64,000 bases of DNA. Origin: a virus. Both the position numbers and the translations under genes were made by a program. Positions 1 through 64,000 of the stretch are shown piece by piece; position 1 is the first letter of the stretch; each line of letters starts with the position of its first letter. The notes beneath the pieces were generated by a model. That model was not told where the DNA came from, made no database searches, and saw only the letters and a program-made list of their open reading frames with translations. The stretch is taken from positions 5,435 to 69,434 of the IMG/VR virus record IMGVR_UViG_3300031261_000003, one strand, 5' to 3'.

Positions 1-154
1 AGGGCGTGGACAAGGATTGCCCCGCCCGCATGGAAACGCTCTGCTACGACGGGTTATGGCCGCTAGGCGACGTGAAAATTCTACGCGACGGGCTGCTGGC
101 GCTGGCGCTGCATTACGGCTTGCTTGATTGCGGCATCAACAGGGACAAGCCAAT

Positions 155-355
155 ATGACGCAGGATAGCGAGACGCTGTATTCCGCAATGAAGGCGGCGG
201 CTTGGGAGAGAGCGAAGGACGAGCTGCGCGCTTGCGTTGCTATCAGCGGTTCTCGGCATGGCGGCATCAACAGGGACAAGGCGGTTTGGGAGGCTTTCAA
301 TAAAAGCGTCGAGGATTTTATAGTTCACGTCGAGGAAAACAGATTGTCAGATTGA
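155..355 (+). CDS. hypothetical phage protein
   Basis: ATG 155 after AGGGA; ORF track. Confidence 0.5.
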   Translation: MTQDSETLYSAMKAAAWERAKDELRACVAISGSRHGGINRDKAVWEAFNKSVEDFIVHVEENRLSD

Positions 356-382
356 TTTAACGCCAACTATTAGGGGCTCGCG

Positions 383-625
383 ATGGCTGCGCAAAAGAAC
401 GTCGGCTATGACACCTTCCCGAAGCAAGGAACGTTCCTGAACCAAACCGTCGCTGTAGTCTTTCACTACGATACAACTAGGACGTTATTCGGCGTTGTTG
501 TCAGAGACGATTGCGAGGAGCCCGGCTTGATGATAATTAAGCTTGACGACGGCCGACACGTCATGGCGACCGAATGCCAATACCAACTGGTGAAGTCTGG
601 AAAGCTTGGCGGCGGCTACGGTTAG
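383..625 (+). CDS. small hypothetical phage protein
   Basis: AGGGG RBS; FPKQG...VVVRDDCEEP...IKLDDGR resembles conserved phage hypotheticals. Confidence 0.65.
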   Translation: MAAQKNVGYDTFPKQGTFLNQTVAVVFHYDTTRTLFGVVVRDDCEEPGLMIIKLDDGRHVMATECQYQLVKSGKLGGGYG

Positions 626-712
626 CCGCCTCTTGACTCCTTACAAAACTTGTGGAACACAATCAACACCGATGAATCACGCCCGTTGCCTAGCGCTGCG
701 GGCGTTTTGTTG

Positions 713-967
713 TCAGGGCTTGTCGAATCCCACTTTAAGGTCGGCTTCCGCCCTGCGTTGCTGGCGGCTGGCTTCGTTGGCAGACGATCTCAGCGTAGCC
801 TCAAGAACCTTAAGCGCCGAGGCGACCCATAGTCCGGTTGCCGTCGCGTTGTCCTCGTAGTTTATCCCCTCGTCGCCGCGGCGCTCACTCTCGGCATCGG
901 CGAGTTTCTGAGCAGCTTGCAGCGCGCGGAGAACGATACGGGCTTGGTCGTCGGTTAGTGTGATCAT
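713..967 (-). CDS. hypothetical protein, paralog of 964-1212
   Basis: Shared AE[SA]ERRGD motif; ATGA overlap. Confidence 0.65.
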   Translation of the reverse strand: MITLTDDQARIVLRALQAAQKLADAESERRGDEGINYEDNATATGLWVASALKVLEATLRSSANEASRQQRRAEADLKVGFDKP

Positions 968-1212
968 ACGTCGCCCCTCGCGATCTTGTGCAGTGCGTCC
1001 ATGTCGCTCGGCGTCATACGCGGATCGCTGGCGAGCGTTGGTTTTGGCCGGCTGGCGTCTATCCGGCCCTCAACGAGCCCCGCCGCGAAATAGATAGCCC
1101 CGTTATCGTCGGGCGCGTCGCCGCGCCGCTCGGCCTCGGCCTTGGCAAGGGTTACGGCGAGGCGCAAAGCTTTGAAAATCAGGAACGCCTCGTTGTCATC
1201 GAACTGGATCAT
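964..1212 (-). CDS. hypothetical protein, paralog of 713-967
   Basis: ATGA overlaps on both sides. Confidence 0.65.
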   Translation of the reverse strand: MIQFDDNEAFLIFKALRLAVTLAKAEAERRGDAPDDNGAIYFAAGLVEGRIDASRPKPTLASDPRMTPSDMDALHKIARGDV

Positions 1213-1634
1213 GGCGCGAATCCTTCTAATTTTGCGAGCGCGACCTCTGCCGACCTAATGCGCTCATTGATCAGAATATAATTTGTGTTTCCGAGGTCTT
1301 GGCGAAGCGTATGCTCAAACGCTGACCATGCGCCGCCTATGTCGAGGACTAGCCATTTTAACGCCTCCCGCGCCTGCGTCAGCAAGGCATCGCGTTCCTT
1401 TGCCGCCGCCTTGAATTGTTCTAAGCCGGCGCTCAAATCGGAAGATCGCCGGCCGCTCTTGATCGCGTCGTTAACGCAGAGCTTGACCCGCTCGACGCGC
1501 GACGCCGGTTCGTTCTCATTAAGCCAGCGCACCGTCTGCGCGTCGATCCCCTCGCGTTCCTCGTCGGCGACGTCGAGCGCCTTGTTCAGATCGTCGATCT
1601 CAGTTTGCAGGGTGTCGCGCTCAAGCGTGGTCAT
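1209..1634 (-). CDS. coiled-coil hypothetical protein
   Basis: Operon context, GGAG RBS. Confidence 0.6.
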   Translation of the reverse strand: MTTLERDTLQTEIDDLNKALDVADEEREGIDAQTVRWLNENEPASRVERVKLCVNDAIKSGRRSSDLSAGLEQFKAAAKERDALLTQAREALKWLVLDIGGAWSAFEHTLRQDLGNTNYILINERIRSAEVALAKLEGFAP

Positions 1635-1637
1635 GTC

Positions 1638-1949
1638 TCAAAACTCCTCGGGCAGCAAAATCGTCGTCCGCGAACAATCCGCCTCGGTCAGAATCCACAC
1701 GGTATTTTCGCCGTGGCCCACGCAAGGTTTGTCGGGGTCGATAGGATACGCGCTAAGGATTCGTCCGTCCGTGGCAAGGGCTTCCGTGTCGGTTCCGGCT
1801 GCGGCGGCTCGGTTGACTTCCGCGTCCTCGTCGCTGACTACGCCGAAGTCGCCGGTTGCATGGCGACGCAGTAACGCGCCCAAGTTGATTTCTGCCAACA
1901 TTGCTCCCGGCGTAATGATCAACTCGCCGAGCGGAAATAATTGCTTCAT
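1638..1949 (-). CDS. conserved phage/plasmid hypothetical protein
   Basis: FPLG..TPG, RH..GDFG, RILSAY, WILTEAD.S.TTILLPEE motifs. Confidence 0.75.
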   Translation of the reverse strand: MKQLFPLGELIITPGAMLAEINLGALLRRHATGDFGVVSDEDAEVNRAAAAGTDTEALATDGRILSAYPIDPDKPCVGHGENTVWILTEADCSRTTILLPEEF

Positions 1950-2233
1950 GGTGTAATATCCCTCAAATCCTCGTCCGTCAGAGCCGCGCAATATTCGCGC
2001 CATTGCCTATGGACCGGAATCGGCATTTCGAACTGGCGAACTGTCATGGATAATGTACCGATGAACGGCATTTTCAAAGGCGGTAGCTCAACGAGCAGGC
2101 CGTCTTTGACCATCCGATCGAGAACCCTGGCTTGAACCGGCGGCGAGAATTCGCCGCATCCGATGAGATCAAGCGCGCGGCGCTCGGATTTCGTGCGGCC
2201 GGGATGCTTTGTTTTCCATTGATCGTAGGTCAC
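1946..2233 (-). CDS. hypothetical protein
   Basis: GTG 2233 overlaps upstream stop (GTGA). Confidence 0.55.
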   Translation of the reverse strand: MTYDQWKTKHPGRTKSERRALDLIGCGEFSPPVQARVLDRMVKDGLLVELPPLKMPFIGTLSMTVRQFEMPIPVHRQWREYCAALTDEDLRDITP

Positions 2234-2433
2234 CGCGTTAACCTCATGAGCGCGGCGTGGGCGTCGCCAAGGTCTTTTCGCAGTTTGTCGATAACCTTCT
2301 CGACTTTCTTCGGCCCCTCGTCGCGGGAATTGATCCAATCGATTAGAAGCTTGTCGAGGTTGCCGACTATAATCAGCGTGTCTTGTAGCGTCCGAATCTC
2401 GCGGTCATTGCCGGGGTTATGGATGGTGGTCAT
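2230..2433 (-). CDS. hypothetical protein
   Basis: Overlapping start/stop chain. Confidence 0.6.
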   Translation of the reverse strand: MTTIHNPGNDREIRTLQDTLIIVGNLDKLLIDWINSRDEGPKKVEKVIDKLRKDLGDAHAALMRLTR

Positions 2434-2744
2434 GGCGCTGGCTCCGTGGTGTTTTCCGCATCGGCGAGGGCGCAGATAGCCACCTCTGCCTCATGGAACG
2501 CCTGCGCTCTATCACTATGCATCTCTGCGACAACATCCGGCTGGCCTGGATGTTCGCGTCGTATAGCCGCTTCTCGCTTTGTGAGTTCGGCCGCTCGACA
2601 CGCGCTCATATTGATGGCGGCCTCTCTCAGCGCCGCCGCGCGCTCGGAGCGGGCGAAGGCGACGAAATCATAGAAATTAGGATCGCTGCCTGCACTTCGG
2701 CATGACGTGACCAATTCGCGCGCTCTTTGTTCAATCGTGCTCAC
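2430..2744 (-). CDS. hypothetical protein
   Basis: GTG start after AGGGGG; operon chain. Confidence 0.55.
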   Translation of the reverse strand: MSTIEQRARELVTSCRSAGSDPNFYDFVAFARSERAAALREAAINMSACRAAELTKREAAIRREHPGQPDVVAEMHSDRAQAFHEAEVAICALADAENTTEPAP

Positions 2745-2761
2745 GGTTGCCCCCCTGTAGT

Positions 2762-3040
2762 TTAGGCCGCGAAGCGCGGGCGAAAAGCGTTCTTGAGCGT
2801 CCCGGTCGCCCGGTCGAGATTGGCGGCGATGCCGTCGAGATCATGCAAAAAGTTGAACTCGTCGGCCGCCAGCAGCGCGTCGAGGCGCAGCGGCGCGGCG
2901 TTGAGGTGGGTTTCCGTGATGTCCATAAGTAGAGCCGTGCGGCTTTCGTAAGCGCTACGGACCCAGGGCAGCGCCCAGCCTCGATTCGTAATCTGCTCGA
3001 TGACCTCGCGGTCGTTGTTGGAAATCTTGAAGCGGACCAT
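2762..3040 (-). CDS. DUF6874-like phage protein
   Basis: MDI..TH...PLRLDALLAADEFNF.HD..GI..NLDR.TG.L...F.PRF motif. Confidence 0.7.
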   Translation of the reverse strand: MVRFKISNNDREVIEQITNRGWALPWVRSAYESRTALLMDITETHLNAAPLRLDALLAADEFNFLHDLDGIAANLDRATGTLKNAFRPRFAA

Positions 3041-3066
3041 ATCGAATCTCCGGTTGGCGTTTGATT

Positions 3067-3095
3067 ATCTTATTAGCTAGCGATACAGATAGCAA
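3067..3095 (-). promoter_or_regulatory. sigma70-like promoter TTGCTA-N17-TAAGAT
   Basis: Read directly; upstream of GGAG RBS and ATG 3040. Confidence 0.7.
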
Positions 3096-3104
3096 GATAA
3101 TTTG

Positions 3105-3314
3105 TTAATCAAGGAGCCCCAAGGCGTCGGCCGCGTTGGCGATGGTCATTCGCTTGGCGAGGTCAAGTCGGACGTCGGCGCGGTGCGCGCTGCCGTCGTC
3201 GTAAAGCGCGACGCTTACCGAACCGCGCCGGATGATAACCCGCGTTCCGCTGCCCTCGACGACGTACTCAGGCCCCGCTCGCCGGGCTAGATTTATCAGT
3301 TGCGTGCGGCGCAT
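3105..3314 (-). CDS. hypothetical protein
   Basis: AAGGGG RBS. Confidence 0.55.
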   Translation of the reverse strand: MRRTQLINLARRAGPEYVVEGSGTRVIIRRGSVSVALYDDGSAHRADVRLDLAKRMTIANAADALGLLD

Positions 3315-3331
3315 CGCTTACCCCCTTATGG

Positions 3332-3565
3332 TCAGGCGCCGGCAAAGCCGTTGCGGATTTCCGGCCCCTCGCCGTCGTCGTTGCGGGCGTCGGTCCGTTC
3401 CTGCTCGCGGGCGACGGCGAGCTTGGCGTGTAAGGATTTGGCGAAAGCGCGCTCGGCGGGCGATATGCCGCGCTGGCTGCTTTCAAGCGCCGACCGAATA
3501 TAGGCCGAAAGCCCGTCCATGAGGATTGCGGCTTCGTTGTCGGTTAGGTTGAGCTTCACAGTCAT
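3332..3565 (-). CDS. hypothetical protein
   Basis: AAGGAG RBS. Confidence 0.65.
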   Translation of the reverse strand: MTVKLNLTDNEAAILMDGLSAYIRSALESSQRGISPAERAFAKSLHAKLAVAREQERTDARNDDGEGPEIRNGFAGA

Positions 3566-3616
3566 GGCTTGGTCTCCTTGAGGTTGGCGGCCTTGCGCGG
3601 GCCGCCGGTTGAGGTC

Positions 3617-3832
3617 TTAGGCAGCGAGATCGAGTTCGGCTTTGCCGGCTTTGGCGAGCCACTGATCGATAACGAGAGCGTTAAATTCTAGGTAGTTGTC
3701 CATCAGCCAAACGTTGTCGGTGTCGCCCAAGGCGGCGAACTTCGCCCGGTCGGCGCGGTAGATGTCGGCGCGAGCGCGGCCGAAGCGAACGGCGTCGAGA
3801 GCGAATTTTACGTCATATTCGGCGTTGGTCAT
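3617..3832 (-). CDS. hypothetical protein
   Basis: ATG 3832 downstream of promoter and hairpin. Confidence 0.6.
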   Translation of the reverse strand: MTNAEYDVKFALDAVRFGRARADIYRADRAKFAALGDTDNVWLMDNYLEFNALVIDQWLAKAGKAELDLAA

Positions 3833-3851
3833 TAGTTTGTCTCTAGTTCTG

Positions 3852-3910
3852 GCGGTCGGTGGCGTCCGGCCCGCAAGAAAAAGAATACGAGATAACGAGA
3901 TAATATGCAA
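3852..3910 (-). promoter_or_regulatory. promoter TTGCAT-N17-TATTCT plus ACGCCA-loop hairpin
   Basis: -35 at 3905-3910, -10 at 3882-3887, loop 3860-3865. Confidence 0.65.
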
Positions 3911-3952
3911 GCTAATTATCAAGACAATGTGACACTTCGCACGCTTTTGTTG

Positions 3953-4225
3953 CTAGGCGTCAAACGCGGCCAGCTTGGCGGCGCGGCGCGCGTCGCGATC
4001 CGCTCGGATTTCCCTCTCAAAGCTCTTGACGTTCGCGCCGTTGAAAGCGCGAAGGCGCGTAAACGCGCGGGCCTGGGCCTGCTTGAGCGCCGACCAGTTC
4101 GCGTCTTTGTTGGCGTCCAACGTCAAGCCGTTTGCCGCCCTTGGATAGGCGTTGAGCAAAGCGCCGATCTTGCGAACGGCCAGCTTTAAGTTTTCCTGAA
4201 TCGCGAGAAAATCGGCGTAAGTCAT
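3953..4225 (-). CDS. hypothetical protein
   Basis: GGAGG RBS before ATG 4225. Confidence 0.6.
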   Translation of the reverse strand: MTYADFLAIQENLKLAVRKIGALLNAYPRAANGLTLDANKDANWSALKQAQARAFTRLRAFNGANVKSFEREIRADRDARRAAKLAAFDA

Positions 4226-4229
4226 GAGA

Positions 4230-4457
4230 TCAGCCCTCCGAGGCGACATAAACCGCGTGGTCAATCGCGGCTTTCTTGCTCTTGAAGCGACGCTTGAGAG
4301 CGTTGCCGGCCGGATGCCAGAACCAATCGGCGCCCGCGCAAGCATGCGTGATGACCGACCAAAGGACGCGCGTATCGGCGCGGCGGACAGCGATCTCAAC
4401 GGCGCCATCGCCGAGCTTGAAGGCTTGAACCGAAACGACGTTGGAACGGATCTGCAT
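4230..4457 (-). CDS. hypothetical protein
   Basis: AGGAG RBS. Confidence 0.6.
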   Translation of the reverse strand: MQIRSNVVSVQAFKLGDGAVEIAVRRADTRVLWSVITHACAGADWFWHPAGNALKRRFKSKKAAIDHAVYVASEG

Positions 4458-4465
4458 GGCGTATC

Positions 4466-4522
4466 TCCTGGGGAGTGGCGTCTCCCAGGAATAGATATAC
4501 GCGCGATTTGATTAGCTTGCAA
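4466..4522 (-). promoter_or_regulatory. promoter plus ACGCCA-loop hairpin overlapping the SD
   Basis: TCCTGGGAG-ACGCCA-CTCCCCAGGA; TTGCAA-N17-TATATC. Confidence 0.65.
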
Positions 4523-4560
4523 ACACATTCGCACATTAGCTTTATAATTAGTAATAAGGC

Positions 4561-4905
4561 TCAATACCCCATCGCTTCGGCGGAGTAATCGCGCTGCCGC
4601 CCACGGCCCCACGTCCAAGCCGGATAAGGAACGGACTCGTCAGGAAACGCGACGACGGCGAGCTGATCGAGGTTGCAGCGTCCGACTTCGCTGCGGTCCA
4701 TGTGCCCATCGCAATCGCGCGCCGAAGTGTCGCACTCGAATTGTACATGGTCACCCTCATGCGTCCAGACGCTTTGTTCGCTCCAATAACCCTCGTCGGT
4801 TCCGCCGCCCGTTCGGTGCGCAATTTCCTGCCCAGGGCGAAGCGTAAGCCTGACTGGCGAGCCGTTTATTAGGGTCCAGAATCGAGCGTTGCGAAGCTTG
4901 GTCAT
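4561..4905 (-). CDS. hypothetical phage protein
   Basis: GAGGG RBS; TDEG, RDCDG, QRDYSAE motifs. Confidence 0.7.
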   Translation of the reverse strand: MTKLRNARFWTLINGSPVRLTLRPGQEIAHRTGGGTDEGYWSEQSVWTHEGDHVQFECDTSARDCDGHMDRSEVGRCNLDQLAVVAFPDESVPYPAWTWGRGRQRDYSAEAMGY

Positions 4906-4918
4906 GTTGGGGTTTCCC

Positions 4919-5191
4919 TCAGAAGTTGAAAGCGACCTGGCGCGCGTCAACAGCGGCGCGAGCGGCGCGAACGGCGAGATAGGCGCGAGCGAGTTCGAGG
5001 CGAACGAGGCGATCCTCGGCGCGACTGGCGAGAACGGCGGCGTTGTTCTCGTCGAGTCGCGCGGCGTAGGCTTGCGCCTTGGCGTTGGTCTTGAACGCGG
5101 TGCAAACCGGCTCGTCAGCCGCGCGAAAAAACATGATCTTGCCTTCGACGGCGAAAACGTTCTTTGCGAGCTTGGTAACGGTCGAGGTCAT
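4919..5191 (-). CDS. hypothetical protein
   Basis: GGAG RBS before ATG 5191. Confidence 0.6.
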   Translation of the reverse strand: MTSTVTKLAKNVFAVEGKIMFFRAADEPVCTAFKTNAKAQAYAARLDENNAAVLASRAEDRLVRLELARAYLAVRAARAAVDARQVAFNF

Positions 5192-5211
5192 TGGCTTTTC
5201 TCCGCTTCGCT

Positions 5212-5266
5212 CGGACGTGGCGTCGTCCGGTATGTTCTTTGTAACGCGACGCGCGCAAGATAGCAA
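5212..5266 (-). promoter_or_regulatory. promoter TTGCTA-N17-TACAAA plus ACGCCA-loop hairpin
   Basis: CGGACG-ACGCCA-CGTCCG, perfect 6-bp stem. Confidence 0.7.
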
Positions 5267-5354
5267 GAGGATGTGCTAATGAAATATCACGCTATCAAAT
5301 TATTATTGGCGCCTGTCACCCAGAGCGCCCGATCCGAGCGCCCTGGGCTCTTGG

Positions 5355-5801
5355 TTAGGCGTCCTTTAAGAACGCCGCGCGAGCTTCGACGAGCCCGACG
5401 CTCAAAGCGTCGCCGCTCTGGCGATTGGCTTCGTAGGCGACCTTCGCCGCGACAAAGCGCTTAAGCGTCTCTTGAGCTTCGGCCGGAACGCCAGCGCCCC
5501 AATTTTCGAGAAACTTCGCAGCCTCGGCCGCGTCGCAATATTCGCTAAGGCCGCGCGAAACGACATGGCCCGCTTCGTCGAGATACATTGCCGCGCCGAA
5601 CTTGCAGTATGTTCCGGCTTTTGGCTTGTTCCAAACGAGCCCGGCGCGATTCGGATTCGTCGTTTGCGAGACGAGGCGGCAACCGAAGCCCGGCTTGTAT
5701 TCGATCCAATAGCGGATCGTGCAGCGAAGGCGATAGCCGTAGGGATAATCGGCGACGACGTAGGCGGTTTCTGGCGAGATATGTCCGACGAGGTTGGTCA
5801 T
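5355..5801 (-). CDS. conserved phage hypothetical protein
   Basis: H.SPETAYVV.DYPYG.RLRC..RYWIE...QTTNP..WNKPK motif. Confidence 0.75.
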   Translation of the reverse strand: MTNLVGHISPETAYVVADYPYGYRLRCTIRYWIEYKPGFGCRLVSQTTNPNRAGLVWNKPKAGTYCKFGAAMYLDEAGHVVSRGLSEYCDAAEAAKFLENWGAGVPAEAQETLKRFVAAKVAYEANRQSGDALSVGLVEARAAFLKDA

Positions 5802-5815
5802 TGGCTTGTCTCCGT

Positions 5816-5867
5816 TCGGGTGGCGTCCCGATAAAGCTAACTTAGTCGCTTGCAAACAAGATAGCAA
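5816..5867 (-). promoter_or_regulatory. promoter TTGCTA-N17-TAAGTT plus ACGCCA-loop hairpin
   Basis: TCGGG-ACGCCA-CCCGA. Confidence 0.7.
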
Positions 5868-5930
5868 GATAAAACGACAGGCTATCGCGTTTTAGCCGCG
5901 CCGGATCGCACCCGGCGCAGCGCTAACGCC

Positions 5931-6023
5931 TTACGGCAGGAAGCGGTCTACGAGTTGCGCGTAGCCAACGACGGCGAGCGCGATAGTAACGAAAGCGCAA
6001 TAGGACGTAACGGTATTGAGCAT
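5931..6023 (-). CDS. 30-aa hydrophobic peptide (not in ORF track)
   Basis: MLNTVTSYCAFVTIALAVVGYAQLVDRFLP; GGAG RBS; preceded by ACGCCA hairpin. Confidence 0.6.
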   Translation of the reverse strand: MLNTVTSYCAFVTIALAVVGYAQLVDRFLP

Positions 6024-6039
6024 TGGTTTTCTCCGGTTC

Positions 6040-6057
6040 CGGCGATGGCGTTCGCCG
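6040..6057 (-). promoter_or_regulatory. ACGCCA-loop hairpin
   Basis: CGGCGA-ACGCCA-TCGCCG, perfect 6-bp stem. Confidence 0.7.
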
Positions 6058-6145
6058 TGCTTCAAACTAGCGCTAATGTTATAACAAATTATAAAGACTA
6101 TCCATTCGCAATGTAGTTCGCTAGCGAAATAGCAAGGGCAAACGC

Positions 6146-6367
6146 ATGTCGAAGCAAGAGTCTATCGCGACCTACGCCCGGTCTTGCTTCGTCGCGTCGT
6201 CCCTCGTTATCTCGAAATGCGAATGCGGCTGTGGAAATACAAAACTGCTCCTGCTCGACAGAAAAGACCGCGTCCGCGCAACGGCGACGGCCGCGCCGGA
6301 CGATCTTATCAAGATGGCGAGAACGGCCAAGACTGACGAGCCAATGCGCATAGAGCCGCTGAACTGA
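6146..6367 (+). CDS. hypothetical protein
   Basis: AAGGG RBS; CECGC motif. Confidence 0.5.
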   Translation: MSKQESIATYARSCFVASSLVISKCECGCGNTKLLLLDRKDRVRATATAAPDDLIKMARTAKTDEPMRIEPLN

Positions 6368-6375
6368 GGTCAACA

Positions 6376-6534
6376 ATGTCGCCACTCCTTATAATCATAA
6401 TTCTCGTACTGCTCTTTGGTGTTGGCGGCGGATACTACGCGCACAACAGCTACGGTCCGCAATGGAGTGGCGGCATCGGCGTTATAGTTGTTATTGTCGT
6501 CCTGTTCCTCGTCTTTGGCGGCGGAAGACTATAG
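6376..6534 (+). CDS. DUF3309-like small two-TM membrane protein (not in ORF track)
   Basis: MSPLLIIIILVLLFGVGGGYYAHNSYGPQWSGGIGVIVVIVVLFLVFGGGRL; GAGG RBS. Confidence 0.7.
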   Translation: MSPLLIIIILVLLFGVGGGYYAHNSYGPQWSGGIGVIVVIVVLFLVFGGGRL

Positions 6535-6542
6535 GAGCCGCG

Positions 6543-7076
6543 ATGTTTTCCGACCAGCATTTGCAGGAAATGTTCTCCCGAATGGACGCCCTGTCGCGGT
6601 CGCCCTCGGCTAATTCGGCCAACCTCGACGGCCTAACTTCCCAATTGAGCGCCATCGCCGCCGCTCAAAGCGCGCAGACCGCGCTAATTCAGGCGATCAC
6701 CACCCAAGGAAACCAGCTTATGAGCGCTTTGACCGATCTGCAAACGAGCGTGGCAAGCCTGACGACGGCCGCCGCAACGCTGATCACGCTTGAGACGGCC
6801 GCCATTGCCAACGCCAGCGCCAGCGGCGACGACGCGGGCGTCGAGGCCGCAGTAACCAACATCAACAAGATCACGGCGAATCTCACCGCCGCCGGCGCCG
6901 CGCTTCCCACCGCGCCCGCCGTCGTAACACCGGCTGCCGCCACGAGCACGCTTGCGCCGACCGCCGCGCCGATCCCTGCCCCGGCTGTTGCGCCAACCCC
7001 CGCGCCGCCTACCGCCGCCGCGCCGGCTGCGGCTGCGCCGGCTGGCGCCGTTCCGCCCGCCACGCCTCACACGTAA
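6543..7076 (+). CDS. Ala/Thr/Pro-rich helical protein with possible internal start at 6720
   Basis: AGGAG RBS; internal AAGGA...ATG. Confidence 0.65.
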   Translation: MFSDQHLQEMFSRMDALSRSPSANSANLDGLTSQLSAIAAAQSAQTALIQAITTQGNQLMSALTDLQTSVASLTTAAATLITLETAAIANASASGDDAGVEAAVTNINKITANLTAAGAALPTAPAVVTPAAATSTLAPTAAPIPAPAVAPTPAPPTAAAPAAAAPAGAVPPATPHT

Positions 7077-7100
7077 TTCTAACAGGCAACGAGGCGCGCC

Positions 7101-7361
7101 ATGCTGATCGGCCGGCACTCCGCAACAACGCGAACGCTCGGCGCGCCGCCGACTTGGAATCGCAAGATCGACGGCGAGTGCGGTAGCCTGCCCGTCGCCG
7201 ATCTCATGTCGCCGTCCGGCCCAGTGATGGAGTCCGCTTGGCTTCCGAACGCCGACGAGATCGAGCGGCTCATTGCCGGCGCGCCGATCATTCTCGGCGT
7301 TCTCGGCGAGGGTCATCCGCCGGTCTATCTCGGCGTTGGGGCCGCGCCCGATGCTTTATGA
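7101..7361 (+). CDS. conserved phage hypothetical protein
   Basis: LGAP..W.....GEC..LPV, SAW.P..DE, HPPV motifs. Confidence 0.7.
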   Translation: MLIGRHSATTRTLGAPPTWNRKIDGECGSLPVADLMSPSGPVMESAWLPNADEIERLIAGAPIILGVLGEGHPPVYLGVGAAPDAL

Positions 7362-7421
7362 TCTCGCGTTCTGCGCCGCCATCGCCCTGCTGGTCGTTGT
7401 TATGACGGTCGCGGCGACCTG

Positions 7422-7988
7422 ATGGCGGCGCGCAAAGCGACGTCGCCGCGTAAAACCGCGCTAACGCCGCGCGCTGACCTCGCCGTTGTCTATCGCGATC
7501 CGCGCGAGCTTGTCGCGTATGAACGCAATGCGCGCACCCATTCACCCGCGCAAATTCTAGAAATCCAAAGCTCGATTCTTGAGTTCGGATTTACCAACCC
7601 GGTATTATTGCGCGACGAGCGAAACATCGGCGCCGGCCATGCCCGAACTTTGGCGGCCGTCGGGCTTGGCCTTGCGCGCGTTCCGACGATAACTTTGCCC
7701 GACCTGAGCGAAGCGCAATGGCGAGCCTATGTCATCGCCGATAATAAGCTGGCTTTGAACGCCTCCTGGGACGAAAGCCTGTTAAAGCTCGAATTTGGCG
7801 CGTTAAAAGACCTTGGCTTTGAGTTGACGCTAACCGGCTTTACGCTCGACGAGATCGGCGCGCTCACGCCGCTTCCAGGAACGCCGCCCGATGATTTCAA
7901 GAGCTTCGGCGACGACATTGATACTGAACACGAATGCCCGAGGTGTAAATTTAAGTGGAGCGGAAAATCGGAACCCGAATCTTCGTAG
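7422..7988 (+). CDS. ParB/Srx-like N-terminal domain protein with C-terminal CxxC
   Basis: NARTHS..QI...SI.EFGFTNPVL, AGH.R, ADNKLA, WD..LL. Confidence 0.85.
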   Translation: MAARKATSPRKTALTPRADLAVVYRDPRELVAYERNARTHSPAQILEIQSSILEFGFTNPVLLRDERNIGAGHARTLAAVGLGLARVPTITLPDLSEAQWRAYVIADNKLALNASWDESLLKLEFGALKDLGFELTLTGFTLDEIGALTPLPGTPPDDFKSFGDDIDTEHECPRCKFKWSGKSEPESS

Positions 7989-8128
7989 AAAACTTCTCAG
8001 GGTTTACGAAAGACGGCGTGAAGTTCGACGATATGGTTCACACGTTCTTTGAATGCACCAATCAGCCGATGCCGCCGATCATCGCCGGCCGCGCGATAAA
8101 ATATTTCACCGATGACAAAGGCGAGGAC

Positions 8129-9259
8129 ATGGCGCCGGAAAATAAGCCGCCTTATTGCGTACCGCTCATGTCGAAAATCGCGGCGCTGCCGTGGAATGGA
8201 TTCAAAGTCGTATCCACTTTTGCAGGCGCGGGCGGCTCCTCAACCGGCTATAGGATGGCGGGTTTCAAGGTGGCGCTCGCCAACGAATTTGTGCCGATAG
8301 CGCAAGACAGCTATCGCGCCAACATGGACCCTTCGACCGTCATTGATCCGCGCGGCATCCAAGAGGTCACAGCGGCTTCGATTCTTGAAGCTACGGGCCT
8401 CAAGGAAGGCGATCTGGACCTATTCGATGGGTCCCCGCCGTGCCAAGCCTTCTCGACCGCTGGCAAGCGCGCTAAAGGCTGGGGAACGGATCGTGCTTAC
8501 GAACACGGCGCATGCCAGAAAAACGAAGACCTGTTTCCCGAATACATTCGCGTGCTGGCGGCCCTCAAGCCGAAAGTCTTCGTCGCCGAGAACGTCTCGG
8601 GCCTTGTAAAGGGCGTCGCCAAGGGGTTTTTTCTGGAAATCCTCGCTGGCCTCAAGGCGTGCGGCTATCGCGTCGAGGCAAGAGTCCTAGACGCGCAATG
8701 GCTTGGCGTTCCGCAAATGCGCCAACGGTTGATCTTTATGGGCGTGCGAAACGACTTGGGCGCTAATCCCGTATTTCCTAAGCCGTTGACCTATCAATAT
8801 ACGGTTCGCGACGCGCTGCCTTGGATTGTGCGATGCGAGGAAATGGCAGGATACAACGGGCATCAAATGCTTGACTCGGGCAGACCTTCGCAGTCGATCT
8901 TATTGACGGGATCGCATCATTGCGAGGCGCACCTTGGAACGTTTCACGGCGACCGTTCTATTGATGACGTCGCGCCGACCGTCCAAACACACGGCCGTCC
9001 CAAGACGCTTAATGAACTGACCATCGCCAGCGGCCCGGCCGGCATCGAACGCCGCAAATTCACAATCGCCGAAGTCAAGCGAATCTGCGCCTTTCCCGAC
9101 GATTTCATTCTCAAGGGCACATACGCGCAGCAATGGGAACGACTTGGAAATTCAGTTCCGCCGGTCATGATGGCCGCCATTGCGGTAACGATCCGTGACA
9201 AAATCCTGATTCCAGCAAGAGAAAAGGCCGCGCCAGAGGTTCCGGCGCGGCTTGCCTAG
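8129..9259 (+). CDS. DNA (cytosine-5)-methyltransferase
   Basis: FAGAGG, GSPPCQ, ENV, Q.R.R, GNSV motifs; GAGGA RBS at ATG 8129. Confidence 0.95.
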   Translation: MAPENKPPYCVPLMSKIAALPWNGFKVVSTFAGAGGSSTGYRMAGFKVALANEFVPIAQDSYRANMDPSTVIDPRGIQEVTAASILEATGLKEGDLDLFDGSPPCQAFSTAGKRAKGWGTDRAYEHGACQKNEDLFPEYIRVLAALKPKVFVAENVSGLVKGVAKGFFLEILAGLKACGYRVEARVLDAQWLGVPQMRQRLIFMGVRNDLGANPVFPKPLTYQYTVRDALPWIVRCEEMAGYNGHQMLDSGRPSQSILLTGSHHCEAHLGTFHGDRSIDDVAPTVQTHGRPKTLNELTIASGPAGIERRKFTIAEVKRICAFPDDFILKGTYAQQWERLGNSVPPVMMAAIAVTIRDKILIPAREKAAPEVPARLA

Positions 9260-9260
9260 T

Positions 9261-10037
9261 TCAGCCGACTTTGTAAAAAGTCTTGCCGTCGCTTATCGTC
9301 TTGGTGACATTCAGGCCGAGTTTTTTACGAGCGATCTGTGAAATATTCCAACGACACGAGTCGAAGTTCCAACCTGTCGCGCTGGCAAGCTCCTCAATCG
9401 TTACGCCGGTTTTGCTGGATAGAAGCGAAACCATCGTGGAGATATTTGACGATCCATCGCCGCGCTTGCTGGCGGCCGTCTTGCCCTTCACGGCGGCGAC
9501 CTTGGCGACTATCGCAACCTTGGCGACTTTGCCGCCCTTGGCGCTCTTAACGGCCTTGGCAGCTTCGCTCCAAGCCTTCGCGTCGAAGGGACCCCAAACC
9601 CAATCGCCGCGCCCGGTTTTCTTGGCGAAGAAATCGACGCCCTCGGCCGCGTCTTTGCCGAAAGCTTGGCGCGCTTCGGCGAGCGCCTGCGCTTGGCTCA
9701 TGCAGTGGCCGCTTTTCGGCGTTGCCGCGCCCTTGACGACCACTTCCAAGGCAACCGCGGGTGGCGAGTCCAGTTCGGACGTCGGCAGGGCGTTCAACTC
9801 CGCGGCCGCGATCTGCTGGATGCGAGTGGCGGGCGTCTCGTCGGCCGGCGCGGCGAAAACGACGGCGAGCTTCGCGGCGGCGGAAACGCTCTGCATGGCC
9901 TCTTTCGTCTTAGCGCGGTCGGCGGCGGCCTTCGTTGCGCGCTTGGCGGCTTTGATCTCGGCGGCGGAAGCGTCGGCTTTGGCGGCGACGTCGAGAGCGT
10001 CAAAAGCGGCGGTGTTGTCGGCGGCGAGCTTGATCAT
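9261..10037 (-). CDS. Ala/Lys-rich protein with C-terminal DUF3489-like winged helix
   Basis: GVTIEEL.SATGW...CR..IS...KKLGL.V...Y motif. Confidence 0.75.
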   Translation of the reverse strand: MIKLAADNTAAFDALDVAAKADASAAEIKAAKRATKAAADRAKTKEAMQSVSAAAKLAVVFAAPADETPATRIQQIAAAELNALPTSELDSPPAVALEVVVKGAATPKSGHCMSQAQALAEARQAFGKDAAEGVDFFAKKTGRGDWVWGPFDAKAWSEAAKAVKSAKGGKVAKVAIVAKVAAVKGKTAASKRGDGSSNISTMVSLLSSKTGVTIEELASATGWNFDSCRWNISQIARKKLGLNVTKTISDGKTFYKVG

Positions 10038-10040
10038 GTT

Positions 10041-10104
10041 GGTCTCCGGTTCGGGATGGCGTTCCCGTGAGACCAGAGATAACGTTGAGAGCACAAAATC
10101 GCAA
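10041..10104 (-). promoter_or_regulatory. promoter plus ACGCCA-loop hairpin
   Basis: CGGGA-ACGCCA-TCCCG; outer GGTCTC/GAGACC arm can cover the SD; TTGCGA -35. Confidence 0.65.
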
Positions 10105-10178
10105 GCTATTTTTATCGCAAAATAGCAGATTATAACTATCGCAAGGAAGCAGGCGCAAAATCAGTATGGAGACGTAGC

Positions 10179-10691
10179 GTGACGGCACGCAAAGCGGCGG
10201 CCGATCTCTTGCCGCGCGGCCCGAAGCGCAAGCCAAGGCCGCCGCCCAATCCCAACGGCCGACCGCCGCACGAGCCGACCGAGGCCAATCGCCAGCTTGT
10301 CAAAACACTCGTCGTCGCCGGCTGGAACCGCGACCGTATCGGCGTCGCGCTCGATATCGACGCCGAGACGTTGCGCAAATATTACCGAGTAGAACTAGAC
10401 CACAGCAAAGCTATAGTTGACGCAATGGTCACACAAAGCATAATACAAATGGCCTGTGGTGGCCCTGGCGCTGGCAATTGGGAAAAAGCCGTTCCAAGTA
10501 TGGCTAGTTTTTATGCGAAATGCCGCATGAATTGGAAAGACCCTAAACTTGAGGTTAACTTATCCGGCGCTGTTGGTACTTACGATATGAGTAAAATGAG
10601 TGATGACGACTTACGGAGAGTCACGGAAATACTCAGCCGCGCCGAAATTTCCGCCCCTAACGGTGTTTCTAGCGGAGATCAGGAAACGTGA
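10179..10691 (+). CDS. terS: terminase small subunit
   Basis: GRPPHEPT, HTH, TLRKYYR.EL; directly upstream of terL. Confidence 0.75.
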   Translation: MTARKAAADLLPRGPKRKPRPPPNPNGRPPHEPTEANRQLVKTLVVAGWNRDRIGVALDIDAETLRKYYRVELDHSKAIVDAMVTQSIIQMACGGPGAGNWEKAVPSMASFYAKCRMNWKDPKLEVNLSGAVGTYDMSKMSDDDLRRVTEILSRAEISAPNGVSSGDQET

Positions 10692-12141
10692 GGCCGCGCG
10701 CCAGCTCGCCGACGTCGAGCGCAACGCCGACGCGATCCGCGCAAGATGCAAGACGTTTTCCGGCTTCGTCCGCGAGGCGTGGCACGTTCTCGAACCAACC
10801 ACGCGCTACATTCATAGTTGGCATATCGAGGCGATTTGCCAGCATTTAGAGGCTGTAACTGACCGGCGCATAACCCGGTTGCTGATCAACGTTCCACCCG
10901 GCTCGATGAAAAGCCTGCTGGTTTCAGTCCTATGGCCGGCTTGGGAATGGGGGCCAAAAGGTTTAAGATCGTTGCGCTATTTGGCGACAGCGTTCAACGA
11001 AGGGCCGGTTAAAAGAGACACGCGCAAGTCGCGCGATTTGATCCTTTCGGCTTGGTATCAAGCCTTATGGCCCGAGGTTCGGTTAGTCCGGACCGGCGAA
11101 ACGAGCTTCGCCAATTCAGACACAGGCACGCGCGAAGGCGTCGCGTTCAACTCGCTTACGTCGCAGCGCGGCGACCGTTTGATAATTGACGATCCGCATT
11201 CAATCAAAACCGCCGAGTCAGAAACCGAGCGCGAAGGCGTTACGCGCGGCTTTCGCGAAGGCGCCTTGAACCGACTTAATAATCAAGCCGAGTCGGCAAT
11301 CGTAATCATCATGCAGCGCTTGCATGAAAAGGATATTTCGGGCGTTATTCTCGCGCTCAAAATGCCGTTCGTGCATCTGCGCTTGCCGATGGAATACGAG
11401 CGCGGCAACCCTTGCACGACGCCGCTCGGCTTCGTCGATCCGCGCCAATACGAAGGCGAGCTGCTTTGTCCGGAGCGCTTTTCCGCGTCGACCATCGCGC
11501 AAATGAAAAGCGACACGACCGCCTACGCCTGGGCCGGACAGTATCAGCAACGCCCCGCCCCGCGCGAAGGCGGCATGTTCCAACGTCGTTGGTTCGGCGA
11601 GCCCGTCGCCGCCGCCCCTATATCAACTAACGTCGTAAGAGCCTGGGATTTGGCGGCAACGGAAGCGGGCGGCGATTGGACGGTGGGCTTGCGCATGTCG
11701 CGCGCTCCCAGCGGAATCTTCTATATCGAACACATTGAGCGCCTTCGCGGTTCGGCGCTCGACGTCAAGAAAGCCGTCCTAAACCTCGCCAGCGCGGCCA
11801 ATGATAGCAAGCGCGTCAAGGTCAGGCTTCCCCAAGACGTCGGCCAAGCTGGCAAAGGCCAAGTCGCGGATTATGCGCGCGATTTGGCGGGCTGGCTTTT
11901 GGACGTGGAGCGCGAAACGGGCTCCAAGGAAGTGCGCGCTGCGCCGTTCGCGGCGCAATGCGAAGCTGGAAACGTCCGACTCGTCGCCGGGCCTTGGGTT
12001 GAAACGTTTCTCAGCGAGCTAGAGACATTCCCGATGGGCGCGCACGACGATCAAGTTGACGCGGCCTCCGGCGCTTTTACGAGTCTCGTCAATCCAACGA
12101 CGCTCGCCCGTCAAGTTCCCTTCAATCTCATGGGTCGTTGA
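10600..12141 (+). CDS. terL: terminase large subunit
   Basis: NVPPGSMKS (Walker A), IIDDP (Walker B), MQRLH, WDLA, HDDQVDA. Confidence 0.95.
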   Translation: MMTTYGESRKYSAAPKFPPLTVFLAEIRKREAARQLADVERNADAIRARCKTFSGFVREAWHVLEPTTRYIHSWHIEAICQHLEAVTDRRITRLLINVPPGSMKSLLVSVLWPAWEWGPKGLRSLRYLATAFNEGPVKRDTRKSRDLILSAWYQALWPEVRLVRTGETSFANSDTGTREGVAFNSLTSQRGDRLIIDDPHSIKTAESETEREGVTRGFREGALNRLNNQAESAIVIIMQRLHEKDISGVILALKMPFVHLRLPMEYERGNPCTTPLGFVDPRQYEGELLCPERFSASTIAQMKSDTTAYAWAGQYQQRPAPREGGMFQRRWFGEPVAAAPISTNVVRAWDLAATEAGGDWTVGLRMSRAPSGIFYIEHIERLRGSALDVKKAVLNLASAANDSKRVKVRLPQDVGQAGKGQVADYARDLAGWLLDVERETGSKEVRAAPFAAQCEAGNVRLVAGPWVETFLSELETFPMGAHDDQVDAASGAFTSLVNPTTLARQVPFNLMGR

Positions 12142-13655
12142 TGTTTCTAAGCCTTGTGAGCCGCCTCAAGCGCGATAAAGACTATCCGCCGCGCCAGTTC
12201 GCGATTGACGCTTACTCGCGCGTAAGAGACGGCGCGATTTACGATCATCTTGAGCATTCATTTCATGAGGAGCAAGACGCGGCGAACAACGAATATATCC
12301 CGTTGCGCGATAGACGCCCCAGCGTGCGCTGCAACATTTGTCGCATCGTGGTTGACGATAGCGTGTCGCTTTTGTTCAGCGAGGGGCATTTCCCGACCAT
12401 CAAAAGCGAGGTCGAGGGCGCGCCCGACGTCTTGCAAGGCTTCGTAAAGACAGGGCGCTTGAACGACGTCATGATAGACGCAGCGACAACCGGAAGCGTC
12501 GGCTCGGTCGCTATCCAAATGCGAATCCTCGAACAGCGCGATAAGACATACCGTCTATTTTATGAGCCGCATTCGACGGAATTTCTGACGCCGATATTCG
12601 ATCCGCAGGCACCCGACACGCTTTTGAAAATCGTGGAGAAATACAAGGTTCGCGGCGACGTTTTACGCGCCCGAGGCTACGCTATCAGCGATCAAAACAC
12701 GGCCGCCGCGTTTTGGTTCTCGCGCGAATGGAACGAACAAGGCGAAGTGTGGTTTCTGCCGTGGCTCGCCAATGACGACAAGGCCGTTGCGACAATCGAC
12801 ACATCGAAGGGCGTTGTTCATGGCCTCGGCTTCGTGCCTTGGGTTTGGGTGCGCAACCTGCCCGGCAAGCTAAAGCTGTTCGCGGGCGAACTTACCTATT
12901 CCGAGATTGATGGCGCTTGCACGTTTGCCGCCGCCATCGACACCATGATTGAGATTGAATATCTCCTAAGCCAGGGCGGGCGCGGCCTCAAATATACGGC
13001 CGATCCATTGCTAATCGTCAAAGAGCCCGCCGCGCCCGATAGGCAAATGGTGCGCTCGCCCAACATGGCGCTAATCACGGCGGCCGAGGGCGACGCCAAG
13101 CTTTTGGAAATCGGCGGCACGTCGTTTGCGGTTCTCGTCGATTACGTGAAAGTTTTACGTGAACTTGCGCTTGAGAGCGTTCATGGCAACCGTTCGGAGC
13201 CGTCGAAACTCGCCGCCGCGCAATCCGGCCGCGCGATGGAGCTGCTAAACCTCGCGCTGATTTGGATTGCCGATAGGCTGCGGATTTCCTACGGCGAGGG
13301 CGCGTTGCGCGAGCTTTTGCGCATGGCGCTGCTAGGCCACGCCAAGTTTCCAATCTCGGTTGAGGGCAAGCCGCTCGCCGCCGTCGCGCCGGACGCCGAT
13401 ATCACGCTGCATTGGCCGGCGTGGTATCACAAAACGTCGCATGATCTCCAAGAGGAGGCGACGACGGTGAAAACGCTGCGCGACGCCAAGGTGATTTCGC
13501 GCGAATCGGCCGTCAACTACATCGCGCCCTCCTATGATATCGAGGACATTTCGGCCGAACTGGCGCGCATCGAAAAGGATGCGAAAGACGATATCGCGTT
13601 GGTCGCCGATGCCGCCTCGGCGCAAGTCGTCGAGCAAGTGAGGGTCAGCGAATGA
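12141..13655 (+). CDS. portal protein
   Basis: About 500 aa after terL; IVVDDSVSLLF, SGRAM motifs resemble SPP1-type portals. Confidence 0.85.
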   Translation: MFLSLVSRLKRDKDYPPRQFAIDAYSRVRDGAIYDHLEHSFHEEQDAANNEYIPLRDRRPSVRCNICRIVVDDSVSLLFSEGHFPTIKSEVEGAPDVLQGFVKTGRLNDVMIDAATTGSVGSVAIQMRILEQRDKTYRLFYEPHSTEFLTPIFDPQAPDTLLKIVEKYKVRGDVLRARGYAISDQNTAAAFWFSREWNEQGEVWFLPWLANDDKAVATIDTSKGVVHGLGFVPWVWVRNLPGKLKLFAGELTYSEIDGACTFAAAIDTMIEIEYLLSQGGRGLKYTADPLLIVKEPAAPDRQMVRSPNMALITAAEGDAKLLEIGGTSFAVLVDYVKVLRELALESVHGNRSEPSKLAAAQSGRAMELLNLALIWIADRLRISYGEGALRELLRMALLGHAKFPISVEGKPLAAVAPDADITLHWPAWYHKTSHDLQEEATTVKTLRDAKVISRESAVNYIAPSYDIEDISAELARIEKDAKDDIALVADAASAQVVEQVRVSE

Positions 13656-13930
13656 AGCGAGTCGATAAATACGAAAATGTCTCGCCTGCATTTCAAACGC
13701 AATGGCTGGCGTTCCGCAACGCGATCATAGCAGCCACAGCAGACTTGGTTGAAACGGAAATCGGCATATCTCCAGGCTACGCCTACAATCTTGTTGGGTG
13801 TCATGAAGAAGTCGAGCGCGGCATTGCGAAAGCGCGCAAGGGCGTTGATCCGGTAATAGCCATACACCAAGAGTTTATCGTGGCAGAGGGCCTGTTGCGG
13901 CATCGCCTGCACTATTGCGTAGGGAATTAA
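13652..13930 (+). CDS. hypothetical protein
   Basis: ATGA overlap with portal. Confidence 0.5.
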   Translation: MKRVDKYENVSPAFQTQWLAFRNAIIAATADLVETEIGISPGYAYNLVGCHEEVERGIAKARKGVDPVIAIHQEFIVAEGLLRHRLHYCVGN

Positions 13931-14149
13931 ATGGCCGACGATCCAACCAGTTTAACCGTTGCGATAGCTTGCGATGAGCTGTTTACTGGCATCAAGGCGG
14001 CCGTCAAAAAGCAACCGAATTCCGAGGAAGAACAAGCCGTCATTCTCGCGGTCGTTGAACTCGCCCGCGTCGGCTTTCTGGCGTTGCTCTCCATCGCGCA
14101 AAGCCTCGAAAGCCTCGCGCTCGACTCTGCGCGAAAAGCCGACGACTGA
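13931..14149 (+). CDS. hypothetical protein
   Basis: AGGGA RBS. Confidence 0.5.
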   Translation: MADDPTSLTVAIACDELFTGIKAAVKKQPNSEEEQAVILAVVELARVGFLALLSIAQSLESLALDSARKADD

Positions 14150-14235
14150 AAAACCCCTTTCGGCCCCGCCTCGGGCGACCCCGACGCGAGATGCCGGCCC
14201 GCCGCCGATGCGGCCTAACCCAAGGCAGATGCCCG

Positions 14236-14877
14236 ATGAATTTACGTGAACGCCTGCTCGGCGCTGTTGCCCTCTATGGTTTGCGCTCGCCCGAAGGCGA
14301 TCCGAGCCCGCCGCCCGTCCCGAACGTTCCTCCGGTTCCGCCCGCGCAGCGCGACCCCGACCGGCATCCGACCGGCTATTCGCCCGAGTACGTCAAGGAT
14401 TTGCGCGAAGAAACGAAGGGCTGGCGCTTGAAGGCGACAGAACAAGAGCAAGCGCGTAAAGCCGCAGAGACGGCCGCAGAGGCGGCAACCAAAGCGGCAG
14501 ACGAAAAGATCAAGGCGATACAGGAAGCCGCCGCCAGCGAGCGCGAGACGCAGCGCAAGGCGGCCGACGAACGTATTCTCCGCGCCGAATTGAAAGCGGC
14601 GGCGATCAAGGCGGGCATGATCGACCTCGACGGCTTGAAACTGGCCGACATGAGCAAAGTCAAGCTCGGCGAAAACGGCGAAGTCGAAGGCGCGGACGCG
14701 CTCATGACCGCGCTGAAAGAGGCCAAGCCCTATCTATTCGCCGCCGTGCGCTCTGGCACGTCGGACCCCGCCAAACCGCCGCCGCGCGATCCGGCCGAAC
14801 CGAAGAAGGCCAAGGATATGACGCCGGCCGAACGCGAGGCTTTCCTGAGAGAAAACCGCAAGAAGTACGGCGGCTAA
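14236..14877 (+). CDS. capsid scaffolding protein
   Basis: YVKDLREE..R coiled coil, LKEAKPYLF; precedes capsid. Confidence 0.85.
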   Translation: MNLRERLLGAVALYGLRSPEGDPSPPPVPNVPPVPPAQRDPDRHPTGYSPEYVKDLREETKGWRLKATEQEQARKAAETAAEAATKAADEKIKAIQEAAASERETQRKAADERILRAELKAAAIKAGMIDLDGLKLADMSKVKLGENGEVEGADALMTALKEAKPYLFAAVRSGTSDPAKPPPRDPAEPKKAKDMTPAEREAFLRENRKKYGG

Positions 14878-14993
14878 CCAATCAACTCTAACCGGCGCAG
14901 GGCGCCAACGCGGCCGGCCGATGCTGGCCGCGACCAAACCCCGAGCCCGATGGCGAGCGGTGGAAAGCCCCCTCAATCATCAGGACTCCAATC

Positions 14994-16361
14994 ATGCCTA
15001 TCTCAAATTTCCCGGCCGCGTTGCAGCCGATCATTCAGCAGGGATTCCTCGAACAGACATTTCAGGAGTTCCTGCAATCGGCGCTCGGCTATCGCATGGC
15101 CGCCAAGCGCGAGAACTTCAAAACCAATATCGGCGAAACGCTCACCAAAACGCGCCCCGGCCTCAAGGCGCCGACGATCACGCCGCTCGGCGCGAGCGGC
15201 AACACCAACTTCGACAACGGCTTGACGCCCAACACGTTCACGGTCGAACAATTCAAGCTAACGCTCAACCAATATGGCGACACTATCGACCTCAACACCG
15301 TCACGAACCGCGTTGGCATCGTCGAACAATTCCTGCAAAATGCGCGAGTCAACGCCATCCAGGCCGGACAGTCGCTCGACCGCTTGGCGCGCAATAAGCT
15401 CTTTGCGGCCTACCTCGGCGGACAGACCCGCGTTCGCGTTACGCTAGGCGCGCCGGCAACGACGGTTTCTGTTGACGATATCACGGGCTTTGAAAATGCG
15501 CTCGTCAACGGCATTCCTGGCCCCGTTTCGTCAACCAACACGCTCGCCATCACCCTTGGCGCGAATGTCTATACGCTTATCGGCGCGGCGTCCGACGCCT
15601 CCAATGTCTCGACGATTGCCGCGCCCTTCGGTTGGGCGCTGCCGACGCAGCCGGTGTCGAACGCGGCCCCAGGCCGCTCGGGCGTCTTGACGTTTTCGAG
15701 CAACGTCAGCGTCGCGGACGGCACTATCGGCAATGCCGTAAGTTCGGCCAATGGCGCGGTTGTGCTGCGGCCAAACGCGCGCGCGACGAGCATCAACCTC
15801 GTCGCGGGCGACCTCTTTACCATGTCGGCGACTCTCGACGCCGTCTCCTATCTGCGCCGCAACGCGGTCCCGGCGATCAATGGTTACTACAATTGCCATC
15901 TCGATCCGGTATCGGCGCGCCAGTTGTTCGCCGATCCGGATTTCAAGCAACTATTCCAAGGCCAAGCGGCGAGCCAAGAATATCGCATGGGAAAGGTGAT
16001 TGAACTCCTCGACGTGCGGTTTGTGCCGACGACGGAAGCGCCGGTTCAGCCTCATCCGACCTATCCCAGCCTCAATATCCGTCGCCCTATCGTCGTCGGC
16101 GAGGGCGCGTTGCTGGAAGGCGACTTCGACGGCATTGGCGCAGCGGACACCGGGGATAGCGACGCCCAGGTCGATATTGTTGACGGCGTTGTGCAAGTCA
16201 CGCGCGAGCCGATGGACAGGTTACGCCAGATTATCGCGCAGTCTTGGTACTGGATTGGGGACTTTTGCGCCCCAACGGACCAGACATTGAACGCAAGTAT
16301 AGTACCTACAGCATCGGCGTCATATAACAAACGCGCCTGCGTTATTGAACATATAGGCTAG
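14994..16361 (+). CDS. major capsid protein
   Basis: 455 aa after scaffold; AGGA RBS; HK97-like layout. Confidence 0.85.
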   Translation: MPISNFPAALQPIIQQGFLEQTFQEFLQSALGYRMAAKRENFKTNIGETLTKTRPGLKAPTITPLGASGNTNFDNGLTPNTFTVEQFKLTLNQYGDTIDLNTVTNRVGIVEQFLQNARVNAIQAGQSLDRLARNKLFAAYLGGQTRVRVTLGAPATTVSVDDITGFENALVNGIPGPVSSTNTLAITLGANVYTLIGAASDASNVSTIAAPFGWALPTQPVSNAAPGRSGVLTFSSNVSVADGTIGNAVSSANGAVVLRPNARATSINLVAGDLFTMSATLDAVSYLRRNAVPAINGYYNCHLDPVSARQLFADPDFKQLFQGQAASQEYRMGKVIELLDVRFVPTTEAPVQPHPTYPSLNIRRPIVVGEGALLEGDFDGIGAADTGDSDAQVDIVDGVVQVTREPMDRLRQIIAQSWYWIGDFCAPTDQTLNASIVPTASASYNKRACVIEHIG

Positions 16362-16410
16362 ATGCGCGGCTATATACATAGCTTTTGGATAACTCAGGGA
16401 ATCACTTACT

Positions 16411-16725
16411 ATGGACGCTTCCTATATCAACGGCCTCGTTGCGCTAGCGGGCGGCGGGCAAACCAACGCGACGCTGCTAACGAGAACTTTCAACCGCATC
16501 ACGACGGTTGTCACAGCCGGCGACAGTTGCCAGCTTCCGGCCGCCTCGCCGGGGCTTACCATCTCAGCTTACAATGCAACCGCGAACAGCGCGAACCTGT
16601 TTCCTGGCCTTGGCGACGCGATCAACTCGCTCGGCGCGAATGCGGCGCTAGCGCTTCCGGCCAACAAAGGCGTGCAGTTGACGTGCATGGCGTCCGGCTT
16701 TTGGAACTCGATTCTGTCCGCTTGA
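16411..16725 (+). CDS. putative capsid decoration protein (one repeat domain)
   Basis: AGGGQ..AT...R.TTV...GDS..LP domain; position after capsid. Confidence 0.6.
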   Translation: MDASYINGLVALAGGGQTNATLLTRTFNRITTVVTAGDSCQLPAASPGLTISAYNATANSANLFPGLGDAINSLGANAALALPANKGVQLTCMASGFWNSILSA

Positions 16726-16760
16726 GTGACGGTTCGCTCTAACCAATAGGAACGATCCGC

Positions 16761-17468
16761 ATGGACGTGACCCCCGTCACCGCGCAAGAAATCCTGCGCA
16801 ATCTCCAAATAACCGGGCTGTTTTACGAAAGCGCCGCCGACAACATAACGGCGTTCGCGGGCGGCGGACAAGCCGGCGCAACCATGATAACAACCGAGGT
16901 CGCGCGCATTACGACCGTCGCGACGGCCGGCGATAGCGTCGCGCTGCCGAATGCAATCGCCGGCCTAACACTCTCGTTGACGAACCACGGCGCGAAGCCG
17001 ATGCAAGTCTACGGTCAAGCCGGCGATGTTATCAACGACATTGCGAGCGCCAGCGGCGTATCGCAAATGATTGGCTCGGAAGTCATCTATTTTTGTCCAA
17101 CCAACGGCAAATGGTACGCGAACGGTTTGGGTACGGGCTACAGCGGTTCGTTCGAGACGCAAAGCCCCGCTGACGGGTTGGTAGCTCATGCAGGCGGCGG
17201 ACAAGACTCGGCGCTGCTTATCACAACCATGATTAGCCGGTTTACGGTCGTCGCGTCGGTTGGCGATAGCGCCATTCTGCCAACTGGCGTCGCCGGCATG
17301 ACCCTCACGATTATCAACGCCAGCGCCAACAGCATGAACATATTCCCCGACTTAGGGAGCACGATCAACGCCGGCAGCGCCAACGCCGCCTATGCGCTTG
17401 CCGCCGGAAAAACTTGTCAGTTTGTCACGACGCTGGCCGGCGCGTGGCACGCCATGCTTTCGGCTTAA
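16761..17468 (+). CDS. putative capsid decoration protein (two repeat domains)
   Basis: Two copies of the same domain. Confidence 0.6.
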   Translation: MDVTPVTAQEILRNLQITGLFYESAADNITAFAGGGQAGATMITTEVARITTVATAGDSVALPNAIAGLTLSLTNHGAKPMQVYGQAGDVINDIASASGVSQMIGSEVIYFCPTNGKWYANGLGTGYSGSFETQSPADGLVAHAGGGQDSALLITTMISRFTVVASVGDSAILPTGVAGMTLTIINASANSMNIFPDLGSTINAGSANAAYALAAGKTCQFVTTLAGAWHAMLSA

Positions 17469-17483
17469 AAAAGAGAAAAGCCA

Positions 17484-17753
17484 ATGTCAGATGCAAGTTC
17501 CAAAGCCGCCGCCCGTCGCGCGACGGCCGATCCCGTCGAGCCGGCAACGCCAGCGCCAGCGCCAGCGCCCGAGCCGGCAACGCCCGCCCCGCGAACCGTC
17601 AAGAGCGTGCGGCTCGCCGCCGCTTACGGCTATATCAACGACGACGGCTATCAACGCGGCTGGCCGGAGGATTACACCGTCACGGACGCTGGCGAGATCG
17701 CCGAGCTTATGGCGCGCGGCGCGCCGCTGAAAGAGTTCGTTTATGTCGATTGA
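17484..17753 (+). CDS. small head-region protein
   Basis: PA-rich linker; position. Confidence 0.55.
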   Translation: MSDASSKAAARRATADPVEPATPAPAPAPEPATPAPRTVKSVRLAAAYGYINDDGYQRGWPEDYTVTDAGEIAELMARGAPLKEFVYVD

Positions 17754-18075
17754 GGCCGCGTTCTTCCCGCAAGCGACCGTCAATATCGCGGCGACGACGA
17801 TAAGCCAAAATGTCGCGCTGCCGGCGACGACGCTTGGCCCCTATCAGACGGCGGACGGCGATAGCGTGCTGATTTACAATTCCGGCGCAACCATCGCCTT
17901 CGTCGAGTTTGGCGGAAACAACAGCGTCGTGGCCTCGCCCCTGTTGAGTATGCCGATTCCACCCGGCATGTCGCGTCTCATAGGTTGCGGCCAATATGTG
18001 TCGTTCGTCGCGGCCATTATGCTGACGGGAACAGGGACGATCTATTTCAGCCGGGGCAAGGGTCACAACTACTAG
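17743..18075 (+). CDS. putative structural protein
   Basis: Beta-rich composition; operon. Confidence 0.6.
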   Translation: MSIEAAFFPQATVNIAATTISQNVALPATTLGPYQTADGDSVLIYNSGATIAFVEFGGNNSVVASPLLSMPIPPGMSRLIGCGQYVSFVAAIMLTGTGTIYFSRGKGHNY

Positions 18076-18083
18076 GGGCTGGC

Positions 18084-18467
18084 ATGGCTTTCACCGACGC
18101 GCAGTTGACGGACATACGACGATTCTGTGGTTATCCGGCATTTGGCGTCGGCGCGTCCGGCTTTAGTTCCTGGCGATTTTTTGAGACTTACGGGCTGCTT
18201 GAATACCGCATGGCGAACTTGTCGGCCGCTGAAACCGCAGTCGTAACAACCACCTATCTTGCAAACTTGTACACGTTGGAAAGCGCCATTCCGGGCGCGT
18301 CGGCAAACCTCGACACAGAGAGCGCGGCGGTCTGGAAGCACAATCCAAAGGAAGTGGCTGACCGCGCGAATTTATTCTCGTACTGGCGACGCGAACTCTG
18401 TTCGTTTCTCGGCGTTCCGACCGGCCCCGGCCTTGGCGGCGGCAATACAATTCGCATGGTGGTGTGA
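18084..18467 (+). CDS. putative head-tail adaptor
   Basis: DIRRFCGYP...LEYR..NL...WRRELC.FLG; position. Confidence 0.7.
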   Translation: MAFTDAQLTDIRRFCGYPAFGVGASGFSSWRFFETYGLLEYRMANLSAAETAVVTTTYLANLYTLESAIPGASANLDTESAAVWKHNPKEVADRANLFSYWRRELCSFLGVPTGPGLGGGNTIRMVV

Positions 18468-18486
18468 ACTTCCCGAGGAGGAGCCA

Positions 18487-18759
18487 TTGCACAACGTCGT
18501 CACGCTTCCCGGCATTGAAACGATATCTGACGAGCCAAGCGATATCGTGGTTGAGCGGCTTGAGAGCTTGCTTGCCGACGCTAAGGCGGGCCTCATTCGC
18601 GGCTTGTTCTACGTCGCCTATAGCGGCAACCAAAACGATACGTTCAGGGACGGCCGCGTAACCGACGACATTTCGCGAGATATCTTGCTCTACGGCGTAA
18701 CGATGGCCGCCGAGCGGTTGAAACGCGATTGCTTTAACTACTATATTGGACAGGATTAA
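18487..18759 (+). CDS. hypothetical protein
   Basis: GAGGAGGAG RBS before TTG 18487. Confidence 0.55.
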   Translation: MHNVVTLPGIETISDEPSDIVVERLESLLADAKAGLIRGLFYVAYSGNQNDTFRDGRVTDDISRDILLYGVTMAAERLKRDCFNYYIGQD

Positions 18760-18764
18760 GCGCG

Positions 18765-19442
18765 ATGGACGCCGCCGTCATTCAGTCCAAAATCTATACG
18801 GGATTCGCGAAAGCGGCCTCTTATGTAGGAAGTTCTTTCTCGCAATACCGCCCCGTCGCCGGTCAACCGCCTATCGGCCCGGCGACGCTGGTGGGTTCCA
18901 TCAACGCGGCGTTCACGGTCGCAACCGGCGACACGTTCACGTTCGGGCGGCCGGGGCTCAAGGCGAATTTCTTCTACTATTGCCTCGCGGATGGCGCGCA
19001 AATTCAGGTTGGCGATATTCTAACCTCGCTGGCCGGAACGTACTACATCGCGTCGATGCAGCCGCTTGAAATGCCGGTTGCGGTGCTCTGCAACGCGCTG
19101 ATTTCGTTCAACCGGCCGGCGTCCGCGCCGTCAACCGGGCTTGTCGCATATCAGGGCGTATCCGAGACAACCGAAACGCAACTGGCGGCGGGCGTGGCCT
19201 TCCCCGCGTCGGTCCAGCTTGCCGCCTCGGGACGCAGCACAAAAAGCGACGCGCTGGCGGGCGATAGCGCCGGCCCGCTCAAATATACGGTATTTTTCCC
19301 GAGCGGATCGTTGGTCGCGCCGGCTTGGCCGATCCGCGAGCGCGATGTGGTTTACGACAATATCGCGCGAAGGTTTCAAGTCGCCGGCTATGAGGCGACG
19401 CCGATAGGGGCGCGGCTCGACACAACGAGGTTGATGGTTTGA
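18765..19442 (+). CDS. putative head closure/neck protein
   Basis: Position and size. Confidence 0.6.
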   Translation: MDAAVIQSKIYTGFAKAASYVGSSFSQYRPVAGQPPIGPATLVGSINAAFTVATGDTFTFGRPGLKANFFYYCLADGAQIQVGDILTSLAGTYYIASMQPLEMPVAVLCNALISFNRPASAPSTGLVAYQGVSETTETQLAAGVAFPASVQLAASGRSTKSDALAGDSAGPLKYTVFFPSGSLVAPAWPIRERDVVYDNIARRFQVAGYEATPIGARLDTTRLMV

Positions 19443-19783
19443 TAATGCCCGACGCGAAAGGATGGAAGCCCCGGCTTGCGTTGTCGGACGCCCTCAAGGC
19501 TGTGCTGCAAGCGATTGCGGCGCGAGAAATGGGCCGACAGGATCAACGACAAGCCTATCGGGACGCGCGAAGCAAAATCGAAACCGCGCTGGCGCAGGCG
19601 TTTCCCGACCATCGGCTTGAGGTTCGCCCGGCCGATAAGATCAAGCGCGCGATTCACGGCGATATGAGCTTTGTGGTTTTCGTCGATGGCCTGCCGGACC
19701 AAGGGCTTATCTTTGGCGTCGCCAAGGAAGACGGCACGTTTTACGGCGCGCCCGCCAATAGGAACAACGCGCAACGTGGCTGA
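19439..19783 (+). CDS. hypothetical protein
   Basis: ORF track; operon overlap. Confidence 0.5.
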   Translation: MIMPDAKGWKPRLALSDALKAVLQAIAAREMGRQDQRQAYRDARSKIETALAQAFPDHRLEVRPADKIKRAIHGDMSFVVFVDGLPDQGLIFGVAKEDGTFYGAPANRNNAQRG

Positions 19784-20627
19784 CGTTAGCGAGGTTACAA
19801 GCGCCATTGCGGCGCTCGCCGCCAGCGCGATCTATCCGCTCGGCAACGGATCGCAATCCGCCAGCGGCTACACAACGACGATTGCGCCCGGTTGGCCGGT
19901 TCCGGCCGATCTCGACGCGATTCTTGGCGCCGGCGCGGTCTACGTCTCGGTTTATCCCGAGGCGACGTTCAAAGACACCACCAGGTTCGGGCGACTCTGG
20001 ACGTCGAGCGTCGTGGTGACGCCAACGGTTACGATCACGCCGGCCAAGCAATTGCTCACGATTGGCGGCGCTGTGACCATCGGACACTACGTCTCGGCCG
20101 TCGTTCTCAACGTCGCCGCGTCCTACGCCGCGCAACTAGGCGACACGCTCGCCACCGTAGCCACGGCTATCGCGGCGCAGCTAACGGCCGGCGGCGTCTC
20201 AGCGAGCGCCGTAGGCCCGGCAATCAGCGTTCTCCGCGCCGACGTCCCCGACATGGCCGTAGCCTCCGGCGCGCCCGGAACCGCGATCATGGAAGTCGCC
20301 CGCCAACAACAGGCGTTCCTGACGACGATCTGGGCGCCAAGCCATGCGGCGCGCGTCGCGGCGGCGCTTTTTCTGACGCCGTTATTTTCGTCAACCGATT
20401 GGCTCGGGCCGTTCGCCGATACGACGCAGGGCAAACTAACGCAGCGTCAAATCCGGCTCGACGACAGCGGCGCGGCGCGCAACGAGTACCGGCTCGATCT
20501 GAGTTTCTGGGTCGAATACGCAACGACCGTCTCTGAGGTCGCCTACCCGATTACGATTTTCGCCGGCCAAACCAGCGTCGCAGACGGCACGGCCCAAGGC
20601 GCGACCTACACGCAAAACGCAGGGTGA
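19776..20627 (+). CDS. putative tail completion/terminator protein
   Basis: GTG-ADVSEV start; GWP, YR.DL...VEYAT; precedes sheath. Confidence 0.65.
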   Translation: MADVSEVTSAIAALAASAIYPLGNGSQSASGYTTTIAPGWPVPADLDAILGAGAVYVSVYPEATFKDTTRFGRLWTSSVVVTPTVTITPAKQLLTIGGAVTIGHYVSAVVLNVAASYAAQLGDTLATVATAIAAQLTAGGVSASAVGPAISVLRADVPDMAVASGAPGTAIMEVARQQQAFLTTIWAPSHAARVAAALFLTPLFSSTDWLGPFADTTQGKLTQRQIRLDDSGAARNEYRLDLSFWVEYATTVSEVAYPITIFAGQTSVADGTAQGATYTQNAG

Positions 20628-20631
20628 AAAC

Positions 20632-20949
20632 ATGGCGGATTATACGGTTTTAGTCGTTCGCGAGGTCTGGCATCACAAAGACCTCGGCCGGCATATCGAG
20701 CGCGGCGAGGTCATAACCAACCAAGCCGAGGTCAAGCAAATCCTCGCCGAGCGCCCGCATCACGTCATTGCCCGCATGGCGACGCAGGACGAGGCCGACG
20801 AGATCGAAGCCGCTGCCGCCGCGCACGCGACGGACGAACCGACCACGCAAGCCCCCGCCGCTCTCGGAGCGCCAACGCCAGCCGCGCCAACGGCCGCCGT
20901 AAACCCGGCCGCGTCTTCCGCATCAACGTCGGCCGCGCCGAAGCCATGA
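20632..20949 (+). CDS. small structural-region protein
   Basis: ORF track; A/P/T tail. Confidence 0.55.
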   Translation: MADYTVLVVREVWHHKDLGRHIERGEVITNQAEVKQILAERPHHVIARMATQDEADEIEAAAAAHATDEPTTQAPAALGAPTPAAPTAAVNPAASSASTSAAPKP

Positions 20950-21200
20950 CGGAGCCGGACGATCTCTTTCCGCGTCCCTATGTCGAGGAGCTTCGGAAAA
21001 GATCGGACGGCTACCGCAGGCGCGCAAAAACTATCGCCGACGCCGCGATTCAATTCGCTATCGCCGCCGAATTGACAGCGCGCGGCGCGAGCCCGTCGCG
21101 CACGGCCGAGGTCAGCACAGCGCGAATCTCGATTGACGCCAACGGCCTCGTCGTCGGCGTCGAGGCCGCCGTTGCCGCGTTTCTCGACCAAGCCAAGTAG
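20946..21200 (+). CDS. hypothetical protein with scaffold-like YVEELR motif
   Basis: Resembles YVKDLR of 14236-14877. Confidence 0.5.
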   Translation: MTEPDDLFPRPYVEELRKRSDGYRRRAKTIADAAIQFAIAAELTARGASPSRTAEVSTARISIDANGLVVGVEAAVAAFLDQAK

Positions 21201-21210
21201 CAACCTACCT

Positions 21211-21238
21211 ATCGAGCGCTTGCCGCCCTGGGGTTTCC
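21211..21238 (+). repeat. 28-bp leader repeat, copy 1 (sheath gene)
   Basis: 26/28 identical to 23190-23217. Confidence 0.85.
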
Positions 21239-21251
21239 AAATGGAGCCCCC

Positions 21252-23165
21252 ATGTCGCAAATCGTCCAATTAGGCGCGGTAAATCTTGCCTCGCTCAACG
21301 TCCCGCAAGTCCTCGTTCAAGTTGTGCCGCCGCAGTTTTTATATGGCGGCGTACAAACCAACGTCGGCGGCGTCATCGGAACCGCGTCTTGGGGTCCAAC
21401 AAACTCACCGCAGCCCTACGGCACGGTCGGGCAGGCTGCGCAGATCTTCGGCCCAACGATAAACCGCCTCTACGATATCGTTGGTCACTCGACGCTCGCC
21501 ATGGCGCAAGGCGCGAATTTCCTCTACGGCGTGCGCGTGACAGACGGCACGGACACCGCTGCCTCGGCGCCCATTTATTCGCCCGCCCCGGTTGCGGCGA
21601 CCGGCACGGTCACGTTTACGGTTCAACCCGTCGCCGCCAGCACTATGACGCTCAATGGCTCGATTTGGACGTTCGTCGCCGCGCTCACGACCGGCCTGCA
21701 AATCCTGATAGGCTCGACGCTGGCGCTAACGCTGACGGCCGCGGTTGCGGCGCTGGCGGCCTCGGCCGACGTCAATACTGCGAAAATGTCCTACTCGACG
21801 TCGGCGACCGTCCTGACGACGACGGCCGTTGCGACCGGCACAGGCGGCAATGCGTTGACGCTGGCGACCGACGTTACCGGCGCCACGGTTTCGGCCGCTA
21901 CGCTCGCGGGCGGCGCGGCCGGCACGCTCGGCATGACGCTCACCGGCAAATATACCGGATCGAACGGGCAGAACTTGAAGGGCCAGCTTGGGCCGGGCTC
22001 AAAGTATGGCTCGTATAAGCTGGTTGTCATCCTGCCCGGAAATTCGCCGGAAGTTTACGACAACATCACCGGCTCGGGCCTCGCGCTTTGGATAAACTTG
22101 TGCGCCGCCGTCAACAACGGCAATTCATCTACGCGCGGGCCTTCGGCCATTGTCGTTGCGACCGTTGGAACGGCGACCGTCGCGCCGATCACCGGAACCA
22201 ACGCCATTGCATTTACAGGCGGCACGGACGGCGCGTCAACCGTCACAACTTCGACTCTCGTCGGCGTCGATACGCTGCCGCGCACCGGCATGTATTGCCT
22301 GCGAAATACCGGCGTCAGCAAGGCCATGATCGCGGACTTGTCGGACTCGACGTCTTGGTCAACGCAAGTCGCTTTCGGCCTGTCCATCGGTTGCGAAATG
22401 ATCGCAACGACGCCGGCCGGCGACACGATCACCAACGCGGCGACAGAGGTTGCGCTTGCCGGCATCGACTCGTTTACCCTCTCGATCATGTTCGGCGATT
22501 GGGTCTATTGGCTCGACACGTACAACGGGATTCCCATGCGGTTGTCCTCGCCGCAGTCCGTCAAGCTCGGCGTGCTCTGCGCTCTCAGCCCGCAGAACAA
22601 TCCGCTCAACAAACCCATTCAGGGCATTATCGGCACGCAAAAAACGCAGTCCGGACTTCCCTACACCGACAGCGATTTGCAGATCATCGGCAATTCGCAA
22701 ATGGACGTCGTGGGCGTCAATCCCATGGTGGGAACGACGTATTTCTCGTGTCTTTTCGGAAAGAATACCTCGTCAAACCCCGTCACGCAGGGCGACGAAT
22801 ATACGCAGATCACGTATTTTCTGGCGAAATCGCTCTTTAAGATCGGCGCCCCCTACGTCGGCGCGGTGCAGACGATAGCCGAGCGGTTGCAGGCCCTAAC
22901 CTCGATCCTGCAATTTCTCGCGTTGATTTCGGTTCCCGTTGCGCTCGGCGGCCCCGGAATCCTGTCGAGCTTGACCGGCGGGCAACCGTATCAAGTCATT
23001 CTGAACGCGACGAACAACAGCCAGACCAGCGCCGCGCTTGGCTTCCAGAACGCCTATGTCAAGTGCGTTTACGGCCCGATTGTCCGGTATTTCATCTTCT
23101 CGTTGGAAGGCGGCGCGTCCGTGATCGTCTCGACAACGGCGCCGAATATGAACCAAGCCGCGTAA
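21252..23165 (+). CDS. tail sheath protein
   Basis: GTASWGP...P, VRVTDGTD, GGTDG; 637 aa before tube. Confidence 0.9.
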   Translation: MSQIVQLGAVNLASLNVPQVLVQVVPPQFLYGGVQTNVGGVIGTASWGPTNSPQPYGTVGQAAQIFGPTINRLYDIVGHSTLAMAQGANFLYGVRVTDGTDTAASAPIYSPAPVAATGTVTFTVQPVAASTMTLNGSIWTFVAALTTGLQILIGSTLALTLTAAVAALAASADVNTAKMSYSTSATVLTTTAVATGTGGNALTLATDVTGATVSAATLAGGAAGTLGMTLTGKYTGSNGQNLKGQLGPGSKYGSYKLVVILPGNSPEVYDNITGSGLALWINLCAAVNNGNSSTRGPSAIVVATVGTATVAPITGTNAIAFTGGTDGASTVTTSTLVGVDTLPRTGMYCLRNTGVSKAMIADLSDSTSWSTQVAFGLSIGCEMIATTPAGDTITNAATEVALAGIDSFTLSIMFGDWVYWLDTYNGIPMRLSSPQSVKLGVLCALSPQNNPLNKPIQGIIGTQKTQSGLPYTDSDLQIIGNSQMDVVGVNPMVGTTYFSCLFGKNTSSNPVTQGDEYTQITYFLAKSLFKIGAPYVGAVQTIAERLQALTSILQFLALISVPVALGGPGILSSLTGGQPYQVILNATNNSQTSAALGFQNAYVKCVYGPIVRYFIFSLEGGASVIVSTTAPNMNQAA

Positions 23166-23189
23166 CGCTCGCAACCCGAAAACCAGCCC

Positions 23190-23217
23190 ATCGAGCGCGT
23201 GCCGCCCTGGGGCTTCC
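23190..23217 (+). repeat. 28-bp leader repeat, copy 2 (tube gene)
   Basis: 26/28 identical to 21211-21238. Confidence 0.85.
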
Positions 23218-23235
23218 TAACCGGAGTCCTCGGCC

Positions 23236-23673
23236 ATGTCGCTCAATCAAATCACCTTCGGGCATAGCGTATCGTTCAATATCATTTCGCCGATTACCGG
23301 CGCGATCCTGACGCTGACCAACATAACCGAGTTCGACAGCAAGCAAGTAACCGAAAAAGTCTCGTCGAAGCCGCTCAACGCGCCGCCCATCGTTGTGCAT
23401 ACGCCTAACGGCTGGTCGGGAACGATCACGTTTGATCGGTCTGACAATACGATAGACAGCTTTTTTGCTGCGCAAGAGGCCGCCTACTGGGCGAACGCGC
23501 AAACTTACGCCGGCACGATCTATGAATTTATTCTCGAACTCAACGGCGCGGTTTCGCAGTACCGATACGACAGCGTTGCGCTGACGTTGCAGGACGCGGG
23601 CAAGAAAGCCAGCCAAACCAAAATCACCCTCAAAGTCGAGTTTGAAGCGAGCCAGCGTGTGCTCGTGCAATAG
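23236..23673 (+). CDS. tail tube protein
   Basis: 145 aa after sheath; GWSGT..FDR. Confidence 0.85.
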   Translation: MSLNQITFGHSVSFNIISPITGAILTLTNITEFDSKQVTEKVSSKPLNAPPIVVHTPNGWSGTITFDRSDNTIDSFFAAQEAAYWANAQTYAGTIYEFILELNGAVSQYRYDSVALTLQDAGKKASQTKITLKVEFEASQRVLVQ

Positions 23674-23686
23674 GAGCATCACCTAA

Positions 23687-24073
23687 ATGGGCCAGCCGAT
23701 TGTCACCATAGGCGACGCGCCGACGCCGACGCAGCAAGTCGTGGCCGACGCCAACCGCGTTGTCGAAGTGACGGACGCGCGGCAACGCGTGCTCGGCGTG
23801 CGCCGCATGAACATGAGCATTCGACGCCGCGTCTACAAAAGCTTGACCAACGCCGCCTTAGAGAACAACCGCTATATGGGTCTCGTCATGGTCGCGGCCT
23901 GCGTCGTCACCATCAATCGGGAACCGGCAGATGCGCTGACGATGGGCGCAAACGAGTTGGTGTTTGACAGCCTAATCGACCGGCTTGACGATGACGGCTT
24001 TGAGGCGGTCGGCAAGGCGATTGCGGACAATTTCGCGCCGCCGATAACTAGGGACGAAATAAAAAACGAGTAG
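23687..24073 (+). CDS. tail assembly chaperone
   Basis: Position; ends in A AAA AAC slippery heptamer. Confidence 0.8.
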   Translation: MGQPIVTIGDAPTPTQQVVADANRVVEVTDARQRVLGVRRMNMSIRRRVYKSLTNAALENNRYMGLVMVAACVVTINREPADALTMGANELVFDSLIDRLDDDGFEAVGKAIADNFAPPITRDEIKNE

Positions 24074-24246
24074 TCGATGGCGACAGGCGTGTGACGTCGC
24101 TCTTAGTCGGCCATGGCTTTAGCTTTGATTTGGTCGAAAGCTGGTCGGAGGAGGAGCGACTTACGCAAGTCATCATCATCGGCGAAATGAACGGCCGTGA
24201 ATTTGATTATGAGCGCTGGCGATGGGCGCCGCTCAAGACGGACTAG
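24061..24246 (+). CDS. -1 frameshift extension of tail assembly chaperone
   Basis: -1 frame open for about 60 codons: RVVDGDRR...GREFDYERWRW. Confidence 0.75.
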   Translation, partial: KKRVVDGDRRVTSLLVGHGFSFDLVESWSEEERLTQVIIIGEMNGREFDYERWRWAPLKTD

Positions 24247-24249
24247 CGC

Positions 24250-24711
24250 CTAGCGCAGCAACACGGCCCCGCCGATCAACCATGTTAGAATCGTCGGACC
24301 CTCAAGGCTCGCCGGCAGAACGCGGTCAGCAAGCGCATAGCCCGCCGCCAAGATCACAACGCGAACCAACGTTGACAGGCGCCGCCAGCGCGAGCGTTGC
24401 GCCAGCGCTTGCGGTTGCGACAACGAACAGCCGACTCTATCGGCGGCGGCGAAAACGGCGGCAATCGCCATGTCGGGAGTCACCTTAAACCACTCGCCGG
24501 ACGCGCGTTGACGCCCTAAGATCGTATGCGCCATTTGCTCGATCCTGTAGGCGTGACCGTAGGCGGGCGCCGTAAAAACCAAGCGAAGGCGAAAGGGTGA
24601 GGCTGTCTGCAAATTGGCAAGCCGCGACGTCGGATCGTTGCTGATGCCGATTTTGACGAGATCGTGCTCGCCCAAAATCACATAGATATAATCGCCCGAC
24701 TGCATGCGCAT
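24250..24711 (-). CDS. T5orf172/GIY-YIG-like protein with hydrophobic C-terminus
   Basis: YIYVI, VKIGIS..P..RL..LQT, E...H, GEWF. Confidence 0.8.
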   Translation of the reverse strand: MRMQSGDYIYVILGEHDLVKIGISNDPTSRLANLQTASPFRLRLVFTAPAYGHAYRIEQMAHTILGRQRASGEWFKVTPDMAIAAVFAAADRVGCSLSQPQALAQRSRWRRLSTLVRVVILAAGYALADRVLPASLEGPTILTWLIGGAVLLR

Positions 24712-24782
24712 AACAACGGCCCCCGACAAGCCTAGCTTACGCTATTTTGTTGAAAGTTGCTATCTTGATATCTTGCCTGGAA

Positions 24783-25202
24783 ATGGCGCGACGACTTGAG
24801 CGCGCGTCTATACGAGCCAAGAACGAATTGGATATCCCCACCGAAGCGCTCATGGTTATGGTTGAGGCGCAGGCGCGCGAGGTTATCGGGACGTATCGGT
24901 TCGGCTGGCCCGAACTGGCGGAATCGACGCAGGCGGATCGTATCGCCCAAGGCTATCCGGCCGACGAGCCGCTACTGCGAACCGGCACGCTCGCGGCGAG
25001 CATCGAACACAAGGTCGAGTTATCGGCGACCGGCGCGCAAGGGCTTGTATACTCCGAGGATATCGTGGCGCTGTGGCAGGAAATGGGAACGAGCCGAGGC
25101 ATCCCGCCCCGTAGTTTCCTTTTCAAGAGCTTATGGTTGAGCACAGAATTTATGGCGTCAACCTATCGCAAATTCGCCGAGCAAATTCTCACCGGGACAT
25201 GA
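24783..25202 (+). CDS. virion morphogenesis (HK97 gp10-like) protein
   Basis: PLLRTG.L..SI, EMGT..IPPRSFL. Confidence 0.75.
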   Translation: MARRLERASIRAKNELDIPTEALMVMVEAQAREVIGTYRFGWPELAESTQADRIAQGYPADEPLLRTGTLAASIEHKVELSATGAQGLVYSEDIVALWQEMGTSRGIPPRSFLFKSLWLSTEFMASTYRKFAEQILTGT

Positions 25203-25205
25203 GCC

Positions 25206-27749
25206 GTGATTGAAGCTGGCAGCGTCGGCGCGATTTTCGAAATCAAGGATGAAGCGTCGTCGGTTCTTCGCGCGCTCATGTCGCAATTCGAGCGGCTTGA
25301 CGGCGTTATCAAAGCCACCAAGGAAAGCCTAAGCACGCTGCGCCTGCCGGCCGGCTTGTCGCGCGGCCTCGCCGTCATGAACGAAAACATGGCGAAGCTT
25401 GCTATCAGTTCCGACAAGGCGATGGCGGGCGTTTCCTCAAGCCTCGCCAAGATCGACGCGGCGGCCGATACGGCGTTGACGAACGTTTCCGCAAGTTTCG
25501 GCAAGCTCGATACGATCATTGACGGAACCAAGATTCAAGTCGGCGAACTCTCGGCCGAGCTAAAGCGCGTCGGCGAGCAAATGGCGCTGATCGGACGCGG
25601 CTCGGGCGCGCTGCGTCCCCCTAGCCTTCGCAACGGAACGGGCGGGCATGGCGGCGGCGGTGGCGAGGGCGGCGGCCTGCATTTCGGCCGCTTTGGCGGC
25701 GAACTCCCAGGCGGGTCCCATGTCAGCGTCGGCCAGAAATCCGATGGCTTTTTTGAGTTGATCGGCGGCGCCGCGCTGTTGGAAGGAACCAAAAAGATCA
25801 TCGAAGCCCGCATGGCGCTTACGAGTCTTGAGGCGCACGCCAAGGCGGCCGGCTACACCAACCAAGAACAATCCGAGATTATGGCCGCATCTTGGGCCAA
25901 CGCCGCAAAGAGCGTCAACACAACCGCAACCGAGTCCTACAAGAACATTCTCGAACTCGCGCAAGTGACGGGCTCCTACGGCGAAGCGATCAAAATGCTG
26001 CCGTCGTTCACCTCGGCCAACGCGGCGCTGGCGTCGTTGAAAGATCAGGATTTGCGCGCCTCCGTCAGCGGCAAATCGCAAACCTACGACTTCGCTCGCT
26101 CGCTCGAATTGCTCGGCGTGACGCAGGACGACGCCAAACTATCGGCGATGACGGCTACGATCACGCGCGAAATCATCGGTATGCGCGGCCTCGTGGACGG
26201 GTCGAAGATGTTCCAGGGCATCCAGAACGCGGGCGGCTCGCGCTACGCTTGGAACGAAGATTTCGTCGGGCATGTGCTTGGCCCGTTGTTGCAGGCGTCG
26301 CCGCGCGCGGGCGCTGGCCTTTACCAGTTGGACCGCAGCTTTGGCTCGGGCGTCGCGACGCAGCAAATGGCGCGCGGCGCAGAAAAGTACGGCTTCTGGT
26401 CGAAGGAAGACGAAGCCTATGACGACGCTGACCACAAGCGCTTCAAGGGCATGAAAACCGGCTCGATCGCCGGCTACGACATGCTGCGCTCCAACCCCGA
26501 GGAATGGGCTCTCAAGGTCGCGCTGCCGCTATTCCAATCGCATGGCGTCAATATCGACGACACCAACGAAATGGGAAAGGCGATCAACGAAATCAGCCGA
26601 GGCAACAAGAACCTAAATGTGATTCTTGACGAACTGCTGTTGCCGGGAACGCGGGCGCAGCTCGCCAAAGAGCGGATCAATATCGACAAGGTTCCTGGCG
26701 ACGCGGGCGGAATCCTCATGGCGAATGATCCCGGCCTGAAAATGGCGGCGCTCAAGGACAAATGGAACGACTTGATGACGGCGCTTGGCGGCCCGTTGAT
26801 TGATCGCGCCATGGCGGGCGTCACCAGTTTAACCAATTCGTTCAATACGATGGCGCAGTTTTTCAACGCGCATCCGAATATGGCGAAGGCGGCGGTTGAT
26901 TTGACGGCGTCGGCCGGCGCCATGCTCGCGATCAGCGGCGCGATGAAAATGACCAAGTTTCTCGCGGGCGATCTATTCGGCATGGGTTCTGACGCCAAGC
27001 TGAACGCGTCGGCCGTGGCGCTCGACGGCTCGGCCAAGGCGTTGACGACGGCGGCCGAACGACTTGGGACGGCGGGCGGCAAAGCGGGCGCTCCCGGCTC
27101 TAGCAGCGGCCCGGGCGGCAGCGACATTCGCCCGATCAATACCGGGTTCGCGTTGTTCAACGCGCTTGGCATCATGGCGACAATGCCAAACGATGTAGGG
27201 TCCAAAGACTGGATCAAAGCCGGCGACGATCTCAACAAGAACGCTGACGACTTCATGGGTCAGTATCTCCCCGCATGGATGCTGCATGGCGGGCTCGGCG
27301 GCAAGGCGGCCGAAGCGCTCAACCCGATCTCGTCGGCCAACGCCTCGCCCTACGGCACGCTGCCGGCTTTCAAGCAAGGCGATATGGACAACCACGGCGA
27401 CGGCCCGGCCGCTCTGGCGCTCGGCGTCAACAAAGACCTCGGCGCGGCGCTGACGAAAATCCCCGGCGACGTCAACCCAACCGTGACCTCGGCGTTTTCC
27501 TCGATCACGGCGGCGATCACGGCGGCGCTCAACTCCATGGCGGCGAGCGTCAAGGCGGCGGCTGACGCCATTCCTACAGGCGGCGCGACGGCTCCGCTAC
27601 AGGTGCATTCGTCATTGACGATGGACGGCAAAAAGGTTGCCCAAGCCGTGACGACGCATCAAATGCTCGCCACGCGAACCGCCAAATCGACGGGCGGCTT
27701 TGATGGAACGGCCGATCCGTCGCCAACCGATTACGGCTGGATCGGCTGA
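25206..27749 (+). CDS. tape measure protein
   Basis: Long Ala/Gly-rich helical protein after chaperone. Confidence 0.85.
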   Translation: MIEAGSVGAIFEIKDEASSVLRALMSQFERLDGVIKATKESLSTLRLPAGLSRGLAVMNENMAKLAISSDKAMAGVSSSLAKIDAAADTALTNVSASFGKLDTIIDGTKIQVGELSAELKRVGEQMALIGRGSGALRPPSLRNGTGGHGGGGGEGGGLHFGRFGGELPGGSHVSVGQKSDGFFELIGGAALLEGTKKIIEARMALTSLEAHAKAAGYTNQEQSEIMAASWANAAKSVNTTATESYKNILELAQVTGSYGEAIKMLPSFTSANAALASLKDQDLRASVSGKSQTYDFARSLELLGVTQDDAKLSAMTATITREIIGMRGLVDGSKMFQGIQNAGGSRYAWNEDFVGHVLGPLLQASPRAGAGLYQLDRSFGSGVATQQMARGAEKYGFWSKEDEAYDDADHKRFKGMKTGSIAGYDMLRSNPEEWALKVALPLFQSHGVNIDDTNEMGKAINEISRGNKNLNVILDELLLPGTRAQLAKERINIDKVPGDAGGILMANDPGLKMAALKDKWNDLMTALGGPLIDRAMAGVTSLTNSFNTMAQFFNAHPNMAKAAVDLTASAGAMLAISGAMKMTKFLAGDLFGMGSDAKLNASAVALDGSAKALTTAAERLGTAGGKAGAPGSSSGPGGSDIRPINTGFALFNALGIMATMPNDVGSKDWIKAGDDLNKNADDFMGQYLPAWMLHGGLGGKAAEALNPISSANASPYGTLPAFKQGDMDNHGDGPAALALGVNKDLGAALTKIPGDVNPTVTSAFSSITAAITAALNSMAASVKAAADAIPTGGATAPLQVHSSLTMDGKKVAQAVTTHQMLATRTAKSTGGFDGTADPSPTDYGWIG

Positions 27750-28186
27750 TGTCGGACGGTTTTACGCTCGGCGGCCTTGTTTTCGACAATTGGGAAACGC
27801 CGCCTGAAATCGCGCTTCCCAGCGGCCACAAGGTCAATATCCACAAGCTCGTTGGCGGGCAGCGGCAAGTTGATGCGATGGGCGCCGATCCCGAGCCGCT
27901 ATCGTGGACAGGCCGCGCGAGAGGCCAGCGCGCCAGCGGCGACATGCAAGCTGTCAAAGCCATGTGCGATTCCGGCGCGACGGTTTCGTTGACGTGGAAC
28001 GAATTTTCTTACCAAGTGATCATTACGAAATTCGAGCCGAAATACAAAAAGCCAATCGAGTGGACGTATTCGATCACGGTTGAGATTGTCAGCGACCCCT
28101 CGGCGGGCGGCGGCGGCTCCGGGGCGTCTTCCCTTGACGCTCTTGTCGGCGGAGACATCGCAACCATCATGAGCTTGATTTTTTAG
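27749..28186 (+). CDS. baseplate/tube initiator (P2 GpU-like)
   Basis: LGG..F...E.P, HKLVGG.R.VDAMG. Confidence 0.65.
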   Translation: MSDGFTLGGLVFDNWETPPEIALPSGHKVNIHKLVGGQRQVDAMGADPEPLSWTGRARGQRASGDMQAVKAMCDSGATVSLTWNEFSYQVIITKFEPKYKKPIEWTYSITVEIVSDPSAGGGGSGASSLDALVGGDIATIMSLIF

Positions 28187-28617
28187 AGCGATGGCGACGG
28201 CTCGACGGGATGCGGCGCGGGCGCAACGTCTGCGCCGTGATCGGGCGTAACATGCTCGGGCGCGACAACCGGCGTGCTGTAGGCGGGCGCAACGGCGGCG
28301 ACGGCAGTTGTAACAGCATCGGCGACGGCGACGGTTGTAGGCGCGGCGACGGCGGCCGAGAGCGTATGCAGCGCCGAGTTGATCTGTTCGGTTACGGCGT
28401 CGAGCGCGGCGGAATCAATCGCCGTTTCGTTATGCGTCGCAAGCGCAGCGGCGGCGGCGGCAGTCGGGCCGGCGAGCGCGGCGGCGGCGGCGGCGAGGTT
28501 TTCAAAGCTGGCGTTCATTTGGATTTCTTTCTCAAAGAGGATGGCGAGGATGGCGTCAAGTTTGTCTTCGATCCGCTCGAGCGCGGCGGTCGTATCGTCT
28601 CTCCATAGGTCTCGCAT
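28183..28617 (-). CDS. antisense moron, Ala-rich protein with possible internal start at 28518
   Basis: Architecture like 6543-7076. Confidence 0.6.
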   Translation of the reverse strand: MRDLWRDDTTAALERIEDKLDAILAILFEKEIQMNASFENLAAAAAALAGPTAAAAAALATHNETAIDSAALDAVTEQINSALHTLSAAVAAPTTVAVADAVTTAVAAVAPAYSTPVVAPEHVTPDHGADVAPAPHPVEPSPSL

Positions 28618-28662
28618 GGTGTCTTTCTTGCGGCTTATCCAACAAACGAAGGGGCTCTCCCG

Positions 28663-29004
28663 TTGAGCACACCGGCCGCCGTGGTCACAGCGCTCAATGC
28701 GCTGCAATCGTCCATCCAAAGCGCCGGCACGTTGCAGGGCGCGTCTGACGCCGTGCTTTCGCCTATTGTCACGGCCTGCCTTGCCGCGCAGGCGGCGATT
28801 ACGGCGGCCATAGCGGCGACCGACGCGCAGATAGGCAACGGCTCGGGGCTGGCCTCCGGTCCCGGCTTGGACGCCGGCGCAACGGCCTCCGCCGCCGTCG
28901 CTTATCTCGCCGCGCAGATCGACGCCAACCAAGCGCAGCACAACTTGCTCACCCTGCAAGCCTATGTCCAACGGATCGAACTCAACATTGCGGCGAGGCT
29001 GTAA
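28663..29004 (+). CDS. baseplate-region Ala-rich protein
   Basis: TTG start after AAGGGG. Confidence 0.6.
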   Translation: MSTPAAVVTALNALQSSIQSAGTLQGASDAVLSPIVTACLAAQAAITAAIAATDAQIGNGSGLASGPGLDAGATASAAVAYLAAQIDANQAQHNLLTLQAYVQRIELNIAARL

Positions 29005-29005
29005 T

Positions 29006-29332
29006 TCAAACGATCCGAAGCCCGCGTTCGATTTCCGGCCAAGGGCCGAGAAACACCTCTCTATAGGCGACGTCGCCGCATCGAAAAAGCGCCCTGGCGC
29101 GTACAAATCCTTTCTCTTCAATGCGCGGCGGGTTCGTTTTTCTGTCGCACACAAAAATGAAGTCCTTGATTCCATACTTGGCTTTTTCGGCGTCAACCAT
29201 CGCCAGCAGAATCGTCTGAATCGGGTTCCACGCCTCACGCGGCAACAACCCGCCGCACGACAAAAGCGTCATGCTCCAAGCGCTTTCAAGAAATGCGCAG
29301 AACTCGCGAATCTGTTCGTCGCTGCATTCCAT
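29006..29332 (-). CDS. antisense moron, hypothetical protein
   Basis: GGAG RBS before ATG 29332; fills the gap exactly. Confidence 0.5.
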   Translation of the reverse strand: MECSDEQIREFCAFLESAWSMTLLSCGGLLPREAWNPIQTILLAMVDAEKAKYGIKDFIFVCDRKTNPPRIEEKGFVRARALFRCGDVAYREVFLGPWPEIERGLRIV

Positions 29333-29362
29333 CCGGCTCACTCCGCTTAAAGGCGCAACGCG

Positions 29363-29629
29363 ATGGCCGATATCAACGATCTTCCGACCGTGCTTTCGCC
29401 GATCTCGGCGGTCACAGCCAATACGGGATTCTCGACGCTGTTTCATGTCGCCGCGATCTACCTCGGCGATCATACCATGTGGGATAGGGTTTTAGCGCTC
29501 AATTCCTCGCTTATAAACGCCGACGGCTTTTGGGAGTACGACCTCTCAACAGTCGCAACCGTCAACGTCCCGCCCGCTGGCTCGGCCGCCAGCACAGGCG
29601 GAATCCTGCAATCGTTTCCCGTTCCGTGA
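29363..29629 (+). CDS. baseplate LysM/GpX-like protein
   Basis: TLF.VAA.YLGD...W..V..LN. Confidence 0.7.
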   Translation: MADINDLPTVLSPISAVTANTGFSTLFHVAAIYLGDHTMWDRVLALNSSLINADGFWEYDLSTVATVNVPPAGSAASTGGILQSFPVP

Positions 29630-30609
29630 AGGTTTCCGCGCAAATCGTCGTCAACGGCAGTCCGATCAACGTCAAATCGCTAGAGGTTTCTCTAACCAAA
29701 ACGAAGAAATCCGAGACGTTTTCGGCCAGCGTCGCCATGTACGATCCGGCTGCGCAGGGCCTTGATAGCGCGGACGGCGCGCAAGCCTCTTGCCTCATCA
29801 ACGGCGCGCAAATCGGCGGCTCGTTCCAACTTGAGCACGTCGATTATAGTTTCGACGGGACCGAAGTCACCTTAAGCGGTCGCGACAATTCGGCCGACAT
29901 GATCGACACGCCGAATACGAAAACCTTTACCAACCAGACGCCTAAGCAAGTTATTCAGGCGCTGGCGCAAGGCGTCGGAACCAATATCGACGACATGGGC
30001 GCAAACGCCGGCAAAATATATCAGCTCGATTGGAACGCCATCACGCATCGCGCCAGCGCTTGGGAGGCGATTCAGCATCTTGCCGACCTTTACGGCAAGG
30101 CGGCCTATGTGACAGGCGGCACGCTCTACGTCAAAGACATGGACGAAAGCTTGCCTGTCTATTCGTTACAATGGTCGCGGCCTTCGGCGAGCGGCGCGGC
30201 AACGAGCAATATCTTGACGCTGAAAGCCTCGCGCAATTTCCAAATGTCCAAAAAGATCAATGTCACCGCGCACGGCCATAACTACAAGCAAAAGCAAACA
30301 CTTACCGCGACGGCGAGCGCGGGCGGATCGGGCTCCGGCGCGTTAAATTACAACTACGTCATTCCAAGCGCGACGCAGGACCAATTGCAAAACGTCGCGA
30401 CCAAAAAATCAAAGGAACACTCCAGGCACGCCCTTGATATCGCGGTCGAAATCCCTGGCGACACCGGCGTTGTAATCCGAATGCAGTTGCGGCTTTCCGG
30501 CACAGGAACCGTGTTCGATACGCTGTTCGATATGACCGACGTTTCGCACAAGGTGGATTTTGACGGCGGCTATACGACGACCATAAAAGGCAACGCGGCT
30601 GGCGCTTAA
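29626..30609 (+). CDS. baseplate hub protein (GpD-like)
   Basis: LSGRD, W..I..LA...G; size and position. Confidence 0.8.
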   Translation: MKVSAQIVVNGSPINVKSLEVSLTKTKKSETFSASVAMYDPAAQGLDSADGAQASCLINGAQIGGSFQLEHVDYSFDGTEVTLSGRDNSADMIDTPNTKTFTNQTPKQVIQALAQGVGTNIDDMGANAGKIYQLDWNAITHRASAWEAIQHLADLYGKAAYVTGGTLYVKDMDESLPVYSLQWSRPSASGAATSNILTLKASRNFQMSKKINVTAHGHNYKQKQTLTATASAGGSGSGALNYNYVIPSATQDQLQNVATKKSKEHSRHALDIAVEIPGDTGVVIRMQLRLSGTGTVFDTLFDMTDVSHKVDFDGGYTTTIKGNAAGA

Positions 30610-31082
30610 TGCTTGATTTAACAAACCTTATTCGCCGTGAGTGCGGCCGGTTGCTCATGCGCTGGGCGCGAACTCGCCATGTGTTGGTGACAAGCTACGA
30701 TCCGAAAACCAATTCGATCAAGGGAACCTTTCAGCCGGAAGGGCATATGTCGGGCTGGATTCCGATCCAGACGCAGGCCGCCAGCGCCAACGGAGTCAGC
30801 GTTCAGATCGGTCCGGCAATTGGCGATTTGGCGGTTGTCTCGTACGTCGAGGGCGACCCCGAGGCGTCGTTTGTCATCGGCTTCAAACATAACGACGTCG
30901 ATCGCGCGCCGGGAGCGCCGAGCGGAACAGTGATCATCAAGCATAACCAAAGCGGCGTTACGCTGACCATTAGCGGCTCTGGTCATACGCTCACGGCGCC
31001 CGGTCAAACGATAGCGTTGAGCGGCGCCACGATTACAACGAATGGCAATCATACCCTTACGGGCGGCGGGAACCTCGCTTAG
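30609..31082 (+). CDS. baseplate spike (GpV-like OB fold)
   Basis: VTSYDP, SGWIP, P.IGD..VV...GD. Confidence 0.8.
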   Translation: MLDLTNLIRRECGRLLMRWARTRHVLVTSYDPKTNSIKGTFQPEGHMSGWIPIQTQAASANGVSVQIGPAIGDLAVVSYVEGDPEASFVIGFKHNDVDRAPGAPSGTVIIKHNQSGVTLTISGSGHTLTAPGQTIALSGATITTNGNHTLTGGGNLA

Positions 31083-31340
31083 GTGGCAGCTATCGCTAGG
31101 CTCGGCGACGCTATCAGCCACGGCGGCGCAGTAACGTCGGGCTCTCCAAATTGGAGCTGCAACGGCATCCCGATTGCGAGAGTTGGCGACTCCGCATCCT
31201 GTCCTATTCATGGAACTGTCTCGATCACTTCCGGCTCGCCAAATTGGCAATGCAACGGCATCCCCATCGCCCGCGTCGGCTCGTCGCTCTCTTGCGGCGC
31301 AACGATAACCTCGGGCTCGCCGAATTGGAGCGTAAGCTAA
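31083..31340 (+). CDS. PAAR-repeat spike tip protein
   Basis: IARLGD..SHGG, PIARVGD..CP.HG, PIARVG...CGA. Confidence 0.9.
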   Translation: MAAIARLGDAISHGGAVTSGSPNWSCNGIPIARVGDSASCPIHGTVSITSGSPNWQCNGIPIARVGSSLSCGATITSGSPNWSVS

Positions 31341-31762
31341 TGGCCGATTTATCGCATTTCTGGGGGCAAGACCTCGTTGCCAGCCCGAGCGGCGATTTAT
31401 TGCTCGTACAGCCGTTGAGCGCCCAAAATATCTCGACGCTCAACGGCAATGACGAGGGAACGCAAAGGATTTACCGCCGCCTCATGACGGCCATTGCCGG
31501 CGCCGGCCAGCTATCGGGTGAAGACATTTTCGCGCCCGACTATGGCGGCGGCATCCCGCAACGCATTGGCGCGGTCATGGACCCCGATGGTTTGCGCGCC
31601 GCTATCCGCGCCCAAATGTTTCAAGAGGCTGCCGTTGCCAACTCCCCGCCGCCGCAAATCAAGGTCACGCCGCAACTGCCGTCGAGCGCCTTCGTTGATA
31701 TCCAATTCAGCAATGCGCAAACGGGCCTGCCGGTCTCGCTTTCCTTCGATTCTTCAAGCTAG
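31340..31762 (+). CDS. baseplate wedge/sheath initiator (gp25-like)
   Basis: GDL, QRI.RRL.T, PDYG.G. Confidence 0.75.
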   Translation: MADLSHFWGQDLVASPSGDLLLVQPLSAQNISTLNGNDEGTQRIYRRLMTAIAGAGQLSGEDIFAPDYGGGIPQRIGAVMDPDGLRAAIRAQMFQEAAVANSPPPQIKVTPQLPSSAFVDIQFSNAQTGLPVSLSFDSSS

Positions 31763-31773
31763 AGGCGCGTTGC

Positions 31774-32901
31774 ATGGCTGTGCCGCTGCTAAAGAGTTTC
31801 GCGACGTCGGTTTCCAACCAAATCGCGGCGATCCAAACGGCGTCCAAGTCGCTCGTCAATTTTACGACGGGCTCTGTTTTGCGGGCAACCGTGAACGCCA
31901 ATGCGGCGGTGGGTCTTTGGTTGCAAGGCAATACGCTCTATACCATAGCGCTCTCGCGGTTTGCCTCGTCCTATGGCAAAGACGCGGACTCATGGGGCGC
32001 GGACTGGGGTTTCCTTCGCAACGGCGCGCTGCCTTCAACCGGCTACGTGACATTTTCGCGCTTTACGGCGACCAATAGCACGACGATTCTTGTTGGCGCG
32101 CAAGTTCAAACGCAGGACAAGACGCAGCAATTCACCGTCGTTGCCGACGCGACGAATGCGGCGTGGAACGGATCAAACGGTTTTATTATCCCGGCGCTCG
32201 TTGCCTCAGTCACGCTCAAAATGCAATCCGTCAACGCGGCGGCGGCGGCCAATGTCGTTGCGGGCGCCGTCAATACCATGGTCACAACGATTTCCGGCAT
32301 CGATTACGTCAACAACGCGCTGGCGTTTACAGGTGGCGCGGACACGGAAACCGACGCCTCCTATAAGTCGCGCTTTCCCAACTTTCTGCTATCCTTGGCG
32401 CGCGGCACGTCGGGCGCCATTACGGCGGCGATTGAAGCGATACAGGTTGGCACGCAATGCAACGTTTTGTCGAACGTCAACTTGGACGGCACTGCCAATC
32501 CCGGCCATTTGACGATCATCGTTGACGACGGAAGCGGTGCGCCGCCGCCGTCGTTTCTCGCCATGGCCTCGGCGCAAGCCGCTCTCAACGTCGCGGACGG
32601 CATTAGCTGGGCGTTGTCCGGGCCGACGATCATCACCATAAACGTCTCGTTCACGCTCGTGACTGCCTCGGGCTATACGCACGCAACGCTCGTCGCCAAC
32701 GCGCAGAACGCCGTCGTGATTTTCGTTGACGCGATAGCCGACGGCGGCTCGCTGTCGTGGTCGCAATTGTACCAAGTGATTTATAATTCCTCGCCCGGAA
32801 TCACCGACGTTTTGGGCCTGCTGATCAACGGTTCGACGGCAGATATCGTGCCGGCCAGCATTTACGACGTCATCAAAACCGGAACAGTTGTAGGGACTTA
32901 A
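31774..32901 (+). CDS. baseplate J-like protein
   Basis: GSVLRA, V.N..AFTGGAD.ETD..Y..R, GT..AI. Confidence 0.9.
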   Translation: MAVPLLKSFATSVSNQIAAIQTASKSLVNFTTGSVLRATVNANAAVGLWLQGNTLYTIALSRFASSYGKDADSWGADWGFLRNGALPSTGYVTFSRFTATNSTTILVGAQVQTQDKTQQFTVVADATNAAWNGSNGFIIPALVASVTLKMQSVNAAAAANVVAGAVNTMVTTISGIDYVNNALAFTGGADTETDASYKSRFPNFLLSLARGTSGAITAAIEAIQVGTQCNVLSNVNLDGTANPGHLTIIVDDGSGAPPPSFLAMASAQAALNVADGISWALSGPTIITINVSFTLVTASGYTHATLVANAQNAVVIFVDAIADGGSLSWSQLYQVIYNSSPGITDVLGLLINGSTADIVPASIYDVIKTGTVVGT

Positions 32902-32906
32902 CGCAA

Positions 32907-33506
32907 ATGGCGACTCTCGGCTCGCTCGCCGACTTTCAGGCGCGGCTTAAAAAGCTCATGCCGCGCTCTTGGTTTCCAAATCCGGCGCCGGTTCTCATGG
33001 GCGCGCTGGCCGGCGCCGCCAATGTCTTTTCGGACGCCTACGCTCAACTTAAATATGCCAAGCTGCAAACGCGCATCGGCACGACGACGGACGCAAACCT
33101 TGAGATTGCCGCCGTCGATTTTGTCGCCTTGCGCATCCAACGCCGGCCGGGCGAGAGTGACGCGGGCTTTCGCGTCCGCATCATTCAGGAAGCCCTTCGC
33201 CTGCGCAATACGCGCGCCGCGATGATAGCCGCGCTGACGCAACTAACCGGGCGGGCGCCAACGATTTACGCGCCGTGGTCAACCAACGATTGCGGCGCGA
33301 TGGACGCGGGCGGTCTGGCTTGCGACGTCGCCGGTTGTACGGCGACGGGCATTGACGCGGCGAGCACGATTCGCAACGCGGTTTTCATCAACGCCTTTCG
33401 TCCGCTCGGCGGCAGCGGCTTGGCTGTCTCCGACGCTGAAATCTACGCGATGGCTTATAACGTCGCGGCCGCCGGCGTCACGGCATGGGTTAACATCCAA
33501 AATTGA
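32907..33506 (+). CDS. baseplate wedge protein (GpI-like)
   Basis: R..GESD..FR.RI motif. Confidence 0.7.
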   Translation: MATLGSLADFQARLKKLMPRSWFPNPAPVLMGALAGAANVFSDAYAQLKYAKLQTRIGTTTDANLEIAAVDFVALRIQRRPGESDAGFRVRIIQEALRLRNTRAAMIAALTQLTGRAPTIYAPWSTNDCGAMDAGGLACDVAGCTATGIDAASTIRNAVFINAFRPLGGSGLAVSDAEIYAMAYNVAAAGVTAWVNIQN

Positions 33507-33528
33507 AAAGCCGATAGGAGTTCGTTGT

Positions 33529-35154
33529 TTGGATAGACCAGAATTTTACTATGGCGAGATCCTCCGCAATTTCGACCTCCTGTCCATCGGCCAAGACGCC
33601 ATGGCGGGCCTTGCGCAGCTTACGCAGGCGGTTCTAGGCCAAGCCGGATCGGTCGCCATTGGCCTCGGCGCGTCGCCGGGAGGCGGCCTGACGCTCGCGA
33701 TTGCGGCCGGACAGTTTTATCAACTCGCCAACCTCGAAGCGACCGCGATGGGCGGTGGCGGCGGCGGCGGCCTTCCGATCAACACGACGCAAATCCTTAA
33801 ACAGGGCCTGTCGCTGACCGCGCAAACCGTGACGGGCTTTCTCGCGCCTGCCACGGTTGGTCAGTCGATAAACTATCTTGTCGAGGCGCAATATCAAGAT
33901 CAAGAGTACGGCTCTGTCATCCTGCCGTACTACAACGCCTCCAATCCTGCCGCGCAATATTCCGGCCCCGGCAACAACAATCAGATGCAGAGCTACGCGC
34001 GAAAAGGCATTGTGGCCTTGCAAGCCAAGGCCGGCGCGGCGGCGACAACGGGCTCGCAAACGACGCCGGCCGGCGATAGCGGCTGGACCGGGCTTTATGT
34101 CGTCACGCTGGCCTATGGCGCGGCAACCATCGTCTCGGGCAATATCGCGCCGCTGGCGGGCGCTCCGCTGCTGGCGGGCCTGCTAAATTCGCATCACAGC
34201 GGCGGCGCGGGACAGGCGCCCAAAATCCTCATGGCCGAGCTGGCGAGCGCGTCGAGCGCCAATGCTGGCGCGGGGCTCTCGTCGGTTTATTCTTACGCTG
34301 GAAACCCGAACACGCTCGTTGCTGGCGTCGCGGGCATCGCCGGGGCGTCTTCTCCCGATGTTGTGTGGGATACGGTCAATAATATTTGGTGGGTCTGTAC
34401 GGCCTCTGGAAACGCCGCTTCGGCCGTTTGGACGGAAGTCGGAGAGTCCGCGACGTGGCCCAACTGGTGCGGAACGTCAACGGGAACCGCCAACGCTCAA
34501 ATTGTCGCGCCGCCTTCGTCCATGCCGACGTTCTCGACCGGCGCTATGATCGTCTGGAAAATCGGCGCCGGCTTGACCAATACCAGCGCGACCACGGCGA
34601 CGGTCGGTTCGTTCGGAACCTTCGCCGTGCGCAAGGACGGCCCGACCGGACCTATCGCCTTGACGGGCGGCGAGCTTGTCGCCGGCAATATCGCGTCCGC
34701 TCGCTACGACGGCGCAAATTTGCAACTGACGGCGACAGAACTCGGAACGGCGGCGCTTGCCAACGCCTCCTCGAATACCGGCACGGTTGCTGCCGTCTAT
34801 GGCGCAATCGCGTCGGGCCATGTCGCTGGATTCAACGATGCGCTCGGGACGCTGAAAGACCTTGGGCCGCTTGTTACGGGCAGCCAGTTCATTACGACGA
34901 ATCAAGTTCTGTCGCCTGGGTTTTTCGAAGTCGATACCTCGGCCGGTCCCGTCACGATCACGCTTGAGCCGACGCCCAACGGCGGCGACGCCTATCAATT
35001 CTTCGATGCCAGCGGAACGTTCGCGCAAAACAACCTTATCCTGAATCCGAACGGCGCGACCATCCAAGGCATGACCACAAACTTGTTGTGCGACGTCGCC
35101 GCGATTGCTTCGTTTAACATCGTCTACAAGTCTGGCAATTGGAGCCTGCAATAG
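33529..35154 (+). CDS. tail fibre protein
   Basis: AGGAG RBS, TTG start; G/A/T/S-rich; VDTS.G..TITL motif. Confidence 0.75.
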   Translation: MDRPEFYYGEILRNFDLLSIGQDAMAGLAQLTQAVLGQAGSVAIGLGASPGGGLTLAIAAGQFYQLANLEATAMGGGGGGGLPINTTQILKQGLSLTAQTVTGFLAPATVGQSINYLVEAQYQDQEYGSVILPYYNASNPAAQYSGPGNNNQMQSYARKGIVALQAKAGAAATTGSQTTPAGDSGWTGLYVVTLAYGAATIVSGNIAPLAGAPLLAGLLNSHHSGGAGQAPKILMAELASASSANAGAGLSSVYSYAGNPNTLVAGVAGIAGASSPDVVWDTVNNIWWVCTASGNAASAVWTEVGESATWPNWCGTSTGTANAQIVAPPSSMPTFSTGAMIVWKIGAGLTNTSATTATVGSFGTFAVRKDGPTGPIALTGGELVAGNIASARYDGANLQLTATELGTAALANASSNTGTVAAVYGAIASGHVAGFNDALGTLKDLGPLVTGSQFITTNQVLSPGFFEVDTSAGPVTITLEPTPNGGDAYQFFDASGTFAQNNLILNPNGATIQGMTTNLLCDVAAIASFNIVYKSGNWSLQ

Positions 35155-38100
35155 ATGAGTAGCCTTTCGCAGTTCATCAAAAACGGCCAACAGTTTCAAG
35201 CCCGCGCCGGCTCGGCGGCGATCAATGTCGGCGACCTCCTCGTAACCGGCGGCCCCGGCCTTGAGATATTTACGGCGGCCACGCTCGACTATGCCAAAAC
35301 TACGTCGGCAATCGCGCTTCTGCCGCCAACATCGCTTGCCGCGTATGTAAACGGTGGCGGCGCTCGCCAACAAATTGCGCGCGATTCCCTTGGCAATATC
35401 TTTGTCGTCACGACCAACGCGAGCGGCAATCTCGTCGTCAACAAAAGCGCGCCGCTGTCGGCATCGGCCGCTACGGCGATTTTGGATGCAACGGCGACCA
35501 GCGTCAACACGGCGAAGCTCGTTCAGCTTTCCAACGGCATGTTTGCCGTGGTTTATGCTCGCGCGGCGGGCGCCCTGTATTTTGTCATTTTTGATAGCTC
35601 GCTGAATTTCGTCGCCGGGCCGACCTCCGTTGCGTCGGAATACGCCGCAACGAACGTCGTTTATCATGACGCGATCGCGCTCAACGGCGGCGGCTTCGCC
35701 CTTGCGTTTCAGACCCCGGCCGGAACGGCGATCAACCTCGCGACCTATTCCAACGTCGGCGCGGCGGTCCTGGCGGCCGCCTCGATTCAGACGCTCGCCA
35801 GCACGAACGCTCAAGAATTTATCAGACTCGGGCAGCTGACGAACGGAAATCTCGTCGTCGCTTATCGCGGCGCGATGACGGCGGGCGGCACAGCGGGTAC
35901 AGGCTTTACCATCGTCAGCACGGCGGGCGTCAACGTCGCTGGTCCCACGAACGTCGATAGCGTGGCGACGCTGGGCTTCCTCGAATTGTCGGTCATCTTC
36001 GGCGGCGCGACCTTCGCCCTTGCCGAGGCCAACGGGACCACGATCAAGGCGGGCGTCTACAGTCAAGCCGGCGCGCTGGCGGGCTCGCTGTATTCGGCCG
36101 CCGACACGCTCAACTCGACGACCTATCCGCAAGTTAAGCTGACCAACGACGGCGCGCAATATTGGCTCGCCTATTTCGGTTCCGCCGCCTTTGGCGTCAA
36201 CGTCGTGCAAATCCCGCTTGCCGGGGCGTCGTTGGGCCTTTCGCTTTCTGGCATTGGCGCGAATATTTATGGCGTAAACACATGGGCGCTCGACGCGGAA
36301 ATCATCAACGGCTTGCTGGTGGTTCTTGGCGCATCATCAAGCACGCTCGGTCAATACTGGTTCACGGTCGGCCTTCCCGACGCTTCGCTCGGCATCAACG
36401 CGCCCTATTTACGCGTCGGTCCGACTTCCAATGGCTTGCCAGCGGCAACGACCGGATCAAATTGGCCGCGCGTAATCTCCTCGGGCGCCGGGCTTTATCG
36501 CGGCGCTTCGGCGCCGCCAACGCAGCCGGTCAACCCGGCGACGAACGGCGACTTCGCCGCGATCTTCGTTTACGACCAACAAAGTCCGTCTGCAACTTAC
36601 CTCGCCGTTCAAAAAGTCGAGGCGTCGGCCATTGTCGGCGCCGCCCTATCGGCCGTCGTCGCGGGCTTATCCGGCTCTCTCGTCACCATCAACGCCGGCC
36701 CCGGCCAATATGTGACGAATGCCGTCGCCGGAACGCAGGGGGTCAGCTTCAACCATACAACCGCAACGCCGGAAGGCATTGCAGGGGTGCTCTATACGTT
36801 TGGCGGACAGTTCGGCTCCACCATCCTCGGCGCCTCGGCCGCCTCCGCCGGCTCGTCAAACTTCGGAGGCGTCGCCGGAAATTTACAGGCGGCGGCAGGA
36901 CCCTATGCGATCAACATAAACGATCTTGTGGAGATTAATTCAGTCGGGCAACTTTCGACAGTCACTTGTTCTGACAATGCCGCTGTCGCAAATATAGGCG
37001 GGACGCCCATCGCGAAAACAACTGTAACGGCGTATGTCCCGCTTGCAACAACGTCATGTGACACGCCTGCTGGCGTTGGCGCAACCCTTAAAGAAGTTTT
37101 TCTAAATACCACTGATGGTTCTATCTATTGTGCTGCGCCATATCTCGCAAGCAACTATGGCCTGACCCTGTATAAGTACACGTCCGCTGGCGCGTTGGTG
37201 GGTTCGGTTGTTCTTGATTCTTCAGCTAATCAGCCGGCACACATATATATCGTTCAACTGTCGAACACGACTTTGGGCATTTGCTGGTCGCCCGCCGGCA
37301 CGGCCGTTAAATTTGCTATTATTGACCTGTATCTGAATCCGATAGTGGCGGCGACAACGGTTGTCGCATCTGGCGTGTCCTCAAGCGCGGCGGCCATTGC
37401 GCTGAGCGGCGGCGGGATCGCGATAACCTATGGCACGTCATCGGGAACCTATTTAGGGATATATTCAAATACAGGCAGCACGGTTTATAGTCCAACCCTG
37501 ATTGCGGGCTCGCCAACGACGGCGAATACCATTATCACGCCCGCGCAGTTGTCGAATAGCAACATCGTTATTGCGTCGATTGCGCCAAGCGTCGCCAATT
37601 GCGTGGGATATTCGATCCGGTCAATTACCGGCGTGTCCGTCCTGGCATATACGGTTCTTGATACGGCGACGTGTGGCCCTATAATTTATGGTCCCTTCAT
37701 TTCCGCGTTGCCAAGCGGCTATTTTTGTATTGGTATTTCTGAGGCGACTCACTACGCCTCGGCGTGGGTCCTATCAAACGCAGGAACCATTCAAGGCGCT
37801 CCGTTCATTGCGTCCGCGTTCGCTGGCCTAACCACACTTAACCTCGGGCAGCTAGGGCTGTCGATGGTTAATGACGGCACGAACTTTTGGTTTATTTGCA
37901 GCGCATCTTCCGGTCCCGGCGCAATAATCTTTATGCCAATCACAGGAACCGGATATGTCGCAACGCTCACGGGAAACACAGGCACTATAAATGCGATTAT
38001 TGATCGCGGACTACTTCTGCTCTATACCTACGCCGCCAATCTCGTCATAACGTTCACGATCAACCAAGTGACAGGCCGTGTCGTTCAGATTGCCTCCACG

Positions 38101-38427
38101 TCGCCGGTCATAGGCTCCACGCCCCTGTCAATGTTCGCTGCCGGCGATTCGTCTGTATTGCTCGGGAGCATTATAACAACGACTTCCTTCTCGGTGGTGA
38201 AATACCTAAACTCCGCGATTGTCGGCGTCGCGCAAGCCGCGATAGCGGCCGGCAATGCCGGAACGCTTATTTCCTACAGCTACGGCGCCAATTTGGGCCT
38301 GGCCGGGTATTCGATCAACCCGATTATTGGTTCGCCGGGAAAAGGATTCAACCATTCGGCCTCAAATATCGTCGGCAATCTGGGAACGATGTTTCCGGCC
38401 GCAGTTTCCCTTGGGGGTATCGCCTAA
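35155..38427 (+). CDS. large tail fibre/receptor-binding protein with two tandem modules
   Basis: 1090 aa beta-rich; internal duplication. Confidence 0.7.
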   Translation: MSSLSQFIKNGQQFQARAGSAAINVGDLLVTGGPGLEIFTAATLDYAKTTSAIALLPPTSLAAYVNGGGARQQIARDSLGNIFVVTTNASGNLVVNKSAPLSASAATAILDATATSVNTAKLVQLSNGMFAVVYARAAGALYFVIFDSSLNFVAGPTSVASEYAATNVVYHDAIALNGGGFALAFQTPAGTAINLATYSNVGAAVLAAASIQTLASTNAQEFIRLGQLTNGNLVVAYRGAMTAGGTAGTGFTIVSTAGVNVAGPTNVDSVATLGFLELSVIFGGATFALAEANGTTIKAGVYSQAGALAGSLYSAADTLNSTTYPQVKLTNDGAQYWLAYFGSAAFGVNVVQIPLAGASLGLSLSGIGANIYGVNTWALDAEIINGLLVVLGASSSTLGQYWFTVGLPDASLGINAPYLRVGPTSNGLPAATTGSNWPRVISSGAGLYRGASAPPTQPVNPATNGDFAAIFVYDQQSPSATYLAVQKVEASAIVGAALSAVVAGLSGSLVTINAGPGQYVTNAVAGTQGVSFNHTTATPEGIAGVLYTFGGQFGSTILGASAASAGSSNFGGVAGNLQAAAGPYAININDLVEINSVGQLSTVTCSDNAAVANIGGTPIAKTTVTAYVPLATTSCDTPAGVGATLKEVFLNTTDGSIYCAAPYLASNYGLTLYKYTSAGALVGSVVLDSSANQPAHIYIVQLSNTTLGICWSPAGTAVKFAIIDLYLNPIVAATTVVASGVSSSAAAIALSGGGIAITYGTSSGTYLGIYSNTGSTVYSPTLIAGSPTTANTIITPAQLSNSNIVIASIAPSVANCVGYSIRSITGVSVLAYTVLDTATCGPIIYGPFISALPSGYFCIGISEATHYASAWVLSNAGTIQGAPFIASAFAGLTTLNLGQLGLSMVNDGTNFWFICSASSGPGAIIFMPITGTGYVATLTGNTGTINAIIDRGLLLLYTYAANLVITFTINQVTGRVVQIASTSPVIGSTPLSMFAAGDSSVLLGSIITTTSFSVVKYLNSAIVGVAQAAIAAGNAGTLISYSYGANLGLAGYSINPIIGSPGKGFNHSASNIVGNLGTMFPAAVSLGGIA

Positions 38428-38834
38428 TGGTCTATCAAATTAAGAACATCGCGTCGGGGGAGATTGACGCCGTTGCGTCGTTACCCCTCTGGATCGAGGG
38501 GGTTTGGGAATGCGGCGATCAGCGGTTTACCGACCCTGCAAAGACTCTGTATGAAATGCCGACGACTCTTCAGTTGACGGCGATGGCTTTATATCTTGCG
38601 TTCACTCCGGCCGAGCGCATCGCGATCAAGAAATCAACCGATCCTATCGTCGAGGACTTTTGGGCCACGTATGAACTTGCGGCCGATCAAAAGGCGACGA
38701 TTGATCCGACTCTTGCGAGCTTTGTTGCGGGCCTAACCTATCTCGCGACGCCGACGACGGCGACGCCGCCTGGCCCTGGCATCCTCGCCAGTCCGGCGCG
38801 CATTGCGCAAATCCAAGCCGGAATCGCGCAATGA
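38427..38834 (+). CDS. putative tail fibre assembly protein
   Basis: FTPAERIAI motif; position. Confidence 0.6.
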   Translation: MVYQIKNIASGEIDAVASLPLWIEGVWECGDQRFTDPAKTLYEMPTTLQLTAMALYLAFTPAERIAIKKSTDPIVEDFWATYELAADQKATIDPTLASFVAGLTYLATPTTATPPGPGILASPARIAQIQAGIAQ

Positions 38835-38925
38835 TGCTTCTCGCGGCAATTTTCTTCACTTGTCTGTGGTTCGCGCTCGATTTCTTCGTTCTCGATAGCG
38901 ACGAGTTCGCGCTTGGAGAAGATCC

Positions 38926-39762
38926 TTGAGCCTTTCCCTCGACGCTCCAACGCTCGACAAAATGTGGCCGCACGCCGCGCCGGAACTTCGGGCCGGCATG
39001 GTCTCGACGAGCGAGGCGGTCTTTGAGAAATACGCTATAGTCGAGCTTGCCGACTTGGTTGATTTTATGGCTCAGGTCAGCGAGGAGTCGGGGGGCGGCA
39101 TCGCGACCGTCGAAGACTTGAACTATTCCGCCGAGCGCCTTTGCCAAGTCTGGCCGAAGCGATTTCCGAGCCTTGAGATCGCCGCGCCGTTCGCGAGCAA
39201 CCCGCGCGCGCTCGCCAACAGCGTTTACGGCGGGCGCAATGGAAATGTCGCCGGCAGTAATGACGGCTGGGCGTTTCGCGGCCGTGGTCTGATCCAGCTA
39301 ACGGGTCGTGAGCTTTATGGCGAGATAGCCAAAGCGACCGGACTCGATTTGATTGCTCATCCCGCCATAATCAATTCGCCGCTTCACGCGCTGGAATGCG
39401 CCGCCGCGTACTGGCAAATGCGAGGGATTTCCGCGCTCGCCGCCGCCGGAAATTTCAAACAAGAAACGCGCCGCATAAATGGCGGATACACGAACATGGC
39501 CGCGCGTAGGGCTTGGCAGGCCAAGTGGCATAATGCGCTCACGTTGACCGAGGACATGCACCCGTCAGGATTCCTCGTCGGTTCAAAGGGCTGGGCGCAA
39601 AGCCAATTGCTCGCGGCAGGCTGCGATCCGCAGGGGGTCGACGGCTTTTGGGGCGACGATTCCCGAGCGGCGCTGCATAGTTTTGAGATTGCCAAGGGCT
39701 TGCCGGTCGATGGCGGCGACCTTTCCCCCGCGACGATCGACGCGCTCAAGCTCGTGGCGTGA
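38926..39762 (+). CDS. endolysin, GH19 domain plus peptidoglycan-binding domain
   Basis: AQ..EES, E.LNYS, DGW.FRGRGLIQLTGR, TRRINGG; VDG.WG..S..AL..F. Confidence 0.9.
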   Translation: MSLSLDAPTLDKMWPHAAPELRAGMVSTSEAVFEKYAIVELADLVDFMAQVSEESGGGIATVEDLNYSAERLCQVWPKRFPSLEIAAPFASNPRALANSVYGGRNGNVAGSNDGWAFRGRGLIQLTGRELYGEIAKATGLDLIAHPAIINSPLHALECAAAYWQMRGISALAAAGNFKQETRRINGGYTNMAARRAWQAKWHNALTLTEDMHPSGFLVGSKGWAQSQLLAAGCDPQGVDGFWGDDSRAALHSFEIAKGLPVDGGDLSPATIDALKLVA

Positions 39763-39880
39763 CGGATATGCATCGTTAGCTTCGCTAAATCGTCCATAGC
39801 TTTTGCTAGCTAACGATAACAAAAGATAGCCCAAGCCCTCTAGTTTTCGTCAACCGCGACTTGCTCGCCAAGGAAAACCC

Positions 39881-40336
39881 ATGTCTCAAGTTGACTTGTC
39901 GCCATTGGTTCAAGCCATGACGCCTATCATTTTGGCCGTGGTCAGCGCGGTTCTTTCGCTGATCGCAACGCTGGCGCTCGCCGAGTTGAAAAAGCTGACC
40001 GGCATCAAAGTCGAAGCCTCGCGCGTCAAAAAAGTCGTGGATTATGCCGATATCCTCGCCAAGCGCGAAATTCTAGCAGCGAGCGGCAATCTCGCAACCG
40101 CGTCGATCTCGGTCAAGAGCCCATTGGTCGCGGGGCTCGTCAACGAAATGCTGGCGCATTTGCCGTTTGAGCTTGACCAACTCGACGTCACGCCCGAGGG
40201 CGTGGCGAATATCGTTGCTGGCTCCCTTGGAGACCTACAGGCCAGGATGACGTCGATCTCGCCGCCCGAGCCGCCCGCCAAGACCACCGCCGCCAGCGGC
40301 GCTCTAATTACCTCCTCGCCGCCGCTGTCGCGATGA
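39881..40336 (+). CDS. putative holin
   Basis: N-terminal TM helix; follows endolysin. Confidence 0.6.
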   Translation: MSQVDLSPLVQAMTPIILAVVSAVLSLIATLALAELKKLTGIKVEASRVKKVVDYADILAKREILAASGNLATASISVKSPLVAGLVNEMLAHLPFELDQLDVTPEGVANIVAGSLGDLQARMTSISPPEPPAKTTAASGALITSSPPLSR

Positions 40337-40434
40337 GCAACCGCTCGCATATTTCGGTTGAGATCGCGATCCGCATTGCCCTCGTCGTCGCCGTCATCCT
40401 CGTTATCGCCTACGCGGCCGGCGTCTTTAACTAG
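40333..40434 (+). CDS. 33-aa single-TM peptide
   Basis: ATGA overlap; IALVVAVILVIAYAAGVF. Confidence 0.5.
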   Translation: MSNRSHISVEIAIRIALVVAVILVIAYAAGVFN

Positions 40435-40731
40435 GAGCCGCCGCCATGCTCTCGCAAGACGATCTCGCGGCGTTCCTCTGGCTCATCGCCAATGGATTCC
40501 TCAGCGTTTCGGCGGCAAGTGACTTTGCTAAAGATAACAATATAGAACGCTATATTGCTGCTATTACTAGGCTTTGCGCCAGCATGTAGCAAAATCGCCA
40601 CAGCGTACGAGATTATAGCGGAATTGTGGTAGCTGCCTTGTTTCGGTCTACATTGGAAAATAATTCTCATGGCTTGCGAAACGTCTGGGTTACTGCTCTT
40701 GCAAGCCTTAGAAAACGAGGGAAATGGGGCT

Positions 40732-40980
40732 ATGGCGTCCGCGCCGGTTGGGGAAAGAATTGCCGTTCTCGAAACTCAGTCGGCTGAGAATCGCGAGCGA
40801 TATATGAACGTAAACAACAAGCTCGACTTGTTGCTGGCGCAGTCCAACCAGCGTGTCGGCGCGAAGCTGACGCTTGGCGCCTTATCGAAAATCTTCGGCG
40901 GCTTCGGGATATCATTGACGATGGTTGGCGGGGTGGTTGCGTTTCTCATCTCGGAATTTTGGGCGCATGGAAAGTTCTAG
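40732..40980 (+). CDS. coiled-coil plus TM protein (lysis-associated type)
   Basis: ERIAVLE...KLD.L followed by hydrophobic helix. Confidence 0.55.
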   Translation: MASAPVGERIAVLETQSAENRERYMNVNNKLDLLLAQSNQRVGAKLTLGALSKIFGGFGISLTMVGGVVAFLISEFWAHGKF

Positions 40981-41207
40981 CCGGGCTCGCCGTCGTCGAA
41001 AGATTCCAGGTTCCACCAATCTCGCTGACAGGCGGAACAGAAACGCGCCGCATAGCCGTTTTGCGTCGAAATAATCAGCGGGGAACTTTCGTCTGGCAAG
41101 ACGGCCGCGCAGTATGAGCAAACCGAAGTGGCCGGGCTGTCTGGCCTTCCCCATGTGACGCGGTTCCACAAGAATCCTTCATTTGGTTTGAGTTCGTATT
41201 GGCTCAT
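40977..41207 (-). CDS. zinc-finger hypothetical protein
   Basis: CSYC...CSAC. Confidence 0.6.
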   Translation of the reverse strand: MSQYELKPNEGFLWNRVTWGRPDSPATSVCSYCAAVLPDESSPLIISTQNGYAARFCSACQRDWWNLESFDDGEPG

Positions 41208-41253
41208 GGCGATGCCCTAGCGTTCAATCAACTGCGCCTCCCACGTCACCTTA

Positions 41254-41299
41254 CGCCGCCTCGTTGCTCCTGTCATGGAGCGCGGGGCGGCGGTTTTTT
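41254..41299 (+). terminator. rho-independent terminator
   Basis: Long GC stem followed by TTTTTT. Confidence 0.65.
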
Positions 41300-41319
41300 G
41301 CGTTTAAGGCGGCCTATCT

Positions 41320-41922
41320 TTATCGGCGAGCCTCTTGGTTTGCTTTAAACTTAGCCTTCCATATGGCGATTGAATTATCAAGCTCAGTTGGTTGCTTGAT
41401 TTCCAGCGTTTTCGGCGGTGCTATAGCAAGAGAAGAAACTTGAGTATTTGTTCCTGTAGGAAAATCGGATTTAGAAGACAGAGCAAGGGACAGCGCGGGT
41501 TTTGGATCGTGAAATTCATACGCGTTCGACGTTCGGATGACGCGAACGACCGCCTTGCCAAGCTCGGCGTTCCAAACGCGGACGCGGGCGAGCCGGTTGA
41601 CCCAGGACAGTATCCCCGATCCTTCAAGCGCCTTTAGCGCCTCGGCGACAGTCGAGCGGGCGCAATCGGCGCGCTCGGCTATCTTCTCGTAGCTCGGAAA
41701 GCAAAGGCCGCTACGGGCGTTGTGGAAGCCCCATAACAGCGCCTTGAGGACGGCGCAGGCTTTGGCCGTCAGTTTTCCGTATGCCTTGCCCTCGGCCTTC
41801 CTAAGCATCAGCGAGGCGGCCACGGCCATGATCCGCGCCTTGGCGTTGCGGTCGAGCGCGCGCGGGCGCCCGTAGCCGAAAACCTTGTCTCGGCGTCTGT
41901 CTAAGCGGTTGAAAATGAGCAC
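41320..41922 (-). CDS. HTH protein, plasmid Rep-like
   Basis: GLCFPSYE.IAE.A.C.RSTV.EALKALE..G.L.W..R, RTSNAY; GGAGGA RBS. Confidence 0.7.
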   Translation of the reverse strand: MLIFNRLDRRRDKVFGYGRPRALDRNAKARIMAVAASLMLRKAEGKAYGKLTAKACAVLKALLWGFHNARSGLCFPSYEKIAERADCARSTVAEALKALEGSGILSWVNRLARVRVWNAELGKAVVRVIRTSNAYEFHDPKPALSLALSSKSDFPTGTNTQVSSLAIAPPKTLEIKQPTELDNSIAIWKAKFKANQEARR

Positions 41923-42035
41923 GGTTCCTCCGTTCGGTAGTCAGGACCGCCGACGAGGAGGAGACGATTTTGGACAAAGCTTCGCTGTTGCCCGAAATTT
42001 AGGGCTTGCGTCGAACAACGATTTCGGGAATTATG

Positions 42036-42109
42036 AGGTTCTCAGGATCTCACAATTCCCGGCTTTGCCGGACACCGACCCCGCCCTTATCGGCGGGTTT
42101 TGTGTTTCT
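42036..42109 (+). ncRNA. putative countertranscribed RNA in the rep leader
   Basis: TTGCGT promoter-like element at 42006; hairpin CCGGC-TTT-GCCGG; terminator CCCGCC-N6-GGCGGG-TTTT. Confidence 0.45.
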
Positions 42110-42266
42110 AGGGCTTCGATTCTCCTAAAACGACGCAGATTGCCGGGCGATTCCCGGCCTAGCCGCCTAAATTGCGCTTTTTCTAGGCGAAAGCAACGAA
42201 GGCTTTTCCGCTGCGCCCGATTCGGCTAAGTTGAGCGTGTGAGCCCGCCAGCAACGGAGCGATGCG

Positions 42267-42545
42267 GTGAACGTTGTCATCGACGATCCAGCCGAAGGGC
42301 GCTTGCCGCGCATAAAATCATTGTGGGCGTTCGTCAGCATCGACAACGACGGCGACGAAGGCGTCTGCGCTGCGATGCTAGGCGACATCGCGGTTCCGTT
42401 GATCGCCGCCGACGAAAAGCGGCTTAAAAGTCTTCGGCCGCTCGCCGAGGAGATCGCGGCGCGGACAAGCAAGAAGATAGTCCTGGCGCGGTTTACCGAG
42501 CGCGTTGACGAGGAGGTTATTGATCCGAGCGCCCGCGATGTCTGA
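42267..42545 (+). CDS. conserved phage hypothetical protein
   Basis: WAFVS.D..G.EGV, PLI.AD..R..SL. Confidence 0.7.
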   Translation: MNVVIDDPAEGRLPRIKSLWAFVSIDNDGDEGVCAAMLGDIAVPLIAADEKRLKSLRPLAEEIAARTSKKIVLARFTERVDEEVIDPSARDV

Positions 42546-42753
42546 GTCCGACGAGACCGCCGCGCTTCGCGCCGAGAATGCAAGGCTCCGTGAAGCCCCA
42601 GAGCCCTTTGCCGAATACGCCGAATGGGTCGCGACCAACCGGCCCGGATGGGACCATGATTTGTTTTCGTTCCATATCGATTTTCCCGGCTCGCTGTTCT
42701 CTATGCGGGCATTTCGCCAAGCTCGCGATGCCTTTTTGAGTGCGCGCCCATGA
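42538..42753 (+). CDS. hypothetical protein
   Basis: Overlap chain. Confidence 0.55.
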   Translation: MSESDETAALRAENARLREAPEPFAEYAEWVATNRPGWDHDLFSFHIDFPGSLFSMRAFRQARDAFLSARP

Positions 42754-42953
42754 ACAGCGAGCCAACGGAACTACCCGGCGTCTATACGGCTTGGCAAAAG
42801 GCCCGCGACGGCGATCTTAACGTCTGCCCCGATTGCGGCTCGGCTGATTTCAGTTTCCGCCGTTGGGATAGCGCTTGCGGCGGCTTCTAGGACTATCAAT
42901 ACCGTTGCGACGATTGCGGCAAGACCTGGTGGACCGAAAGCGCGGACTCATGA
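42750..42953 (+). pseudogene. zinc-ribbon protein gene with in-frame TAG at 42888
   Basis: CPDC before and CDDC after the stop; ATGA overlaps at both ends. Confidence 0.7.
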
Positions 42954-43273
42954 AATATCAAGACGCCTTGGTCGCATGGACCCCTCGCACGGACAAAATA
43001 GACGTCGGGCCGCTTATTAGTGAAGATGCGAGGGATTGGTCGCGCCCCTATTCCCACACGGGCGGCGCGGCCTATGTCGCCCTTCGTGAATGCAAAAACG
43101 AGTTTCAGCGCGATATGATGATGTTTATCGAGTTTCATTCGATTGTCGTTAGAGACAGAGTGGATATCGACGCCGCGCATAAGGCATTTCTCAAGATTGA
43201 CGAGTACAGGCGACGCATTGCGCCTGATATTAAGGGCGCCGATCATGACGGGGATTATATGGGCGGCTGGTGA
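42950..43273 (+). CDS. hypothetical protein
   Basis: ATGA overlap. Confidence 0.6.
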   Translation: MKYQDALVAWTPRTDKIDVGPLISEDARDWSRPYSHTGGAAYVALRECKNEFQRDMMMFIEFHSIVVRDRVDIDAAHKAFLKIDEYRRRIAPDIKGADHDGDYMGGW

Positions 43274-43297
43274 CGCACGTTTTCTTAGCGTGCTGTT

Positions 43298-43334
43298 AAG
43301 CCCTCGGTTCAATCACACCGGGGGCTTTTCTTTT
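43298..43334 (+). terminator. rho-independent terminator
   Basis: AAGCCCTCGGT/ACCGGGGGCTT stem plus T tract. Confidence 0.6.
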
Positions 43335-43657
43335 AAGAGATCGTTGGCCAGGGATCGCAAATGGTCACAAACATCCTGGCTGGAAAATTCGCCCTGCTTT
43401 GTCCATTCGCTATGTCCGGCCATGTCGTAGAAATCAGCCGCCGCTCTCAGCGCCGTTGCGCTTTCGCGGTCTATCGCGGCTATGGCGGCGGCGGCGAGGC
43501 GGTCGCAATCAATTGTGCCGTCAAATAGGATGGTCGTTCCCGCAATCTCGTCGCCGGATTCGTTGACGGGAAATTGCCAGAAATTGCAAGGACCGCCCGA
43601 GCCCTTTTGCAGTTCGGCAAGGATCGCCAGCGCAACCCGTTCAAGTTCGTTGTTCAT
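43313..43657 (-). CDS. hypothetical protein
   Basis: GAGAGG RBS; overlaps end of GT41 gene. Confidence 0.55.
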   Translation of the reverse strand: MNNELERVALAILAELQKGSGGPCNFWQFPVNESGDEIAGTTILFDGTIDCDRLAAAAIAAIDRESATALRAAADFYDMAGHSEWTKQGEFSSQDVCDHLRSLANDLLKEKPPV

Positions 43658-45575
43658 CGTCGCGCCTCTCTCGCCACGTCTGCCACATATCGCGATAGGC
43701 GGCTTCCATTTTACGCGCAAAACCGGGCGCGTCGCATAACGGCGAGGCCGCCATGCGCGGCCGCAAAGTTCGGCGCAGCTCGGTTAGGCGCTTGGAATCG
43801 CCGGCCAGCGCGGCGGCGATCTCGACATAATCTTCAACGGAGTCGGCGACGAGATCGGGCAGGCCGACTTGCGCGAGCAAGCTCGCGCCGACGCGGGCTG
43901 CATGACGGTCGCCGCGAAGCGTAACAACCGGCACGCCCATCCACAGCGTATCGCAAGTCGTCGTTGCGCCATTGTAGGGGAACGGATCAAGCGCAATGTC
44001 TAGGCGGCCGTAAGACCCGAGGGCGTCTGCGATGTTGGATGACCACCCCTCCAACTCAATCCGATCCGCCGCAATGCCGCGTTCGCCAAGCTTGCCGAGA
44101 AGCAACGCGCGGGCGCCGGCGTCGGCGAACGGCTTTCCCTTTAGGAGCAAGCGCGCGTGAGGAAGCCGCGTCAACAGCCGCGCCCATGCGTCTAAGGTCG
44201 ATGCCGAAAGCTTCGCCGGATTGTTGAACGAACCGAACGTCACGACGCCCGTCATCAAGCTCGGCGGCGCGGCCGGCTCGGGGGCGTCCTGCGCGGCGCC
44301 GTAGCAGAAGTAGCCGTCCGGCAGGCGCACAAGCGTTTCGCTGGCCCAAGCGTCGGCCCCGACCGGATCGGTTATCGCGTCAACGAGCTGGTAGTCGATA
44401 GCGTCGAGGCCCGTCGTGTTCGGATAGCCGAGCCAAGTCGCTTGCACAGGCGCGGCCTTGCGGGCGAAAACACCGAGCCGATTATTCGCGGTGTGGCCGG
44501 CAAGATCAACCAAAATGTCTATGCCGTCCGCTCGAATGCGTTCGGCAAGCGCGTCGTCGGTAAGCCCCGCGGTTGTCAACCACTGCTCGGAGAGTTCGCG
44601 CAAACGCGCCGTTACCGCGTCCGGCCGCGCAACCTCGGCGTAGCAGAAAATCTCCACCGCTTCTCGATCATGCTCCCTCAACAGCGGCTCGAAAAAGCGC
44701 GAAACCGGATGCTCGCGCAAGTCCGGCGAGACATAGCCGATGCGCAGCCGCCGCCCCGCTTGGCGGGCGTTGGCGAACGCAACAGGCGTCGTCGCTTGCC
44801 GGCATAATCTCGCGCCCCATTCTCGATGCTCGGCGAAAAGGCTTTCGGCCGTCTCTCGGTCGTTATAGTTCAGATACAACAGCAGGTTGCCATGCGCCCC
44901 TGCATAGTCCGGCTTGATCGCGATAGCGCGGCGGCAGGCGGCGATAGCTTCGTCTAACTTTCCTTGATCCACCAACGCGGCGCCAAGATTGGAATACGCC
45001 TGCGCATAGTTTGGTCTGAGCGCGAAAGCGCGGCGATAGGAAGCAATTGCCTCGTCTAGTTTGCCCTGGCCTTGGAGCACGACGCCAAGGCTGTAGTGCG
45101 CCTCCGCAATGTCGGGCTTGATGGCGATGGCGCGACGGCAGGCAATGGCTGCTTCGTTGCCTCGGCGCAGTAATATCAACGCAGCGCCAAGATTGGAATG
45201 AGCCAAAGCAAAGTCTGGGTTAAGATCAATGGCGCTCTGGCAGGCGGCAACCGCTTCGTTGGACTTTCCTTGATCCACCAACGCAGCGCCGAGGTTGGCA
45301 TAAGCCTCGGCGTGATGGGGGCTTAGCGCGACGGCGCGGCGATAAGCGATGACCGCCTCGTCTAGCTTGCCCTGACCTTGGAGTGCATTGCCGAGGTTGG
45401 CAAAAGCGTGGGCGTGATCGGGGTTAACGCCGATGGCGCGGCGATAGCACGCCTCGGCCGGCAACAACCGCCCCGCAAGGTGATGTTCTACGCCTTCCGT
45501 CATGACGTCGGCGGCGCTCTCTGGCGCGATTGAGGGCTTGAGTTTTGCGCTGGCGCGCCGCTGTTGACGGTTCAT
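43641..45575 (-). CDS. TPR-repeat GT41 glycosyltransferase (O-GlcNAc transferase/SPINDLY-like)
   Basis: About 6 TPRs; RLRIGYVSPDL..HPV, DILVDLAGHT, WLGYP.TTG, FGSFNN..KL, LDPFPYNG.TT..D.LWMGVP. Confidence 0.93.
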   Translation of the reverse strand: MNRQQRRASAKLKPSIAPESAADVMTEGVEHHLAGRLLPAEACYRRAIGVNPDHAHAFANLGNALQGQGKLDEAVIAYRRAVALSPHHAEAYANLGAALVDQGKSNEAVAACQSAIDLNPDFALAHSNLGAALILLRRGNEAAIACRRAIAIKPDIAEAHYSLGVVLQGQGKLDEAIASYRRAFALRPNYAQAYSNLGAALVDQGKLDEAIAACRRAIAIKPDYAGAHGNLLLYLNYNDRETAESLFAEHREWGARLCRQATTPVAFANARQAGRRLRIGYVSPDLREHPVSRFFEPLLREHDREAVEIFCYAEVARPDAVTARLRELSEQWLTTAGLTDDALAERIRADGIDILVDLAGHTANNRLGVFARKAAPVQATWLGYPNTTGLDAIDYQLVDAITDPVGADAWASETLVRLPDGYFCYGAAQDAPEPAAPPSLMTGVVTFGSFNNPAKLSASTLDAWARLLTRLPHARLLLKGKPFADAGARALLLGKLGERGIAADRIELEGWSSNIADALGSYGRLDIALDPFPYNGATTTCDTLWMGVPVVTLRGDRHAARVGASLLAQVGLPDLVADSVEDYVEIAAALAGDSKRLTELRRTLRPRMAASPLCDAPGFARKMEAAYRDMWQTWRERRDDEQRT

Positions 45576-45856
45576 TTTCCGGCCTCCGGTTGCGTGCGGG
45601 CGCGAATAGCGTTGGCAATCCACGACCCGACGCGGCGCACGAATCCTTCTTCGATATCAAACAGCGGATTGTCAGCCGCAGTTGCTGCAATCTTCGCACA
45701 TTCCTCGCGCTCTTTTGCGAGCGCGGCATTTGCGGCGGCGAGGTCGGCGCGGAGTTTATCGTATTCCGCCTTCCATCCCACGGCCGCCTCGGCAGCGTTC
45801 CCAGGCACGCGACCATCAGGGAATTGAAGCCGGCAAATGGGTGGGTCTATCAACAA
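45572..45856 (-). CDS. hypothetical protein
   Basis: EREECAKIA...IANAIRAR phage motif. Confidence 0.6.
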   Translation of the reverse strand: MLIDPPICRLQFPDGRVPGNAAEAAVGWKAEYDKLRADLAAANAALAKEREECAKIAATAADNPLFDIEEGFVRRVGSWIANAIRARTQPEAGK

Positions 45857-45957
45857 GAGTAGATCATAGTTCTACGCCGCGGCTTTCCTAAGCGCGGCGC
45901 GGAGGGCTTCGACCTCTGACATGAAATAATCCGGGCTCCCCGGAAACGGTTCGTTCG

Positions 45958-46236
45958 TCATTCCAAATCTCCTTTCGTTGCTTGCGGCGGGCGGCAATCG
46001 ACGTCCACAAACTCGACGAATTTGAGCCGCTGCGCGATCTGGCCCATAGCGAATTCGTTTTTGTGTCTGTTCCAAAACCCACGGCAACAGGCGTCTTTGC
46101 TATGGTGGCAAACGCGGTGGCCTTTGAAACCCATGTATTTATCGCGGACTTGATCTTCCAGCGCCTTAATATTCAACGGCGAGTCCCTGCGATAAATGCA
46201 GGTCGCGCACGCCTTTCTTTGGACCTTGAATGCCAA
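45958..46236 (-). CDS. Cys/His-rich hypothetical protein
   Basis: CATC, CHH, CCRGF. Confidence 0.65.
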   Translation of the reverse strand: MAFKVQRKACATCIYRRDSPLNIKALEDQVRDKYMGFKGHRVCHHSKDACCRGFWNRHKNEFAMGQIAQRLKFVEFVDVDCRPPQATKGDLE

Positions 46237-46247
46237 TTTGCGCCGTC

Positions 46248-46682
46248 CTATTTCGCGGTGAGAGGGAGGGCGCGGATTGCTTCAGCAATGCGCAGCGCAC
46301 AAGGAGGCCGAATCTCGCGCTGATAGACGCCCTCATTTGAGTGGACCAGCGCGATATCCCTCGCCTCAACCGCCACCCTTGCCGCCGCCTCTCGCATCTG
46401 TTCGGCGGTGCACGAAAACTCATCCGGGCTGTAGCCTCCCGGTCCTGGCGAGGGGTGGCTATTCGCCTTCGCCTCGCGGAGCTTGGCGAGGGTGGCGCGG
46501 GCGGTTTCAAGCGGGAGTAACCACCCCTCAAATCGCCCGCCCTCCGTAATCTCGGACCATGGAGCCCCGTCGCCATTAAGATGAAGTCCGTAAACCCCTC
46601 CGCTTTCTGCTATCAATTCGTCAAGAGTTTCGACAATTGATGCCAGCGCCTTCTCGGCTTCGGCAAGAAGTTCTTCGGACAT
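46248..46682 (-). CDS. hypothetical protein
   Basis: GGAG RBS; ES.GV.GLHLNGD.APW motif. Confidence 0.65.
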   Translation of the reverse strand: MSEELLAEAEKALASIVETLDELIAESGGVYGLHLNGDGAPWSEITEGGRFEGWLLPLETARATLAKLREAKANSHPSPGPGGYSPDEFSCTAEQMREAAARVAVEARDIALVHSNEGVYQREIRPPCALRIAEAIRALPLTAK

Positions 46683-46712
46683 GGGTTTCTCCATTGGCGC
46701 TGGTCGATTTAT

Positions 46713-48017
46713 GTGACAACTCCCCGGCCTAAAGGCCGAGGCTTCTAGCTTCTCAGGCAACAGCGCGAACGCGGTTCTTGCGAACTGCGCTACGTCTGAC
46801 ATTGCCTCCACTAGCAGCAGCGGGCTGCCCGCCCGCCAATATCCGCAACCCTTCGGCGCGGATATTCCTTGCCGCGTTGATGTCCCTGTCGTGGTGTGCG
46901 GAACACTTGGCGCACGTCCAAAACCGAACATCGAGCGGCATCTTTTCGCAAACGAATCCACATTCGGAGCAGGCTTTCGAGCTTGGATACCAGCGGTCGC
47001 ACTTGACGAACGCCTTACCGGCGCGTGTGGCCTTGTATTCCAAGAAGTTCGTCAGCATGGACCAACCCACGTCGGCGGTAGCCTTCGCGAGATTATGGTT
47101 CGACATGATTCCCTTCACATGCAGGTCCTCGACGGCGATGACTTGGTTTTCGTTGACGATCCGTCGAGACAGTTTGTGCAGATAGTCTTTGCGGGCGCAC
47201 GCGACGCGCTCATGCGCGCGAGCCACCAGCTTGCGAGCCTTATCGCGACTTTTGGAGCCTTTCATTTTGCGGGAAAGCGACCGCTGTTTCCGCTTGAGGT
47301 TACGCGTCGCCTTTTTCAGATGGCGCGGATTGTCGAACTTCGAGCCGTCGCTGGTGACGGCGAGATGCGTCAGGCCAACGTCAACGCCGATAGCTTTTCC
47401 AACGGTCGAAACCTTGGGCGCTTTCTCGTCGTCTTCGGTGAGGATGGCAGCATGAAACTGGCCGCAGGCGTTGCGCGAGACGGTGACGGTTTTGATGCGC
47501 CCGTCGATCTCGCGGTGAACAACGCATTTGGTCCAGCCGACTTTCGGCAGATAGATTTTCGCGCCGTCCAGCTTTACGCGCTGCGGATATTGGATCGACT
47601 GGCGGTCGCGCTTCGACTTGAAGCGCGGATAGCGACCTCGTTTGGCAAAGAAATTCTCGAAGGCGCGCGCGAGGTTTTGCAGCGATTGTTGCAATGCCTG
47701 GGAGTCGGCCTCGCCAAGCCATTCAAACTCTTGCTTGAGTTTGGGCAGGCGGATCGCCATCGCATGATAGTTCAGCCCTTTGCCGGTGGCGCGATAGAGT
47801 TCGCCGGTCAACGCAAGGGCATTGTTCCAGGCCCAACGCGCGCATCCGAACTGGACGGCCAGCGCTTGCGCTTGAGCGTCTGTTGGATAGAGGCGAATGC
47901 GCGTCGCGTTGAGCATGTTTTATATATACGCGCACTCTATCTAACTAGCAAGGAGAGACGCCTTGCGGCGCTGGCCTTATATCCACGCCCTAAACGACGG
48001 GGTTTTGCGGCCAGTAC
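46713..48017 (-). mobile_element. IS200/IS605 family, IS1341-type (tnpB only)
   Basis: LE hairpin CCCCGTCGTTTAGGGCGTGG after TTAAC; RE hairpin CCTCGGCCTTTAGGCCGGGG ending in TCAC. Confidence 0.85.
46753..47916 (-). CDS. tnpB: RNA-guided endonuclease TnpB
   Basis: N-terminal HTH; RuvC D (GVDVG), E (VEDL), D (DRDINAA); CxxC-CxxC. Confidence 0.95.
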   Translation of the reverse strand: MLNATRIRLYPTDAQAQALAVQFGCARWAWNNALALTGELYRATGKGLNYHAMAIRLPKLKQEFEWLGEADSQALQQSLQNLARAFENFFAKRGRYPRFKSKRDRQSIQYPQRVKLDGAKIYLPKVGWTKCVVHREIDGRIKTVTVSRNACGQFHAAILTEDDEKAPKVSTVGKAIGVDVGLTHLAVTSDGSKFDNPRHLKKATRNLKRKQRSLSRKMKGSKSRDKARKLVARAHERVACARKDYLHKLSRRIVNENQVIAVEDLHVKGIMSNHNLAKATADVGWSMLTNFLEYKATRAGKAFVKCDRWYPSSKACSECGFVCEKMPLDVRFWTCAKCSAHHDRDINAARNIRAEGLRILAGGQPAAASGGNVRRSAVRKNRVRAVA

Positions 48018-48305
48018 GTTAACGCGAACGGATACCGCATGTTCCGGCGAAGCTATTCCGCAAGCGTAGGGCGCGTCCATTGACAATTCGCCGACGTCGA
48101 GAAGAAACCAAGTCAGAGGCGGCGATGACCAAAGGCCGACGCGAATCGGCTTCGACCGAAACGCTTTGAATTCGCCGGCCGTTGGCTTCGCAACGTGGCA
48201 GACGAGCATCAGGCTAAACGCTTCGTCGGCCGGCGATAGAACGGCTTGCATACCGTCCGGAGCGCGGCCGTAGGGCCAAGGCTTGCCGACTTGAAGTTGC
48301 ATCAT
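48018..48305 (-). pseudogene. 5' part of a phage gene interrupted by the tnpB element
   Basis: AGGAG RBS; reading frame runs into the IS left end. Confidence 0.6.
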
Positions 48306-48548
48306 TTTTGCTCCTATCAAAAATCAAATCCGGCGCTTATCTGGCCTTTTTCGCGTCAAAAGCGCTGGCGGTGTCGGGGCTCGCCATGTCCGACAATGTT
48401 GCATTAAAAGCGCGGATACGGCCCTAAAAACAGATCGCCAATTGCTCGACGCTATTTGAAACTTAACGCGGGGCGGCGCTTAGTCAACCAAGTTGCTTTA
48501 TCCCGCTAAGAAGCCTTAAGATCGCCTGCAAGAATAGGGGATGGCGAA

Positions 48549-48580
48549 ATGAAATTCAAAAAAGGCGACAAGGTTGAAAA
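48549..48580 (+). pseudogene. 5' fragment (MKFKKGDKVE) of DfrB-like gene split by IS1595
   Basis: Joins in frame with 50837 onward across the TSD. Confidence 0.8.
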
Positions 48581-48602
48581 GGGAATTATATATTTTAGTC
48601 CC

Positions 48603-48631
48603 TTGACAATCGCGGGGGAGTCAGATACCTT
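48603..48631 (+). promoter_or_regulatory. sigma70 promoter TTGACA-N17-TACCTT inside IS left end
   Basis: Read directly. Confidence 0.7.
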
Positions 48632-48658
48632 GTTTTCAACAACAAGGGAGCTACGCAA

Positions 48659-48832
48659 ATGACCACCGCCCAAAAGAAAGAGAAAATCCTCTCCGCCATC
48701 GCTTCTCGCGGATGGTTCACTGCCGAGTGCTACTGGAATGAAGCCTGCGAACTTCGCAACGCTGGACTAGTCCAGCTTAGCGAGCGTTTCTCCACGGGCG
48801 GCAACCGCAAGCCAGTATGGGTGAAGGCATGA
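48659..48832 (+). CDS. IS passenger ORF, 57 aa (not in ORF track)
   Basis: AAGGGAG RBS; ATGA overlap downstream. Confidence 0.65.
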   Translation: MTTAQKKEKILSAIASRGWFTAECYWNEACELRNAGLVQLSERFSTGGNRKPVWVKA

Positions 48833-49026
48833 AAAAGACAGATGAAGAGAACACATTCTATAATGACCCTGCTCTAATAGAGTGTCGCGCTCAGATAGAT
48901 AGAGCCTTGGGCGGCCTTAATACGCTGCATCTAGGCCCACTCGATTACAATGTTGCAACGACTGTCGATAATTTGCTCGCGGCGGTCCGCCTTTTGGAAG
49001 AATTCGGCAGGAGGAATGCGCCATGA
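48829..49026 (+). CDS. IS passenger ORF
   Basis: ATGA overlaps. Confidence 0.6.
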   Translation: MKKTDEENTFYNDPALIECRAQIDRALGGLNTLHLGPLDYNVATTVDNLLAAVRLLEEFGRRNAP

Positions 49027-49268
49027 ACACATTGGTAAATGACGGCAAATTTCTGACAGTTGCGGCAACGCCCACGGCGGAACAAGCGGCTGAAGCGCGG
49101 GCTCCGATAGGGGTTAGCGACCAAGCAATGACGGGAGCGTGGCGCGTTATTATCGGGCGCGTGCCTGACCGATACGTAGCCTACTACTATCATGATAACG
49201 ATGATGCGCGCTTGAAGGTGGCGCTGACGGCTCGAGCCGAACGCTGGATTGCCGCCCATGAAAGGTGA
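49023..49268 (+). CDS. IS passenger ORF
   Basis: GGAGGA RBS; ATGA overlap. Confidence 0.6.
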   Translation: MNTLVNDGKFLTVAATPTAEQAAEARAPIGVSDQAMTGAWRVIIGRVPDRYVAYYYHDNDDARLKVALTARAERWIAAHER

Positions 49269-49476
49269 CCTGCGCTTGCGTCAGTCTGATGATTTGGAGC
49301 TAGTTGAACGTATGGCGGAAGCAGGGTGGAACGCCAATCCAGGCAGACCCGCCGCTCTGACTTGGGCGTGTCGGGAAAGCGCATTGATGCGCAAGGAGGC
49401 TTACGAACTCCGACAAATGATGCAAGCCGCGCTGCGGGTTGTTCACGCCGCCTACGCCCGAGATCAAATCATCTGA
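49258..49476 (+). CDS. IS passenger ORF
   Basis: Overlap chain. Confidence 0.5.
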   Translation: MKGDLRLRQSDDLELVERMAEAGWNANPGRPAALTWACRESALMRKEAYELRQMMQAALRVVHAAYARDQII

Positions 49477-49496
49477 GTTCTGAAGGGAAATAGGCC

Positions 49497-49745
49497 ATGA
49501 GCGTTATCCCCTGCCACCGAGGCGGCCATCTCTGCAATTGGCCCATATGCCCACAGGATTGCGACGGCAGACTTGGAGCGGATGCGTATTCAGCAGCCTT
49601 AGACCGTTTTGCACCTAACGACGACAGGCAATGCGCCGACTGCGGCTATCCCGTAGGAGATCGGCCGGTTTTTCTCGGTGGCGTTTGGTTTTGCGCGACG
49701 TGCAATCCCGCGATTTCTCATTTTGGTAGAGACATGGAATCATGA
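49497..49745 (+). CDS. IS passenger ORF, Cys-rich
   Basis: CNWPICP.DCDGR.G; CADC...CATC. Confidence 0.6.
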   Translation: MSVIPCHRGGHLCNWPICPQDCDGRLGADAYSAALDRFAPNDDRQCADCGYPVGDRPVFLGGVWFCATCNPAISHFGRDMES

Positions 49746-50659
49746 GTAAATCAACAATATCCACCTTCGAACTTTTTGCGATGTTCCCCGACCAAGATGC
49801 CGCTCGCTCATATTTGGAGGAGCGGCTTTGGCCGAATGGTCCGCGCTGTCCTGTCTGCGGCCTTGGCGAGCGGATCACGACCCGCAAGGGCGGCTTCTAT
49901 CGCTGCAACCAGTGCAAGGAAGACTTCACCGTCCGCACCGGAACGGTTTTCGAGCGTTCGCACGTCCCGCTGCATAAGTGGGTTTACGCGATGTATTTAC
50001 TCGTCACGGCGCGTAAGGGCATTTCGTCAATGCAACTCGCGAAGGAAATCGGAATCACGCAAAAGTCCGCATGGTTTGTGTTGCACCGCCTCAGAGAAGC
50101 TTGTGGGAGCGATCTCGAAAAGCTCCAAGGCATTGTCGAAATTGATGAAACCTATGTTGGCGGAAAAGAAGCCAACAAGCATGAGCACAAAAAGCTCAAA
50201 GCGGGACGCGGCACAGTAGGAAAGACTGCTGTTGTCGCAATGCGTGAGCGCGGCGGCCGCATGAAGGCAATGCCCGTCGAAGACGCCGATATGGCGACGC
50301 TCCACACGAAAATTCATCAGAATGTGGAAGTCGGCTCGACGCTCCACACTGACGAGGCAGCCGTCTATCGCGGCCTTAACGGCCTGTTTTTCGACCACGA
50401 AACCGTCAACCATAGCGAAGGCGAATACGTCCGAGACGACGTGACCACGAACGGCGTCGAGAGCGTCTTTGCGGTCATGAAACGCGGGATCATTGGCGTC
50501 TATCACCATACCAGCAAGAAGCATCTAGGCCGCTACGTCGACGAATTTTCCTTCCGCCTGAACGAAGGCGACGTAAAGCGCCACACGCTACAGAGGCTTG
50601 ATAGCTTCATTGACGGCGTTGCAGGCAAGCGCCTGACTTATAAAGCTCTCACGCATTAG
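49742..50659 (+). CDS. IS1595-family DDE transposase
   Basis: Zn ribbon CPVC/CNQC, HTH, VEIDETYVGG, HTDE, NGVES, Y.DEF.FR.N. Confidence 0.95.
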   Translation: MSKSTISTFELFAMFPDQDAARSYLEERLWPNGPRCPVCGLGERITTRKGGFYRCNQCKEDFTVRTGTVFERSHVPLHKWVYAMYLLVTARKGISSMQLAKEIGITQKSAWFVLHRLREACGSDLEKLQGIVEIDETYVGGKEANKHEHKKLKAGRGTVGKTAVVAMRERGGRMKAMPVEDADMATLHTKIHQNVEVGSTLHTDEAAVYRGLNGLFFDHETVNHSEGEYVRDDVTTNGVESVFAVMKRGIIGVYHHTSKKHLGRYVDEFSFRLNEGDVKRHTLQRLDSFIDGVAGKRLTYKALTH

Positions 50660-50667
50660 GAGCACCC

Positions 50668-50814
50668 ATGAAACCCGATCACAAGAAGGCGCTGGATGCC
50701 GCTGCGGACAAGGTTTTGGCGTTCCGCCCGAAGCCAAAATCAGAGCCCGCGAAAGCGCGAAAACTACGAAAAGCCAAGATCATACGCGAGAGGAAAAAGG
50801 ACGTGAGGGAGTGA
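50668..50814 (+). CDS. small basic ORF at IS right end
   Basis: AGGAG RBS; stop lies inside the TIR. Confidence 0.6.
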   Translation: MKPDHKKALDAAADKVLAFRPKPKSEPAKARKLRKAKIIRERKKDVRE

Positions 50815-51245
50815 ACTATATAATTCCCGTTGAAAAGGTCGCTGGATACCGCTTTCCAGGCATCGTCGTGAGCGTTTACGAGACGCTTTCCGGCGAGGTC
50901 CGCTATGACGTAGAGGCGGATAACCCGGACTTCGCGGGGATGCTGCATATCTTCTCGGAAACTACCTTGAAGGCCCGCACCGAGATTGCCCCATCGCCTC
51001 CACCACCCAAAGATCAGAGGAACGAGATTGCTGATCGAGTCGCAGACGCGATTATGGCGGAGATTCCGACAATAAGCGTGCGTGAGGCTAAATCCGCAGC
51101 GCTAGCGGCGTTGCACAGTATAAGGGAACCGTCCGAAGAAATGACAGCGAAGGCCGCTCTCTGCTCCGGTATAGCAAAGTCTGTTCCGTTAATATGGACG
51201 GCGGTGATTGACTACGCGCTAGACCCCGGAAAGCCATTTCCTTAG
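50811..51245 (+). CDS. 3' part of DfrB/R67-like SH3-fold gene with IS-supplied GTG start
   Basis: VEKVAGYRFPGIVV..Y.T....RY.VE......G.LHIF....L. Confidence 0.6.
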   Translation: MNYIIPVEKVAGYRFPGIVVSVYETLSGEVRYDVEADNPDFAGMLHIFSETTLKARTEIAPSPPPPKDQRNEIADRVADAIMAEIPTISVREAKSAALAALHSIREPSEEMTAKAALCSGIAKSVPLIWTAVIDYALDPGKPFP

Positions 51246-51673
51246 TCAAACAAATCCCGTATAGCATTCATTGATCGACGTTTCGCTCGGCGTAGAGTGT
51301 ATGTAATTCTACGCTGCGCTAAATGGTGTTGTTTATCCTGTGCAAGATGACATCTGGGACAGAGCGCCTTTAGATTTTTCCAGGTATTATTTCCTGGGTT
51401 GTTATCTAGATGGGCTGTCGATAGCCAAATTGTTTTCATCTTAATTCGGTCTAGCGCCGGGAATACGGCCCGTCTTCGTCCGCGTTCGTCGCGCCATAGG
51501 CCAGCGTCAGCATCCCACCAATAGCCGTCTACTTGTACGATAAGCTTACCGTGCGGCCGCTTGCACGCTTCGCACTTTCCTTTCGCGCGGCCGAAGCGTA
51601 TTTCACGCGAAAGTTCCTTCCAATCAATCGGGTAAAAAAACCTCAGCGATTTCTTGATCGGCATTTCGATCAC
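51242..51673 (-). CDS. HNH-like protein
   Basis: CEAC, LSTAHLD..P.NN...NL.ALC.RCH. Confidence 0.8.
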   Translation of the reverse strand: MIEMPIKKSLRFFYPIDWKELSREIRFGRAKGKCEACKRPHGKLIVQVDGYWWDADAGLWRDERGRRRAVFPALDRIKMKTIWLSTAHLDNNPGNNTWKNLKALCPRCHLAQDKQHHLAQRRITYTLRRAKRRSMNAIRDLFD

Positions 51674-52125
51674 TTTAATTTATGTATCGCGGATATTGCG
51701 TTTCTAAAAAAGAAATCAGAAAACAAGTTGCGAAGGTCTGGTGCTGGACTCGGATCGTATGGCTCAATAGCTTCGTCGAATAAATGCGTAATCCGATTGC
51801 AAGTGTTTTCGCCGCTACGAAGGCTAACGATCATACGGAAATCGTCAAACATACTGCGACGTTCCGTCGATGGGCCTATAAGGCGCGCTTGCCATTGCTC
51901 GATTGTAAAACCATCCGTTAGCGGGTGACATATCCGACAAAGCAAGACGAGGTTGTCTGAGGCGTCCGCGCCACCGTCACAATGCGCGATGATGTGAGCC
52001 CTTTGCGTTTTTTGCTTAAAACGGCAAAACATACAATCATCAAGCTGCCCGTCATAACCGGCCGCGCTCCAATAGGCGAATATCTGGTGTTTCGTTGGCG
52101 TTGAGTTCGTATTGCGGCCCATCAC
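51670..52125 (-). CDS. HNH endonuclease
   Basis: CMFC, AHII....GG.D..DNLVLLC..CH. Confidence 0.8.
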   Translation of the reverse strand: MMGRNTNSTPTKHQIFAYWSAAGYDGQLDDCMFCRFKQKTQRAHIIAHCDGGADASDNLVLLCRICHPLTDGFTIEQWQARLIGPSTERRSMFDDFRMIVSLRSGENTCNRITHLFDEAIEPYDPSPAPDLRNLFSDFFFRNAISAIHKLK

Positions 52126-52790
52126 GCGCTCTCTCTTAGTTGATCCAGAACCTTTTTGACGGCCATATGGCTGATATTAAAACCGCTAGCGGCGGCGATA
52201 TCACGAAGCGACTTTCCAGCGGCCCGCATAGCAACCATGCGAACGATTGAAGCCTGCTCAGCCTCGTCTGGAATGAGCCGCTTTTTCTTGGCTTCTACGA
52301 TGATGTGATATCCGAAGGGACGCGCGCCGCCGAGAAAATGCCCGCGTTCTTTTTGGTCGGCTTTTACTTGACTGATGCGCTCGCGAATCCTGTCGCGCTC
52401 GGCCTCGGCGAAGGCGGCGGCTATTGTGAGAAACGTCTTGCTAAAACCATTGGCCGCCATGTCGCCACCTAAGTCGAGAAGGTGAAGAGTGACGCCTTTC
52501 TCTTTCAGGCGCGCGACAATCTGCAACGCGTCGAGCGCGCTTCGGAACATACGGTCTAACTTGGCCGCAATAATTATATCGCCGCGCTGGATTCGTGCGA
52601 CCAAGGCGCGGCCAATCGGCCGCTGGTCAATTGGAATTGAGCCAGAGACTCCTTCCTCAATCATAATGTCGGTTACGTCGAAAGCGTGCATGTCCGCATA
52701 CCCTCGGATCTGGCGCTGTTGAACGTCAAGGCTCTCGCCGAACTTCGCTTGTCGCCCCGTCGAGACTCGACAATACCCAAAAATCGCCAT
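52122..52790 (-). CDS. small serine recombinase (resolvase-type)
   Basis: GYCRVST..Q, GVSG, RP, KLDR..RS, AEAER..I.ER; C-terminal HTH. Confidence 0.9.
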   Translation of the reverse strand: MAIFGYCRVSTGRQAKFGESLDVQQRQIRGYADMHAFDVTDIMIEEGVSGSIPIDQRPIGRALVARIQRGDIIIAAKLDRMFRSALDALQIVARLKEKGVTLHLLDLGGDMAANGFSKTFLTIAAAFAEAERDRIRERISQVKADQKERGHFLGGARPFGYHIIVEAKKKRLIPDEAEQASIVRMVAMRAAGKSLRDIAAASGFNISHMAVKKVLDQLRESA

Positions 52791-53046
52791 TTTCCCCAGC
52801 CCCCGCTGTGTAAACGCGCAAACGCCTTTACGATTTTTGATTTGCGCCGTAAGCGCCTTTTAGCGCCTTGCCAAACTTGCCCGCAAAACCCTTTCCCGAA
52901 CCTTACAAACCCCTCTTGACAAGCCGTTAAGAATCATCCTCGCGACTCGCCGTCAAGCTTCTTTTATCGCTTTAGATTATGCTTGCAATAGCTCTTTATA
53001 ACGAGCTATAACGCTAACTGACGAAAGCGACTCGACGAGGGGAACC

Positions 53047-53232
53047 ATGCCAGCGAAAGCTGAAAATCACGATCCGACCGCGCCGAGCGCGTTCGCAAAA
53101 TCCATGCTGCGGCTCCCGACGTTCGATCTCGCGCAAATGCGCAAGACGCTCGCGCTCAAGCTCGCGGCCATCGACGCGGAGCTAGGCAAGCGCGGCGAGG
53201 CGACGACAACGACCTTGGGGGCAAAAACATGA
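53047..53232 (+). CDS. hypothetical protein leading the par operon
   Basis: GAGGGG RBS; ATGA overlap with parA. Confidence 0.55.
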   Translation: MPAKAENHDPTAPSAFAKSMLRLPTFDLAQMRKTLALKLAAIDAELGKRGEATTTTLGAKT

Positions 53233-53870
53233 AAGTTATCACTTTTGCTGCGCAAAAAGGCGGCGCCGGAAAAACGGCGTTCGCCCAGCATCTTAGCGTT
53301 CTTGCCGAGACCGGCGGCGCCAATGTCTTGCTTATCGATACCGACCCGCAAGGCTCGCTCAACGCTTGGTATCAGTTGCGCGGTAGCGGGACGCCGATAC
53401 TTATCAAGTCAACCGGAAAAGACTTGCGGCGGTTCGTCGATAGGGCGCGCAAGGATCGCGTGGATTATTGCCTAGTCGATACGCCGCCGCACGCTCAACA
53501 GTCGATCCTCGACGCTATCGTGGTTTCTGATCTCGTCGTTGTTCCGCTGCGGCCGGCGTTCTCCGATCTCAACGCGATTCCGGCGACGCTTGAACTCGCA
53601 CAATCGGCCGGCAAAGCGCCGCTCGTCGTTATAAACCAAGCGCCTGTGGCGTCTGCTTGGGGCGAGCCGGCGCAAGTCAGCCAAGCGCGCGAGCTTATAA
53701 CCGGCTTGGGCTCCAAGGTCGCACAAACCGTTATCGTCATGAGAGTCGCTATCCAGCACGCCCTTGCCGGCGGACAAACCGCTGGGGAATTTGAGCCCTC
53801 TGGAAAGGCCGCCGCCGAGATCGCGGCGCTTTGGGCGGAAATCAAAACCGAACTTGAAACGGAGAAATAA
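53229..53870 (+). CDS. parA: ParA-family partition ATPase (short, type Ib-like)
   Basis: KGGAGKT, IDTDPQGS, VDTPP. Confidence 0.92.
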   Translation: MKVITFAAQKGGAGKTAFAQHLSVLAETGGANVLLIDTDPQGSLNAWYQLRGSGTPILIKSTGKDLRRFVDRARKDRVDYCLVDTPPHAQQSILDAIVVSDLVVVPLRPAFSDLNAIPATLELAQSAGKAPLVVINQAPVASAWGEPAQVSQARELITGLGSKVAQTVIVMRVAIQHALAGGQTAGEFEPSGKAAAEIAALWAEIKTELETEK

Positions 53871-53872
53871 AA

Positions 53873-54109
53873 ATGGCAAAGCCCCGCGCGCTAACGATTC
53901 TTCCCGTCGTCAAAAAGGGAATGCAGGCGCCGTCCGATCCTGAAACATCGAGTGAAAACGACGAAAAGCGCGTTTCCGTCGTGATCCGCGTAACGCCGGC
54001 CGAGCGCAAAGAGCTTCGCCTCATGGCTATGGAAGCCGATACGACGGTGCAACGGCTTGTCGAGGATTTGATTCAAGGCGTGCTTGAGAAGGACCGGAAA
54101 GCTAAATAA
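53873..54109 (+). CDS. ribbon-helix-helix partition protein
   Basis: VSVVIRV strand plus two helices; downstream of parA. Confidence 0.75.
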   Translation: MAKPRALTILPVVKKGMQAPSDPETSSENDEKRVSVVIRVTPAERKELRLMAMEADTTVQRLVEDLIQGVLEKDRKAK

Positions 54110-54157
54110 CTAGCTAGCGTGCGAGTAAAATCGCACGCGATTTAATTAGCTTTACAA

Positions 54158-54358
54158 TTAGTGTCGAATTTGCCGCGTTAGAAATATCTCGGTTTTCAGT
54201 TGCGCCCAATTGCGAGGATCGACGTAAACCGAGTCCACGTAGAGCCGCGTCGCATCCTCAAGCTCGTGCAATACCGTCTGAATTTTTTCCTCAGCGCGCT
54301 TGAGGAGCCGTTTTTGCGCGGGCGTAAGCGCGGGCTCGTTCTTAGGCTCGTCGCTCAA
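54158..54358 (-). CDS. hypothetical protein
   Basis: GGAGGAG RBS, TTG start. Confidence 0.55.
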   Translation of the reverse strand: MSDEPKNEPALTPAQKRLLKRAEEKIQTVLHELEDATRLYVDSVYVDPRNWAQLKTEIFLTRQIRH

Positions 54359-54371
54359 CGGACTCTCCTCC

Positions 54372-54406
54372 AGATGCCCCGGCCTTCAGGGCGGGGAAGA
54401 CGTTAA
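54372..54406 (+). mobile_element. solo IS200/IS605-like terminal hairpin remnant
   Basis: GCCCCGGCCTTCAGGGCGGGGAAGACGTTAA resembles IS605 right ends. Confidence 0.5.
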
Positions 54407-54810
54407 AGCAAGCCCCAGGAAATCTTGGCGCGCCTGACGTAGACGCGAGGGGTGGCGCCGGCTTTGGCGAATATCGCGTCCCTGGTAGCGGCCGGTTCGC
54501 GTTCGCCGTCAGCAAGGGCGTCACAGCCGATCCCGGCCCCGCAAAGCAGCTTCGCCCCCTCGCTCAAGGCATCAACGCCGTTCAGCGCCGCGAGGACCGG
54601 CGCGTAGGCGCGCGGGTTGACGATCAAGCCGCAAGTGCTCCTTGCCTCTCCGTCGTAGCCAATTCCCTCTCCGACGTAGCCAAGCGCCGGACAAGGGCCG
54701 TCGCTGCGTTGGAACACAATAGCGCCAAGCGGACAGAGCCGCGCTTCGCAACACTGTCCGCAATGGTTGCAGGCCGCTCCATAGGGCGGCTTGTCGGGCG
54801 TCCCGCTCAA
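54403..54810 (-). CDS. CxxCxxCC cysteine-cluster protein
   Basis: CNHCGQCC...CP...CPAL...CGL. Confidence 0.7.
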   Translation of the reverse strand: MSGTPDKPPYGAACNHCGQCCEARLCPLGAIVFQRSDGPCPALGYVGEGIGYDGEARSTCGLIVNPRAYAPVLAALNGVDALSEGAKLLCGAGIGCDALADGEREPAATRDAIFAKAGATPRVYVRRAKISWGLL

Positions 54811-56066
54811 GCGCGGCTCGTGGCTGGCTTCATCTTGGTTTTGGCGTGCGCGACCAGGGCGTCCACCAATTCGCGCGATAAAAGCTTGCGCTCGCCGGGC
54901 TCAAGATTGTCGAGGAAGTCGCGCAGCGCGGCGGGGCCGGCGTCGGCCCGCGCCCGGGCGGTTTGCGTCAGGTCCGCGAGCAACGCCGCGTTCGGATCGG
55001 TCGGCGCCGGGCCGGAGTCATGTTCCGTCCCGGCGCCTTCCGCCGACGCGGCGGGCCGTGATGACGCCGCGTCGGTTCCATTGGCCGCGCCGTTGCCGGC
55101 CGGCTTGTCGTTGATAGCGCCGTTTAAGCGGCCGTCCGAGGAAGCGGCGACATAATCGGCGTTGCCGTTTTTCGTAATCTCGCCCGTATCCGGATCGACC
55201 TTTTCGTTCGCGCCTACGCCGGCCATTTTGTCGAGAGCGTCGGCGAGAGACGCCGGCCGCTCGCCGGGTTTAGCCGCAACGGGGAAGGCTTCTTCGACGG
55301 TAACCTCACCGTTTTTGATCGCCGCGCGGGCGCCGTTGAGCGTCAGCAGATGGTCGAGGTTTATATCGCCTTCGCCCTGCACGCCGAGCGCTGCAAAAAC
55401 GCGATCTGGCGTAACGCCCATGACGCCGAATGCCTTGATTGCGAGCGCTCGACGACTTGAGAGCGTCTTGATATCGCCGCGTATGACCTCCTCGACAGCC
55501 GTATATCCACGACGAGCGACGCCCTTTGGAATGCCGGCCAGGATCGCGTTGCGCCGAGCAATCGAGCAAGCTGCGGCGCCGGCAAGCTGAATCATGTCGT
55601 TGTCGATTCCCTTGCCGCGCTTTTCCTGTATCGGCCGACGAACGCGAGCCACTTGAATTACATTCGTCTCCAAATCCTGAAATACGCCCTCGGCTTCCAC
55701 GTATTTTTCGATGCGGTCGACATGGACAATACGTGCCGCGACTCGGCAGTTACCCCATTGGCTCGCCATGATCTCGGCGAAACGGATCGACGGGCCTTGA
55801 ATGGTCTTTCCGCCACGCGGTAAAGCATAGATGCACTCGGCGGCGGTGTCCTCGTCGAGCGTCGCAAGCGTCGTTATCTGGTTTACGGCGCGTTGAATGC
55901 TTCGCGGCATGGCGCGAGCCGTTGCGACTTGCTGATCGACTTCGGCGCGGGCAAGGCTGACAGCTAGGCTTTGCTGCACGGCGCTCAAACCGCCGCCGCC
56001 GTCGTATCCGACAATCTCGGTCGATTCTTCCGAATTGCGGGATGGGGAAACTTGGTTGACACTCAT
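54807..56066 (-). CDS. putative recombination/annealing protein
   Basis: AEVD.QVATAR..PRS, Y.LPRGGK.I.GPSIRFAE, SIARRNAIL; same operon as YqaJ; function inferred. Confidence 0.55.
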   Translation of the reverse strand: MSVNQVSPSRNSEESTEIVGYDGGGGLSAVQQSLAVSLARAEVDQQVATARAMPRSIQRAVNQITTLATLDEDTAAECIYALPRGGKTIQGPSIRFAEIMASQWGNCRVAARIVHVDRIEKYVEAEGVFQDLETNVIQVARVRRPIQEKRGKGIDNDMIQLAGAAACSIARRNAILAGIPKGVARRGYTAVEEVIRGDIKTLSSRRALAIKAFGVMGVTPDRVFAALGVQGEGDINLDHLLTLNGARAAIKNGEVTVEEAFPVAAKPGERPASLADALDKMAGVGANEKVDPDTGEITKNGNADYVAASSDGRLNGAINDKPAGNGAANGTDAASSRPAASAEGAGTEHDSGPAPTDPNAALLADLTQTARARADAGPAALRDFLDNLEPGERKLLSRELVDALVAHAKTKMKPATSRA

Positions 56067-56147
56067 TTTGTTGCTCTTTCGGTTGCTTTGTTGCTAGCGA
56101 AATTGCTCGCTAACAATATTGCGTTATAATTAGATAATAAGCAAGCG

Positions 56148-56837
56148 CTATCCCGCGCGACGCCGCGCGAGTTCATGCTTGATGGTGAATTTGACGTCGG
56201 GGTCGAAGTCCTGGCCTTCGCCCCAGCGGAGATAGTCGGTGGGAACGTCCGTCCAAGCCATGCCGAAATGCTTGCCGAATCCGACTTTGCGCAGAACGGC
56301 GGCCTTGGTCGAAAGCCTCAACAAGTCGTCTAGGCTACGCTCCTTGAGCATTTCAACCAGAAGCGCCGTCGTCAGAACGGCGTCGAACAACGCCCGGTGA
56401 GGGGCGACTCCGCTAGGGCGAGGAAGCCCGCGCCAATAATATAGCACCGCGTTCTTGAAGCTTGGCGCCTCCGGCCAAACATGCAGAGCACAGCGATATG
56501 TATCGATCCAGCGCTTTTCTTTGAGCGTCGGCAGCATGTCGCGGTCGAAGCGGGCATTGTGCGCAGCGAGAAGGTCAACGTTTGCAGGGAGAACAAGGCC
56601 AAGCGCCTCCTCAAGGTCGGGCGCGTTGGCGACGTCCGAGTCGATAATGTGATGAACGCCCATCGCCTCGAACGAAATAGGCCGGTGCGGATTGACGAGT
56701 ATCGAGTTGGATCTGAAACCGCCAACAACGCTCCCCTCGGTCGGGTCATAAAACATCTCGACCGCCGCAATCTCAACCACTCGGTCGGTTGTGGGATCGA
56801 GGCCAGTTGTTTCAGTGTCAATGACATGGATAATCAT
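56148..56837 (-). CDS. DEDDh 3'-5' exonuclease (exonuclease X-like)
   Basis: IDTETTG, AHNARFD, HRAL.D, FGKH.G..W..VP.DYL.W. Confidence 0.9.
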   Translation of the reverse strand: MIIHVIDTETTGLDPTTDRVVEIAAVEMFYDPTEGSVVGGFRSNSILVNPHRPISFEAMGVHHIIDSDVANAPDLEEALGLVLPANVDLLAAHNARFDRDMLPTLKEKRWIDTYRCALHVWPEAPSFKNAVLYYWRGLPRPSGVAPHRALFDAVLTTALLVEMLKERSLDDLLRLSTKAAVLRKVGFGKHFGMAWTDVPTDYLRWGEGQDFDPDVKFTIKHELARRRAG

Positions 56838-57517
56838 CGGAAAGACGCCTTCGTTTCCTTGGCGATGGTCGCGCCGCGCAACCTGCGAGCATATACAGAT
56901 CGTCCGGTGACAATAAAATACACTGTAGATTTACTAACTCCGAACATGATCGCGATTTCTCTAAGAGGCGTTCCGGTCTTGGATACCTCTAAGACCTTCT
57001 CAACGTCCGCGAGTTCAAGAGCGGATGGACGACGAATCCTTCGATTGTTGCTCTGCTCTTTGTTTGTGGCCCAGCGGCAGTTTCCTGGCTCGTAGTTTCC
57101 ATCGTTATCTGGGTATCTATCAATTGAATGCTTAGGCGTAGGCTTCCGCCCCATGTCCTCCAAAAAAGTTTCAAAGCTATTTAGCCAGCGGCTACAGACC
57201 TTGATGCCGCGTCCTCCGTAACTCGTAAATTTCTTATTTGTAGGCGTAGTACATCGGCTCTTCATTCCTGCCCACGATCTGTACTCCGACGAAAACACAC
57301 CGCCTTTCGTATGGCCGTGCGTTTCGTTTGCTCCCCCATGTGTACACCCACAAGATTTTGTGTTTCCACTATTTAAAGCGGCGGCAGGAATACGTAGTCG
57401 TTTGCCACAATCGCAAATGCAGTCCCATAATATTTTTCCGCTACGCGTCCTCTCGTCTGTAGATGCTATCGCGCGCAGCTTACCGAAGCGCAACCCTGCA
57501 ATCTTCGCGGCGATCAT
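56834..57517 (-). CDS. HNH homing endonuclease-like protein
   Basis: CDCG, KSCGC, YGGRGI.VC.RW, SIDR..DNDGNYEPGNCRWAT; AT-richer than neighbours. Confidence 0.85.
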   Translation of the reverse strand: MIAAKIAGLRFGKLRAIASTDERTRSGKILWDCICDCGKRLRIPAAALNSGNTKSCGCTHGGANETHGHTKGGVFSSEYRSWAGMKSRCTTPTNKKFTSYGGRGIKVCSRWLNSFETFLEDMGRKPTPKHSIDRYPDNDGNYEPGNCRWATNKEQSNNRRIRRPSALELADVEKVLEVSKTGTPLREIAIMFGVSKSTVYFIVTGRSVYARRLRGATIAKETKASFR

Positions 57518-58284
57518 TTGAACATGGCCCGTGTGATCTGTTCGATACTTGTACCGTTGATTTTCCTTATACCCATTTTTATCGCTTGATCTAACGCCGA
57601 TTGTATTGCTTCTCGTTTTATATATGGCTTTAGGTCAGAGATATTTAGCGCGTCCCAATCGGTTATGGTTCCCTTCCAAGTGGTTCGCGCGCTCGCCAAA
57701 ACGCCGCTTTCCGTTCGCGTCCGCACGAGATCGGCGGCTTTCGCTTTGCCAGCTAGATCGGCGGCGTAGGCGGCTTCCGACGCAGCCTCGGCGGCGGTAT
57801 TGGCCGCAACCTCCTCGGCCGGCGTCGTAAAGGCCGCAAGGTCGCGCTGGCGCTGTTCTTCGGCGCGGGCGGCGTCGGCGGCGGCTTGGGCTTTTGCGCG
57901 GGCGGCGCGGTCGACTTCGCGCTGGTAGTCGTCGCCTATCGCTTGGAAGGTATCGCCGATGCGTTTTAAGCGGTCGAGGAAGACGGCGAAGAAAGATTGC
58001 ACGTCGTTGCCAGCCTGCAAATAAGGAGCCTTGGCGATCGTGCGAGCGCCGTCCGTCCGTTTCCAGAGCGCTCGCGCGTCCTTGACCAATGCGCCGACCG
58101 CATCAAGATCGGCCGGCGTCGTAATCTTTTTTGGCGCGACGTTGGCGCGAGCGGCAAGCGTCTCGACGTCGTGGCGAGTCTGCGCGCGATCCTCGGCCAA
58201 CTGCTCGCGCAGATCGCGCGGCGGGCGGTTGTCACCAATAGGCGGCGGCGGCGTGAAGTCGGTCATTTTTCCCTGCGTATTCAT
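57514..58284 (-). CDS. coiled-coil phage protein
   Basis: IGDNRPP motif, KAPYL.AG..V..FF. Confidence 0.7.
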   Translation of the reverse strand: MNTQGKMTDFTPPPPIGDNRPPRDLREQLAEDRAQTRHDVETLAARANVAPKKITTPADLDAVGALVKDARALWKRTDGARTIAKAPYLQAGNDVQSFFAVFLDRLKRIGDTFQAIGDDYQREVDRAARAKAQAAADAARAEEQRQRDLAAFTTPAEEVAANTAAEAASEAAYAADLAGKAKAADLVRTRTESGVLASARTTWKGTITDWDALNISDLKPYIKREAIQSALDQAIKMGIRKINGTSIEQITRAMFK

Positions 58285-58297
58285 GATGTTTTCTCCG

Positions 58298-58313
58298 TAG
58301 CGTGGCGTCGCTG
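58298..58313 (-). promoter_or_regulatory. ACGCCA-loop hairpin before SD
   Basis: AGCG-ACGCCA-CGCT followed by ACGGAG. Confidence 0.6.
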
Positions 58314-58372
58314 GATTGGTTACAAATTATCGTGCTATATCGCGCGCCAATTAGCAAGCGATATTGCTATCC

Positions 58373-59473
58373 TTAGAACGGGCCGGAATACGAGAGCGGC
58401 ACGGCGGCCGGCTTGGCGGCTCGCATCGCCTTCGCGCTCGCCGCGAATTGCTCTTTCACGGAAAGCTGCGGGTATTCACTCGGCGCGACCGTAAAGCCCT
58501 TGCGCCGAATGATCTTGACGCCAAAGGTCCGGCCGTCCGCGATCCGCGCCGCGCTCGCGTTGCCGAGCCGGTGGATCAACTGCGCATCGACAGGCTTTCG
58601 CGCCTTGGCGGCGGCGGCGCCATCGGCTTCGCGCGCCTTGAGCGCTTCGCGTTCGTCGAGCAGCGCCGCGACGTCCGGCGCGTCGCCAAGCTCGATGACA
58701 GGACCGTTCTCGCCGTCGTAGAGATCGCCGATCAAGTCGGCGTCACGGTTGAAATCCGGGTCATAGGGGTCGTTTTGCTCGACGCGACGCCAAAAGTCTT
58801 GGACGCGCGGCGTAAGCGCCGCCATGACGCCGGGCCGCAACGGCACTTCCTCGACCGGTTCGATCCAATCGGAGTCCATATGGTAGGCCGCAACGGCGCC
58901 CCAGGACGCGCCGCAAAGGGCGGCGGTAACGTTGACCTGAACGGCTATCCAGAGCGGGACGGCGCGATCACCGTCCGCATCTTGCCATTTCTTGCGACCT
59001 GCATATTTGCCGATGGACTTGCCGTCGAGCGCTCCGAAACCTTCCGGCCGCTCCGGATCGAAGGCGAAGAAATCCGGGCTGGCGCCGATTCGAGACGCCG
59101 GATCGCGGTAGTAGCGGCTTGCCTGGACAAACGTCCAAGTCGGATATTCCTCGCGCAGCATTTGCAGGATAACCGGTTCGATAAGCTGGCCGCGCCGCAT
59201 CGCGCGATTGCCTTTTTCCGCCTCGATGATCTTGGATTTTAGCGCCCACATTTTCAGCGGCGTCGAATACGCGCCCATTTCAACCGGGCCGTCATGGAAC
59301 AGCACGCCCGCGTTGGACGCGGTAAAATCCGGCTCTCGGCGCTTGAGCCATTCCTCGACGGAGTCGATAGGAAACCAGCAGACGCCCGGCGGAACGGCCG
59401 CGTTGACGATTTCGATAAGCTTGGCCTCGGTCATTTTACCTTGGCGTTCCGCTTGATGCGCTAACTCATCCAT
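58373..59473 (-). CDS. YqaJ/lambda-exonuclease-like nuclease
   Basis: WL.RR...TAS, RG...EP, ASPD, DGK, Q motifs. Confidence 0.85.
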   Translation of the reverse strand: MDELAHQAERQGKMTEAKLIEIVNAAVPPGVCWFPIDSVEEWLKRREPDFTASNAGVLFHDGPVEMGAYSTPLKMWALKSKIIEAEKGNRAMRRGQLIEPVILQMLREEYPTWTFVQASRYYRDPASRIGASPDFFAFDPERPEGFGALDGKSIGKYAGRKKWQDADGDRAVPLWIAVQVNVTAALCGASWGAVAAYHMDSDWIEPVEEVPLRPGVMAALTPRVQDFWRRVEQNDPYDPDFNRDADLIGDLYDGENGPVIELGDAPDVAALLDEREALKAREADGAAAAKARKPVDAQLIHRLGNASAARIADGRTFGVKIIRRKGFTVAPSEYPQLSVKEQFAASAKAMRAAKPAAVPLSYSGPF

Positions 59474-59563
59474 TTGCGATTCTCCTGCTAACTGATTGCC
59501 GCGTTATATTGCGCGCGTGTTTTCAAATTAGCAAGAGAACAAATAATCGAATTATAAAGATAA

Positions 59564-59947
59564 TCAGCGCCAGACGCGGCGCGTCGTAATCACGGCGTTT
59601 CCATAAATCAGCGGCGCTTGGCTAAGATCGTCGCCGCGCGCAAACGACGCCGCATGGTAGATTTGCGTCGCGGCCTTGTTGACGGGTTGCGGCCCGGCAT
59701 CGGGCAATCTCTCGTCGTCGAACGCCTTGCGCGGATTGATCGCGGAAAACTCGTCAACGAACATATCGGCGCGCTCGCCCTCATAAGGGACGGCTACATG
59801 CTCGATATTGTTCGGGCCGATAAAGGCGCCAATCGCCTTGTTAAGCTCGCCATAGTTGGGGTCTTTCGGAATCGAAATCCTCGCGATTTCAGGCTCGTCA
59901 ACGCCCGGATGAAAGATCAAAATATCAAGGTCTTGCATATCCTTCAT
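59564..59947 (-). CDS. hypothetical protein
   Basis: MFVDE, N..AT.IY, IYGNAV. Confidence 0.7.
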   Translation of the reverse strand: MKDMQDLDILIFHPGVDEPEIARISIPKDPNYGELNKAIGAFIGPNNIEHVAVPYEGERADMFVDEFSAINPRKAFDDERLPDAGPQPVNKAATQIYHAASFARGDDLSQAPLIYGNAVITTRRVWR

Positions 59948-60501
59948 GGCGACGCCTCGACGGTCATCTCGTAGGTTCCGCCAAGCGCTTCGGCGATATC
60001 GGCCGCGCTGTGTTCGACAGCCTCGCGCTGCGTCCGCATTTCCAACCACACGCCGTTTGCCATACTCGGCGCGGCCAGGACAAAGCCATCGATGGCATTG
60101 TAGCGGACAAGCGCGGCAATCCCTTGCTCGGCTTGGTGCTCCAAATAGGCTCGCAACGCCGGATCGCGGTGGGCGTCGGGGCGCTTGGGATCGACCCAAA
60201 CCTGCACCACTTCAATTTTTGTTTCGGCGCCGGTTTCGTTGTCAATTGCCGTAATGTAATCCGGTAAAATATCGAGGACGACGCCGGATCGATCCGGTCG
60301 CGAGAGATCGCGCGTGTCGGCCTCTTGAACGAGCCAGCGGCATGACCAAAGTTTGCAGCTATTCGGCATTGCTTGCGTCTTGTAGACGCCGCAGCCCTTG
60401 GAGAAGCTTTGATATCGGCAGCGCTCGCCCGCGCTTTTGCGTAGCTCGCGGACGGCTAAAAGCTTGCAGCAAAGGCTGCATTCGCCGCAGGTCCTGGTCA
60501 C
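59944..60501 (-). CDS. CxxCxxCC (YkgJ-like) protein
   Basis: CGECSLCCK...C...GC.VY...P..C..W.C.WL. Confidence 0.75.
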   Translation of the reverse strand: MTRTCGECSLCCKLLAVRELRKSAGERCRYQSFSKGCGVYKTQAMPNSCKLWSCRWLVQEADTRDLSRPDRSGVVLDILPDYITAIDNETGAETKIEVVQVWVDPKRPDAHRDPALRAYLEHQAEQGIAALVRYNAIDGFVLAAPSMANGVWLEMRTQREAVEHSAADIAEALGGTYEMTVEASP

Positions 60502-60722
60502 AATGGCAACCTCCCCTTTTCCGCTTCCTCGTCGGCCAGCCGCTGATATTCGTCGCGGATTTCCGCCATGATGCCGATCTGTTCGTCAGCCTGCGCCTTG
60601 GTCATTTTGCCGTTGGCGACGCGCTTCGGATAAACGAAGACTCGATATGAAACTTCGCGAGCAAGAACCCGCGCCTTTTGCGCGGCGGTGAACTTGCGCG
60701 CCTCAGTCATCGGCCGTCTCAC
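60498..60722 (-). CDS. conserved phage hypothetical protein
   Basis: RE..YR..VYP.RV..GKM...AD..I..M. Confidence 0.7.
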   Translation of the reverse strand: MRRPMTEARKFTAAQKARVLAREVSYRVFVYPKRVANGKMTKAQADEQIGIMAEIRDEYQRLADEEAEKGRLPL

Positions 60723-60933
60723 TCGTCTTGTGGCGGATGGGTTCGAACTCGTCGCGCTTAAGCCGGATATACGCGCCGACTATCGGGCATTTGGCCTCAT
60801 CGGGAAGGGCGATAAGAGCCACGACTCCCCAGGTTTTGACCTTGCTGATCAAAGCAACGCAGCCAGCCAGCTTATGCGGCGGCGCAATCTGAATGACGCT
60901 TCCCTCAACAAGCGACAACTTCCTGTCATTCAT
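60703..60933 (-). CDS. hypothetical protein
   Basis: V.QI.P, VK.WGV. Confidence 0.65.
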   Translation of the reverse strand: MNDRKLSLVEGSVIQIAPPHKLAGCVALISKVKTWGVVALIALPDEAKCPIVGAYIRLKRDEFEPIRHKTSETADD

Positions 60934-61234
60934 CGCTGGACTCCGCGCTTTCGTTGATCGAGCGCAGCACGGCCCTTGCGCTTGTGACCATAAGGATTTC
61001 GTCGCCCGGGCTGAGGAGGGCGGTGTCTATTGCCGCAATCGCCGCGAGCGTTGCGAGGAGGTTAGGAGCCGCCGCAATGGCCCGCCCATTGGCGTCGGCC
61101 TCGTCTATCGTGCGCGGACTTGGGTTGGCGTGCATAGGGCCGCCTAGCGAGACGAAGGCAATCGGCGCGCCGTGCCTTCCGAACACGTTGCCGTTGGCAT
61201 AGCGCCAAGGGCCGGCTGTGATTTGGACGCGCAT
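60926..61234 (-). CDS. hypothetical protein
   Basis: T.GPW...AN...IAAAP.LL phage motif. Confidence 0.65.
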   Translation of the reverse strand: MRVQITAGPWRYANGNVFGRHGAPIAFVSLGGPMHANPSPRTIDEADANGRAIAAAPNLLATLAAIAAIDTALLSPGDEILMVTSARAVLRSINESAESSDE

Positions 61235-61277
61235 GGGAGCCTCGGAGCCCCGGCTTTTGACCGGGGCTGGTTGGAGC

Positions 61278-61652
61278 TTAGTCGTCAACCCAATCGGACA
61301 ATCGCGAGGAATCGACGCATTCAATTAAGAGATTTTCCATCCATTCTGGGCAGTCTAGGAGATCGTGTTCAGTTGACCATTTCTTGCAAGTGTACGGGCG
61401 GATTGCCGAAATTTCGTATTGCGCGCCTTCGCCCGGCTCGTCGCGCGTCTCAACGATAGCCGGATAAGCAAGGTAAAACTCGACTTCGCACCTCAGCGGT
61501 GCGCCGCAGCCTTTGTGACCGGCGATCTCGATATCCAGCAGTCCAACGTATGTTTCGTGCCCGATAGCGCAGCGAGCGCGATAATCGCGCCTAGCGCTTT
61601 TGCGGATTTTAGCTGGGGTCAACGGCGTTTTGAACTGTGTGAGGGCGTTCAT
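61278..61652 (-). CDS. first gene of leftward early operon
   Basis: GGAG RBS. Confidence 0.6.
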   Translation of the reverse strand: MNALTQFKTPLTPAKIRKSARRDYRARCAIGHETYVGLLDIEIAGHKGCGAPLRCEVEFYLAYPAIVETRDEPGEGAQYEISAIRPYTCKKWSTEHDLLDCPEWMENLLIECVDSSRLSDWVDD

Positions 61653-61666
61653 GGTTCTCTCCAACA

Positions 61667-61726
61667 TTGACGCGAGTGGCGTCTCGTGTCAAAGAGAACT
61701 GTAAGTCACACTTACATAAATGGCAA
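61667..61726 (-). promoter_or_regulatory. PL-like promoter TTGCCA-N17-TACAGT with palindromic operator and ACGCCA hairpin
   Basis: TGTAAG-N5-CTTACA at 61700-61716; 10-bp stem 61667-61692. Confidence 0.75.
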
Positions 61727-61845
61727 CGAAATAACGCAATCGGTATAGATAGATTTGTCAGATGTAGCTGTTTCGGCGGAAAGGGGCGGCAAGGGCTTCG
61801 GTTTAATGGCGCCTGGAAATAAACCCCCTCCCGACTTTTCCGAGG

Positions 61846-62388
61846 TTACGAGGGCTTTGTTATTGGCTCGGATGTGTGATCTGCAACTACGCTCTGAGTT
61901 TGATTCGCTGGTTTTCGACGAGGAGGCCGGTTTAGAGCTAGCTGGGCTTCAAACAGTGCTAGCGACGATCTTACCAGAGCAGCCATTTCAATTTCCGTGG
62001 GAGCCCTATTTTGTAGAACCAAAAACGTCGTTTGAATCGCGGCGCGAATTGCCGCGAGCGCGTACTGTATATCAGGTGTTTCTTGGCTCTCTTGGCTGTA
62101 GCGAGTGCCCGTCGACTCGCTGCCTAATGCGTCGGCTTCATGCGGGCCGACATTAGACTTGGGTGAAATGATCGGAATCTCGCCATGTCCGTGCTCAATC
62201 CAGTCAATACTTGCGCCCGTCAGTTGCGCAACCCGGCTCAAATTATGCCGCGCGATGCCTAGCTCTTTGCTCCGGCGCTCCCAGTTCCGCAGCGCCGGCC
62301 GGCTGACGCCTAAAAGATCGGCAAACGGCCCCTGCGCGAGCCCCATGCTTTCCCTCAGGTATCGTATTCTCTCTGCCCTGGTCTGCAT
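61846..62388 (-). CDS. CI-like XRE-family repressor (start uncertain)
   Basis: RIRYLRE..GL.Q..FA.LLGVSR.A..NWE; divergent from cro. Confidence 0.8.
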   Translation of the reverse strand: MQTRAERIRYLRESMGLAQGPFADLLGVSRPALRNWERRSKELGIARHNLSRVAQLTGASIDWIEHGHGEIPIISPKSNVGPHEADALGSESTGTRYSQESQETPDIQYALAAIRAAIQTTFLVLQNRAPTEIEMAALVRSSLALFEAQLALNRPPRRKPANQTQSVVADHTSEPITKPS

Positions 62389-62576
62389 TCGTAGTCCAAC
62401 GTCTCGGAGTCTTATAGCCGACTCGTTAATTATAATTCGATTCCCTTGCGAATCTATGACTCGGCGTTTGCCAAGGCGGCGCCACACTCTCATTGCCTTA
62501 TTCCCCAAATTTCCACAGCTAAACGCCATTATAAATATGATTTGCAAGAACGCAATAGTTATGCTTACAACTCCAT

Positions 62577-62828
62577 ATGGACAAGATGATAGGCGCGCAA
62601 GCGGCGGCTGTAAGGGCTATCGCAGCGGCCGGTGGCCCTGGTGAACTGGCGAAGGCGCTAACGGAAAGCGGCTCGCCGATCACGTCTCAGGCCATCCAAC
62701 AGTGGACGCGCATTCCACATAAGCGCGCACGGCTCGTCGCCAAATTCAGCGGCGTGCCGCTCAACGAGTTGCGCCCGGATATCTGGCAGACGCCGGACGA
62801 TCTTAGCCAAGAGGCTAAGTCGGCCTAA
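62577..62828 (+). CDS. Cro/YdaS-like regulator
   Basis: AI.AAGG..ELAKAL....SQAI.QW..IP...LRPD. Confidence 0.85.
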   Translation: MDKMIGAQAAAVRAIAAAGGPGELAKALTESGSPITSQAIQQWTRIPHKRARLVAKFSGVPLNELRPDIWQTPDDLSQEAKSA

Positions 62829-62880
62829 TTCAACCTGTTGTTACGCAACGGCTTCCACAAGGTTTCAAAAGGCAACGCGC

Positions 62881-63423
62881 ATGGCGAGAGCTTCAACAGC
62901 GGAACGAACAGTCGCGCCTAAGCTACTGACCTCATTGATAAAAGAGGCCAACCACCAACGCACCAAAATCCAGACGATTGCGGGCGAACTCGGCGAGAGG
63001 GTCAAAGCGGCCATCGACGACGGCTATTTGCATCGCGGCGCGTTCTCGTTGTCAGTCAAGCTCTACAAAATGGACGAGCAAAAGCGCGAGGAATTTTTGC
63101 GCCAGACGTTGCTCTACGTCGATATTTGCCGCGCCGCCGGTTTGTATGGCGCCGAGCATGTGGCGGACATCGTAGAAATGGCCGCGCGCCGCGCCGATAG
63201 CGACGATCCCAAAGACAAGCCGGACGCGCCGGCCGGTGATGACGAAGACGGCGAGGAAGACGACGACGGCGAGGCCGAAGCCGGCGAGGGCGATGCGGAA
63301 CCGCTGAGCGAGGCGGCGCAGAAAGTCGCGGCCGGAATCAAGGAGCTAAAGCCGCGCCGAGGGCGGCCTCCTAAAAGCGCCCTAGACGGCGCGGATGCGC
63401 CAAGCGGAACCCGCGTGCAATAG
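62881..63423 (+). CDS. GapR (DUF2312)-like protein with acidic linker and AT-hook-like motif
   Basis: KL.KMD..KR.E......LY helix pattern; PRRGRPPK. Confidence 0.55.
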   Translation: MARASTAERTVAPKLLTSLIKEANHQRTKIQTIAGELGERVKAAIDDGYLHRGAFSLSVKLYKMDEQKREEFLRQTLLYVDICRAAGLYGAEHVADIVEMAARRADSDDPKDKPDAPAGDDEDGEEDDDGEAEAGEGDAEPLSEAAQKVAAGIKELKPRRGRPPKSALDGADAPSGTRVQ

Positions 63424-63447
63424 GTTTTGTCGTGAAGGCGTTCGCTT

Positions 63448-64000
63448 GTGCGGATACTCGCTCTCGATCTCGGGAACAGGACCGGCTTTGCGTGCGGCGT
63501 CGCAGGCGGACCAAAGCCGAGAATCGAAAGCTGGCTGCTCAAAAAGGTCGGCCAGCCGGTCGAGACGTCATGTCGAAACCTCGCTTGCTCGTTGCGCGAT
63601 AATATCCAACTCGAAAACCCGGATTTGATCGTCGCCGAACACTGGCTGCACCCGGCCGTACAGCCGAGCGCCGACGTGATCATAACGCAACTGCAACAGC
63701 ATGGCGTCGTTGAGGCGATTGCCGGCGTTTTTGGCATCCGCGTTGTCCGGCCGACGAGCGCGCAATTCAGGACGCATTTTTGCGGGCAGTCCTCGGCGGG
63801 AACGCGACGAAAAGGCCCGCGAACGGAGCGGCAAAAGGCAGACGATCGCGAGGCGACGAACATGATGGTTGTTCGGCGTGCGATTCTTCTCGGATACCTG
63901 CCGCACGGATCGACGGATTGGGACAAGGCCAGCGCCGCCGGGCTCTACGACTACGCGAGCGCCGTCTATGGCCGCACGCCGCCGCGCGAGTTGATCTTGT
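63448..64000 (+). CDS. RuvC-like nuclease (runs off the window)
   Basis: RILALDLG..TGFA, PDLIVAE. Confidence 0.7.
   Translation, partial: MRILALDLGNRTGFACGVAGGPKPRIESWLLKKVGQPVETSCRNLACSLRDNIQLENPDLIVAEHWLHPAVQPSADVIITQLQQHGVVEAIAGVFGIRVVRPTSAQFRTHFCGQSSAGTRRKGPRTERQKADDREATNMMVVRRAILLGYLPHGSTDWDKASAAGLYDYASAVYGRTPPRELIL

Follow-up and report, generated by a model that had tools for sequence, protein, structure and literature searches.

Several described systems place small hairpins or repeated motifs near the starts of genes. Translational operators, such as those for the MS2 and PP7 coat proteins and T4 gp43, RegA targets, and the eukaryotic IRE/IRP system, present a fixed loop on a free stem near the ribosome site, and with the IRE and RegA many messages are under one reader. 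The boxB loops bound by the arginine-rich motif of N are given as GAAAA in lambda, GACAA in P22, and CUAACC in phage 21 (PMC12550061). In T4-type phages, the PeSL is described as a polyG/polyC stem-loop within a conserved cassette of roughly 100 bp (PMC2839356; PMC4122927), lying between or over the -35 and -10 boxes and acting as a terminator (PMC2839356). In Cluster K mycobacteriophages, SAS is a 13-bp linear word that includes the Shine-Dalgarno (SD) sequence, and the ESAS inverted repeats show sequence conservation, with their authors reporting little support for RNA pairing (PMC3203893).

The elements described here come from the 69,434-bp genome of an uncultured, temperate-looking peat phage; the window is the whole 64,000-nucleotide stretch at genome bases 5435-69434. 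As the original prediction stated, + strand TGGCGT forms the loop of an inverted repeat at all eight positions named (3860, 4476, 5218, 5821, 6046, 10057, 58303, and 61677), and the stems are unlike each other yet paired while the loop, ACGCCA, is constant (8/8). All eight hairpins are on the minus, mRNA-sense strand of leftward gene blocks. Each is followed by an SD (GGAGA, or GAGA at 3860) and an ATG-started ORF, with 2-8 nt from hairpin to SD and 18-27 nt from loop to ATG. The promoter boxes agree with the predicted placement of six hairpins at a +1: at six of the eight sites, the hairpin base lies 6-9 nt past the end of a TTGC-N17-TAnnnn box; the box is not clear at 6046 and 58303.

Six hairpins lie in the left arm, with boxes and genes likewise on the minus strand. 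Hairpin 1 (3852-3874; loop 3860-3865) has a Watson-Crick stem of 3 bp, an A.C, and 2 further bp, scores 21.1 bits under a covariance model (CM), follows a promoter-like box at 3882-3910 (TTGCAT-N17-TATTCT), and precedes a 71-aa gene (3617-3832). Hairpin 2 (4471-4486; loop 4476-4481; 5-bp stem GGGAG/CUCCC; CM 24.7 bits), with its box at 4494-4522 (TTGCAA-N17-TATATC), precedes a 75-aa gene (4230-4457), and hairpin 3 (5212-5229; loop 5218-5223; 6-bp stem CGGACG/CGUCCG; CM 23.9 bits), with its box at 5238-5266 (TTGCTA-N17-TACAAA), precedes a 90-aa gene (4919-5191); none of these three genes belongs to a family. The 148-aa gene at 5355-5801, from a large conserved family of unknown function, stands behind hairpin 4 (5816-5831; loop 5821-5826; 5-bp stem UCGGG/CCCGA; CM 24.1 bits; box TTGCTA-N17-TAAGTT at 5839-5867). 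Hairpin 5 (6040-6057; loop 6046-6051; 6-bp stem CGGCGA/UCGCCG; CM 23.6 bits) precedes a putative hydrophobic ORF of 30 aa (5931-6023). Hairpin 6 (10052-10067; loop 10057-10062; 5-bp stem CGGGA/UCCCG; CM 23.4 bits), with its box at 10076-10104 (TTGCGA-N17-TATCTC), leads a 258-aa gene with a DUF3489 C-terminus (9261-10037), downstream of which is a strong terminator-like hairpin (9251-9227).

The remaining two minus-strand hairpins lie to the right. Hairpin 7 (58299-58312; loop 58303-58308; 4-bp stem AGCG/CGCU; CM 21.6 bits) precedes a 256-aa gene (phrog_10477; 57514-58284) that adjoins a RecE-like exonuclease. Hairpin 8 (61667-61692; loop 61677-61682; stem of 4 bp, an A.C, and 5 bp; CM 22.2 bits) follows a box at 61698-61726 (TTGCCA-N17-TACAGT) and has a P_L-like promoter on one side and, on the other, the first gene next to a CI-like repressor gene (61846-about 62490); a Cro-like gene is at 62577-62828. 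That first gene (61278-61652) encodes a 124-aa ORFan with an Arg-rich stretch, TPAKIRKSARRDYRAR; no homologues were found, and its predicted fold (pLDDT 43) is unusable.

The hairpins are real and far above chance. Across the whole genome, minus-strand ACGCCA is flanked by a stem of at least 3 bp in 8/48 cases and of at least 4 bp in 7/48, compared with 2/31 and 1/31 on the + strand. In 300 dinucleotide shuffles of the 69,434-bp genome, both strands counted, hairpins with stems of at least 4 bp averaged 0.26 (maximum 3), against 8 observed. ACGCCA is also the top loop among ~400 hexaloop hairpins per strand, with 7 occurrences against at most 3 for any other loop; in 60 shuffles, the top loop occurred 3.4 times on average and at most 5 times.

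The stems covary while R-ACGCCA-Y is fixed. All five stem pairs vary on both sides among the copies, and 92.5% of cells are paired, compared with 53.3% after shuffling (0 of 500 shuffles reached 92.5%) and 33-48% in slid controls. The loop-closing pair is purine-pyrimidine in 8/8 copies (G-C six times, A-U twice, never Y-R; P 0.004), and mean column identity is only 48%. The covariance model, which had been proposed as a check, gave the eight hairpins 21-25 bits and everything else at most 14 bits. Rfam returned no match, in line with the claim that no named motif fits. Shuffles, covariation among copies, the CM score gap, the invariant closing pair, and the lack of a named Rfam motif together bear out the idea that both structure and loop are under selection.

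The hairpin occurs once per promoter, not once per gene. Eight further operon-internal genes of the left arm that have no promoter box of their own carry no ACGCCA hairpin, so the hairpin would mark the 5' end of primary transcripts, and the promoter boxes, from which the transcript starts are predicted, support its promoter-proximal position. In modeled folds of the predicted leaders, the hairpin dominates and its loop stays open (unpaired P at least 0.97). Occlusion of the SD, suggested for two sites, stands for 4476 and 10057 only and requires a few more 5' bases than the predicted +1 supplies; at hairpin 2, an outer stem extension is able to reach the SD. A stemless ACGCCA at 3055-3060 on the minus strand, followed 14 nt later by the ATG of a 92-aa DUF6874 gene, sits at a predicted +1 as claimed, 6 nt past the -10 box TAAGAT of a promoter-like box at 3067-3095 (TTGCTA-N17-TAAGAT).

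The ACGCCA loop was absent from all relatives and other sequences examined, and conservation of that exact motif is therefore not demonstrable. The layout recurs in contigs that carry the conserved 148-aa early gene, but the fixed loop is another one there (ATGGC in seven hairpins, TTCGCAG in four), and the hairpins lie upstream of the orthologous gene and its neighbors. In contig L010, ATGGC falls in hairpins in 7/27 cases, on seven different stems, and in L079 and L012 TTCGCAG does so in 4/4; at one orthologous site the stem is GCCCU in one of these two contigs and UCACG in the other. The loop thus appears lineage specific, and other loops alongside the same 148-aa gene fit a reader that co-evolves with the tag.

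We tentatively favor, as the most plausible of the explanations considered, that the eight elements are cis-acting 5'-terminal mRNA tags, RNA hairpins of the translational-operator type read by a lineage-specific factor. A host-type (sigma-70-like, TTGC-N17-TAnnnn) class of leftward promoters would place the hairpin at the extreme 5' end of primary transcripts, transcription probably beginning at the hairpin base or within ~2 nt of it, so that the first 14-26 nt of the message would fold at once. The paired 5' end may shield the message from 5'-end-dependent decay, and the fixed loop, closed by a purine-pyrimidine pair, may be where a sequence-specific factor docks in trans; a phage-encoded RNA-binding protein is the most likely candidate. 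Because the tag lies 2-8 nt before the SD, a bound factor would fall within the 30S footprint, where it could co-ordinately tune, and probably shut off, translation of promoter-proximal genes; by analogy, the scheme would follow the logic of an IRE/IRP- or RegA-type regulon. The putative factor may act on translation, antitermination, or stability. The fixed loop looks like a private address label on the phage's early messages.

Several observations count against this explanation. The originally predicted reader, a protein or a UGGCGU RNA, was not found; the 124-aa protein is an ORFan, as are further first genes. At 3055 the hexamer persists in a stemless copy, a hairpin is missing from two comparable leftward promoters (before 59473 and 56066), and the absence of the ACGCCA loop from relatives weighs in the same direction. 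The short SD spacing is perhaps a mere result of short leaders, which we count likewise.

Of the alternatives, antitermination of the lambda nut/boxB type survives best, although we judge it unlikely. Here the nascent-RNA hairpin would bind an N-like arginine-rich protein and render RNA polymerase termination resistant in each early block. Hairpin 8 is at the nutL position, after the P_L-like promoter and beside the CI-like repressor and Cro-like genes, and the 124-aa gene with its Arg-rich stretch sits where lambda N would, followed downstream by a GC-rich 8-bp hairpin and RecE-like recombination genes; the protein, however, is acidic overall (net charge -6) and without homologues. The number of hairpins, one per transcription unit, would also suit this mechanism, but six of the units lie in tandem inside 3 kb with only 1-3 genes each, and terminator-like sites show no excess (14 found and 15.7 expected in 1-11000; 30 found and 29.6 expected in 44001-64000). 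A hexaloop has a precedent in the boxB of phage 21 (PMC12550061), yet ACGCCA is neither GNRA-like nor UMAC, and inspection of the leaders by eye revealed no common boxA-like word. Also in favor is a ninth ACGCCA-loop hairpin, on the + strand at genome 2431, outside the window, in the rightward operon. Its closing pair, however, is C-G and its CM score 11.4 bits, and near its start that operon has no canonical copy.

We also consider it improbable that the + strand carries the functional fold, whether as promoter single-stranded DNA or a cruciform (a hairpin-binding, nicking, or cassette-shuffling site) or as an antisense RNA. The observation behind this proposal, that the imperfect pairs are G-T on the + strand, was correct and mildly significant (P about 0.03): the first non-Watson-Crick position beside the stem is A.C on the mRNA, G.T on the + strand, in 4/8 copies and G.U in 0/8. 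Stem mismatches thus favor the opposite strand, so the elements may have a DNA or antisense role, and the + strand folds at least equally well at 6/8 sites; RNA can, however, form A.C pairs. Relative to the gene, all eight copies point the same way, and each occupies a fixed position from the -10 box to the SD; a DNA site would need neither. Stems of 4-6 bp are also short for cruciform extrusion. The phage encodes several HNH nucleases, a serine recombinase, and TnpB, but Pfam and PHROGs revealed no integron integrase or HUH enzyme, and an N4-type giant virion RNA polymerase is absent, the longest ORF being 1090 aa. Between L079 and L012, an entire hairpin has been exchanged before the same gene with the loop kept, and tandem cassettes of promoter, hairpin, and small ORFan recall PeSLs (PMC2839356). 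The cassette idea in the proposed PeSL-like alternative fits; the position does not, as the hairpin follows the -10 box rather than lying between or over the boxes, and 48% mean column identity offers little shared sequence for homologous exchange.

More doubtful still is a model in which one small RNA, acting in trans through an exposed UGGCGU, targets the loops and by kissing them would silence or activate all eight leaders. Antisense kissing systems do use six-base loop complementarity, and outside the window, at genome 2431-2436, the minus strand reads GCAC-UGGCGU-GUGC within a longer stem. That stem belongs to a stretch of 171 nt whose folding energy is -75.7 kcal/mol (z -4.2) and where local ORFs have no coding GC pattern, with a 12-bp stem and a U-rich run after the hairpin. 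A single extra hairpin with an ACGCCA/UGGCGU loop is within chance (0.26 expected), though, and the + strand of the stretch folds equally well (z -4.0); by eye, no convincing minus-strand promoter lies upstream and the U run is 5 nt away from the stem, and the element has no Rfam match. That the hairpin is a mere 5' stabilizer or insulator with no reader, its loop fixed by recent copying or structural preference, draws on its start at the predicted +1 and on the fact that 5'-terminal stem-loops stabilize bacterial and phage messages without a reader, but it too has little probability, given that all six loop bases and the R-Y closing pair stay the same in 8/8 copies whose stems and flanks have fully diverged, that different loops are fixed in other lineages, and that ACGCCA is not known as an extra-stable loop.

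Compared with known systems, the hairpins resemble boxB in being small early-leader hairpins with a 4-6 bp stem and a lineage-specific loop of 5-6 nt, one of them with a P_L-like promoter before it and, after it, the first leftward gene beside the repressor. They differ in that there are eight copies, all leftward and each at a predicted +1, and in that no boxA is seen in the leaders, the loop is unlike GNRA, an N homologue was not found, and terminators are not in excess. With PeSLs, as those are described, they share repeated cassettes of AT-rich region, sigma-70-like promoter, stem-loop, SD, and ATG that front small ORFans in a tandem early array, whereas here the -10 box precedes the hairpin and conservation is confined to the loop. 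Like SAS/ESAS as reported (PMC3203893), they are a repeated phage-private motif of fixed orientation that sits shortly before the starts of many non-structural genes, and any reader is putative in both cases; unlike SAS/ESAS, they have covarying pairing, and the conserved word is the loop. The contigs L010, L079, and L012 repeat the same order several times per genome, namely a promoter, a hairpin whose stem varies while its loop is invariant, an SD, and an ATG, and differ from the present phage in loop sequence and hosts. With translational operators, the present hairpins have in common a fixed loop on a free stem by the ribosome site, although here the element comes per promoter rather than per regulated cistron and the cognate protein is only putative.

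All eight TGGCGT sites of the original prediction were borne out as the loops of inverted repeats, with the minus (mRNA-sense) strand reading an ACGCCA hexaloop at 3860, 4476, 5218, 5821, 6046, 10057, 58303 and 61677. Across the whole genome, 8 of the 48 minus-strand ACGCCA words sit on a Watson-Crick stem of at least 3 bp (7 of 48 on one of at least 4 bp), and 2 of the 31 plus-strand words have a stem of at least 3 bp. When stems of at least 4 bp were counted on both strands, the genome held 8 such hairpins, versus a mean of 0.26 and a maximum of 3 in 300 dinucleotide-preserving shuffles. ACGCCA was also the commonest loop among the roughly 400 hexaloop hairpins per strand, with 7 occurrences versus at most 3 for any other; the commonest hexaloop of a shuffled genome averaged 3.4 and never exceeded 5 (60 shuffles).

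In an ungapped alignment of the eight copies, all six loop positions were invariant, the closing pair was G-C six times, A-U twice and never pyrimidine-purine (P = 0.004), and 5 of 5 stem pairs had changed on both sides. Paired cells made up 92.5% of the stems versus 53.3% after shuffling (a value of 92.5% was reached in 0 of 500 shuffles) and 33 to 48% with slid partners; since the copies are paralogous and come from one genome, this covariation is among copies and not orthologues. A covariance model built from the eight copies scored its members at 21.1 to 24.7 bits and the rest of the genome at no more than 14 bits, and this gap shows that the set is complete and sharply bounded. Contig sets from four peat runs over window 2700-10200, with low and patchy cover, represented the same phage with no listed hairpin difference. 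Selection on structure plus loop, the first part of the original prediction, was held up by the shuffle, covariation and covariance-model results; the interpretation as a whole is partly supported, its reader and level of action being putative.

The position of the hairpins was equally regular. Downstream of each, after 2 to 8 nt, come GGAGA (at 3860, GAGA) and an ATG, with the conserved word 18 to 27 nt upstream of the ATG, and the ORFs opened behind them are, in site order, 71, 75, 90, 148, 30, 258, 256 and 124 aa long. The predicted TTGC-N17-TAnnnn promoter was recovered on the minus strand at six of the eight sites (3860, 4476, 5218, 5821, 10057 and 61677), its box ending 6 to 9 nt ahead of the first paired base; 6046 and 58303 are ambiguous in this respect. 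A stemless ACGCCA at 3055-3060 likewise lies 6 nt past the end of such a box, as foreseen. Eight further left-arm genes that lack their own promoter box also lack the hairpin, so that it marks transcription units, not cistrons, and no hairpin was seen at the rightward gene starts examined. What is under selection is a structure-plus-loop element that occurs once for each promoter and sits between its -10 box and the Shine-Dalgarno sequence (SD). Two leftward promoters of the form TTGCT(A/T)-N17-CAATAT (window 59474-59560 and 56067-56140, minus strand, before 59473 and 56066) carry no ACGCCA hairpin and may belong to a different temporal class. The leader of the promoter at 56067-56140 contains a TAGCGA-GCAATT-TCGCTA hairpin, with a CGCG-CGGCGT-CGCG hairpin just upstream.

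In the leaders, whose start sites are all predicted, the ACGCCA hairpin is the dominant fold and its loop is unpaired with a probability of at least 0.97. Occlusion of the SD, expected at two sites, was found at 4476 and 10057 in longer transcripts; otherwise the hairpin leaves the SD unburied. Directly 3' of the first gene in two hairpin-led units, the minus strand has GC-rich hairpins without a U tract (window 3566-3616, GGCGGCC-CGCGCAA-GGCCGCC, and 61235-61277, AGCCCCGG-TCAAAAG-CCGGGGCT), which may be attenuators.

The hairpins belong to a tailed phage known from a single 69,434-bp contig, whose bases 5435-69434 make up the window; 24 of 24 runs listed for it are peat metagenome DNA. Genes for a large terminase, portal, scaffold, major capsid protein, baseplate wedge and endolysin lie on the plus strand, and the capsid protein is 63% identical to that of Ralstonia phages of the genus Rahariannevirus and 50% identical to that of Komagataeibacter phages. 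Leftward genes form two arms, one at 713-6376 plus 9261-10037 and one at about 54400-61652. A CI-like repressor gene (61846 to about 62490, minus strand) faces a Cro-like gene (62577-62828, plus strand), and the phage also encodes ParA, a serine recombinase, a RecE-like exonuclease, TnpB and an IS1595 transposase; a tRNA scan returned no tRNA genes. On its sequence, the phage looks temperate or plasmid-like. TPR-GT41 (O-GlcNAc-transferase-like), TnpB (IS605 OrfB) and IS1595 transposase genes occupy window 43641-45575, 46753-47916 and 49742-50659, respectively. Divergent immunity promoters lie at window 62490-62580. The leftward one, with the box TTGCGT-N16-TATAAT, overlaps a TGGCGT word, and the rightward box, TTGCAA-N17-TTACAA, stops 6 nt ahead of the Cro-like ATG, a gap that suggests a leaderless Cro-like message.

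Searches for known families agreed with the view that no named motif matches: Rfam 15 matched nothing in the window when gathering thresholds were applied and nothing on the hairpins at E values up to 10 over 2900-6200, and we found no paper describing an ACGCCA leader-hairpin motif in the main texts of the literature searched. Conservation in relatives was not observed, as no carrier appeared among the sequences examined beyond this phage. In 80 IMG/VR loci centered on relatives of the 148-aa early gene (453,832 bases), 2 of 365 ACGCCA words had a stem of at least 4 bp and none of these was in a leader; 80 loci at capsid homologues (925,206 bases) held no leader-like ACGCCA hairpin, and none was found in 30 regions upstream of 148-aa homologues, in 80 metagenome loci (276,758 bases) or in the whole genome of Ralstonia phage Albius. 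Fifteen bacterial-genome loci were scanned for repeated-loop hairpins in general, outside this ACGCCA-specific search. Over 1,085,057 bases outside the phage, the covariance model scored 19.3 bits at best. The IMG/VR pattern GACGCCAC..GGAGA..ATG returned at least 117 stretches, and the stem lengths among the matches listed (1, 2, 3 and 4 bp in 83, 26, 5 and 3, respectively) are those of chance.

Single-protein scans with the 256-aa, 258-aa or RecE-like protein yielded no close relatives, and neither a megablast of 20000-44000 nor a plasmid search with the capsid protein gave a match. DUF6874 homologues in Pseudomonas Yuavirus phages were set aside, having another promoter cassette without ACGCCA, as was Microcystis phage Mae-JY30 (PP438422.1), which has three early genes in common with this phage and no hairpin. 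Its region 6000-18000 keeps the RecE-like, 256-aa and 418-aa gene order seen here, and the word GATTGATTG (or GATTGAT) stands about 13 to 25 nt ahead of at least six of its start codons. By eye we also weighed, and dropped, a sigma-54 box, a methylase site and complementarity to 16S.

The gene behind the hairpin at 5821 (window 5355-5801, minus strand) encodes a 148-aa protein with more than 840 homologues of 60 to 70% identity in soil and peat phage contigs, the best non-self homologue among 5.8 billion proteins being 70% identical. It has no Pfam or PHROG family, and its confident model (pLDDT 94) found no clear match among solved structures (Foldseek best E 0.26; best Z 3.6 with VIA wide). 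We class it as a conserved phage protein of unknown function. At L010 (533-4576), a phage contig locus with a homologue of this gene, 7 of the 27 gene-strand ATGGC words are pentaloops on seven different stems of 5 to 9 bp, each with a GAAAGGGA or GAGAGGG ribosome site and an ATG behind it, and one of these hairpins is directly 5' of the 148-aa homologue. At two further such loci, L079 and L012 (2070-3634), 4 of 4 TTCGCAG words are hairpin loops followed by AAGGAGATC and ATG, the 148-aa homologue included, and at one orthologous site the two contigs differ in their stem, GCCCU versus UCACG. The leader-hairpin architecture therefore recurs with other loops outside this phage, and the 148-aa gene is the only gene common to it and these loci. 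We rely on the L010 and L079/L012 cases alone because three-fold repeats of 4-5 nt loops proved a common background in a looser survey. L010 also has a larger hairpin and a CTTAAGG word upstream of its ATGGC hairpins.

From the position of the ACGCCA hairpin we tentatively favor, at somewhat less than an even chance, a regulon of translational operators built on a protective 5' hairpin. The ACGCCA hairpin would form the 5'-terminal stem-loop of the primary transcript, and a 5'-terminal stem-loop guards bacterial mRNA against 5'-end-dependent decay. The invariance of R-ACGCCA-Y points to a sequence-specific factor that would read it, and a translational operator is preferred because a factor bound 2 to 8 nt before the SD would sit inside the 30S footprint. 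Such a reader is more likely to be phage encoded and co-evolving than a host factor, since other lineages fix other loops.

N-like antitermination acting via the hairpin is unlikely, although the copy at 61677 has a lambda-like place between a P_L-like promoter and a 124-aa ORFan beside the CI-like repressor gene, and the ORFan, the first gene behind it, has an Arg-rich stretch (TPAKIRKSARRDYRAR). This 124-aa protein has no homologues, its Atlas matches (0.87 at most) are unnamed, and its AF2 model is unusable (pLDDT 43). Against antitermination, no boxA, N homologue, excess of terminator-like sites or rightward site was found. It is also rather improbable that the functional form is a plus-strand DNA fold or an antisense fold; in its favor, the first position that departs from Watson-Crick pairing is A.C in the mRNA sense (G.T on the plus strand) at four of eight sites and never G.U (P about 0.03). 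We give little credence to a kissing sRNA whose UGGCGU loop targets the hairpins: a ninth hairpin, at genome 2431 outside the window, shows UGGCGU on the minus strand within a strongly folded, apparently non-coding stretch, but one extra copy is within chance. A 5' stabilizer without a reader is hardly probable, as it leaves the fixed loop unexplained.

The stretch around genome 2431 has features of its own. At genome 1900-2690, outside the window in the rightward operon, about 800 nt hold ORFs without the coding GC1/GC2/GC3 pattern, the plus-strand ACGCCA-loop hairpin (2431), a 13-bp perfect inverted repeat and two copies of TTATTAGAAAC; genome 2310-2480 folds at a z of about -4 on both strands. 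The region may represent an origin or a non-coding RNA.

Should the hairpins be read by a phage factor, the two would constitute a compact RNA-protein (or RNA-RNA) pair switching the genes of eight promoters together. The outcome would be a new post-transcriptional regulon for a temperate phage, and synthetic biology might gain an orthogonal part. That unrelated contigs show the same layout with different loops suggests a general principle, undescribed so far because a loop private to its lineage is invisible to homology searches, and this phage probably exemplifies a wider habit of phages that has yet to be described. More speculative, and in our judgment doubtful, is the proposal that many tailed phages tag the 5' ends of their own early mRNAs with a private hairpin code made of a free stem and a fixed loop. 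A co-evolving phage reader would recognize each code and so tell phage mRNA from host mRNA for protection, translation control or timing. Examples of such codes are ACGCCA here and AUGGC or UUCGCAG in the contigs with the 148-aa gene. If true, phage gene control would include a widespread layer not described before, whose readers could be traced by correlating loops with gene families.

Among known systems, N4-type hairpin promoters are template-strand DNA hairpins that have loops of 3 nt and serve a giant virion RNA polymerase. Here, however, the loop has 6 nt, no ORF is longer than 1090 aa, and no RNA polymerase was matched among the phage proteins by PHROGs or Pfam. The start-associated sequences of Cluster K mycobacteriophages (SAS/ESAS) are linear conserved words for which the authors describe little support for RNA pairing (PMC3203893); SAS is a 13-bp asymmetric AGGAG-containing word 3 to 7 bp from the start, whereas the conserved word here is the loop. 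Promoter-early stem-loops (PeSLs) of T4-type phages are described as lying between or over the promoter boxes and terminating transcription, in a cassette conserved over ~100 bp (PMC2839356). The cassette idea is common to both, and this phage has the sigma-70-like TTGC-N17-TAnnnn promoter at six of eight hairpins and the stemless site, AT-rich upstream sequence and small ORFans (four of the eight first ORFs had no PHROG or Pfam match, the 30-aa ORF being left out of the scan). Unlike a PeSL, the hairpin lies 6 to 9 nt past the -10 box with no U tract behind it, and mean column identity is 48% over nine cassettes. Pseudomonas phage vB_PaeS_S218 (2580-5170) carries a promoter cassette, GGGGCTTTACTTCTTCGGG..CACTATACT, in near-identical form ahead of three genes, with a stem-loop over the -35 box and spacer in PeSL fashion.

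A lambdoid nut site comprises boxA, a boxB with a GNRA-like or UMAC-like loop, an N-type arginine-rich protein encoded after nutL, and downstream terminators. The hairpins described here match boxB in size, but ACGCCA by sequence alone fits neither GNRA nor UMAC. They start at the predicted +1 with no common word between hairpin and SD that could serve as boxA, and terminator-like sites numbered 14 versus 15.7 expected and 30 versus 29.6 in two regions. In size and logic, the boxB hairpins are nonetheless the nearest to the ACGCCA hairpins, and phage 21 is described as having a boxB with a hexaloop (PMC12550061).
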